Source of the DNA: Flectonema sp. DT1601
Lineage: Eukaryota
Direction of reading: 5' to 3'
Assembly: GCA_964019425.1 (NCBI GenBank)
Contig: OZ025787.1
Location: 62,001 to 126,000 of the forward strand
Length of the DNA stretch: 64,000 bases
The notes under the pieces were generated by a model that did no database searches, was not told the DNA's origin, and worked only from the letters and a program-made list of their open reading frames with translations. Each line of letters starts with the position of its first letter. Positions within the stretch are counted from its first letter, which is position 1. Both the position numbers and the translations under genes were made by a program. This document shows, in pieces, positions 1 to 64,000 of the stretch.

Positions 1-2543
1 CCTTTTGGGACATGAAATCGAATAGATTTCAAATAACTTTCGGACTCCTCAGAGATGCCGAACACTTTAGGTTGTGGAGGTCGGGGAGTGAAATGCCTTA
101 AAGGATATTCCCAATTAATTAAAGGATCTCTCTCAAGAGTGATATCAACATTACTAAAAGAATCTATTTCCTTGAGAGGTAGGACTCCAGCAGTTGTGAA
201 CAAACTTCTTATTGCTTGCTGTGCTATCTTTCCAGCAAGGATTCTGTCGGCTAGAAGTCGACGAAAGAATCTTTGAATAACAACACACGCAGTGTTTCTT
301 TTATTTTCTAACCTTTCCCTATCACGTTGCTGTTCTGCTTCTTGTTGGAGTAGACGCTCTTGTTCTTCTTTTGTTTCGATCCAATTAACGAGGACAGCTG
401 ATTGGTCAAACTTCTGTAGATTAGTTCCAGAAAGTTTAAGACACATACTCTCAACATGACGTCGTAGTAAATATTCTTCCTCATCGAGAGATGATTTGTC
501 TGAAGGAGCAGCAGATGAATGTCTTTCAGTTGATTGATAAGATGACTCAGTCACAAGTCCTGATACTTCTTCATCAATCTTTGAATCGTTTCTTTCAGTA
601 GTGCAGATAGAAGTCGCTCCCATACTCCCACCGTTGTGACTTGTTGCTGAAGTATTACTTCGAGTATATTGTTCACCAACAGACTGTTCACTACACAACA
701 AATCACTAACTGCAGACCTGTCCAGTGTTATTGAAAATGAACGTGAGTCCTGACGGTCTTCTTGAAGTGGAGCAGTGCCTGCGATTCCAATAGCTTCGAA
801 TGAGATGTCGAGTAGTGTTGTTTGCTGCTCTGCTACACCGAGAGTTGGAAGAACTGGTGTCACAGGTTGAGTTCGACGACCACCTGTTCGATCAGTGTTC
901 TGTAAAATATGTTCAAATGATGGAACTGTTCCAAAGAGTGATCGTTGAGAGCTTGCACTGCTACTCGCACACGCACTTGCCACTCGACTCGACATTGCGA
1001 ATGATGCCTGAGACCTTTTTGATGAACCGCTACTATTCTTACTTTGTCTCTGATCAACTGGTAGGCTGCTATCTGTTTTATCAGGTGAGGTGGAGTGCTC
1101 TATATCTTCACGAGGAGCCCAAAAACTTTCAATTCGTCGGATGTCGAGTTCTACATCGGCGACGGAACTTTCTTCGGAATCATGATCAGCAAGTGGGAGG
1201 TTGATAGTTTTGTGTTTATTTGAGTCATCAGATACTTCACTTTCTCTGTTGTTGTAAACTCGAATTGATTGAGTGCTTTGAAAGGGAGACTCCTCCGAGT
1301 GGTCTTTGTGTATGTTGAGAATCACTCCCGAGTTTTCATTTAGGTCTTCAGGTATTCCAAAAGGGTGTTCTAAAACAGATGAATTCGATGATGTTATTTT
1401 AGTTGGGAATTGTACTAACGATGGCTGCTCTCCTTCTGGAGGTACTTCCTGAATCTTCTTTTTAGTTTTCGGACTGCGACTTCTTTTCCCCCGAGCACCT
1501 TTTCGTTTTCGACGTTTTTTCCTCTTTAGTTGGTTGCTGGAAGCGAATGCAACGAATTCTGGAATTAGATGGACTGACGGCATCCTCTCAGATGATGTCA
1601 TCTTTTCAGTTGTTAATTCAAATTCATTTCTGTGAGTTTCCATGACAGGATCATTACTCTCTTCTAGGGGGAGAGTCATTTCACAGATTACGTCTCCAAT
1701 TTGTCTTTTTGCTACACCACATTGTTGAAGAACTCTATCGAGAGTCACTAATCTATTTAGTGTTAAAGTAACTGAACTCTTCCTTCGATGTCTTTCTCGG
1801 CGACTAAATGAATGAAGTGATGAACCAGACTCACGACTGTCATACTCACGTTCATCAGAGAGAGCTCGTTTTCCTTTTCGTCTTCTGCGTTTACTGCGAT
1901 TCCTTCTTCGCCTTTTTCCCGGTGACTTTGGTGACGTTTTTCTCTTTCTGTTTGGAGATGCTTTCTTAGACTTTGATCGACTTCTACTTCGTTTTTTCTT
2001 ATACTTCTTACGATTACCTGCTCTAAATCTCGTATAGTCTCTTCCTCTTTTACTTGTTGAATTTGAAGAGGAACCTTCACTTTCAACAGCATTCAACATC
2101 CCCTGCAGCTGAAGGTTTATTTGAATTCCATCAGAAGGCGTGTCCTGTAGTGAAAGACCAACAGGTCGATTTATTGATAGATGTGAATACATTTGAGTTG
2201 GAAGGACCTGACTGGGAGATGCTGTTTCTCGATCTTCATTCTCAACCTGAAATGCGGGTATAGCGAGGTAATTATTATTATTATTATTTATTCCCGTGTT
2301 GTAATTCCTCTGATAACGATTACCGTGACCATGACCTCGTTCATCATTAGAATTAGCGTCAGGTTCCCAACCATCTTTAGCAGCCACATCAATACGAGAA
2401 AACTCAAAGCGTGAGAGTAACTTAAACACTTCTTCTCTTAATTTAAGTCTGATTTTATTCTTTATAATATAACCTGGGAGTGTGTAAGCTTCGGCACTTG
2501 ATAGAAGCCGGTGGACGTTTCCTAACTTTTGTCTGTTTAGCAT
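1..2543 (-). CDS. Large low-complexity (Ser/Arg/Lys-rich) protein with an IQ calmodulin-binding motif; 3' end runs off the window
   Basis: ATG at 2543 (MLNRQKLGNV...). The frame is open at every point spot-checked down to base 3. It is absent from the ORF track because no stop lies in the window. IQ-like motif ACVVIQRFFRRLLADR at about 243-290. Confidence 0.65.
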   Translation of the reverse strand, partial: MLNRQKLGNVHRLLSSAEAYTLPGYIIKNKIRLKLREEVFKLLSRFEFSRIDVAAKDGWEPDANSNDERGHGHGNRYQRNYNTGINNNNNNYLAIPAFQVENEDRETASPSQVLPTQMYSHLSINRPVGLSLQDTPSDGIQINLQLQGMLNAVESEGSSSNSTSKRGRDYTRFRAGNRKKYKKKRSRSRSKSKKASPNRKRKTSPKSPGKRRRRNRSKRRRRKGKRALSDEREYDSRESGSSLHSFSRRERHRRKSSVTLTLNRLVTLDRVLQQCGVAKRQIGDVICEMTLPLEESNDPVMETHRNEFELTTEKMTSSERMPSVHLIPEFVAFASSNQLKRKKRRKRKGARGKRSRSPKTKKKIQEVPPEGEQPSLVQFPTKITSSNSSVLEHPFGIPEDLNENSGVILNIHKDHSEESPFQSTQSIRVYNNRESEVSDDSNKHKTINLPLADHDSEESSVADVELDIRRIESFWAPREDIEHSTSPDKTDSSLPVDQRQSKNSSGSSKRSQASFAMSSRVASACASSSASSQRSLFGTVPSFEHILQNTDRTGGRRTQPVTPVLPTLGVAEQQTTLLDISFEAIGIAGTAPLQEDRQDSRSFSITLDRSAVSDLLCSEQSVGEQYTRSNTSATSHNGGSMGATSICTTERNDSKIDEEVSGLVTESSYQSTERHSSAAPSDKSSLDEEEYLLRRHVESMCLKLSGTNLQKFDQSAVLVNWIETKEEQERLLQQEAEQQRDRERLENKRNTACVVIQRFFRRLLADRILAGKIAQQAIRSLFTTAGVLPLKEIDSFSNVDITLERDPLINWEYPLRHFTPRPPQPKVFGISEESESYLKSIRFHVPK

Positions 2544-2962
2544 TCCTTCAACCGTTTTATTAATTTCTCTCACGTAAGTTATCGTCTTCTCACTGCATTC
2601 TACATTTTGACAATTGTTTTTGAGTTCTTCTATTTCATGTAGCAGGTGGGCCCTCAGTTCTGTTCTCATTTTAGTTTCATATTTGTGTCAACTTTGAAAG
2701 GAAAGACTAGTTAAAATATAAAAAATAAAGAATTATTGTAATGGCAAAAGGCAAAGTTTGCTTCTTCGATCTTTTATAAAAGAGACATGAAAATCACAAA
2801 AGATTCTATACCACCGAGTGGGTTATGGTTTTCCCCCTTACTGTGGCTTTTATTTTCTAATTTAAGTATCAACAAGAGTACTACCGATCGGATAGAAAAA
2901 TTAATAACTTTACGTCTTGTGGATATCGGAGGAGGAACTACTTTTTGAATACTAACAAACAC

Positions 2963-4028
2963 TCAAAGAAAGTAGTCAGGTGTTCTCGTAACAATATCAT
3001 GACCGTCTCCTCTGATAGGCGCTGGGTCAAATTGAAAGAATGTTTTATTCATATGTTCATCCACTTCCATCAGTGCAGCCTGTTGTTTAATTGATAATCT
3101 TATTCAGAAACCTTCCAATAGTAAAATATAACATACCTGATTACCACAACGGTAGCAGTAGTTCGGAGCACTGAAGATTGTGACAACCTGCTGCTCGTGG
3201 CACCAGTTGTATCCCTGTTTTTGGTAATTATTTGTATTTCTAAAGAAAAGAAAAAAATGCTAAACAACAAAACAATGAAAAAACAAATACCTCCATCACA
3301 AGCTGGTGAGCTCTAGCCACCAGGGTTAGATTATTATTTCTATTGAATTGTGAAGTGATATCAGCTCCGAACGTGAACCCAGCACCGCGAGGGGATACGC
3401 CCCAACCTGGTTTTTCATCTTCGTGGGGATCAGACCAAAGGAGATCACACATTGGGCCCTCATGAGGAGTCTCTTGAACTCTTTCTAATTGTCTAATGTG
3501 ATCGAGTGTATCTAAAGAAGGAGAGAGTCCTCCATGAAGACAGAAGATTGATGATTGAACAACAGCTGTCAGTGGCATAAAATCAAATAATTGAGTGAAC
3601 GCGTTCCAAACGTTAACTGTTCCATACTTCCTCATACACTCATCATAGAATCCATAGACTTGAGTAATCTGACGAGATTCATGATTACCTCTCAAGATAG
3701 CAATTCTATCCTTGTACCTGACCTTCAGTAGCAGAAGTAGTGTTAAAGCTTCAACACTATGATATCCTCTGTCTACATAGTCTCCCATGAATAGGTAGTT
3801 TGTGTCTGGTGGTTTCCCTCCAATTTTAAATAATTCGATAAGGTCATGAAACTGTCCGTGAACATCTCCACAAACAGTCACAGGTGCATTCACAACATGA
3901 ACGTTACTTTCTAAACTAAAAATATCCCTAGCTCTATCACACAATGAGATTACCTGATGTTCTGATATTGGTTTGCAATCAGAATAGAGCTGCGATATTA
4001 AATGTTCGACGTCGAATTCTTCATCCAT
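2963..4028 (-). CDS. PP2A-C: Ser/Thr protein phosphatase 2A catalytic subunit, 310 aa; exons 4028-3291, 3214-3137, 3079-2963
   Basis: PPP motifs GDVHG, GDYVDRG and RGNHE. Removing two GT-AG introns restores GYNWCH...[15 protein letters not shown] and the PP2A-type C-terminus TPDYFL*. Confidence 0.95.
3080..3136 (-). other. Spliceosomal intron, 57 nt (PP2A intron 2)
   Basis: GTATGT...AAACAACAG; removal restores CGNQ|AALMEV. Confidence 0.92.
3215..3290 (-). other. Spliceosomal intron, 76 nt (PP2A intron 1)
   Basis: GTATTT...CCAAAAACAG; removal restores the conserved QLVME|GYNW. Confidence 0.92.
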
Positions 4029-4865
4029 TATGATAAGAACCTTTTTATAAAATTGTAAAGTTATATTTCCTTATTAAGTAACGTTACAGTCTGTGAAGTC
4101 TGTGAGGTAGGATTGTTAATAGCCTGCGAGAATGAAATAAATAAACAAATCCATCGCTGGAAATCAATCACCACACAAGTGGAACGGAATAAGATTTGAT
4201 GGAAAAAAGTAAAAATAAGAAAAGCGAATTGATGATGAGAAGACATTTCTTGCGAGAGGGAAACAACAAACGTATATATTCTTTGAAAGAAAAACTAACT
4301 GGCGCACTACTCCGTGCGATAATCGCTAAAAACTCGTCTCAGGCATGTTAACGAAATGACCAAATCATTAAATACAGACGAGAGACATATAAACTTATAT
4401 AATTTCTTTTCTTTTTTATTTTTTCCAAAGCACCATTTTCTTCTTCTTCTTCTTTTTTTTTTTGACTTGCTTCTGCCGCGCTGCCTTTACGCGTATGAGC
4501 ATCTTTAGAATTTAGTTTTATTTTTCGTTTTTTCCCTACGAGCCACAAGCTGCGGGTTAAATTGACAAGTTGGAAAAGTACGTGAAAAAAAAAACGGATG
4601 GCGCAGTGTTTATTTATACACTGAAGAAGGAATAGATCTCACTCACTTCGTACATTCATTATGTAAGATAGAGAAAGTCATTATCAGTGTTTCAATTACA
4701 TAAAAGTATTACCAGCCAGCTGTTTGAGGCAAGTTCAGCCGACAACATCTGCTGTTGTTGTTACTAATAAGAGACATTGATGAGGTCTTTTTATAGTAAA
4801 ATAAAATCGAAAATGAACAGGACCTATAACACAAAAAAGCAAAAGAGAATTATGTAAATAAATTA

Positions 4866-5665
4866 TTATTTAGGAGGGGCGACGGCGCGGGCGACACCGT
4901 TAGACCAGTGGGCAGTTAGAAGCAGACGAAAGGCAACGCTTTTAATTTCCCAAAGCTTCATCAACTGGGTTGCCTGAGGAGTAAGTGCCTCTCCTTCCAT
5001 ACAGACTTTAGTATCAGCGAGTACGACAAGAGTTCCGTGGTCAAGTTTTACTTGAAGACCAAGCTTTGACAACTGGTCCATCATTTCGTGTCCAAATTGG
5101 TGAAGTGGACCCTTTGGAATGGTCCAATCCAATGTCGCTGGGCATCCAGCTCTAGCAAAATCACTTACCTCAAATGCCGCAAAATATTCTTTTATCTCCT
5201 TCTTCGGTCTGTTTGTAAATAAAAGCCCACATGAACCATTGAGTCTACGCGCCAACTTCCACAAGTTGTCCTTATGAGATTCCTCCTTTGCTCTTCCCAA
5301 CGAGACAGCCATAACTTTGTTGTTTCCCATAAATATTCTGCTGTCATTGAGATCTTTTCTCACCTGTTTTATTTACTAATTGGTTTCACTTGTTACAAGT
5401 AGTGAAGTGACTCCAATATAATAAATTAATTCATACCTGAGTAATATGAGTGGTTCTAAGGTTCTCATAATCAAAGGTGTAACAGTGATCGAATTCATCA
5501 GCAGCCTGTAGTGTTTTAATTGTTTTGAACACTCTTGACAAAAACAACAACAAATAGAAATTAACAAACCTCTCTAATATTCTCAACAAGGTTCTCCTTG
5601 TGCTCCATTCCCTTTGGCTTGGTCTTTGTGAAGGTTGGCGCCTTTGTTCTTTTACTCTTCGGCAT
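4866..5665 (-). CDS. MRT4: Ribosome assembly factor / mRNA turnover protein 4 (uL10/P0-like), 220 aa; exons 5665-5570, 5505-5437, 5363-4866
   Basis: N-terminus MPKSKRTK...TKTK, then SRIFMGNNKVMAVSLGR, GLLFTN, DFARAG and VCMEGEALTPQATQLMKL, typical of Mrt4. Two phase-0 GT-AG introns join the exons in frame. Confidence 0.92.
5364..5436 (-). other. Spliceosomal intron, 73 nt (MRT4 intron 2)
   Basis: GTATGA...AAATAAAACAG; in-frame join HITQ|VRKD. Confidence 0.88.
5506..5569 (-). other. Spliceosomal intron, 64 nt (MRT4 intron 1)
   Basis: GTTTGT...AAAACACTACAG; in-frame join NIRE|AADEF. Confidence 0.85.
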
Positions 5666-5922
5666 TTTGCTTTGATAAGTGTATACTACTGTGTGAGGAG
5701 AGGATAACAATAAGATTTAGTGATTACAATGAGATGATGATCAGAGTGTGTTTGTCTTAGCGGTCATATTTTAATTGTTATTTCTGAAATACTAAAAACA
5801 TAACTCATCAACATAAGAGAAGACAAATATCAAAATAAAGTGTAAATAGCATTCACCCACATGATGGTGACGGGGGAGTGGATAACAAAACAGAACAAAA
5901 CCAAAACCCAGCTGCTGTCATT

Positions 5923-8373
5923 CTATAGATCTCTCCAGTAGTTTTCCTTGAGAATAGTTTCTTGAGAAGAGCTATTGTCTGACGGAGATCTGTATCCAGG
6001 ATATACGCCAACTAGTGTGCAGGTCACAAAATGAGTTCCAATTGGTCTCAATTGAAATCCTGCATCACACAAACACGTCGTTGTTGTCTCCGAATCCTCG
6101 AGTGCTAGACAGGTTCCACTGTTGCCACAAACAGACAGAACTGGAGTACCACCCAAAGGTGATGACCAATCTCTTATAATTGATCCATAGCATTGTGTTC
6201 CAGAAGGAACTGTACAAGCAGGATTGTTACTATGCTGACCACAATAAGTTGTTGGGTTCTCTCGATTTACTTGCGGCCAGGTTGATATATCTGAAAAGGT
6301 AGTGTAGTTTTGAGGACATCCGTGAATTCTAATTTCAGACAAAGCAATCTGACGAAGATCACCAGGGTATTCAATCTTTATAGAACGTACGTTATCAGCG
6401 GCACATCTATCTCTGTAGAAACGATTAGTCGACACGTCAATCATATTCGGATCAGTGCGATTTCCGCAAAGCGACCAACCAGTTTTTCCATCCAAGAAAG
6501 GTGAAGTATAAATATTATAACCTGATTCAATGGTTGATGCCCATCTCGATTTTACGAGCATCGGATACAACGATATCGAAGTAATAGTCGCTCTCTCACG
6601 TAGTTGCATTACAATAAAAGGATTGCTTTCGTTAGCTGTTAGGCAGGCTTGTTCACATAAAGCTGCTTCTTTGACACCATCAAAACAGTTTTCGATAACA
6701 CCACACGTTGCAGAGAATGGGAGTGAAATGTAAGTCGAAGAAAGACGATAATCCCATGCAAAAAGTTCTTTCCAATCAGTGCATTGTTGATCTTCTGTTA
6801 TCAGTTTGTAATAATTATAACCGTCTTCTCTGTACCCTTCAGAACAGTCTGAGAACGTGTGTTCCCAATAACATAGTCGTTGAGTACTAACCCAAATATC
6901 TGAGTAGAATCCGTAAATAAAATACAAACAGCCATCCATCAGTGCGCACATCTCTGCACATCGTTCTTCGCTCTCTGCGATTCCTAAAAAGCTGTGATCG
7001 CTTTTACAAGAGTAACCAACTTTAACTACCTCGTAATCATAAATCTGAGGAAGAGGTCGAGTAATTGAAGCAGTTCTAGTTGGTAGAGTCATTGAAATAG
7101 TCTCACTATCAGTAGGTAATGAGAGTGACGCTGTGGAACTTAGTGTGAGTGTCTCAGAATTAGAAAGAGAATAAGTTAAAGTGTGACTGAAAGTTTCCGT
7201 TGCAGTTGGAAGAGACATCGAATATGTGATCGATAAAGAGCTAGAGAATGATAGTGATTGTGATTCTGATAATGATTGACTTTCACTTTCAGATAAAGAT
7301 ATTGATTTTGTTAAACTGTTGCTGAATGATAAACTTTCACTAACACTACTCGTTAGACTTTCTGAAATAGAATCTGAATCAGAGTAACTCATCGACATCG
7401 ATCTCGAGAAACTCTCACTCCTCGACAGACTCTCACTATCACTGAGTGAGTCACTTAATGAGGGTGAGAAACTTTCACTTTGTGTCAGACTCCAACTTTC
7501 ACTTTCAGATTGAGACAACGACTTCGAATAACTGATCGATTCCGAAAGAGAAGAAGTACCAGTCAGTGAATCAGTATATGTGAGAGAATCTGAAAAGGTT
7601 AGACTCGCAGTGTCAGTCGGTAATGATATTGAGACAGATACTGAAATACTATTACTTTCTGAGTAAGTTAAACTATTAGAGAATGTCACAGAGGCAGTCG
7701 GAAGAGATAAACTGCCACTAACACTCAAAGTAAACGTTTCTGATAAAGATGAACTCATCGTTATGGAATTGGTTTCCGTTGGGAAAGATAGCGACACAGT
7801 TTCACTTTCTGTGAGAGATATCGTCGTACTTGGGGACAGCGAATCCGTCAACGATAATGAAGTCGTAAACGACTTCGAAACCGTAGCAGATAAAGAAACT
7901 GAATCTGTGTATGTTAAGGAATCACTAAACGAAAGAGAAGGGCTGATTGAGAGAGACTCAGATAGTGTACTCGAAATAGAAAGTGAAATAGTTAAACTTT
8001 TCGTATGAGAATACGACTCCGACATAGAATCCGATTCGGAAGCCGATAAACTTCCTGACAGGGATTCAGACTCACTGATAGATAATGTGATTGAGTGAAG
8101 TGAATGAGAAAGAGAAAGTGAATCAGAGAAACTCAATGAATCTGTCTGTGTTTCTGTTGGCAGCGATAAAGAAATAGTTGTTGACCAGCTCATTGAGAAC
8201 GAATCCGAAATAGACTTCGACTCACTCCATGTTGGTGACGGCAAAGATATTGACATCGTTATCGACTCTGAGAATGTTGCCGTCAATGTGTTGACAGCAT
8301 CAGTAATTCCGATACTGATCACTACTACTAATAGGAAGATGCGGCCACTCCTTTTGTAATTATCATTTAACAT
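5923..8373 (-). CDS. Secreted or surface Ser/Thr-rich protein with a Cys-rich C-terminal region (PAN/apple-like, discoidin/galactose-binding-like, EGF-like)
   Basis: 816-aa ORF with a signal-like N-terminus (IFLLVVVISIGITDA). About 410 aa of alternating S-x-S-x with recurring SLPT, then CAEMCALMDGCLYF (apple-like), IALSEIRIHG (F5/8-like end) and CLCDAGF (EGF-like). Confidence 0.8.
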   Translation of the reverse strand: MLNDNYKRSGRIFLLVVVISIGITDAVNTLTATFSESITMSISLPSPTWSESKSISDSFSMSWSTTISLSLPTETQTDSLSFSDSLSLSHSLHSITLSISESESLSGSLSASESDSMSESYSHTKSLTISLSISSTLSESLSISPSLSFSDSLTYTDSVSLSATVSKSFTTSLSLTDSLSPSTTISLTESETVSLSFPTETNSITMSSSLSETFTLSVSGSLSLPTASVTFSNSLTYSESNSISVSVSISLPTDTASLTFSDSLTYTDSLTGTSSLSESISYSKSLSQSESESWSLTQSESFSPSLSDSLSDSESLSRSESFSRSMSMSYSDSDSISESLTSSVSESLSFSNSLTKSISLSESESQSLSESQSLSFSSSLSITYSMSLPTATETFSHTLTYSLSNSETLTLSSTASLSLPTDSETISMTLPTRTASITRPLPQIYDYEVVKVGYSCKSDHSFLGIAESEERCAEMCALMDGCLYFIYGFYSDIWVSTQRLCYWEHTFSDCSEGYREDGYNYYKLITEDQQCTDWKELFAWDYRLSSTYISLPFSATCGVIENCFDGVKEAALCEQACLTANESNPFIVMQLRERATITSISLYPMLVKSRWASTIESGYNIYTSPFLDGKTGWSLCGNRTDPNMIDVSTNRFYRDRCAADNVRSIKIEYPGDLRQIALSEIRIHGCPQNYTTFSDISTWPQVNRENPTTYCGQHSNNPACTVPSGTQCYGSIIRDWSSPLGGTPVLSVCGNSGTCLALEDSETTTTCLCDAGFQLRPIGTHFVTCTLVGVYPGYRSPSDNSSSQETILKENYWRDL

Positions 8374-10673
8374 TATTATGCAAAGTGTACTGTAGAAACA
8401 ATAAATATAAATTCCTCACCATGCAGATAAGAATCGACAGTACGAAACAGATGCGGCGGAATGCTCGTAATATAAAAACTAAAATCTCCACCTGTTCTCC
8501 AAACACAACGCAAAGCAAACATATTAAATAGTAGGTAATGTTTTCTTTTTTAATTATCACTGCAGCTTTTTAATTTTCCCCTTCTTTTTTTTGTTTTTTA
8601 AAAAACAAAAGACAACCGCTTTCAACAGCTTTCGTAAAACACAACCGCCGACAAAGACTTACAAAAACTAAAATACAAACTTAATCTTTGATCACATTAT
8701 AAGAACGTAAGCATTTTAATTTTCTATGGAAATGAAGAGCGATCGCTGCTGACTTTCCTACTAAGGAAATCAAACGATGATGTTTCAATCCAGGGGTCCG
8801 CAGTATGCAACATAAGAATACGAAAAAACGAGGCAAGAATAACAAAAACAGGTGACAAGACACGCACAAGCCGGGGGAAAGAAAAAAAGAAAACAATAAG
8901 GTGTAGAAATTCATCTGAGAAGTGCAAGGCTGGTCAGCCAATTGATGTGCTAACTTCATTTTTAACACTCGCTTATACAACAATGAAAGAATATTTAAAA
9001 ATATCGTTAAGGGCGGGGAGTGGCATCACAATCATTCGCAAAAGATGAAAACAAAACTAAACAAAAGGACCAATACTTTAATAAGTGACTCACGAAATCT
9101 TCGTTTGTATTTTCTGAAAGAAAGCTTGTTGGAGTGAAAAGAGACTAAAAAAGGGGAGCAACTTGACACCGAAGTGCTGCCTTTTCAACTTTTCTGAGGT
9201 CTTACACTGAAAGAAATACGAAAAGGAAAGGTCTTATATCAGCGGTAGCATTGTACACGGTTGCAAAATGAAATACCACTGGAGGCCACGTGAACATAGT
9301 TAAACACTTCTTGACTATGTTATTGTAATAACTCATAAGTGACTGATACATAATAAATTAAAACTTTTCTGAAAAGTAACCAATCTGGTTTACCCTCAGG
9401 GTAAGGGAGGGGCTGCTCTATGAATAGTCACACGGTTGGGTAGTAGGCAATGTTAATATGAAAACTTCAGAAAAGGTTTCCGAAGCGGGCAAGCATCGGT
9501 AAATAATGCGCATTTACTTCACTAAACAACGCGTAGAAGAACGTTGTTAACCCGCATTTGGTCAACAGCAAGAAAATCGAAGAAGCCGTCATAAATATAA
9601 AACAAAGCGCCTATCTTGTATTGGTCTAGAAATAACACCCTTTAGAAATAAATACACGGGGTGGACAATAGAAACGAATGTTTTCTAATATTCACTCCCA
9701 GGATGTAAAGAATGGGTTTCCTATCGACCTCACAATAGAAAAAAAAGAAGAGAGAAATGATTTAACTGCTACCGAAAATTGCCACGCCGAAGGCGATTTG
9801 CTTTCTATTGGAAAAGAACACAACTGAGATTGGATAAAAAACTAAAGTTAGAAAAGGAAACTTTTTATTAGTGCTAACACTACCACTATAATTCGGAAAT
9901 GTTGCGGGGGGTGAGTAGTCTCCATCTCCCACCGCAATGTAGAACTAAATACATCTTTTAGTGTTTTCAACAAACGGGAACATACTCAACGATATTAGTC
10001 CTTCAGATATCAGACCATCGAAGAACTGTAATAAAAACACTTTCATGGGTCTGTCAGTAGCAATGAAGGGGAACAAAAGAAGCTGTAACACCTGAACGAA
10101 ATAGGCGTTGCTAGGAACTCTTACAGACGTTAAAATAATTAGAACTATACCGACATTCGAGAAACGGGAGGGAAAGAGATTTCGTTTCTTCTCAACAGAG
10201 CCACCTCAAAAGGTTGAGTTTGTCCACAATGGGACTGAACATGAAACAGTTTGTTATCGACCAACAGAATAATAGTTGCCTCTTATGATGATAATTATTA
10301 TTATTATTTCATTTTCTTTTTTTTAAATAAATAGTTTGTGTAAATCTGCCGTCATGCTCAGAAAGGAAAAAAAAAGAAAAATGGAACAAAGAGTTCCAAC
10401 AAAAGAATTATTTTCCACAGCGAAGAATATACACAATTCGCTTGCTCAGTCTATCAATGAGTTTTTGTTACACATTGGCGCAAAAAAAAAAATTTTTTTT
10501 TTTTGAATTAGCTCCAACTCATGCTGCTATCGTTTTTTTTTTTTTTTTTTTTAATAAGAAGAAACGAAACTATCACAAAATAGATTCTCGAAGCCAAAAG
10601 GGGAAAAAGAAAGGGGGAACCAATTACGCACACAGTTAACACATAAAGTCACTCACAGCGCAGGGAACGCTTA

Positions 10674-11945
10674 TTATGAAACCTGAAGATCAGCCCTGGG
10701 AAATAGAACTTTACGTAAATGAGTCTCTAATAAAACTTGAGCTTCTCTGTTGTGAGTATTCGCCTTTGCAGCTGTGTACGGAGACAGACCTCTTTTACTC
10801 ACTATCGATGCATCAGCTGAAGCATTAAGAAGTGATTTAACTACTTCTCCAGACCCTCTAGAAGCAGCGACATATAAAGGAGTTTCGCCACACTTATTAC
10901 GAGCATTTATTATAGAAGATAAATATTTAAGCATGTACCTTGTGATTTCATTACCTGCCATTGCAGCTTCGTGTAGAACAGTGTCGTTACTCTTATCGAC
11001 TTTGAAAGGATCAGCTCCATTTTTAATAAGCAGCTCCGCCACTTGAATATCACCATTCCGGGCGGCAAAGTGAAGAGGTGTCTCTCCCAAATCAGTAGTC
11101 GCATTAACATCAGCGTTGCTACTGATTAGTTTAGTCGCGATGTCAACAGATGATGCAGCGTGGAGAGCTGTCTGTCCTTGATTATTCCTTGCTTCAACTG
11201 AACAAGAATGAAGAACGAGTAACATTGTTGCTCTCACATTATTTGTATACGAAGCAATATGTAATGGTGTCGACGATGAGTAATCTGCTGCATCAATCTG
11301 AACACCATCTTGTTGAAGAAGGAGTTCAGCTATTTCAATACAACCATTTAATATCGCTACATGAAGTGGTGTTGATCTTGTTAAAGACCGAGCTGAAGGA
11401 TCAGCACCTGCTGCAAGAAGTAGTTCGACACATTCTTCAGAAGATTTTGCGGCATAACAAAGAGCAGTGTTACCATCTTGTCCTTCTAAGTTAAGAGAAT
11501 ATAAACTAGACGACATATCAATAAGAACTTTAAGACATTCTGTCTTACCGTTCATAGCTGCCAAGTGAATTGCAGCGTTTCCACATTCGTCTACCGCAAG
11601 AGGGTCACACCCTGCGTCGATTAAGTACCGAAGAGCGAAAGCCTTTCCGTCACGTACACATTTCAAAAAGGTTTCTTCATCTGGCGTCAATCCGAGTTTC
11701 TTTAATTCTTCTCTCGCATAGAATTTTCGCTCAAGTTGTAAATATATTTCGTCATCTCCACAAACCCCGTAACTGCTGACCTTCGCATGGTCATTCAACA
11801 CCTTACCAGCGTACTCTAGAGCAGTTCTACAGGCTTCGTATCCTCCTTCAATGCATGCGTTAACTTTCAAGTCTCGGACTGTTGTCTCTGTCGTGATATC
11901 TAACGCGAATCGTGTGCCATCTGCTGTGATCACATAGACGTTCAT
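10674..11945 (-). CDS. Ubiquitin-like domain plus ankyrin-repeat protein, 423 aa
   Basis: N-terminal UBL (MNVYVITADG...LEYAGKVLNDHAKVSSYGV) followed by about 9 ankyrin repeats (GNAAIHLAA, GNTALCYAA, STPLHVAI, GETPLHFAA, GETPLYVAA). Confidence 0.9.
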   Translation of the reverse strand: MNVYVITADGTRFALDITTETTVRDLKVNACIEGGYEACRTALEYAGKVLNDHAKVSSYGVCGDDEIYLQLERKFYAREELKKLGLTPDEETFLKCVRDGKAFALRYLIDAGCDPLAVDECGNAAIHLAAMNGKTECLKVLIDMSSSLYSLNLEGQDGNTALCYAAKSSEECVELLLAAGADPSARSLTRSTPLHVAILNGCIEIAELLLQQDGVQIDAADYSSSTPLHIASYTNNVRATMLLVLHSCSVEARNNQGQTALHAASSVDIATKLISSNADVNATTDLGETPLHFAARNGDIQVAELLIKNGADPFKVDKSNDTVLHEAAMAGNEITRYMLKYLSSIINARNKCGETPLYVAASRGSGEVVKSLLNASADASIVSKRGLSPYTAAKANTHNREAQVLLETHLRKVLFPRADLQVS

Positions 11946-12297
11946 CTTATGAAATACTTCTGTGAGTTAGTAAGTAGTAAAATGATAATCAAGGTCAACT
12001 GTTGGTGAAGGTCACCTGCTCTCTAATATTGATGTTGTTTACCTGAGTTGAGAGGAAGCTGAACTATAATTAACACAGCTGTGAGAACGGTTAAATAATA
12101 ATAAGACATTCAATAAAAGAATGATAAGTGTGTAGTTTAGTTTGTTATTTTACTTTTCTTCTGTGGAAGGGCCGAAAGGCTACCACAACGAATGGATCAA
12201 AAAAAAAAAAAAGTACTTTTTACTTTCGTTAGCAACTCAGCATAGCATTCCTTGTAAGAGATAGCTGACTGCGTTTATTCCAAGTAGTGGTTTTAGC

Positions 12298-14202
12298 TTA
12301 CTGACCAGCAGCGTTCTGTTGTTGTTGTTGTGAAGCAGCAGATTGCGGTCGTCTTCTCGATTGTCTCTTCTTCGATATGACTTCCTTTCCTAGTGAAGTG
12401 TCGGTGTGGAGTTTTCTAAGATCGGTAACTTCTTTATCGACCTCTTCCTGTTCTTTACCAACAAATTGTTTATTCATTTTGAGTAGTCGTTTACGATGAT
12501 CAGATTCGATTTCTTTATTTTCAATTCGAGGAGGGACAAAATCAATCTCTAACTCTTCTAGGAGGTCTTCAGTGGGAGTGAATTCTAATTCTTGTTGAGC
12601 AAACCTCTCTGACATGTCTGATACGATTTTATCAATCGATGATTCCTCTTGTGAGAGTCTAATTAATTCATCTTTGTATCTTCCTCTGTTTGGATCTAAT
12701 GATTCACTACAGAGGGCTACTTGTGCTTCACAATTTCTTATCTGTCGTCTTATTCCTTGAAGTCGGGTTTTCCTCTTTAAAAGTAAATCGTTTCCTTTGA
12801 TTGCGTATCTGCGAAATACTTCTAAGTAACGTTTTAGTTCCGACATTCGGATGTCTTGTAATTCTGATTCAACGTTTTTAGAGGCGACAACTTCACAACC
12901 TTTGTGAAAGTAGTCGCTGACACTGCCGACTAGTTTTAATGAAGTTTCTGTTGACATTAGAAGATCCTCAAGTCTTCGTGTGTGTTCTGCGTATACTTCA
13001 CTGTACTCGGCGTATTCTCGTTTTCGTTTTTCTTCAGCTTCTGTTACTTGTAGGTGATGAGTTAAATAATTTTGTCTATCCTCTGCTAACATTCTCATCT
13101 CTGATAGCAGCCTTTCAATGTCTTCCCAAATCTCATCTTGTCGACGACTGTTTTGTGACAGCTCTTGCCGACTTGTTTTTTGAAAATCTTCGTAAAGTTT
13201 TGTCTTTACTGCAGCCTCTTCAGATGCTTGCTCTCCTTTTAAAACGAGTGTTTGAAGATCTGATACGATATCAGTTCTTAATAGTTCGTTGTCCGATTTT
13301 AGTTTACGAATTGTTGATGTGCCTTCTTGTTCTTTTTGTTCGTACTGTCCTCTGTAGGTGTTTGTGTCACCTGATCCCATCATTATTTGAGACAACCTTC
13401 CTCTAATTTGTGATATTAATTTCTCAAGAAGAGCAATAGTTGCTACATGTGACTTATCAGCTTTGTCAATGTCTTCAGATGCGATGGCTTCACTCTGTTC
13501 TTGTTCTGTTTGGTTTACCTGGTCCATTAGTATTCCAATCTTGTCACCACTTTTTGTTAATTCTTTTTTAATAAATTGAAGAACATCAGTATGAACTAAT
13601 TCATGTAATTGTAATATGATAGTTACTAAAGGGTGAACAGTACATTGATTGTGATCATGTAAATGACCTTTTAAGACAGGGTCGAGAGAATCCTCGACAG
13701 CTGTTCTCTGAACTGCAGAAAGAGGTTTTTGAAGAAGTTGTTGAAGAGTATTTGGAATTGGTAATACTGAAGGAGGTTCCTCATCAGGTGTCACTGATGA
13801 TATTCTATTCATCGAAACATCTAATTCATAATCAGATATCATTATGTCGGAAGTAAATGAACTAGTTTCTGGCCATCTGTAGCCGTCATCGTATTCTTTT
13901 AGTCGTTCCATTCTGGTTTTATTTCTTTCTTGTAAGAGAACTCTCGCGTTTACAGCGTGCTCCTGTTGTAGTTCAAAGTATGTTGTTATTTGTTCTTCAT
14001 TCTCTGCAACTGATGCTTTTAACATCATGTTCTGATTGCCTTGCTCAGTACTGTAGTATTGGATTTGTTTTCCTTGAATGGTACTCTCGTACACGACAGG
14101 TTTTGGTATTTTCGTGTTCTCGTAAGCCGTGGTTCCCATCGCATTGACAGTGAGAGAGCTCGCCTTGTCGATGGCGGCCTTCTCCCGATCTGCTCGACTC
14201 AT
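12298..14202 (-). CDS. Paraflagellar rod (PFR) family coiled-coil protein, 634 aa from the ATG at 14202
   Basis: Long coiled coil. The segment KRKTRLQGIRRQIRNCEAQVALCSESLDPNRGRYKDEL...EFTPTEDLLEELEIDFVPP matches the PFR C-terminal signature (fciEtfDPnakk...F.ptedaL..agi.FvhP). Confidence 0.8.
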   Translation of the reverse strand: MSRADREKAAIDKASSLTVNAMGTTAYENTKIPKPVVYESTIQGKQIQYYSTEQGNQNMMLKASVAENEEQITTYFELQQEHAVNARVLLQERNKTRMERLKEYDDGYRWPETSSFTSDIMISDYELDVSMNRISSVTPDEEPPSVLPIPNTLQQLLQKPLSAVQRTAVEDSLDPVLKGHLHDHNQCTVHPLVTIILQLHELVHTDVLQFIKKELTKSGDKIGILMDQVNQTEQEQSEAIASEDIDKADKSHVATIALLEKLISQIRGRLSQIMMGSGDTNTYRGQYEQKEQEGTSTIRKLKSDNELLRTDIVSDLQTLVLKGEQASEEAAVKTKLYEDFQKTSRQELSQNSRRQDEIWEDIERLLSEMRMLAEDRQNYLTHHLQVTEAEEKRKREYAEYSEVYAEHTRRLEDLLMSTETSLKLVGSVSDYFHKGCEVVASKNVESELQDIRMSELKRYLEVFRRYAIKGNDLLLKRKTRLQGIRRQIRNCEAQVALCSESLDPNRGRYKDELIRLSQEESSIDKIVSDMSERFAQQELEFTPTEDLLEELEIDFVPPRIENKEIESDHRKRLLKMNKQFVGKEQEEVDKEVTDLRKLHTDTSLGKEVISKKRQSRRRPQSAASQQQQQNAAGQ

Positions 14203-15873
14203 TTTTTTTTTTTTTTTTAGTACTAAAAAACTAATTGAATTCACATTTTTAACTCAAATTTTGACCAAAAACAAGATATGAAGAGAGTAAACGAAACTGA
14301 AAACATAGCACTAAGAATTTTTTTTCCCCAGACCTCATTGCTTAAGAACGTGCCCGCAATCTGTTAATTATTTATGGCAGAATCGATGAAAAATAAAACT
14401 CTCCAGTTAACAACAATTTCTCGAAAATTGATGACCGTGAAGAAATTCTTTTTCTCGACTAATCGAAAAATACTACGCCATTAGTTATCAAGAATGCACT
14501 TCGAGCAACCGGACTCCAGCAACGATTTCCTTTTAATTTTATTATTTCACCAAAAGCAATTTTCAAACTTCAAGACTCAGTTAGCCATAACTGGTTTTTC
14601 CGATTTATAATAAATAAGTTGCGAATTGAACACGCAGCTTTGAAAAGTAAGTTTATACTTTTTCCAACAGCAAGCTAATACTGGATGGTGGCTGGGGGTG
14701 ACTTGAATAAATAATTCAAGGTTAACACGTAACAAATTAGACATAAATCATAATATGGATTCCGTCCGTGGGGGGGTGATAGGGAAAAAGAAACTGATAA
14801 AAAAAAGAGATAAAACCGCAATACTTTTTCTTTTTTTTTTTTTGATATAGTTTTTTTTGTTTTTGCTTTTATCAGTTAGAATTCTATCTGAAAAAATTAG
14901 ATAGTTAAAAAAAAAGTGTAAACTGTATACAAAGTTTACCTCTTGTGGGCGGATTTAGAGAAAACAAAAAAGAACGTTGATTCAAGTACGCACCTTCTTA
15001 TTTTAGGCTTCATGCTTTTTGCAGGGGTTTCAGATGTGCAACTCGTGTAAAAGCTTTGTGACCTTACCTCTTGAAGGCAATTATTCATAGTTAAAGTAAT
15101 AAGATAATTACCGTAGTCTACACTATGAATCTTATATCACTCAGAGAGAACACGAGAGATGACATTTCAAAATGGGATAAAAAAATGGGATAAAAAAAAA
15201 ACAAAAAAAAAACAATATAACGAACAAATCGTTAAATGAATCTAATGGACAATAATACATTCAAATAAAACATGACAGACAAAAATGATGCAGTCTGATC
15301 ATGAGAAAATGATTTTTGAATTGTTGAAATAAAAATAGACTCACAAAGTAAGCACACCTGTTGATTTTACAAAAAAAAAAAAAAAATAATAATAATAATA
15401 ATAATAATAATAATTATTAAAGACAATCCAAGTCGTTATCTAACTTGAACAAACATAAATAAGATCAACTATACATAGCAAACCGGCTACACACTTTTCA
15501 TACCTTATGCAGTCACTATCTCAATTTGAGAAAGTAGCTTTGCGGTAACACAAAAGATGCAAAGTAATTTATGGGAAAAAAAAAAAAAAAAAAAAACTTG
15601 ACCGTCTGTGAAGCAAGTGATTAAAAGTGAAGAAAAAAGCGCAAAAATACCAACTGGAAAATCGACGACTCACATCCTTTGAGTAGTAACAGTGAAAACC
15701 ATCACTACAATAATCCCATCACATAAAATAGTACGCACAAGTGAAGTTGGTTTTACAACACGCACATAAACCATAACCAGAATATTATTATTATTTAGTG
15801 TTTTATCCAATATTTTAGATACATTATTCGAATTCGCGCATGGATAAAAACTTTGATAAATTAAAATAAAATA

Positions 15874-18800
15874 TTAAGCAATAGGAGATAAACACTCCAT
15901 CTCGCTCACCATGGCGGGTAAGAATAACCTTTCCATTGCAATTTGAACTCTGTGAGAGTAGTTTCGATACTTAACTTTGTAAGATGGGCGGCTTCCAGAG
16001 GGTTGAGAAGGAAGTCCCAATTTATAGTAATCTTCACCGTCATCGGGTGTTAATAAACCAATATTCATAATTCTTTGAGTCATTGGGTGGTTGCTAATGT
16101 CAGATTCTTTTAATTTATTTATTTCCCATTGAGATCCCCAAACCTCAACAACCAAAGCAGTAACAATATTCATCAACAGAATTACACTCAGAAACCAAAA
16201 TGATGTAAAGTACAAAATCACCCAGTCACCACAACATGCTCTGTAACCATCAACAATAATATACCAATTGTTAACGACCATTAAACACCAAAGAGTTACG
16301 CAGGATGACCAAAATCCATTGAAATTAAGAGCGTAATAATCCTTGTTTGAATACTCAGTTCCGTATGGCGGTACTTTATCTTTAAATAACAACATTCCAA
16401 TTGAAGCATAATAGTAGAAAAGGATAAACAAATCGATCATATAAACCCCAAATATCGGAAGAATATTTGAAAAAGTTTTTAAAATATATTTTAACGAAGC
16501 GTTACTCGCTGATATTCGAAGTGATCTGAGAAGCCTTCCTAAAAACATTATGACTAAAAAATCAGGATGAGTTTGGTTGGCGTCTGATTCTTTTGGATCC
16601 CTTAAGAATAAAAGCAAAGCTTCATCAAAACCTTTCGCAATAGCATACAAAAAGAAAAACGCTAATAGGATGATGTTCATTATCGTAATGTAAAAATCAA
16701 AGCGGTTCCACTTCTTAACTCGGTAGCCAGCCCATCCCATGGACATTACTTTCAGCCCTGTTTCAAGACAGAATACCACACCGACTGCTGCTTCCAAATA
16801 AACAAATAAAAACCAATAGTAGGAGTGTTTACCATCTGGGGTCATTTCTTTATCAAGTTTCATGCATTCAAAATGAATAACCATAAGTACGATTGACATC
16901 ACCACAAAGACATTCATTATGAGAGTCAAAGCTCTGCTTCTACCAAATCGAAATAATGATTTAACGATTGTGTTTTCACGCACAGCTTCGGAGAGGTATT
17001 TCTCTTCAGGAAGACGGGCATCTTGAATAGTTGAGATCTTTAACTGTAACATGTTATATATTTCACGAAACTGTAGACTATCAAGTAAACCAGAGTTATT
17101 ATAATCCATTGCATAGAACATAACTCGTAAAAGTCTAACAGGTGATTCAGGGGGTTCAATGCGGACAAGTTCAACGTGACGGGCGAGGTATCGAACTTCA
17201 TCATTATCACTTCCAAGATGGATTTGATAAAATGTACTTTTAGATGTTTTTATAATTTCTTCAACAATCCCAACAGTTCCTTTTGGGTATCCAATCACGT
17301 TATGTAATAACGTCACTCGATCTCGTGATGCGAGTCGAGGAGTTCCGGGAGTAGAGTTTGAATGATTGTCAGCTTCGTAATCAAGTTTCTGATTAAAATA
17401 TTTATCTCGAATTGAAGTTGCTTCAAATACTTTTGTAACACAACCGTCGTCACCATCACCGTGTGAAATGATACTACAACCACGACTTGGTAATACAACA
17501 GGTGTTAGTAATCCGTTAAGCTTTAGAGTCTCTTCCAGATCTCCTCCTAATATTTGATTTACAGCAACTGATGGCTGACGTTGTCTACTTCTGTCTTCAT
17601 CTTCTCCGGCATCATCATCTGGAATCTTACTTAGAGACTCGTGAGGAAGAGTACAACTACTTCCATCATCAAATGTAACGTAACTTACCCATTCGTTATC
17701 ATTCAAGACTGTGTGCTCAACAGTTCCTTTTAAACCTTCCGAGTGAGATATACAATCTTGAATGAGTCCAACTGTTACTCCTTTTGAGTACACCTCATCA
17801 GTCTTTTCATCAAAATAACTATCTTCAAGTCGAGTCAAGTTAGGTTGCAGTTCCCGACAAAGCATTGCAAACAGTCGAAGATCGATACCAGTTTGGTTGA
17901 TTGGTCTGATTTGTAAAGATCTGAAATCGTCACCTATTGAAGGTGCAAAGTTAGAAGTTCCATTGAAAGAAAGGTCATCACTCTGACGCCGAGAATGAGA
18001 AGGTTTCTCCCCTCCATTTGAATTGATGTCAAAGCTATCAAGTAGTTGATCATTTTTAATATTCTTACGATGTTGATCTGCTTCCATTAAAGAATCAAAT
18101 GCACTATCTAACATTGCTAACCTGTATCGGTAGTTTTTATAAATACTTTTCTGTAAATGCTCTTTATAAACTTTGTACACTACCGCAAACGCTACAGATA
18201 GTAAGAAATATATTCCAATTAAATGAAAAGTTATAAAGTAACAAGGTGTGGCCCACCAGCTGAGTGAATTCCATGTAAACTCCAAAGGACGGGTGTTATT
18301 CTTTTCAACCGTGTAGGTGACTTGGGTCACATGTGTTCCAGTAGTCGCATTGAAAAATGGTCCAGAAATGTTCTGCTGTACATCATAAGGATGTGCGTAT
18401 CCTTGTATCATTATGTCAGGGAAATTAGCAGTGGTGAGAGAGACTAGAAGTTGATACATCGCCCAACTAGCGCTAGTGAAGTAAGTGTTTCTGTTACTAA
18501 ATAAAACAAAACCATAAATCGCGAAGATGACCAGAAAATTAAATATAAAAAGCAGAATTGGAACCAAAGCCCTGGCCGTCCTCACAATCGCTGGAACCGT
18601 TTCACGGAGACGAGTGAAATGCAAAACCACATAAACAGGGCGAACATAAAATCGAAGTACTACTCGGCTGCTATCAAGAACAGTATCCTTAACCGGTACG
18701 GATTTAAACATAAGAGGAACTATTAAGAGATCAAAGAAATACACAAGCGTGCACAAAAATAACAAAACACACTGAGCATTCTTAAAGTAACCCTTACATC

Positions 18801-19182
18801 CCATAAATAAAAACTGCACTACAGACTGAAATATAAAAACTACCAAACACCATCCCTCAGTAGCGGTGAGTAAACCTCTTACGAGAGAGCTTTCTTTTGA
18901 TATTTCTTTTGAATCTTCTTCAACCAGAGTTAATGCCAAAGTGATGTTCGCTATAACAGTAATTGATAGGAGTAGTCGGCAACCTCTACTTCTGTATAAT
19001 TTGTAAACCCATATTCTTGAGTCTAAGAATGGAAAGTGATTACCTAACAGGCAATCCTTCACAAATAACGCAGCCTTTTGAACGTGAAAATCTCGGTCTC
19101 TTTTGTGCTCATTCTCATTCTGTTCAGCAGTCCGCATTGGTAGCAGCGATTGTGTCCCTCCCTGTAGGAAATCATTTTCCAT
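15874..19182 (-). CDS. TPC: Two-pore cation channel (TPC family), 1102 aa
   Basis: Two 6-TM Shaker-like repeats with pore motifs LTTANFPDIM and MVVNNW. S4 of repeat II reads GRLLRSLRI. An EF-hand-like loop MDYNNSGLLDSLQF lies in the linker. Confidence 0.9.
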   Translation of the reverse strand: MENDFLQGGTQSLLPMRTAEQNENEHKRDRDFHVQKAALFVKDCLLGNHFPFLDSRIWVYKLYRSRGCRLLLSITVIANITLALTLVEEDSKEISKESSLVRGLLTATEGWCLVVFIFQSVVQFLFMGCKGYFKNAQCVLLFLCTLVYFFDLLIVPLMFKSVPVKDTVLDSSRVVLRFYVRPVYVVLHFTRLRETVPAIVRTARALVPILLFIFNFLVIFAIYGFVLFSNRNTYFTSASWAMYQLLVSLTTANFPDIMIQGYAHPYDVQQNISGPFFNATTGTHVTQVTYTVEKNNTRPLEFTWNSLSWWATPCYFITFHLIGIYFLLSVAFAVVYKVYKEHLQKSIYKNYRYRLAMLDSAFDSLMEADQHRKNIKNDQLLDSFDINSNGGEKPSHSRRQSDDLSFNGTSNFAPSIGDDFRSLQIRPINQTGIDLRLFAMLCRELQPNLTRLEDSYFDEKTDEVYSKGVTVGLIQDCISHSEGLKGTVEHTVLNDNEWVSYVTFDDGSSCTLPHESLSKIPDDDAGEDEDRSRQRQPSVAVNQILGGDLEETLKLNGLLTPVVLPSRGCSIISHGDGDDGCVTKVFEATSIRDKYFNQKLDYEADNHSNSTPGTPRLASRDRVTLLHNVIGYPKGTVGIVEEIIKTSKSTFYQIHLGSDNDEVRYLARHVELVRIEPPESPVRLLRVMFYAMDYNNSGLLDSLQFREIYNMLQLKISTIQDARLPEEKYLSEAVRENTIVKSLFRFGRSRALTLIMNVFVVMSIVLMVIHFECMKLDKEMTPDGKHSYYWFLFVYLEAAVGVVFCLETGLKVMSMGWAGYRVKKWNRFDFYITIMNIILLAFFFLYAIAKGFDEALLLFLRDPKESDANQTHPDFLVIMFLGRLLRSLRISASNASLKYILKTFSNILPIFGVYMIDLFILFYYYASIGMLLFKDKVPPYGTEYSNKDYYALNFNGFWSSCVTLWCLMVVNNWYIIVDGYRACCGDWVILYFTSFWFLSVILLMNIVTALVVEVWGSQWEINKLKESDISNHPMTQRIMNIGLLTPDDGEDYYKLGLPSQPSGSRPSYKVKYRNYSHRVQIAMERLFLPAMVSEMECLSPIA

Positions 19183-19607
19183 CGTTTTGGGGAGGGGCTG
19201 TGATAAAATAAATTAAACCATACTTAACAAGTTATCCAACCAATGCATAACATTTCTTTTATTCAAACGACCTGTACATGAGAAATTATAAACATTGCGC
19301 CATAAGAACAGATCTAATTATACTCAGAGTAATACAAAGGGTTCTTTGTATATTTTATTTTTTTATTTTCAGTTAGTAAGCCTGGCAGATAGTAAAGCTG
19401 AGGGAAGATACAAAAACAACCTCTCTGATAACAGCTTTCATTGAGGTGAGTCATCGTGTAATAATATCTTTAAGACTAAAGGAGAGCACAAGAACAATGA
19501 AGTCGAGGCATTTTCTTCAAAGCTCCCCCACACATGGAAGTAGTAATCAATTTGATCGAATTACTAAATAGTTAACGTTAGCGACAATCATAAAAAACAG
19601 ATCACAA

Positions 19608-20591
19608 CTACGACTTCTTTTTCTCATCGGTACTTTGAACTCTCTTTCCGAAATAGTTATGTAGAGCGACACCTAAAAGAGATATGACGCACCCAAAGAC
19701 AAACTGAATCCTGTTGGTGTTATTGTAAGTCAAGAGGTAATAGATTACAAAGTCTTATAAAACATACCTGACTGGTGTGCCAATAAATATCCCAGCTCCA
19801 ATCACAACAAGTGATCTTATAGCATTAGTCATTGAGTGAGTAAGAGGAGATAAGATTGTCAGGTTGTAAAAATTTGAGAGTTCCATCCAAGCGACACCAA
19901 CCACCGACAATACTATCGCCAGAACTGGAAGTGATGACAACCGTTCTGGAGAATTAATAATATTAATTATAGTCGGATGCTCAATATATAAAGCAATTGG
20001 TATAAATATAGAAAGTGATGTAAGCTGAAGCTTTATTAAATTACCAGCTGGATTAGGTGCCAAGACAGATTTTCCAAACACAGCTCTAGAGGCATCAGCA
20101 CAGGTGCATAGCAATGCTGCAACTGCTCCGATGACATCTGTTCCTCCATCTTGGAACGAAAATGCGTTGGAATTGTTTACGGCAATCCCAACACCAATCA
20201 CAATTAATATTAATGAAGTTATTGACGGTACCTTAGCACCAAGGAATATAAAACCCAATCCAGCGGTTACAACGGAATTTAGCGATTTAATCGTATGCAC
20301 TACTGGGATAGCAGTGTACATTAACGCAGTCTTATGAAAAGCATTGCCACTTATTTGACAGACTGATATCGGAAGTAATTTTGTTACTGTTGCGGTTTCT
20401 TTCTTCACTTTATCATTCTTAATAAACGATAAAAACAGTAATACCAATAGTTGAGCAGCCATTCCCATAACACTAGCTGTGAGAGGTAGTGAAAACCCCT
20501 CGTTTAGCATCTTTTTTGTCCAAATGTTATTTACAACACTTCCAGCAAACCACATCCCAACAGAAATTACCAAATGAAATGTGCCAACCAT
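19608..20591 (-). CDS. Triose-phosphate/nucleotide-sugar transporter family (DMT/TPT), 308 aa; exons 20591-19768, 19710-19608
   Basis: Multi-TM protein with NIWTKKML, HTIKS and LSPLTHSMTNAIRSLVVI motifs of the TPT family. The intron supplies the last TM helix (FGCVISLLGVALHN). Confidence 0.85.
19711..19767 (-). other. Spliceosomal intron, 57 nt (TPT gene)
   Basis: GTATGT...AATAACACCAACAG; phase 2; restores the final TM segment. Confidence 0.85.
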
Positions 20592-22905
20592 CTTATTCAC
20601 AATACTGTAATATAGACAAGGTTAGATACGTAGATAAAGAAATCAATTACATTGCGTATTGTGTAACTACAATAGAGCTACGAGGCAACAGCAACGCAAG
20701 TTGACCCAATCTTGTTATGCTATTTGTCAGCAGGTTACTGCAATATGATCAAACTGGAGGAGTTACTTCCTATCATGATTTATTTCTGTAAAAGAACGAA
20801 GCTAAGGTACTCTAATCACATTTTAGAAACACAGAACGTATTTGAATTACTACGTCGGATTAATTATTAGTTTTAATTACTCTCTTCTTCTAGCGGGGAT
20901 TAATTGCTTTGATTTGAACACAACAACTGTTTGTCTAACTTATATCATAACACAAAACGATAAGTTAAAGATGCAGTGAACTAACTATTTAGGGTTTCGA
21001 GAGTAATCCATATACCTCTTTACTTCTATTCTCATCATCAGTAATGATGTAGAATGATGTCAGTCAACTATTGTGACTAAATCACTTCAATGGACAAGTG
21101 GGGTGGAGTTAACCCTTTTTTTGATTGGATTTGTAATAAAATAAAAAAAACTTTTTTTTTATTACTGCAAAGCACTACTGGTGGAACAAATTGTAGAAAA
21201 ACAGTAATAATTGTTTTAAAAAATACTGACTTCTTTTGACTCAAAAATCAGGAAAAAGCACACACGACAACAGTTAAAACTGAGAAGGATGACAGAAGAT
21301 TTAATTTCAGTTCAGAACAGTTGCTGAAACGCTAGAAAACGTACACAACAAATACAACGCGGCATAAATATCCAGAAATCGTTGTTGAATTTGGTAGTTT
21401 GTGGGCCACATACAAGTGCTTTCGGTTCTCTTTTTTATTTATTTATTCCTTCTTATCATTTCCTTCGGGTTTTTTGTAACTCACATCAGTTAGTTAAAAT
21501 ATGAGTTTGTTATCAAATAGTACACTAAACTTAATTAGTATCAAAGCACATGATAACTGGTGGCAAGGATGCAAAAGAAAAGAACCCTTTTAGAAGAAAA
21601 GAAGGAAAAAAAAAAAAAAAAAACCTACCGAAAAACCTCCATCAAAGGGATTGAGGATTATTATTGTCTTTTTTTTTCTGTGTTGAGAGGAAAAAAAGAC
21701 GGTTTACTCTTTATATTATTATTAATCAATGAACGAGTTCCAACAACGAAGTAATTTCACACCTCTAAAAGCAATAATTAGTAGGAAAGAAGAAAGATTT
21801 CACTGACAGTAAAGTCAATCTTCAAAGAAAAGAAAAAAAAATTAAAAAAAGCACACATTCAGTCACCGATCCGAATAGTACTAACCCGAACTCTAAAAAT
21901 GAGTTTTTCTATAAAAAGAAATAATAACATTTTAATTAATTCACGGCTGAGATCGCCTCTTTAACTTGTTTCTACCACACTGATATATGAGCGAAGCAAC
22001 ACGGGAAGTGAGATCAGCAGTAGCGACCTCCTTGAAAAACTAATAATACAAAAAAACAGTAAGTCAATCTAAATCACTACAATGTTTTGCGTTAATAGAG
22101 AGATAGAGAGATTAAGTCTCAGCAATAAAGAAATCCATTTCCACACTTTTGAAGGATACATTTCAACAACAGAAGCAGTTGAAAGTGTTGAAATAACGAC
22201 TGGTGTGAATCCGATTTTTGTGTTGTTCTAAAAAACAAAAATTACGGTTTTATCTCAACACTCAGAAAGCTATAAAACTGATGACTTCTTTTGGTGCGAA
22301 TGAAAACAGACACGGCGCCTTTGGTGGTCATGTTTTTACACTCTAACTTCACTAACCTGAGCTGAGGATTAATCTTTTTTCTTAGACGAATATTAGTTTT
22401 AAAAATTGCAAACAAATGAATAGATGAGGAAATTTGGAGTCAAATTTTCTCTTTTTTGTTTGCTTTTTACGACATTATTAAAAAAAAAAAAAAAAAAGGG
22501 AAAAATAATTTTGAATAAAAGTTATGTATCTTCTGTGATAGTAGTCAGGCCGTTTTTTTTTTTTTTTTTGTAGAAATCGTCTGTTGGTTAGGGCAAAAAA
22601 AAAAAAAAAAAAAAAATCTTCATTAGTTTTTTTTATCTCTTATATTCGATTTTCAATTGATAGTAAATACGGTTATTGCGCTACATTAAGCTAAGAAGGT
22701 AGAGTATTCTCTTATTTGATGCGATCACGTAAGTTTAAAGTGAAATAGAACTTTTTAAAAGTCCCTCTTTACTTTAACATTAGAAAACATAAAAAACAAA
22801 CTTACAATAAAACATGCATTCAAAGGAAGGGGGAGAATAGGGGTTTTTTTTTTTTCCTCCAGAAAAAAGCGTGTTATTGTTTATAACACAAGCATACTAA
22901 TTATG

Positions 22906-34186: not shown

Positions 34187-35170
34187 CTAGTCATAATTGC
34201 TAACCTCACGGGGAAAATCACCTTCGTCTTCACTCTCACTTGAGTCTCCCTGTGCGAATCCGGTTGGAGTAAATATTTCTTCTGGCGGATCACTTCTTGC
34301 CCCCATTGGGTCGATGTTTGAGAATACTGTTTTTGGTTTGTTTTCACGTCGCGAAATGGATTTTGAAAATTCTCTTCGCATATTTTTTTTCATTTTGATT
34401 CGATTCATAACAAAACAGAACAATAAACATAACAATAACATACAACCGAAAATCGACTGCTGAGCCCGACGCATAGCACCCTCGGCAACCTTCTCCAACT
34501 CTCTTGAGATTAGACCAAAGAAATGATGTTTAAACTTCTTGTCTAATGATATAATTCTAACCATGCATCCACTTTGTTCTGTACAATCACTGTCTAAGAA
34601 CTTTCTGTACACAAACATTAGAATGGTCGATAAACATAAAATGACTTCTTTATAATGAAGTTGAATTGGGATCTCAGGAACTGTTAACAATTCATAAACA
34701 TGAGATCCTGAAATCTTGTGAAGGAAAGCAACAGGTGATTCACCTCCAGAGAGAGGAGAGGGGTCTTCTGTAGGAATGGATACCTTCTTGCCGCGTAGTT
34801 CTTTAAAAATCCTTTCAACACCAGTACTGAAACAGTGTTCCCATTCGTCTAGTAGTCTACACAGAACTGATACAAAAACAGATCCATTAGGATGATGAAG
34901 AATACCAGATAATGATAATCCCATACAAAACCATTGAGTTAGTCGTTCTCCAATTGCTTTACTTTCAGATAGATGTTCAGAAACTTCATTGTTTCTCAAC
35001 TTTATAGTGTTCATCCAAAGTATTTCATTTTGTCCTTCTATTACTTTTTTTAAGTATTCTAAATTCTTTACTCTCTTATCAATCATGTGTTCCAGTAGTG
35101 ACATTCTGTTTCCCTGCTGCTCCAATCCGAGTCCTTTCGGAGCAGCGGCTTCACTCTCTTCATGATGCAT
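34187..35170 (-). CDS. Conserved-looking hypothetical protein, 288 aa spliced (327 aa if the intron is retained)
   Basis: ORF with KRVKNLEYLKKVIEG...WMNTI and LMFVYRKFLD...LDKKFKHH, resembling an uncharacterised eukaryotic family. Contains an in-frame intron at 34327-34443. Confidence 0.75.
   Translation of the reverse strand: MHHEESEAAAPKGLGLEQQGNRMSLLEHMIDKRVKNLEYLKKVIEGQNEILWMNTIKLRNNEVSEHLSESKAIGERLTQWFCMGLSLSGILHHPNGSVFVSVLCRLLDEWEHCFSTGVERIFKELRGKKVSIPTEDPSPLSGGESPVAFLHKISGSHVYELLTVPEIPIQLHYKEVILCLSTILMFVYRKFLDSDCTEQSGCMVRIISLDKKFKHHFFGLISRELEKVAEGAMRRAQQSIFGCMLLLCLLFCFVMNRIKMKKNMRREFSKSISRRENKPKTVFSNIDPMGARSDPPEEIFTPTGFAQGDSSESEDEGDFPREVSNYD
34327..34443 (-). other. Spliceosomal intron, 117 nt, in frame and stop-free
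   Basis: GTATGTTATTG...AAACAAACCAAAAACAG matches the window's intron consensus; splicing gives SIFG-L-FSNID. Confidence 0.75.
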
Positions 35171-35433
35171 GTTGTTATTGCTGCATGTGTCTGTAGGAGG
35201 GAATTGATGCGACCATTCACAGGAAAGGTATGAATGAAAGTGCTTTAGGATTTTGTCATTTTCTTGTTTGTCTAAACTTCTGAAGACTGAAGAAGAAAGA
35301 TAATATGAAAGAGTTGATACTTGTCATCCTACGAAGAAGGTTTGCAGTAACCTATCAGTAAAGAGTCAGCTCCAACAGGGAGCAATCGAATAGAAATAAA
35401 TAATTACAACACATCAGCACATCACCATGCATG

Positions 35434-37908
35434 TTATAAATTCTGGTCAGGATCAAACCCGACCAACATCAGTAGCGGATCGTTTTTATTTTCATCATCA
35501 GCGAGTGTGACGTCACTGATTTCAGTCTGAGCCTTCGACTTCATAATGTGAGTGAGAACTAATTTAATTGTTTTCGCTGCTCGTTTAGTAGCGATCATGT
35601 CAGCCGTGTCTGGAGTCTCTTCAGATATTAGAGAGGAAATAATAGCTGACTGACGTACTGCACAACCTCTCTCATGAAGGTATCCCAGGATTAATCTTTT
35701 AACACGTCGGTACTCAGAAGCAGTTATTTGAACTTTCTTCTTCGATTGCATTGGAGCTTGTGTTGATTGCTGAGTGTCTATTAAAGTATCTGTTCTTCTT
35801 AACTGAGTCTCTTCTTGAGTTCCTTCATCTACTTGAGTTGGTTCATTATCTTGTGACTGTTGTGGAGAATCAGTTTCATCTTTTTCTTCATTCTCTTCTT
35901 CATCTTGCAATACGAGTTTTCCTAATTTCACATCTACTTGACTAAGAGAAGCATCCATCAATCCAATGCATTGCCTGACATGTTTCTCTTCGATTCTCTC
36001 TGAGCAATATATTCTTGCTATTCCTTCAGAGAGTCGTATCATTGATTCAAGCTGCCTAGTTGTGACCCTAACACTGGTCTTACTGTGAAGATATGAGTTT
36101 TCTCTCATTCTCCTATACTGATCAACAAGACGTGTTGCAGCCTCAACTGTAAGCATAGGTGATACCTGTCTCGCATAACGAAGGTATAGTAAGAAATCAT
36201 CAAAAGAGAATGGCGGAGCTATTGAGTCTGCTCCGTTTCGATGCAATTCGACGATTTTTTCTGCCAAAAGAACGTCACGTTCATCATCCAAGTCGTCCGT
36301 CACAATAAAAAATAAATCAAATCTACTCATAATTGGTGATGTCATCGCTACATTCGCCCGAAGTGCCTTTGTCTTGTCATACCGACCCTCTATTGGGTTT
36401 GCTGCTGCGAGGATGGATGCCCTGGCGTTTAGAGTCGCTTTTAAACCAGCCTTTGCTAAACTAATTGTTTGCTGTTCCATAGCTTCGTGAATAGCTACTT
36501 GATCTGAAATATCCATTTTATCGAACTCATCAATGCAACAAACTCCTTCATCTGCAAGCATGAGTGCTCCAGCTTCTATAGTGAACTCTTTAGTATCAAC
36601 GTCTCTTACAACAGTTGCAGTCAATCCTGAAGCAGAACTACTTTTACCTGAGGTATAGATTGCTCGGGGGATGTTCTTTCCAACGAATTTTAAAAACTGA
36701 CTTTTAGCAGTTGACGGATCCCCGACGATACAAATATTTATATCACCCCTGAGAGATATTCCGTCTGAAGTACTCTTCTTTACTCCTCCTAATAATTGTA
36801 ATAGGATTCCGAGTTTTATTGTGTCGTGTCCATAAACGTTGGGTGCTATACACTGTGGTAGTTTAGTGAATGGAAGGTTCTCACGCATCATGTCTATTTT
36901 TACCATTTCTGCTTCAGTGAATGCCAGGATGTTTTCATCTTCTACTAACTTTGTCATTGGTGTTGACTTACCACTGTTATCGAGTACTGTACAGGCTAAG
37001 AAAGCTAACTTGTACATCATCTCTCTAGTTCCAAGAGATTTCATTACCACGGCAGGTGCTGAGTCGTCTTTTCGTTCAGTTTCAGATCGTTGAAGTTGTC
37101 GTTGAACTTCTTTTCGATCATCAGATGCGAGCATCTTCCCAACTTCTGGAAGTACAATTAAATATCCAACGAATCTACACTTGTCTCCAGGTTTTACAGT
37201 CTCAACACAATCCCCTCTGAGGATGACATCCATTGTACGTGGCATACTACCAGAAGGAATCTCATCAGCGTTTTCTTGAATTTTTATTTTCTGCCAATCA
37301 ACAAACTTAGCTGCGCTTGATTCGTGTTTTAGTGTCCAACGAGAGGTATTAGCACATCCTTCATTATGACATTCCCTTGGCTCAGTATATTTATACGATT
37401 GTTGTATCGGTTCACTTAATGTACCGCAATCCATACATGAGAAAACACCAGCAGCTAGTTCAGGACGGACCTGACTAGTTCTGGTTACGGTACCTCTAAG
37501 ATTAACTAACTGGCCTATCATTGAACAGCGGAGTCGTCGGATGGTAAAAATATTATCAACATTTATGAAGGCGATCATGTAGTCTTTTTCTTCTTCGAAA
37601 TCGCTGATTTCTTTCATGGCTCGCGTGAAACCAGATTTAAATGCTGGTTCGAATCGAGGACATTCAACAAGTAGGATTCTGGCTAATTTCTCTTCAAAGT
37701 GATCAACGTCTCTCCAGTCAACGATCATAGTGTTCCACATTCCTTCTTGGATTCTTCGAACGTGTTCGCCGTACATTTCCCTTCTTCGTAAGAAATCATC
37801 ATCAAGACCATCTTCGTCAATAACACCAATATACCTTCTAAAGAATTCATACGATAAATCTTGAATCTGTGAGATCACCGTCTCAGTTCGAGAGACCTGT
37901 CCCTCCAT
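35434..37908 (-). CDS. MCM6: DNA replication licensing factor MCM6, 824 aa
   Basis: GTVTRTSQVRPEL, a Zn finger, EIPSGSMPRT, GDPSTAKSQFLK, YTSGKSSSASGLTA, IDEFDKM and MSRFDLFF. GDPSTAKS and EFTIEAGALMLAD are typical of MCM6. Confidence 0.95.
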   Translation of the reverse strand: MEGQVSRTETVISQIQDLSYEFFRRYIGVIDEDGLDDDFLRRREMYGEHVRRIQEGMWNTMIVDWRDVDHFEEKLARILLVECPRFEPAFKSGFTRAMKEISDFEEEKDYMIAFINVDNIFTIRRLRCSMIGQLVNLRGTVTRTSQVRPELAAGVFSCMDCGTLSEPIQQSYKYTEPRECHNEGCANTSRWTLKHESSAAKFVDWQKIKIQENADEIPSGSMPRTMDVILRGDCVETVKPGDKCRFVGYLIVLPEVGKMLASDDRKEVQRQLQRSETERKDDSAPAVVMKSLGTREMMYKLAFLACTVLDNSGKSTPMTKLVEDENILAFTEAEMVKIDMMRENLPFTKLPQCIAPNVYGHDTIKLGILLQLLGGVKKSTSDGISLRGDINICIVGDPSTAKSQFLKFVGKNIPRAIYTSGKSSSASGLTATVVRDVDTKEFTIEAGALMLADEGVCCIDEFDKMDISDQVAIHEAMEQQTISLAKAGLKATLNARASILAAANPIEGRYDKTKALRANVAMTSPIMSRFDLFFIVTDDLDDERDVLLAEKIVELHRNGADSIAPPFSFDDFLLYLRYARQVSPMLTVEAATRLVDQYRRMRENSYLHSKTSVRVTTRQLESMIRLSEGIARIYCSERIEEKHVRQCIGLMDASLSQVDVKLGKLVLQDEEENEEKDETDSPQQSQDNEPTQVDEGTQEETQLRRTDTLIDTQQSTQAPMQSKKKVQITASEYRRVKRLILGYLHERGCAVRQSAIISSLISEETPDTADMIATKRAAKTIKLVLTHIMKSKAQTEISDVTLADDENKNDPLLMLVGFDPDQNL

Positions 37909-38074
37909 TTTGATAGGAAGGAGGGATTCTATTAATCAAATGAAGTAATAAAACAAACAACAAAAGTCAACTTAATTGTAAGAAAACATCTATCAGTACA
38001 TCTAACTAAAATATAAAATCATATTCGAAATTAAAAAAGAAAGGAAAAGCTGCTGGTTACGTCAGACGAGCTCA

Positions 38075-38653
38075 TTATTTAAATACTTTTGATTTCATAA
38101 ATGAAGTACCAGTTTGAATATTTACCCTTTTCTTTGACACTGTGCGAGTGTTAGGATCGATATCAGTCAGTAGTCGTGTCAGAGGTTTCTTCTTTTCAAC
38201 AGTGTCATTTGGTATGTAAGTTGGGACTTCTGTGGAATCTTGCATCGATTTAGATTTTGATTTTTTTAAGAGCAGAGAAATTCTTTCTACTTCAGCCAAA
38301 CGAGCAAGCTGTGATGTTGGTTGTTCGTCATTCTGTTGGTTTCTATTGAGTTCTGAGATCTTTCGCTCTCTCTCAACTGCTTTTTCCAGAGCCTCCAGAA
38401 TAAATATTTTATCAACGGATATCTGTTCTCCAGCTAGCTTACACATTTTATGGTATCGATCCTTCTCTGCTTTAATCTTATCCCTTTCCTCTTCAGCTCT
38501 TATTCGTTGTGCTCTCTCGTTTTCTAATGCATCCGTGACGTCAGATAGTTGTTTAATTAAAACGTCGCATATTTTATAAATGTGATCGACGTTCCCTTTA
38601 TCAGGCGAATCATTCAACGCGTCGAGGAGGTAGCTGGGACTCGATACGTCCAT
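38075..38653 (-). CDS. Hypothetical coiled-coil protein (ATG at 38653, MDVSSPSY...)
   Basis: Co-oriented ORF with a charged heptad region (LENERAQRIRAEEERDKIKAEKD). Confidence 0.7.
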   Translation of the reverse strand: MDVSSPSYLLDALNDSPDKGNVDHIYKICDVLIKQLSDVTDALENERAQRIRAEEERDKIKAEKDRYHKMCKLAGEQISVDKIFILEALEKAVERERKISELNRNQQNDEQPTSQLARLAEVERISLLLKKSKSKSMQDSTEVPTYIPNDTVEKKKPLTRLLTDIDPNTRTVSKKRVNIQTGTSFMKSKVFK

Positions 38654-38759
38654 ATTGTTATCGCTTTTTTTGATGGAGGGGAAGAAAATTAATTTAAAAA
38701 AAATAGTCCGTCGAATTACTTCCAATAAATCCAGTAGTCACTATGACTGAAGAAGGTGA

Positions 38760-40190
38760 CTACGGAGGACAGTTGTAAGGAAGCGGGTCTTGTTGAAAAC
38801 CTCTTCCGTATATGAACGCTGATATTAAATAATTATTAGAATTTCGTAATGAAAGCGTTGCTTCAGAAGAACTAGATGAGAAGTTATATAAAGGAGGCTG
38901 TTGATTATCTTCTGTGACAGGTGATGTGATAGATACTTCAGGAATTATCTGATTTGCATCATAAAGAGAAGCTCCTTTGATATGAATCGACAATGAGACA
39001 ATACCTCTACTTGAGTTCTTTGAATTAAATGGTCGATAATAATTATTACAGTCATCTCCTTCACAGAATGCTACTCCGCAAACCATTGATCTCCAGTGTT
39101 TAGGACATCCACCTCCAGTATCAAAGCCATCTAAAGCTACTAAGTAGTAAGATGTATTCTCATTACTGTCTTTATTAAGATTCGCATTAACATCACAACA
39201 AATATTATTAACACAAAGACTACCTGAAAGTTGATTTGGTTTCAGTTCCTTCAACAGCAGTTGCTGCCACTCTGAATCCTGAAGAGGGAGGGCTAGAGGG
39301 TGTTGAATTGTTGGTATTGAAGGGATTCTGTCTATGGATTGTTTCTTATTGGGGGTGTTACTGTTGGTTAGGTTTATTTCAGTTACTTTAATTACATTTC
39401 CAATACCAGGATTGTAATACCAGCTGAGAACATTTCCGTTTTGGAATACTCCGGAACCAGTCATGTCGGTTCCGTAGTTGTGATTACTTATAACTATCGT
39501 TTTATTATTAATAAGAGACCAACCTTGAGCGTAGGCTAACACTTGCATCTGTGGCATCACGTTTGACCATGCGACTGGTAAGATAAACACGTCAACTTGT
39601 TCTTTGAAGAGAGCTGATTGAGGGTAACCAAAAACTAAGTCAGCACACGTCATTATTCCAATTTTTATCTGACTGTCACTCCCCGTTGGAGTAATTCCAA
39701 AGTACGTCGCATCGCATGTCTTTGGAGTAGAAAATGAAGGTTCTCCCCATAAATTCATCTTTCTGTATCGAAGCAGCAATTTTCCAGTTGGAGTAAGAAC
39801 TATATTTGTGTTGTATTGATCAGAACCATCTTGTTCCGCGATGTTTATTAAAATATAAATAGAAAGATTTCTCGCAGCACAACTAGCCAGTTTAATAATT
39901 TCAGGTGATCCCTGTATGTCACACGGGATTTCATTTAATAAAGAGTTAGAAATAGTTACTGTGTATCCATCCCAATCATTTGGGAATCCTGTAATGCCGT
40001 ATTCAGGAATCACCATAATATCAGCACCTTGAGTAGCCCCATCACTGATTAAGTCTAAGCAAGAATTCATGTTTTTTATAATTGTTTGTTGAGGTGTTGC
40101 CGCATCTTCACCAGCTCTGAACTCAACATATCCAACTTTCAGGGAATTTGATATCACCATCGAAGTTAGTAAAGTTGTTATTGTCATCAT
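38760..40190 (-). CDS. Vanin/biotinidase-like carbon-nitrogen hydrolase (pantetheinase-like), probably secreted, 476 aa
   Basis: Nitrilase-fold triad GADIMVIPE, YRKMNLWGE and GIMTCADL. QYNTNIV motif. Cys-rich vanin-type C-terminal domain (LCVNNICC, MVCGVAFC, YGRGF). Confidence 0.85.
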   Translation of the reverse strand: MMTITTLLTSMVISNSLKVGYVEFRAGEDAATPQQTIIKNMNSCLDLISDGATQGADIMVIPEYGITGFPNDWDGYTVTISNSLLNEIPCDIQGSPEIIKLASCAARNLSIYILINIAEQDGSDQYNTNIVLTPTGKLLLRYRKMNLWGEPSFSTPKTCDATYFGITPTGSDSQIKIGIMTCADLVFGYPQSALFKEQVDVFILPVAWSNVMPQMQVLAYAQGWSLINNKTIVISNHNYGTDMTGSGVFQNGNVLSWYYNPGIGNVIKVTEINLTNSNTPNKKQSIDRIPSIPTIQHPLALPLQDSEWQQLLLKELKPNQLSGSLCVNNICCDVNANLNKDSNENTSYYLVALDGFDTGGGCPKHWRSMVCGVAFCEGDDCNNYYRPFNSKNSSRGIVSLSIHIKGASLYDANQIIPEVSITSPVTEDNQQPPLYNFSSSSSEATLSLRNSNNYLISAFIYGRGFQQDPLPYNCPP

Positions 40191-40214
40191 TTTATTTTCC
40201 AGTAAAACGTCAAC

Positions 40215-40237
40215 CTGAATGAAAAACAGTAAACATC
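40215..40237 (-). promoter_or_regulatory. Putative trans-splice acceptor upstream of the vanin-like gene
   Basis: GATGTTTACTGTTTTTCATTCAG, 24 nt before the ATG at 40190. Confidence 0.45.
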
Positions 40238-40654
40238 AACTTAACTATTAACAATAGGTCACTACCACAGAACAAATATAAACCTGTTTACCAGGTTTTT
40301 CTCCCTTTTTTTTTCTTTTTGAAAAGTTCTTTTTCTTTAAAAAAAAAAACTAAAGGGGATTCACACCAGTAAGCAGTTCCCATGAGGGAGAACTCATCAC
40401 GTGTACGACACTTTGCGATACAAACGAAAGACTGATATCCTAACAAATAAAAAGCTTCACTACAAAACATTACTCGGGTCGGCAAGGCAACGTTAATTGT
40501 TGAATACAACAGCAAGAAAAGAAACAGCGGCAAGAATGACAAGTTAGCTTTCTAATACTCAGCAATTCCCATAGACGTACCCATCAGGGTGTCTTCATTG
40601 TCGTTAACTCGCTCTGAATACATATCATCCAACCATTCTCAAGTAAGTGACTAC

Positions 40655-41165
40655 CTACCCAAGTTGTACAGATGATCCACAGCTGCATGTTTGGTACGAA
40701 TCGTCATCGGGTTTCATGACCTGAAATGTCTTTGCTTTCATTTGCTCTTGGAAGTCAATCTGTTTGTGGCTTTATTGATTAGTTTCAAGTATAGAAATCA
40801 CAAGTTGTCGTAATCAGATGACCTTTTGAATAGAAATCTAAAATAATAACATTACACACCAGTGATCCACTCAACATTCCCATCAGACTTTTGTCCACAA
40901 TAAGTTGAGCTCCGTCTTTTTCAAATTGAGCGTCATTCTCACCAATTGAGTTCTCCCAAACAAATTCATACTTACCACCAAGACAACCTCCAGTTACTAC
41001 TTTCAATCTTAATATTGGTTGACTGTCATCAAGTGCGTTTTGGTGATGAATCCTTTCAACACATCTATCAGTCATTGTGACTATTCCAACATCAGGTGTT
41101 ACTGCTTTTTTGAAACTCGATGATGCTGCTCGGAGTGATCTCACTCCGAATGATAATCTCAACAT
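40655..41165 (-). CDS. ISA2: Mitochondrial Fe-S cluster assembly protein, IscA/Isa2 type, 136 aa; exons 41165-40860, 40759-40655
   Basis: Arg/Ser-rich presequence and LRLKVVTGGCLG. The spliced exon 2 supplies IDFQEQM...CSCGSS, the conserved Cys-x-Cys motif. Confidence 0.88.
40760..40859 (-). other. Spliceosomal intron, 100 nt (IscA gene)
   Basis: GTGTGT...GCCACAAACAG; gives GSL|IDF. Confidence 0.85.
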
Positions 41166-41196
41166 GTTTTATTTGTTGTTTTTTGCTGGAGAAGAT

Positions 41197-41217
41197 CTGA
41201 AAAAGAGTAAGATGAGT
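41197..41217 (-). promoter_or_regulatory. Putative trans-splice acceptor upstream of IscA
   Basis: ACTCATCTTACTCTTTTTCAG about 31 nt before the ATG at 41165. Confidence 0.45.
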
Positions 41218-41629
41218 TGTGTTCCATGACGACTCTCAATTCTAAACATCTCATTTGAAAATAATCCTAGTGAGAGATACAACAAAACTTTATTATGAAG
41301 CACGTAGTCTTATCCAACTATTACTAATCTATTATTCAGAACAAAGATGAAATATACGTACAATTTATTATTCTTTCTTTAACGGTTGTTTACACGATTC
41401 TATTTTTATATATATTTATTTATTAGGTTTCTTTTTTTTCTTTCTTAAATTAATTCTATTTTCGAAGTCTATTTCAAATAATATGATATCCCTTTTTTCT
41501 CGGGGGAATCTTCTGAGTTAAAAAATGATAAAAAAAGAGACAATCCCTTGTTTGAAATGTGCAATGACAGTCAACAAGGTACAATTCGGATTTAGGATAA
41601 TTGTCCGCATTGCTTAACATGAGAGAGTG

Positions 41630-42913
41630 CTATCCAAAGGTGCATTTTAATTTTAATTCTTCAATAATTCGACGTTTCTCTTGTGTATGTTGAATGGTAG
41701 CTTTCATATCACGTCCATGTTTGTCAAGTTCTGCTTGTCGTTCTAATAGTTGTTGTTGCATTTTATCCATTTGTGATGCATTGTGAGAACGTTGTAAATC
41801 AAACTTAGTACAAGAAGATTTCCAACCCGATTCTATTTCAAAAGACCTTGCAGAATTAACTGTCTGTTCGGTAGCTGATTTCGATCTCGCTGGATACGCA
41901 GATGAATTACTCGATAATGGAACTGATTGTCTGAGTCTTGGTGGTGATATCCTTTTCTCTTCGGATCTCCTTCCCTCAAATTGATTGTGAGTTGGAGATG
42001 GAGGTATCTCTTCGATTCCAACAATGACGCTGTTCTCTTCTTCAGAATTATTTTCATACCTAGCAATATGAACATCTTGATGATGTTTTAACTGAGCTTC
42101 AGTTAGTCTACTATTCTGAGCTTCTTCGTATTGCTTTCTAAAGATTCTCTCCTGAGAACTCAATTCTAATTCCCGATGATGTAGTTCTGCTTCATTTCTT
42201 TGTAAGTCTCGGAGGAGTACATTATTTTCACGAAGTTTTTCAACAAGTTGATCAGATTTTTGAATGTTGTGTGCAACTGAAGGTTCAGTCGAGTGTCTGT
42301 CTTGTTCTAATAAATGACTCATTACCGGCTGACGGGCTGGTTGATGATGTTGATGTCCAATAACTTCATAAGAAGGTTGCATTAGTAGCGGTGGTTGTTC
42401 AATATTCATAGGAGGTATTTGTAAGTGTGCTGGTATCGGTTGAATGTACTCAGCAGGTTGTTCAATATTCATAGGAGGTGCTTGTAAGTGTGCTGGTATC
42501 GGTTGAATGTACTCAGCAGGTTGTTCAATCAAATTGTCTTCAAACATTTTAGGTGGCGGTGGTGGAAACACTGCTCCTGGTGGTGGTAATTGTTGAGGCT
42601 GAACACCAGCTCTTGGGATGTCTGGCTCTTCAGCTGATACTAATGTTAGAATTTGTCCATCTCTCATTCCATACTCGCTGCAGAGTTTATCATCAACTAA
42701 CTCTCTGCCTGCAATCATTAATAGTTGTAAGTTAACCATAACCCCAGCAGTGTCTTGAATATGACGCTTTAACTGTCTCACAAATAATTTATCTAAACTC
42801 CCTTCAAACACCAGAGTGTATATCATCCCATCAATTTCATTCTTCACTCGAAGGGTAACTCGATTCCGCCTCCCGTCTCCCGCCATGTTGCGGGTTCTTG
42901 GGGGTAGTACCAT
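41630..42913 (-). CDS. Ubiquitin-like domain protein with Pro-rich repeats and coiled coils, 427 aa
   Basis: UBL (LKRHIQDTAGVMVNLQLLMIAGRELVDDKLCSEYGMRDGQILTL), Pro-rich linker and coiled-coil C-terminus. Confidence 0.8.
   Translation of the reverse strand: MVLPPRTRNMAGDGRRNRVTLRVKNEIDGMIYTLVFEGSLDKLFVRQLKRHIQDTAGVMVNLQLLMIAGRELVDDKLCSEYGMRDGQILTLVSAEEPDIPRAGVQPQQLPPPGAVFPPPPPKMFEDNLIEQPAEYIQPIPAHLQAPPMNIEQPAEYIQPIPAHLQIPPMNIEQPPLLMQPSYEVIGHQHHQPARQPVMSHLLEQDRHSTEPSVAHNIQKSDQLVEKLRENNVLLRDLQRNEAELHHRELELSSQERIFRKQYEEAQNSRLTEAQLKHHQDVHIARYENNSEEENSVIVGIEEIPPSPTHNQFEGRRSEEKRISPPRLRQSVPLSSNSSAYPARSKSATEQTVNSARSFEIESGWKSSCTKFDLQRSHNASQMDKMQQQLLERQAELDKHGRDMKATIQHTQEKRRIIEELKLKCTFG
42393..42529. 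repeat. 63-bp coding tandem repeat, about 2.2 copies
   Basis: Units start at 42393, 42456 and 42519 and encode IEQPAEYIQPIPAHLQ(A/I)PPMN. Confidence 0.9.
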
Positions 42914-43695
42914 TGTAAGGTTGTTTCCTGTGAAAAGTAGATATGTTTGCTTACTGAGAAAATGAAGACCACCATCAACAACCTCCTAACTTCGCACAAG
43001 TTATTCATAGCTGGATCGTAGTATGTAAGGAAGCTGCGCATCGCAATAAAATGGAGAAACAGAAACTCAGGGTAAATGGAAACGAGTAAAAGGGCAAAGC
43101 CAACAACCGAGCTTCTTGTTTTTGAGTCGGATAAACTGAAAATGAAGGTTTTCCGAGTCTTTCAAAAAGTTATAAACTCTGAAGTACCAACATAGTTGGA
43201 AATGGATTTGTTAGGCTGAAGTACTATTCGGTTTACTCCAACACTAGAAAGAAGAAAACAGTTTAGAGTTCTTTTGTTGTGGTAGCAGACGAGACAAAGC
43301 TCTCGAGACACAGACTTAGGAATTGATTAGCCAGAGACTCAATTCCTATTTGAGTCTCTGGGTGGCGTAAATCAACAGAAGACGTTAGAGTAATAACACA
43401 CCCAGTAGTGTAAAGTAATAGAAAAGGTGATTGTCTGCTCTGCATCCGAAATTTGACCTCAACATAAGTAACTCCTCCTTGCGGGTAATCTCATGAAACT
43501 CACGTTAGAAACAAACAGATAAAGGCAACGAAATGCATGACTCATGTGAGTCAAAAAGAGAGGGGAAAGGTTAAGTTAAATCACAGTGTACTTCCTAAAT
43601 AGGAATTTAGGAGTCTATTCTAAGAGAAATCATTGTCATTGTAAACAATAACACTTCCCAATTAGAGTAAAGGTTGTATAAAGTGATTCAATTCG

Positions 43696-43932
43696 TCAGA
43701 TATTTTGTTCTAATTCCAATTCCATCATCGCGCAGGCAACGGCATCTGTTGAACAGATTGGCTGAGCAACATCGTATTGCCATGGTCTCGGTGATAATTC
43801 ATTAAGCTGTGCATCTTGAAAGGAATCCATCTCACTCTTTAACAGAGGTGACTCAACATAAACACTCTTCACCTCGCTACAATGTGGAATCTCAATAGTA
43901 TTCGTGGCACTCTGTTTTGAAGAAACAGACAT
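43696..43932 (-). CDS. Possible small acidic protein, 78 aa
   Basis: ATG-initiated, co-oriented, protein-like composition, preceded by a pyrimidine tract and AG; no homology recognised. Confidence 0.45.
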   Translation of the reverse strand: MSVSSKQSATNTIEIPHCSEVKSVYVESPLLKSEMDSFQDAQLNELSPRPWQYDVAQPICSTDAVACAMMELELEQNI

Positions 43933-45769
43933 AGTTACTTGCAGTGTAGAAAGACCCTTGTAGAAATGAATAAAAAATAATTTACAGCTCATCGTTTTAT
44001 AACAGTCAACTCACACCTCACCATTTTATAGTACCTGACCTGAGTAGAAAGTAATTTAATGAGCTACTCGTATCTTATACGCGAAAGCAACTTCGCAATT
44101 TTTGATGGCGGGGCAAGGTGAGGGAGTTCGGGGCGTGAGGCAAGTGAAGTCTTTCGACTGGTTTTCCGCCAATACCTGGGCTTTTTTAAGATCAAAATAC
44201 CTTTTCCCCTATTCCATAAGAAAAACAAAAACGGGCAAAAGGAGCTGGGCGTCTGCACACATACAGCGAATGGGAATGCGATCGTTCCAATCGATAAATT
44301 GATTTATAGTATTATAACAACAGTTGCATACATCTGTGTCATTAACCTTACGATTATAAAACACGAACTAACACTTGTTACTTCTTATCGTCATGGTTCA
44401 TCACATAGCTTACGTATCGCAACGTACAATCAGGGCATTCAGTACCCCACACAACCACTATTACTCTCTATAGCATTTTTATTTTACGAACGCAGAACAA
44501 ATGAAAAAAAAAAAAAAAAAAAACAGAAGGGGGAAAGCCAAGAGGGAAGGCAAAAAAAAAAAAAAAAAGTGAAATTTTTGTTCATCTGCAGGCGGATTAC
44601 TTCTATCCGAAAGCAAATAATAATAAAAAAAGAAACCGATCATTATAATATTTTTTTCTTTTTTTTCTGCTTATGCATTTTTTCATAAGTAAGTAATCCA
44701 TTCTAATTTCGTAGGGCGTAAGAGTATTTCATAAGAGTATTTCTCAACAACTTTTTGATGGAAGTAAATTACCGTACGAACAAAACAGCGAAAGGGGTTT
44801 GCAATAATTGCGTTGTGACTTGCTAAGTAATAAATTCAAAAACAATCATCACATTCTACGAACAGATTACTACTTGGATTTTCAATAACTGCACTAAAGG
44901 ATTTGAAATTCCCCAAATGTAATGTCTTGGAAAAAATTAATAATTTTTTTTAAAAAGAAATAAAAAAAGAAGAAGAAGAATTTCGGATATGTACCGGCAC
45001 CTAGTTTTTCAACAAAAGCAGTTTCTGTTAAGCATGTAGAATAATACTTAATAATGGCTCACCCTTGTATGATAATATGAATTATGAAAGAATATGAGGT
45101 TACTATGGGTCGACCGCATGGCATCCAACTAGATAACAAACAAGGTGGTAGAAATATGCTCACAGGAAAAAACCACAGCAGCTACACAGAATTCAGATAT
45201 CATACTTGGCACCCTTTAACAAGTAATGTAAAATTTTGCAACAAGAAAAACAAAACAAAAGTGTACCGACAAGTTAAACTACTCCGACGATGAGAAGTTG
45301 TTATCAATAAGGAAAGAAAAACGTAACTATAGGAACACAATAATAATAATAAAAAAATAGGGCTAATTTCCTATTGAGCTGCAAAAGACCAGAACAAACT
45401 ATCCGTACATTAATACAAAGCAATTGGAACAAGCGATGTGACTGTTACAGATTGTCCCCTTAGACTCTACATAATTTTTTTGTTAAGGAAAAGTAAATAA
45501 CGAGATCAACACTAGTGATCTGTTAGATAAAATGAATAGCGACTTATACTTCCTATTTAGATAAGCTACACAAGCCGAGAATTTGAGAGCTCTCACTCCA
45601 ATAGAATAATACAAGTATGTTAGCAAGTTCAGAATTGATGACTTCAGGGGGTAACCCCGCACCAGTGGTGAACTCAATTTTATTGTAGCTTCGGCTGGAA
45701 GGATCAACTCCCAGCTGTCCACCTTGACCAGAGATTTGAACCAACAACTTGAAAAAAAAAAAAAATCAT

Positions 45770-45800
<31 letters not shown>

Positions 45801-48800
45801 GATAATAGATTTTACTTATAAAACTTTTCTTCGTGAAATAATCACTATGAGTCTACACTGAAATAAAATAAAAAAAAAATAAAAAAAATCCGAAAAAAAC
45901 GACCAGGCCCTTCACCCTTAACTGAACTAAGTAATAATATTATAAGGGGCTTACCGAAGCCCGTAAGAAATAGAATCAAAAAGAAGCTCGGATGAGACAG
46001 TAAGTTTTAAGTCGTAGCTGCTCCGGACCCACGATGCCAACCTAAAGTTAGCTACACAAAAAAGAAATTATTTATCGTTAAAAATATATAAGAATAAATT
46101 TAAAAAAAAAAAAAAAAAAAGCCGGGTGATAATTAGAAATAAAAATAAAAAGAAACTATCGCTACACACAGAAAAGACAATCGACAACACCGAAAAGTCG
46201 TTGTTGTCGATGGGCTTTGGCGATGATAAGTTTAAAAAAAAAAAACTAGAAAGGAACAAAAATCGCTCTGCGTCCACAGTACGAAAATGCAAATAACTTT
46301 CCCAACGGTGCCTTTTGCTTATCTTTTTGATACAGAGAGAAAGGAAAGAAAAAGAAGAAAAAAAAAAAGAAACCAAATCTTCCATTTATTACTTTCACTC
46401 ACCGACTACGATATCCTGCATACCTTTAATAGCGTAACGGTGTGAACTCTTATCTCATCAGATGGTGCCTACCAAATTAAGGCAACATTCAAAACAGTGG
46501 ATTTGGTTGATTTCTTTTTTTTTTTTTTTTTTAGTCACTGCTATCTCGAGAAAGCAAATGGTTGATCGAATAGCGATCCAGAAAAGAAAAAAATAAATAG
46601 GAAAAAAAAGAAGGGGGTGAAAAGAATCGTTATTAAGATAAGAAAAGAAAGAAAAAAGAAAACCAGTTAAATCTCAAGAACTGAACCAAAATAATATAGC
46701 CTCTCACCATTTTTTTTTTTTTTTTAATTTTTTTTTGCAATTGGGTATAACAACCTTAACACTACCAAGATCAAATATCAATCTACAACATGAGCACAAA
46801 AGCATGATATCTCTGCATGCTGAAGAAGGCCAAGATCGTAGGTGGCAACAAATCAAATTCGAACGGGGTCCACAACCGAAATAGTCCTTTATAAAATCCC
46901 ATTCTAAGTAATAAATTATGCTTTAGATAATATTACAAAATATTGAGATCCTTACAATCAATCTCAAAAAGAAGTACAAGGTTTATATATCAAGCAGTGT
47001 GTTACGTTTTAGTTTCTAAGTATAAGAATACTCACATTGCAATGATGTACAAAAATCAACATAGCAGATATAAATCCAGCTATTCACATGAGAATACTGT
47101 GACATGCTTCGTAGAGCAAACCTGTCCGGGGGGGCACAGATAGTTCTGTGGGAAAGAGCATCGATCCGGTCTACTTTAAAAAAGCATTTGAAAAGAAATA
47201 AGGAAACAAAAAAAAAAATATTATAATGTAAAAAATGTAAGTGTCGAAAAAGAATAAATAATTTAAATTAAAAAATAAAAAATAAAAAGTAGTCACAGTT
47301 GCTACAATCTAGAATTCATACATCATTCCAGGTATATTCATCTCCACGGCAGGTATTTCCAACTAGGCCATGTGAGACTACGAGCTACGACTCTACTTTA
47401 AATAAAAAACGGAAAAGAATAAGAAATAAAACTTCTGATAAAGCTATCATTTGTTTGTTTGTTTGATTTCTTTTTTTTTTTTTTTGCTGAATATTTCTTC
47501 TCTCGGAACATTGCATCGATGTCTCGCCAGAGGCAAGAGAATTCTACTTATGCAAAGCATGAGAGCATCAAACTGTTTACAGCCAACAAGGTGTAGCACA
47601 TGAAATGCTTCGTAAATTGCGGTGCTTTAATTTTTTCACGTTCCATGTACTGACCTTAATCGTTTAAAAAGAAGAATATCTCACAACAGGAGGAAATACT
47701 TAAGTGCAAATGTGATGTTTTTTTAAAGCTTGTTTTGTTTGAAGTAAGTAAAGAGAAGTCAAACTGCAGTAACAACTCACAACAGGTACGAGACCTACCG
47801 CGTAGTGAGTCAGCTGACCAGTAAAGACGTGAATCTACTTTGAAGCACTCACCGCCTAAAACGGATTCCAGTATTTTTGCTATCGCTCTACTTTTCAAGG
47901 GAAAGTTATAAAAGACAAAAAGTAAATAAATAGTAACAAGGATTGCTTGAAGCAATAACTTATTAATAACACAAACAAACAAAACAAAACTGAGAGGGGA
48001 AAAAAAAAAAAAAAAAAACGTCCAACGCTACTAATGAGGTTGTTTTCGTCTTTTTTTCTTCTTTTTTTTCTTCCCTTTTCAATCAGCTCTGCCATGAAAC
48101 AAGAATTGAACAAAAAATATGATAATTAGTTTCCTGGTCCACTGTACCGGAAAGTGTATGATTTCTTTATGTCTGCTGATTCATCAAGTAACGAAGAAAG
48201 ATAGGGAAAAAAAGAATGAAAAAATCTGAAAACCAAGGAACCCAAAAACGACAACAGAAATAAAAGGGAGCAAATAATTATGAGAGGGCTTTTGGGATTT
48301 GTGTGCGTCTTTTAATGTAAAAGAAATAAAACAGTATCTTCCGTTGCTTTGTGTCACTGTAAGGTAAATAATCATATTTCTTTTTTATTTTCTAAGCCAA
48401 AAGCCAAACTATTGATTGATTGGTATAACATAACAAGCTTAAAACCCGACCATGAAGTACAAGTTTTTTTTTAATGTTTAATTGAAACCCTAACTCTGCG
48501 CTACGTTTTGCCAATCACGATAAAACATAGGAGAGCAGCGTCCGTAATTGTTACTTTCCTGTCCAACACCACTAAGAAAAGAGCGGTTTATTGCTTCTCA
48601 CCACAAGACTGAATGTCTATAGAAGCAGTGATGCAACATACCGATGTTGCCATTGTTTGTTTGGTTCAGTTCACACATATAATTAATCGTAGATATATAT
48701 AGAAACTACAATAACAATAAGGGAAGGGTGGAACAAACGTAATTATTACTTCCAACTGAGTCGTTCAATAATAATTTATTTCCTTGATTTTATTGAATTT

Positions 48801-51800
48801 TATCCTTTTTACTTTCCTTTCGTTTCATTTCTTTCTTTTTTAAAAACTTTTCTACCGAACTGTTCTTTAATTAAAAGGCAGAAACTGTGCAGCGGCTCAT
48901 GATGGGCTGGGTAATACCCAGCCGTCATTTTTTTCAGTTGCACCACTTCAGTCAGCTTTATTGCTTATAGGTGTATTTAATGATATCCGCCTTCTTTAGT
49001 TCAAGAACAAAGAAGATTATGTATGGGGAGGGTAAAAAGAATTAATATTAAAGAAAAGAACATTCTCCCCTTTGCAGTCAAAACCGATACAAAATATCCG
49101 ATTAAATAATTACTTGCAACAGAGGGTGGTCTTTACAGAAACGAATGGGAAGGAATCAACAGGTGAAAAAGTCTTCTAGTAACAAACAGAAAGCGATGAA
49201 CACAACTAAAGTCTCAACGTCCACGTGCAGCAAATAAGTGACGCTGACTGGTGTAAGCGAATCGGTCACTTCTTTTCTGCAGTTCCTAACACACAGTAAT
49301 GCTTCACTGGCTAAAATAAATTTCTTTTCTTTTTTTCCCAGTGGCTAAAAAAAGGTTTTGTTATCTCGCAAATTGATTTAAATTTTTTATTCGTCTCCCT
49401 CCCCCCCCCCTTTTCCTTGGTACTCTCATCTTACGATCCCACGTTTATCATTAAAGACATGTAGTAGAAGAGACATTACTAGAAAACTATTCATCACTCC
49501 TGAGGATGAACCCTCTTTTGCTTAAGAGGAGCAGTGATGGTAGTGGTGTGACGATTGTTTTCAAGTCCAGCAGTCTCAAGGTTTCCCAAAAAAGAAAAAA
49601 AGTAAGAAAAGGGAATCTGAGATACCGACGAATATTTATTATTTATTTCATTTTGTTGTAATGGTGGTATTCATTGTACCGAATAAAAAAGAAGAAAAAA
49701 AAAACACAATTTGACAATTTAACGAAGTAAGTCTGATTAAATGGATTGAGGCCACAAATCTGAAAAAAAAACATAAAAAGAGGCGGCAGTTGAAAAGAAG
49801 TACTTATGCACACCCAAAAGTAAGTATTCCGTTTCTTACAACACAGAGAACTAAACGACACATTTAAGGAGGTTTTTTTTTTTTTACTTATTCATCATTT
49901 TTTCCACTACTAACACTTGCAATTATTTTGCACCAACCATCAAAGGCAGGAAGCAAAGTCTCCAGGTACCTCGCACTATATAGGATTTTGTACCGCGGAC
50001 TCGCTACGATATACTCGGAGCAGAGCCTTCTCAGGAGAAAAGATCCAAAAACTTTTTTTTTTTTTGCGTTGTTGTTGTTATTAATGCTGTCACAACAACA
50101 AAAGGCCAAGACATTTATCTATCAACCGACTACTCGCAAAAAATAGGAAAGCGTTCAGTAAAAAGAATTGGCTTTAACTTCAACTACACAGAAAATAATG
50201 ATATAACACTGTGATTTTTTGTTTGTGCACGAAACCGTGAACCGACTTAAACTGATAAAGCTAAAGGAGATTTACGTGTGCTGCCAACATTCTTTTTCGT
50301 TCTTACAATACTTGTTAAATGCAAAAAAAAACTTTTAATTTCCCCATTACGGCGGTACAATGGTTAGTAAATTAAAAAAGTTTCTGCACAATCGCAACAA
50401 AAGAGTCATCGCACTTCAATTCCTAGCAACATCACTAGGCAAGCAATTGGTAAATTGCAAGACACCGAAACAGAGCACTTACCAACAAGACTGTATTTAT
50501 GTATGCGGAATGATGAGCTTTTTTTCCCCAAGAGAAGGGGCTGAACTGCACCCCTCCCTAAACGGGCGGAATCTGACATTTAAAGAAAGTAAACAGAAAA
50601 CAATAATGGAACGGAGAAAATGGAAAAAAAAAAAATCGCAATATTTTCTTTGTTAAACAACAAATAGACTGATTGTTTCTTTTGAATTACTGGAACAGGG
50701 AATAAGTGTCTCCGTTAACTCCCTGCAATAATATCAGTAGAGATGTATGCAAAAGTGTCTAAAGCGTATCCAATATCAAAGAAGGAAGAAAAAGAAAGGG
50801 AAAAAAAAGAGGATTGAAAGGAGCTGCAGCACTAACAACACATTTCTACAAAAAGGGTTATTTTTTTTTGGCTGCCTCCACGACCAATAAAAAAACTTGC
50901 TATTAAAAAAAAAAAAGGGATACAATGGATTGGCAAGTTTGCTTACTTGAATTGTTGTATTGAGAAGGTTTTTTTTTTTTCTCCGAAAAAAAAAGAGAAA
51001 AATAAATTTCTCTTCTTACTGCTTAAAAAGAGGTATTTAAGTAACGCTAGTAACAAATATTCCAATCGCATCAGACGGCTATTAGTTCGACAGGCTCCGC
51101 GATTCGAAGCATTTTAAGTTTTTGTCGTAACATTTTCAGCGATTTTTTTTTTTTTTGCTAATAATTTTTTTTTCACAAAAGTTGACTAAGAAAAGCCAAG
51201 AGGATCGACGCAAAAAAGGACAATAAATAATACTTACACTAGCAAGTAGTGTCGACCTATGGTCGACGATGTTCTCAAATAATCTCCGGCGCTAGTGATG
51301 TTCTGATCATCACTCGCTGTGAGAATATTCAATTTTTGATTGCAAAGAAACGAAAAGAAGTTCCGTAAACAGGATTTCAACGGAAGGAATTTCAGAAGTT
51401 CAAAAACAAAACAAAAAAAATAAATGTAAACAACCCCTTGATGTTAGTTATATTGATGTACGGGGTAACTGAATTGTTACGTAAAAAAAAAAGGAATTTG
51501 ATTTCTTTGGGACATGGAAGGATACCTTTTTCTACAGATTTCTACGGAATATAAAAAATCGCTTATTGTCTGCTGTTTTTTTCCTTTTCCTTTTCTTTTT
51601 TTTTTTTTTTTTTTTAAAAACTACGATACATACACAAGTGGGAGAATGGGATAAAAAAATATAAAAAATCACCTTATCAAGTTGCAATGTCTGGTGATCG
51701 CTTATTCTAAGTTGCAATTTATTATTTTTTTATTTTTTCATTAGTGTTTTTTTAAGAAGCATTTTTGTAACGAATAGTCACTCAAGAAAAAAAAAAAAAA

Positions 51801-53241
51801 AAAAAAGGTGAGCTCTCTAAAACTAGATCAAAATCAATAAAAGAATTCTTTTTTTTGTTCTTTTCTAAGGAACAGGAAGATGTACGGGGGCTGAGAAACT
51901 GGTAAAAGAAAAATTATAAAAAAAATAACTTCTTTGTCTTGTTGACGCACTGCGACAAAGAGTCAGGGAGAACAGGTAAAAAAAAAAAAAAGAAAATAAG
52001 CAAATGCGAAGAACGAATGACTTTAGGGCTACAGCAAGCCTGATAAAAAGCATGTTTTTTAATCCAGCCAGGTAACTGACACTCCTTAAATCATAAAAAA
52101 ACGATTTAAAAAAAAAAAAAAAAAAACAGGGAACTAAAATATAAGTCTACCATGGAAAAAAAACATGGGGAAAAAAAACAAAAAAAAATCATCGCAGTCG
52201 CCTGCAACCACAAAATCGCTGATTTTGTTCTTCCCTTACCGTTATAGTAAATCAACGCAGGAATAACAGATGGCTAGGAATAATTGTCAAAAGCAAATCA
52301 GTAAGAATAAATACACAGGGGATACGTTTGGTTCTGAGTAAAGAACACGGAGAATACCCAAACAAAAAAATTGATAAACACCCCGGTACCAACTTACTGA
52401 TTAAAAGTAAATAAACGCAATTTGAAGAGAAGTTATTTTGTAACAATGAGACAGCTACAATTTTTTTTTTTTTTTTTTTTTGATTGGGTAAGCTGCTAAG
52501 CAATAGAGAGACAAAAAATAACGACGAAAAAAAAGAAAACTCACGAAGTCGCATGTATGCTTCCATCCAAAGGTTTCATTATGCTCTTTAGCATAATTTT
52601 GAAAAAGCACATCTAGTTCCGCATATATTATGTCAAAAAAATAGGACAGTATTGCAGTTAACTCGCGTTGCTCTACTTCCTTTGTTCTTGTTATCCATCC
52701 ACATTAGTTGTCAGGAAGCTGACGTAAATAGAGCGCAAGAGGGAGAAAAATGAAAAAAAAAAAAAAATAGAAAGAAACCTCACAATCAATCCTTCTTTAC
52801 TGTTACTTTCCCTCCTTTTTATTTTTTGCATTGAAAATATTGACAAATTATTGAAGGCAAAGTAACTGAAGAGACATTCTCTTCTTTTTTTTAAATTTTT
52901 TTTTTTTTCAATTTTCAGAATAAAATGGTTCAAATAAAAAATAAAAAAAAAGGGTGGGGGACGGGAAAAAAAGGAGAAGTACTGAATGGTAAAGCTGCCT
53001 GACGTATCATGCAACATTAAGTAAATAAATTCCTTGCAATAAACATCGAAAGTTCAGACGTGAAACCGCGGATGGCATATGCAAGGATACCTCATTCCTT
53101 TAAAAAAAAAAAAAAAAAAAAAAACGAAAAGGAAAAGGAAAAGGAATAAAATAAAAAAGGGGAGAGGACCAGTACCAAAACAACTTATTAAAAAACCAAT
53201 CCGTAATTTAAAGAAGTGAAATTGTTGATAAAGTAAAGGAA

Positions 53242-54591
53242 CTAAATTCCACAATCAGAGTTGTGTGATTTCACTGAGGACCTTCTTGGTGATTTAGATA
53301 ATTTCCTAAGAAGAGATCTAACAGAGAATGCGATGAATAAGAAGGCTACAACAGTAGCGGTAAGAGCTGTACAGACGAATCCAAGATTAACACCTTCCTG
53401 TTCATCCATTATACAAGTTCCTTCATAACAAGCAAAGCCAACATGACAATCGCTATCAACATTACATTGAACTCCAGACGTCGATGATCCTGCAGCAGTG
53501 TTCGCTACAGTTGGAACGTGACTGTCAATGGTTCTTGTCCAGTCAAATCCAGCAACTGAGGAAGCCTTTTTAATACAAAGAACACCTCCTTCTTTAGTAT
53601 CTCTCACCTTCTCTGAATGTTCATAACACTCTAATGCAGAGCATTGTTCAATCTTTCCAATTAACATCAAAACCGTCTTCGCGGCGTTTGATACATAACA
53701 TGAAGTAGTCTTAGCACCAGTAGTGACGATGCTTACTTTATTAGTAACAGTAAGACCAAGTGCAGCTCCTAAGTGAGCTTTTACTTGAAGAGCATTTCTA
53801 ATCTTTTGGCTGATAGTTGGAAGGGTGAGAGAAATATCGTCAGCCTCTAACTCTAATTCAACAGCTATGTGAACAGATGATCCACCAACAATACTGGTGT
53901 GAGAAAGAATCCTTCTTCCCATAAATACTTCCGACACTGCCTCAGCAACGTCAGAATCGAAGAAGTCGCTTGATCTCAAGTAGGACTCCTTGCTTGCTCT
54001 GTCAAAGTGAGACATAATAATAGTTGGTACCTTTGGGATTGATGCTTTGTCTTCTTTAACTGATCTACAGAGGTATTGAATAACTCCTTTAATTTGTTTA
54101 TGTTCGAATCCCTTTGAGCAATCACATTGCCAGGTACGTCTGTTACAGATTGCTGTGGAGTCTCCGAACGTTCTGCATTCGAAATCAGTTGTGCACCATG
54201 CGACAGACTCGGCAACAACACCAGGTAGTGCAGGTGCCAAAGAAACACTACTGGTGTTTCTTGTAGTTGGTTGTTCGATATAAACAGGTGACTCCGCGTC
54301 TAAGTCTTGAGAATCAGTAGAGTTCGATACGAGGCAAGTAGTCGCTCCGATATTTGGAGTCATATCCGCCTTCTGTGCGCCTACCATCATACACTTCCCT
54401 TCATTTTCTAAAGGGAGGTATGAAATCACTTGACATCCTACTGAACCTAAACAGAACTTCTGACATTCCTCAACAGACTCGGCAGGTTTTACATTCGCCG
54501 TGATCCAGTCACGTGCTCCCAGCACCTGATCATCTTCGCAGGACCAAATGAAAGACGAGGAAGAAGCCAATAATAAGGTGGCGATCATCAT
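53242..54591 (-). CDS. Type I membrane protein with PAN/apple-like and EGF-like Cys-rich modules, 449 aa
   Basis: Signal-like N-terminus, ECQKFCLGSVGCQVISY (apple-like), CTTDFEC...CDCSKGF, CNVDSDCHVGFACYEGTC, and a C-terminal TM followed by a basic tail. Confidence 0.8.
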   Translation of the reverse strand: MMIATLLLASSSSFIWSCEDDQVLGARDWITANVKPAESVEECQKFCLGSVGCQVISYLPLENEGKCMMVGAQKADMTPNIGATTCLVSNSTDSQDLDAESPVYIEQPTTRNTSSVSLAPALPGVVAESVAWCTTDFECRTFGDSTAICNRRTWQCDCSKGFEHKQIKGVIQYLCRSVKEDKASIPKVPTIIMSHFDRASKESYLRSSDFFDSDVAEAVSEVFMGRRILSHTSIVGGSSVHIAVELELEADDISLTLPTISQKIRNALQVKAHLGAALGLTVTNKVSIVTTGAKTTSCYVSNAAKTVLMLIGKIEQCSALECYEHSEKVRDTKEGGVLCIKKASSVAGFDWTRTIDSHVPTVANTAAGSSTSGVQCNVDSDCHVGFACYEGTCIMDEQEGVNLGFVCTALTATVVAFLFIAFSVRSLLRKLSKSPRRSSVKSHNSDCGI

Positions 54592-54797
54592 TTTGATGTG
54601 TTGTGTGTGTGTGTGGTATCTGTTTGAGAGGAAGTATTTAAAATAATATAATTCATCGAATAATTTAGATCACTTTGAGAACCCGTAGAGGTCGTTACTT
54701 ACAACTGCGAAGATAGTGTTGTCAGCAGAGTAGATTGATTGGAATTAAAATTATAAATACCGTCAGATGCGAGCCTTTGAAAACCACCTAAGCTTTG

Positions 54798-55664
54798 CTA
54801 GACGGGTTCAGCACGTCTTGACGCCATCAGAGAAATAAATCGATCAGCGCAACGGAACCAGGGCAGGTAAACATTTCGTCTTTGGTAAAGTGATGAAGCA
54901 ATCTTTTGCGCACTCTTCAAAGTATCGGACTCAGTACCAATTACAGTAGTTACGAAAATGTTCTTTTGTTTATCTTTTAGGATTTCTGATCGGATTGCCT
55001 CCACCATGGCGTATGTAAATGTTGCTGCAGCCTCTTCAAGAGGTGATGATCCAGGTTTGGGAAAGTTTTTAATAACAACAACAACAAACTGAGGATGGCT
55101 TGAGGAACACAATTTTATAAATGACTGAACTATTTTAAAATTAAAGTACTGCTCGATGTCGACCGAGCTGGCATTTTTCCAATCTTGACAACCTACAGGA
55201 ATATCAACCAAGACGACGAGCCCAAGACAGCCTTCTAATCCGCCAGTTGGGGATACAAAGGTAACAGGTTGGTTAATGTGGGGTGTTAGTTTCTTGTTAA
55301 TTTCTGATTTTAAATTGCCAACTAGTTCTCCGTCACCATCCATCATGATACGAACTGATTGAGAAGGCAGCTGTCTTAGAGCCCAATACTGAATCCATTT
55401 TCCCCAAAGAAAATCCCCAACAATCACAAAACAAAGCAAACAAACACCCGCAAGTAATAAATACACAAAAAAAGTACTTGTGAACAGCGCAGCATTAACC
55501 GACAGAATGATTGCTGCTGCTGTCTTGTCGATTTTCCAACTAGAAACCCATGCTAACAATATTAAGCTTACTGCTGCGATTGTACCAGTCAGTGGTACGG
55601 TTGCTACATACAATACAGGGAGAACCGCAAAGCAGTATTCAGCTGCAATTGGAAGCGACGACAT
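54798..55664 (-). CDS. Membrane protein with a degenerate short-chain-dehydrogenase-like C-terminal domain
   Basis: Three hydrophobic N-terminal segments, then EAIRSEI...NIFVTTV...SAQKIASSL...VYLPW, reminiscent of an SDR C-terminus. No clear GxxxGxG or YxxxK. Confidence 0.6.
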   Translation of the reverse strand: MSSLPIAAEYCFAVLPVLYVATVPLTGTIAAVSLILLAWVSSWKIDKTAAAIILSVNAALFTSTFFVYLLLAGVCLLCFVIVGDFLWGKWIQYWALRQLPSQSVRIMMDGDGELVGNLKSEINKKLTPHINQPVTFVSPTGGLEGCLGLVVLVDIPVGCQDWKNASSVDIEQYFNFKIVQSFIKLCSSSHPQFVVVVIKNFPKPGSSPLEEAAATFTYAMVEAIRSEILKDKQKNIFVTTVIGTESDTLKSAQKIASSLYQRRNVYLPWFRCADRFISLMASRRAEPV

Positions 55665-56056
55665 CACCACAGATCTTATTATATTATTCCTATGAGGGGA
55701 ATTATATTAAACTTTGAAAGGATAAATTAAAAAGACTCATCATGAATCACTTCCAGATAGAAGGTAGAGTGAGTTCAGTGAAAACGAACGATTGCAAAAA
55801 ATGAAAAAAATGAAAAGAAAAAAAGAAATCAGATCTGCATTATTACTAATAACCAGATGAATTAAATAACAAAAAAAAAAAATAAAAAAAAAATAAAAAA
55901 AAAAATTAAAAAAAAAATAGTTACAGAGACTCTCCCACTCTTTTTTTTGTTTTGCTAAATAACCTGTAAATGGTTTCATGATTGGGTCTACTGAAAAAGA
56001 TTTATAGTATTGGCTCTCCTCCTTTACTTCCAAAACCACACAAAAGACAACTAATC

Positions 56057-56802
56057 TCGGATTAGCATCAGCAGGTGAGTTGTTACACACTCATAACTGT
56101 CTTGATGAACCGACACCGACACCTCTTGTGGAATCTGATGCAAAAAACAAAACATTAAAATTTATAATAAGTGAAAATCAAAAAAGAAGAAGAAGAAGAA
56201 GAGAGTAAAAAAAAAACCAAGGTACCGTTAGCACGTCGGCATAGTACTCAACAGAGCAATACCTGTATAGCGTGAGGGGTTTTCTTTTAAAATGTATCAG
56301 TTAGTATTCATGTCAGAATGCCGGTAACAAGGGTGTGTCTAAGTGTCTAATTATAATATAAGGGATTCAGCGAAGGATTTGAAAAGAAGTACCACAGAAT
56401 ACAACTATACCATCCGTAAGGAGACAGTCAGCTTTACTCCAAATCAAATAGCCTGCACGCTATAGCATCTTATAAAACAGATATTAATGCAAGAACGACT
56501 TATAGAATTGTTTTTCTTAGTTATTACAAGGACATATAACGCTTGAGTATCGTCTATTTTCGGGACCGGTTCATTCGGCAGGTGAGTTGTTTTAACTCAT
56601 TGGATCGGATGCCGACTTCAACGGTCACCTTTTGTAGGATCTGATTGAATGAGTGAAAAAAGAAAAACATCAACATTTATAATAGGTGAAATCAGAAGCA
56701 AAAAACAAGAAAAAGAAAAAAGAGAAAAAAAAAACCAAGGTACCGTTTGGACGTCGGTAACAGAGAGAGTGGCGGATGGGATTATCTTTTTTAAAAATGT
56801 AT
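56057..56802. repeat. Degenerate direct duplication (copies at about 56057-56297 and 56564-56802)
   Basis: Collinear shared blocks GCAGGTGAGTTGTT..ACTCAT, CACCT.TTGT.G.ATCTGAT, ATTTATAATA.GTGAA, AAAAACCAAGGTACCGTT.G.ACGTCGG and AAAATGTAT, offset about 507-518 bp. Confidence 0.75.
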
Positions 56803-57075
56803 TCCTGGTAGTTATTACGGTAAAAGTAAATAGTTTTTTGGAATATATCAGATAGCTCCCACCGCTTGTAGAGAAGTACGTTGTACTTCTTTGTAGATAA
56901 AAAAAAACGTTAACAATAACAATATTTGCGGTGAATGATATCACCGGCTTGTAGAACCAAAAAAGACCAATCCGTTTGGATTTTATGACAACTTCTCCTT
57001 AACAGAGAAGTTGTTTATTTTATGTGTGAAATTATTTTCTGTAGCGGGGTGTTCGCAGTACTCATGAGCGACAAG

Positions 57076-59022
<1,947 letters not shown>

Positions 59023-59333
59023 TTTGGGTAATGAAACTAATTGAAAAATAAAGAAACAATAAAAAGTAACATTAAAAGCGCAAGTATGGAAAAACAATCA
59101 CTCCATCTTTATTGAGGGCTGTAGAATAATAAAATATACAATAACTAACCCAATAACTTGATTACATTAACTGGTTATTGTTTTGCGCCTTAACCACAAC
59201 AATGGTGGTAGGCAGCATTATTTTCGGAGAAAAAGCTCAGGAGTTCAACGTAAATACAAAGCAAACTGTTGTATTTAACAATTTCACTAATAAAGAGAGT
59301 GAAGGAATCATTTACTGTCAATGAGGTTTCTGA

Positions 59334-61691
59334 TTACTCTGTTGGTGGACGAGGAATAGCGAGATCTCTAAATATTTCCAGTGTTTTCGTTACTGTCTTC
59401 TCACCAATGTTACCATCCTTTCGCGATCGTACCGAAACTGTTTGGTTTGTAACTTCTTCGTCACCTACTACGAGGACATAATTATATTGCGCCATTTGTG
59501 CATTTCTAATTTTCTTCCCCAGCTTTGCATCACTAGTGTCGACTGCGACTTCGAAACCCTCACCGAATAACGTGTCCTTTACTTGTTGTGCGTACTCAAG
59601 TTGCTGTTCTGAAACAGGTACAACAATTGCCTGGCGAGGTGATATCCAAAACGGCCATTTTCCCATCCAGTGCTCCGCTAGAATAGCAATGCAACGTTCA
59701 AGAGATCCGAATATCGCTCTGTGAATCATTACAGGTCTCTCTTTACGATCTTCCTCACCAGATGCTGATTTCTCGTATGCTAAGTCAAATCTCTCAGGTA
59801 GATTGAAGTCAAGTTGTAAAGTACCAAGTTGGTGCCATCCTGTTTGTGAGTGTTTGTGTGCTAGTTAACACTCTCCACGGCAGGGCAGTAGAAGGTGTGG
59901 ATTGTTTCTTAAAAAGATAAAACATAAATAATAAAAAGTATACATACTCATCATACAGTCTTCAATACGAATATCTATTTTCGGTCCATAAAACGCACCC
60001 TGACCAGGGCTAACGGTCCATATGTGACGAACCGTCTCTTGAATGTCAGAGTTGGTTGCCATTTTTGATTTAAGACTATTGACATGAGATGGTGAACCGT
60101 CGTAGATGGAGTCTGATAGCTGTTCGGGAATACCACAGAACTTGTTTAAAGCTCTTTGAAGGTATGCTTCACTCTTATCCCAAACATCAGGAGTACCTAG
60201 AAAATTGTCTTCCGGTCTCGTTGAGAGAGTTAATTGAAATTTGAATCCCAATATGCTGTACACGTGTTCAATAAACTTCAGAGCATTTTCAATCTCAGAC
60301 GTTACTTGATCAGGTCTGCAGAAGATATGAGCGTCGTCTTGACAAAATCTACGAACTCGTGTAAGACCACTCAGGGCACCAGCAAGTTCATTTCTGTGAA
60401 GAGCACCGAAGTCAGCGAATCTAATTGGTAATTCTCTGTAAGAACGCCTAGTGGATGAGTACATTAAACAGTGTCCAGGACAATTCATTGGTTTTAGAGC
60501 GTAGTTTTCTTTGTTGTCTTCTCCCTCACTGATGCGATACATGTCATCACTGTACTTAGTCCAGTGACCTGATGTTTCCCATAACTTCTTGTTGTAGATG
60601 TTTGGAGTGATAACTTCATCAAAACCACGTTTTCGATATTCTTTTCTCATCCAATCAGTTAGTTTGTTGTAAATCTTTGTTCCATTTGGAAACCAAAAAC
60701 AAGACCCAGGAGAATTCTCATGAAACATCCACAAGTTCTGTTGAACTCCAAGTTTTCGATGATCATTCTTAGCTGCCAATTCCATCGCCTCCTTCCATTG
60801 AGTTAAAAGTTTTTCTTGTGGAAATGAGATTCCATACATTCTCTGAAGTACTGGATTGGTTTCTTTATTTCTCCAGTATGATGATGAATTCTTGTGTACA
60901 GTAAGTGCTTTAACCATACCAGTGTGTGGTAAATGAGGTCCTTGGCAAGGATCAACTAGTGGACCACAACGATATACTACACAGTTGCCTTCATCACTTA
61001 CCTTGCTTTCTAAAGTAGCAACCTTGAAAGGGTTGTATTGGAAGAGCTTTAGGGCATCCTTTTTTGAAACAACAAGACGTTGAAACGGATGTTTCTTAGA
61101 AGTTATTTCTTTTACCAAGCTTTCAATCGACTGATAGTCGCTTTCAGAAATTGGATTTTCAGTTTGTGCCTCGTAGAAGAAGCCGCCATCACTGAGTGGG
61201 GGACCCGTTGATAGTTTTGCTCCATATTTCCATTCCATGGCTGCTCCAAGGATGTGTGCTGATGAATGCCAAAATACCTCAGGACCGTCAGAACTTTCCC
61301 AATCAAAGAGTTCGACTGTGCTGTCACACTCGAATGGCCTTCCCATGTCCCAGAGTTGTTGGTTTACTTTTGCTCCAACCATTTTTGCAGCCATCGAATT
61401 ACTAATTCCCTTTGCGATGTCCAGCGGAGTTGTCTTAAAGGCAATTGCGGAAACCTCACCGCCATTTGGAAGAGTGATTGTAATCGGCTTCTCTTTTGCT
61501 TCATATTCTAATCTTTGTTTCTCAAACAACTCATCAAAAGCAGCGATTCGATCCTCCCAGAAACTTGGTAATGGAGGCAGCTGTGTCATCTTATTTACTT
61601 TAGGCTGCTTCAAGATTGCAACCGACCTTGAGAAGCATCTCCGCTGTGACCACTGCGTCAGTTGAATAAATGATAAACGTTGAAAGTTCAT
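59334..61691 (-). CDS. TARS: Threonyl-tRNA synthetase, 749 aa from the ATG at 61691; exons 61691-59948, 59839-59334
   Basis: TGS domain, FWHSSAH, KPMNCPGHC, GLTRVRRFCQDDAHIFC, GAFYGPKID. The spliced join gives RWHQLGTLQLDFNLPERF, followed by MIHRAIFGSLER and the anticodon-binding domain. Confidence 0.95.
59840..59947 (-). other. Spliceosomal intron, 108 nt (ThrRS)
   Basis: GTATGT...CACACAAACACTCACAAACAG; phase 1; restores the conserved catalytic-domain sequence. Confidence 0.92.
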
Positions 61692-62807
61692 ATTTGTGTT
61701 ACATAAGTGAAGCAACTGTTCAAAAGAAATGAACCAAGTAATGATTTCATTACTTAAAATATGTTTAAGAAATCGAAACAATAATAAGAGGAGGCGGAGA
61801 AGGGGATACGGGTAGTGACAAAGAGACTCTTGAGAACAAACCAAAACACTGGTCGAAGCTGCACAACAAGCGACTAGAGGGATGCTGCGATGCTGATAGC
61901 ACATCACAACGCGCTGTTTTTGTAGATCTAAAGAAGGGAAAGTCTTAGAACATTATCTACGACTTTCCATATGAATGTACAGCTACGCACATCTCGGATA
62001 CGGAGCGGTAAACGCTTGCGATTGAAGGAAGGTTGAATTGTTGACGGCCACCATAATCGCAAAAGGTACAAACAGGTAACACGACCAACAAGAGGACAGA
62101 AAACAACCGTGAAAGTAACACACGGCAGGTCGCAGAGACCACAAAACAACACTTCGACTGAGACTCCACTGCTGAGGAAAGAATTATCGGAAACCTCATC
62201 AAGAGACTGAAGGAAGTTGAGATGTTGATGGCACATCACAACGCGCGTTGTTTTAGACTAACGACATTAAGTGAGCATCAAAACAACATTTATTGTTCTA
62301 TTTATATACATAACAGATATATGCAATCTTATCATTCCACATTCCAGAGAGATCTCTTCTTCAGTTCGCAAGTGGTATCGAGTTGCCCATTGAGCAGTCC
62401 ATACCCGCAGCGTACTAAGCGACCGATGTGCCAACACAGAACTGGCAGTATCGCCAACTTGTTGGCTCTGTTTGTCCTCAAGAACTAACAGCTGACCATA
62501 AACACAGCAGCACAACACCTCTCAAAGTTTATCTTACCTGTTTTTTTGTTTTATTGGAATGTATTACTTTAATCTTTAGTTTTATTATTTCAGTAAACTA
62601 AACTACTTTCATACCTCGGCTAACGCTTCGTTGGTTTGCTAACGTCTTCTGAACAAATAAAACTCTCATACCCTCAGTATACATAAATCACAATACAAAA
62701 TTATCACATTACGGACTAACAGTGTCGTGTTATTATTTAATGTTCTATACTTCAACATAGAGTCAACTACTCACCTCTCCATAACTAAAAACAGGTTGTC
62801 TTCAGGA

Positions 62808-64000
62808 CTAGTGTGGAGCTCCAAAAGGACTCGCTGCTGAATTCTCAAGAAGCTCTTTAAGCAAAAAGAAGAAACGATCGAAATCCTCAATGCTTCCTCT
62901 AATTCGCTTCACTTCTACTAGAGTTCCTTTACTTACTGTTGGAAGAGAAAGGATGCTGTAGGCGAGCTGTGTTTGTGAATTTAAATTTATTTCCAATCTC
63001 ATACAAAATTTAAAAATACATAAAAAAGTAAAACACTCCAATAACATACAATCCCTGCTTCTGTATTTATAAAACCTTTCACTTCAGAACTGAGATCCTT
63101 TACTTGCGGGTTTCCGTTTAGTTCAAGACATGCTCTAGTGATTGTCTGTAAAGTATCAGTAATATGAGCATCAAGTAATAGTGTTCCCATTAGAGTCTTT
63201 TCATTGTGACGAAAGCGGCTTTCAACATCAAAAGAGTTAAGACGAGCTGGTGATGATGATGATACTTGTGAATATGTTGGAGATGATTGTGAAACAGAAT
63301 CATCATCGTATCCCATTTCATCAAAACTGTGAAAAGGATCTTCAGCCATCCCATCTTCAGGAACGATAATACTCTTTCTAGCTTCATTCAGAAGGGACAT
63401 ATCAAAATCTTTACGAAACCATTTGTGTTCAACAACATTATCTAAAGTGATTCTCTTCATAGGATCTTTTGTTAACAATCTCTCAAGTAGATTATTAGCT
63501 TCAGGTGTAACGTGGTCAGGTACTCTATAATTTCCATTTTGGATGGTATCAAACAAAGCACCTGGATCATCGTCATCATCGAAGGGAAGAGTTCCAGTAA
63601 CCATCACATAGAGAATAATACCACAAGACCATATATCAGCTGGTACTCCATTGTATCCTCTTTTTGCCAACACTTCTGGAGCAACATAGTTTGGAGTTCC
63701 ACAGATAGTCTGCAGAAGATTATCACCTCCTTCTCGACCCCAAGATTGGATGTTTGCAAATCCAAAGTCAGAAATTTTTAAAACACCCTTCTCATTCAGC
63801 AATAAATTCTCAGGTTTTAAATCTCTGTGAGCAATTCCCTGATTATGACAGTATAAAACTCCCATAATTAGTTGATGGAAGTAGAACCTCGCCTGGTCCT
63901 CTGTGAATCTACCAGCGTCTTTTATCTCATTAAACAACTCACCCCCCGCAAATTCCATAATTAAATATATACATCTCGGTGTCTGTAAAACATCTTTAAG
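62808..64000 (-). CDS. SNF1/CIPK-like Ser/Thr kinase (CAMK group); 5' end lies outside the window; exons >64000-63050, 62966-62808
   Basis: HRDLKPENLLL, DFG and TICGTPNYVAPE. NAF-like PARLNSFD. The spliced C-terminal domain LVEVKRIRGSIEDFDRFF resembles the CIPK C-terminal/KA1 domain. Confidence 0.9.
62967..63049 (-). other. Spliceosomal intron, 83 nt (kinase)
   Basis: GTATGT...TTCACAAACACAG; phase 0; AGI|LAYS. Confidence 0.85.

Follow-up and report, generated by a model that had tools for sequence, protein, structure and literature searches.

A-rich intron acceptors and U-rich candidate spliced-leader acceptors in a gene cluster of a diplonemid close to Flectonema neradi

The introns of a diplonemid gene cluster have been found to end in acceptors preceded by an A-rich tract, whereas the candidate acceptors of the spliced leader (SL) that lie upstream of the start codons are preceded by a U-rich one. 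Over positions -24 to -5 the cis acceptors have A 0.54 and T 0.20, and the nearest CAGs upstream of the ATG, available in 19 of 22 genes, have A 0.25 and T 0.48 (AUC 0.98, p 8e-6). Intron acceptors and predicted leader sites have in common a zone poor in G and an (A)CAG end, with A in the introns at the place of U in the leader sites. U enrichment of the trans tracts is moderate only; the part that departs from the background is the cis tract with its A-richness. The observation is real and is partly known already, as an A-rich tract has been published for Diplonema japonicum. Trans sites are throughout candidates picked by fixed rules upstream of the ATG, with a predicted role as SL acceptors, and all the statistics are drawn from a single window with 11 introns.

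Gene layout and inventory of the introns

The DNA of the window, which is the whole stretch of 64,000 nucleotides analysed, is nuclear and comes from a diplonemid, a marine protist close to Flectonema neradi. Its long ORFs form a one-directional cluster, with 24 of the 26 on the - strand, and introns are borne by 9 of the 23 coding genes examined. An exact look-up of 10 ORFs gave seven matches, all of them this assembly's own calls, and an Rfam search of the window, repeated for 61600-62900, gave no match. SL trans-splicing has been published for diplonemids and the SL is present on essentially all mRNAs of D. papillatum; the present diplonemid likely joins a leader to all its messages as well.

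All 11 introns of the original prediction have been recovered on the - strand with the last eight nucleotides it had given (Table 1), and its donors are confirmed as GTATGT in six and five variants occurring in one intron each. Eight donors start with GTATG, the consensus taken for comparison from the accessible part of PMC12621601, and the remaining three are one base off. Every intron has GT-AG ends with a 3' CAG. Protein colinearity after removal of the intron is residue-exact for eight introns and holds at the level of length for two, and the kinase intron is without such support; the three introns lacking residue-exact homology are thus 19767, 58940 and 63049.

The splice in the threonyl-tRNA synthetase (ThrRS) gene supplies exactly the three residues left between the two 4hwt_A alignments; an alternative donor at 59956 has been rejected, since this three-residue gap in homology is matched only by 59947. 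The IscA gene matches the TIGR00049 profile at positions 1-74 with exon 1 (to residue 101/102) and at 76-105 of 106 with exon 2. The 39 codons of 34327..34443 are missing from the orthologues P0123 (F. neradi) and P0125 (D. japonicum), both derived from transcripts. A protein from another genome (P0126) carries a read-through insert whose codons imply an intron matching this one in position and phase; it would start with a GTATG donor, be U-rich over its first half and end A/C-rich with ACAG. For the ankyrin-NACHT-pentapeptide-WD40 gene, any alignment was obtained with 75 of 80 homologues, and its intron is the least A-rich among the 11. Exon 2 of the translocator gene adds 33 aa that have no family match of their own, and the border is not residue-exact. 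The intron of the BILBO1-like gene is filled by a perfect (CAA)265 repeat (58093-58888) that reaches into the acceptor. Exon 2 of this gene matches BILBO1_N only from position 41 of 92 of the profile, which calls for a further exon upstream; for exon 1 there was no family match and only chance or no matches in PDB, and exon 2, used as a query, matched no protein but that of this window. Nothing useful came from Pfam, NCBIfam or the Atlas for exon 2 of the kinase gene, and exon 2 of MRT4 and that of IscA gave only chance or no matches in PDB. A metagenome scan with MRT4 yielded two loci, both intronless, which served only as alignment controls.

The annotated coding sequence contains 30 GTATG words, and besides 59956 two of these are followed by U of 0.50 and none by a higher value. 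Few short introns therefore seem to be hidden in coding sequence, and the search for leader sites extends to 5' UTRs of at most 200 nt.

Table 1. Introns and nearest-CAG candidate zones of the window (size is the intron length, or the distance from the candidate to the ATG)
Feature	Coordinates	Strand	Size	Remarks
PP2A catalytic subunit, cis intron 2	3080..3136	-	57 nt	donor GTATGT; flanking exons equal PDB 2iae_C residues 247-272 and 273-309, gapless
PP2A, cis intron 1	3215..3290	-	76 nt	2iae_C: exon 1 to residue 246, exon 2 from 247
MRT4, cis intron 2	5364..5436	-	73 nt	in solved Mrt4 chains, exon 3 from residue 56; intronless homologue L002 is colinear
MRT4, cis intron 1	5506..5569	-	64 nt	donor GTTTGT; exon 1 residues 1-32, exon 2 exactly 33-55
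Triose-phosphate-translocator family gene, cis intron	19711..19767	-	57 nt	exon 1 ends at profile 273/302 and 267/291
Ankyrin-NACHT-pentapeptide-WD40 gene, cis intron	31211..31281	-	71 nt	junction spanned by 45 homologue alignments
Conserved diplonemid gene, cis intron	34327..34443	-	117 nt	in-frame, stop-free
IscA/HesB family gene, cis intron	40760..40859	-	100 nt	donor GTGTGT; TIGR00049 match in both exons
BILBO1-like EF-hand gene, cis intron	58092..58940	-	849 nt	
ThrRS, cis intron	59840..59947	-	108 nt	4hwt_A aligned up to 233 and again from 237
Protein kinase gene, cis intron near 3' end	62967..63049	-	83 nt	removal restores 52-codon open frame
PP2A candidate	4091..4114	-	62 nt	nearest CAG; further CAGs upstream
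MRT4 candidate	5689..5712	-	23 nt	ACAG
Candidate	8390..8413	-	16 nt	ACAG
Candidate	11960..11983	-	14 nt	ACAG
Paraflagellar rod gene candidate	14297..14320	-	94 nt	
Ion channel gene candidate	19198..19221	-	15 nt	ACAG
Translocator gene candidate	20605..20628	-	13 nt	ACAG
Phosphatidylserine synthase candidate	24288..24311	-	23 nt	ACAG
Candidate	26487..26510	-	30 nt	in original prediction
DCC1 candidate	27897..27920	-	11 nt	ACAG; composition borderline
NACHT-WD40 gene candidate	34054..34077	-	14 nt	
Candidate	35181..35204	-	10 nt	nearest CAG; ACAG another 10 nt upstream
Candidate	38747..38770	-	93 nt	
Vanin-like gene candidate	40215..40238	-	24 nt	in original prediction
IscA gene, two candidates	41186..41220	-	31 nt (41197)	41197 in original prediction; 41186 is nearest CAG
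Candidate	42928..42951	-	14 nt	ACAG
PAN-domain gene candidate	54620..54643	-	28 nt	ACAG
BILBO1-like gene candidate	59119..59142	-	96 nt	ACAG
ThrRS candidate	61716..61739	-	24 nt	ACAG

Composition of the introns and choice of the acceptor

As predicted, all the introns end in ACAG (11/11, against 68 of 1193 intergenic sense AGs). The acceptors differ from the textbook U2AF type in having pyrimidines of 0.41 with a median longest run of 2. The claim that a polypyrimidine tract is lacking thus holds for the region before the AG; the introns do carry a U-rich tract, but adjoining the donor (U 0.61 at intron nucleotides 7-26, background 0.38). In the 10 short introns the A zone is limited to the last 20 nt or so ahead of the acceptor, the microsatellite intron (58092..58940) being omitted from the folding and bin tables. 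A or C occupies 53 of the 55 bases at positions -9 to -5, a window picked after the logo was seen. A/(A+C) is 0.73 in the cis tracts and 0.59 in the controls (p 0.001), which is above the expectation from avoidance of U and G and points to a positive A signal.

In 11/11 introns it is the first CAG that serves as acceptor, with no CAG among the 22 AGs that are skipped (p 0.005). In the PP2A intron 3290 a TTAG with 85% pyrimidines, 25 nt ahead of the A-rich acceptor, is passed over. The branch motif YTRAY is found 5-50 nt before the acceptor in 3 of the 11 introns and in 68 of 187 controls; published rates of branch motifs in diplonemids are likewise low, at 2-16%.

Candidate trans acceptors

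The candidate zones of Table 1 lie before the CAG closest to the ATG, at a distance of up to 100 nt. The set of 22 genes is without the kinase gene, whose start lies beyond the window, and excludes a short ORF at 43.9 kb (no family match, ambiguous start) that is retained in the 23-gene count of ACAG. Three of the 22 genes have no CAG within this distance, and non-CAG sites can therefore probably take the leader. Twelve of the 19 candidates end in ACAG, and an ACAG within 45 nt of the start codon is seen in 11 of 23 genes against 8.3% expected (p 7e-7). The pyrimidine-preceded AGs at 26487, 40215 and 41197, on which the original prediction relied, are present but atypical, all of them ending in TTCAG.

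Pyrimidines before the candidates exceed those before control CAGs (AUC 0.77, p 4e-5). The longest pyrimidine run has a median of 5, equal to that of the control CAGs, and there are no long uninterrupted runs. The intergenic sense DNA is itself T-rich (T 0.35-0.37). Donor-like words occur 40-130 nt upstream of 2 of 19 candidates and of 34 of 187 controls, a difference that is not significant.

Contrast between the two classes

The separation from the cis acceptors is retained when the nearest AG of any kind is taken (22/22 genes, AUC 0.96), when every AG within 60 nt of the start codons is included (54 sites, AUC 0.97) and, as a worst-case choice, when each gene is represented by its most A-rich AG at up to 60 nt from the ATG (AUC 0.95). 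Over four picking rules the AUC is 0.96-0.985 and the result holds without the microsatellite intron; with only seven of the homology-fixed introns it is 0.945-0.976. Both classes depart from the intergenic control CAGs (U 0.37), the cis acceptors downwards to 0.20 (p 7e-4) and the trans candidates upwards to 0.48 (p 9e-4). G is poor in both, at 0.05 and 0.06 against 0.17 in the control, and the picking rule imposes no G depletion.

The proposal of two acceptor patterns is hence sustained as a compositional split (AUC 0.96-0.98, rule-based), but ACAG is common to both classes. Its wording as A/C-rich versus pyrimidine-rich is better given as A versus U, since C is flat over -24 to -5 (0.21 cis, 0.20 trans, 0.19 control). 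A composition model of the trans type gives 2.9-4.2 bits to 4 of 18 intron-internal AGs (3240, 40823, 58912 and 59908). These scores fall in the upper range of the candidates, so the introns are not free of trans-like decoys. As the two classes are alike poor in G, the same model also gives a score above zero to 5 of 11 cis acceptors.

Possible explanations of the split

It had been suggested that composition separates cis- from trans-splicing and so keeps the leader off internal exons, a suggestion with which the one-directional cluster and the published SL trans-splicing of diplonemids agree. The split does exist in this window; of the two explanations still live for it, one is protection from the leader, given that ACAG is common to both classes, that U-rich decoys persist in the introns and that A exceeds what avoidance of U and G would give. 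From the sequence, we give somewhat less than an even chance to the reading that these are GT-AG introns whose A-rich acceptors are usable only from their own donor and are a poor target for the SL. The short introns would then be defined from the donor, with U1 on GTATG and a U-binding helper just downstream, and the branch would lie about 20-25 nt before the first CAG, where a U-tract would be unnecessary. Sites without a donor would recruit U2AF/PTB-type factors through their own U-rich tract and then accept the SL. In euglenozoan polycistronic RNA polyadenylation upstream is likewise directed by the signals for trans-splicing; the gene would therefore be cut in two by an intron with a U-rich end, and selection would keep intron ends U-poor and A-rich. 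Such addition of the leader at a cis acceptor is a documented risk in the PAP gene of T. brucei, exon 2 of which undergoes trans-splicing, with 3 such tags next to 13 for cis-splicing (PMC2926603), the more so after knock-down of U1C (PMC4041458). The U-richer trans acceptors of S. mansoni (PMC5832876) also favour this reading, and the near-identical acceptor logos of E. gracilis (PMC11170887) speak against it.

It is also quite conceivable, if somewhat doubtful, that short introns defined from their donor carry the A-rich tract as a positive signal for cis-splicing and that the difference from the trans sites is a by-product. A protein that binds A or CA may read the tract, or the tract may act as an unstructured spacer between the branch point and the first CAG, and U1 on the nearby donor may shield internal exons from the leader, as in trypanosomes. 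The A excess beyond avoidance, the near-exclusive A or C at -9 to -5 and the U-rich AG decoys remaining within introns all favour such a signal, as do the CA-rich intron motifs and A-rich tracts published for several diplonemids in the accessible part of PMC12621601, and the passage of the T. brucei PAP acceptor to trans-splicing on loss of U1C (PMC4041458). A positive signal alone, however, leaves unexplained why U, abundant 30 nt upstream in the same introns, falls below the non-coding background precisely at the acceptor. An arrangement of two acceptor codes for one spliceosome, U-rich through U2AF for the leader and A-rich through another factor for introns, appears unlikely on the sequence evidence. 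If true, it would let a polycistronic, fully trans-spliced genome keep thousands of introns, in contrast to kinetoplastids, which have one pyrimidine code only and retained three.

We consider it improbable that the contrast is overstated because the real SL sites lie elsewhere, introns with U-rich ends were missed or 11 introns are too few. The three introns without residue-exact homology and an intergenic sense DNA that is T-rich regardless lend this view some weight, but all the AGs near the starts still separate, the homology-fixed introns alone give the same result and the survey of coding GTATG leaves few short introns to be hidden. Pairing of the U-rich start with the A-rich end to join the splice sites, as in euglenozoan nonconventional introns, is very improbable. 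The two halves are complementary in composition and shuffled versions of intron 5436-5364 fold less well than the intron itself (z -3.6), but the two ends of one intron show no better pairing than ends taken from different introns (permutation p 0.58-0.71 for 15, 20 and 25 nt) and z lies between -1.1 and +1.8 in 9 of 10 short introns, by which this reading is largely refuted. Membership of the nonconventional (hairpin) class is likewise contradicted by the GT-AG ends and the lack of specific end pairing. Just as little is to be expected of a neutral origin of the tract, by slippage of A and CAA runs within a spacer free of constraint, a reading to which the (CAA)265 expansion in one intron and the common A runs of intergenic DNA might point; the non-coding sense DNA here is T-rich and the A zone is confined to the short stretch before the acceptor.

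Significance and relation to known systems

How a cell that performs SL trans-splicing as well as cis-splicing assigns each AG is usually answered by the presence of an upstream donor only. A near-complete A/U split would offer a sequence handle on this in a tractable organism (P. papillatum), would account for the poly(A) tracts left unexplained in D. japonicum introns in the accessible part of their report, and would bear on the retention of introns in diplonemids versus their loss in kinetoplastids. For gene finders in these genomes it gives the rule that an A-rich CAG is an intron end and a U-rich CAG a gene start.

Short intron-defined introns of fungi and Drosophila have a U-rich stretch between the donor and the branch region and none before the AG. 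Their layout is like the one described here, yet they are not known to have SL trans-splicing, so the leader is not needed for such a layout to arise.

GTATG donors and A-rich intron ends have been published for Diplonema japonicum (Thakur et al. 2025, PMC12621601). In the accessible part of that study its introns resemble the present ones in the (G)/GTATG donor, the CAG end, the short length, the weak branch motif and A as the commonest base where a pyrimidine tract would sit. Flectonema was not among the organisms of that study; its accessible part reads the A tract as flexibility of the spliceosome, and in it an analysis of SL acceptors, U-rich trans sites, a first-CAG rule and a U-rich stretch after the donor were not found. 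The accessible parts of PMC7859406, PMC2481429 and the bioRxiv reports 10.64898/2026.10.18.760011 and 10.64898/2026.07.29.740908 hold nothing on the question, and no literature was found in which the cis and trans acceptors of diplonemids are divided by A versus U.

One-directional clusters with a pyrimidine-preceded AG before each gene are shared with kinetoplastids (PMC2926603, PMC4041458, PMC11613528), whose three cis introns, unlike those described here, all have pyrimidine tracts. Trans acceptors or outrons are U-richer than cis ones also in Schistosoma mansoni (PMC5832876) and Ciona (PMC11155486), but as a graded difference in one pyrimidine-type signal with many dual-use sites, in contrast to the opposite A/U composition in the present window. 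Euglena gracilis (PMC11170887) is likewise a euglenozoan with many cis introns, SL trans-splicing and a CAG end in both classes; its acceptor logos are near-identical, with a C-rich tract shared by cis and trans sites, which is the opposite of the arrangement observed here.

Cis introns and their acceptors

The 11 cis introns of the original prediction have all been located in the sequence with the quoted ends and are regarded here as real; for 8 of them comparison with homologous proteins fixes the border to the exact residue (see table). Gene names such as BILBO1, DCC1 and IscA are taken from family-profile matches.

The ACAG end claimed for these introns is found in 11/11, against 68/1193 intergenic AGs. 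The zone at positions -24 to -5 before the acceptor is composed of A 0.54, C 0.21, G 0.05 and T 0.20, as compared to A 0.27, C 0.19, G 0.17 and T 0.37 in the same zone of the intergenic control CAGs (n=191). The acceptor used is the first CAG downstream of the donor in 11/11 introns; the 22 AGs passed over before it include no CAG (p 0.005). The proposed lack of a polypyrimidine tract holds directly before the acceptor, where the longest pyrimidine run has a median of 2, but not elsewhere in the introns: nucleotides 7-26 are 61% T against a background of 38% (p 6e-6), and intron 3290, named by its donor-side coordinate, bypasses a TTAG with 85% pyrimidine and uses an A-rich site 25 nt further on. 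Neither enriched branch-point words nor specific pairing between the two ends of an intron have been found in the introns of the window.

P0126, a genome-derived homologue of the conserved diplonemid gene at 34-35 kb, has a 33-codon insert at the position of the stop-free intron. The residues of the insert force a phase-1 GTATG start, its first half is rich in F, L, V, S, C, Y and I, and it has a T/H/N/Q run that corresponds to A/C-only first and second codon positions; at its end AG is possible only as ACAG. Removal of the insert restores the alignment to four other homologues. From the codons of this one case, rather than from its DNA, we infer an intron of the same style.

Many homologues of the ankyrin-NACHT-pentapeptide-WD40 gene, including P0143, are single ORFs that read through the intron junction; the intron at the NACHT-WD40 junction may therefore have been gained recently, its acceptor being already in the local style. 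The repeat in the BILBO1-like gene fills its intron and itself makes the acceptor tract, and gene callers that ignore this intron place the start codon in exon 2, as in P0135. The hairpin listed in the table could be the remnant of an inverted-repeat insertion.

Introns and other features of the window (window positions; all 11 introns lie on the - strand)
Feature	Position	Description	Border or basis
PP2A, both introns		exons = chain 2iae_C 179-246, 247-272, 273-309	residue-exact
MRT4, both introns		exon residues 1-32, then 23 residues, then from 56	residue-exact
ThrRS intron			fixed to residue by homology
IscA intron		exons = TIGR00049 1-74 and 76-105	residue-exact
Intron of conserved diplonemid gene	34443	117 nt, stop-free; absent from F. 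neradi and D. japonicum orthologues	residue-exact
NACHT-WD40 junction		spanned by 45 alignments; 75/80 homologues aligned	residue-exact
Translocator intron			missing profile length only
BILBO1-like intron			missing profile length only
Kinase intron			frame logic only
Repeat in BILBO1-like intron	58093-58888	perfect (CAA)265	
Intron with hairpin	5436-5364 (-)	sole intron (1/10) with long hairpin folding better than shuffles (z -3.6)	
Ankyrin-NACHT-pentapeptide-WD40 gene	34039-28593 (-)	1791 aa, one intron	
Intron-like segment no. 12	62614-62538 (-)	77 nt, GTATGA donor, A-rich ACAG end; between kinase and ThrRS genes; 35 nt after U-rich CAG	
Second, weaker intron-like segment	51633-51573		
ThrRS in-frame starts	61691 and 61589 (-)	34 codons apart, three CAGs between	
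Region without convincing gene	44300-53200	about 9 kb, many A and T runs	
Intergenic diverged direct duplication	56068-56239 / 56575-56757	74% identical	
Intergenic diverged direct duplication	61864-61934 / 62197-62264	80% identical	

Candidate trans acceptors and their contrast with cis acceptors

Candidate acceptors for the spliced leader (SL) were picked by fixed rules upstream of the start codon in 22 genes (23 for the counts of the words ACAG and TTCAG), the first in-frame ATG being taken as the start. ACAG is found within 45 nt upstream of the ATG in 11/23 genes, where 8.3% is expected (p 7e-7). A nearest CAG within 100 nt is present in 19/22 genes, and the zone before these 19 sites has A 0.25, C 0.20, G 0.06 and T 0.48. 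The depletion of G is at the level of the cis acceptors (p 3e-6 against controls), which suggests that these candidates function as acceptors and share the cis layout. The pyrimidine richness earlier attributed to upstream acceptors is borne out by the T content, but the tracts are only moderate, with a median longest run of 5 that equals the control median. The three sites then quoted all end in TTCAG, which is found at 4/23 ATGs; 12/19 nearest-CAG candidates end in ACAG. Most candidate sites leave just 10-31 nt of 5' UTR up to the ATG, and the 20 nt before the ATG of the 22 genes are A-rich (0.45).

The two classes are separated by A minus T of the acceptor zone, with an AUC of 0.96-0.985 under four site-picking rules, 0.97 against all 54 AGs within 60 nt of an ATG and 0.95 when every gene is represented by its most A-rich AG. 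A threshold of 0.10, chosen post hoc, correctly sorts 10/11 cis and 19/19 trans sites. The predicted compositional contrast is thereby confirmed with rule-picked sites (AUC 0.95-0.985) and sharpened to A versus U. Since G depletion is alike in both classes, ACAG is common in both, and A and T are opposite, the sequences point to a G-poor zone with (A)CAG as the common core and to A versus U as the switch.

Diplonemid context and possible mechanism

Compared with transcript-derived proteins, MCM6 of the window shares 91% identity with one from Flectonema neradi and 55-59% with those from Diplonema ambulator, Rhynchopus humris and Lacrimia lanifica, and the paraflagellar-rod and BILBO1-like genes are consistent with Euglenozoa; on these protein comparisons the source is therefore assigned to the Diplonemidae. 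The window has a GC content of 37% and 24 of its 26 long open frames are on the - strand. Gene clusters of Diplonemidae are described as co-transcribed, with SL on essentially all mRNAs (PMC10161547).

Half of the observation, the A-rich intron end, is already published: PMC12621601 describes diplonemid introns with GTATG donors, CAG ends and CA-rich motifs, A being the most frequent base in the D. japonicum tract and weaker in L. lanifica and R. humris, and reports U2AF1/2 as present. That study does not cover Flectonema, and its text mentions trans-splicing once. The intron tracts of L. lanifica, R. humris and S. specki are C-rich. A cis/trans acceptor comparison for diplonemids was found neither in the literature searched nor in the searched supplements of PMC10161547, whose Additional file 1 (introns, UTRs) may hold one, as may the figures and supplements of PMC12621601; the contrast with candidate leader sites appears to be new for diplonemids. 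In E. gracilis, cis and trans acceptors are described as sharing one C-rich tract (PMC11170887), unlike the A-rich cis and U-rich candidate trans sites of the window, whereas the trans acceptors of S. mansoni have more U than cis (PMC5832876), in the same direction as our candidates. Pyrimidine tracts are reported for every cis intron of kinetoplastids (PMC11613528), U-rich outrons for Ciona and shared acceptors for flatworms (PMC11155486, PMC12582326). Avoidance of spurious AGs is reported to shape acceptor composition (PMC10946897).

Separation of cis from trans-splicing by acceptor composition, as originally interpreted, is a plausible hypothesis. The most likely explanation, held tentatively, combines donor-defined introns with selection against U at their ends. 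Introns defined from the donor would do without a U-tract at their 3' end, sites without a donor would require one, and selection would keep U scarce at intron ends, which might otherwise be mistaken for gene starts. In this mechanism U2AF, PTB and a TIA-1-like helper would each have a part; the short introns of fungi and Drosophila are a parallel for this layout.

T. brucei provides a documented case of mis-trans-splicing to a cis acceptor: 3 tags at PAP exon 2 stand beside 13 intron-spanning tags (PMC2926603), and the effect rises after U1C knock-down (PMC4041458); trans-splicing is there coupled to polyadenylation (PMC2926603, PMC4041458). Against this explanation, 4/18 intron-internal AGs, at 3240, 40823, 58912 and 59908, look as trans-like as the candidates, and A in the cis zone exceeds the level expected from simple avoidance of U and G. 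The main rival, a serious possibility to which we give less credence, is that A is a positive signal and that protection from the leader is left to U1.

Additional features

Neither an ORF nor an Rfam family accounts for the intron-like segment no. 12. The region without a convincing gene lies within a one-directional cluster. The stretch after the upstream ThrRS start is basic and serine-rich, and we take it to resemble a mitochondrial presequence. Dual targeting of ThrRS through alternative trans-splicing is possible, as is reported for T. brucei IleRS in the title of PMC3273800.
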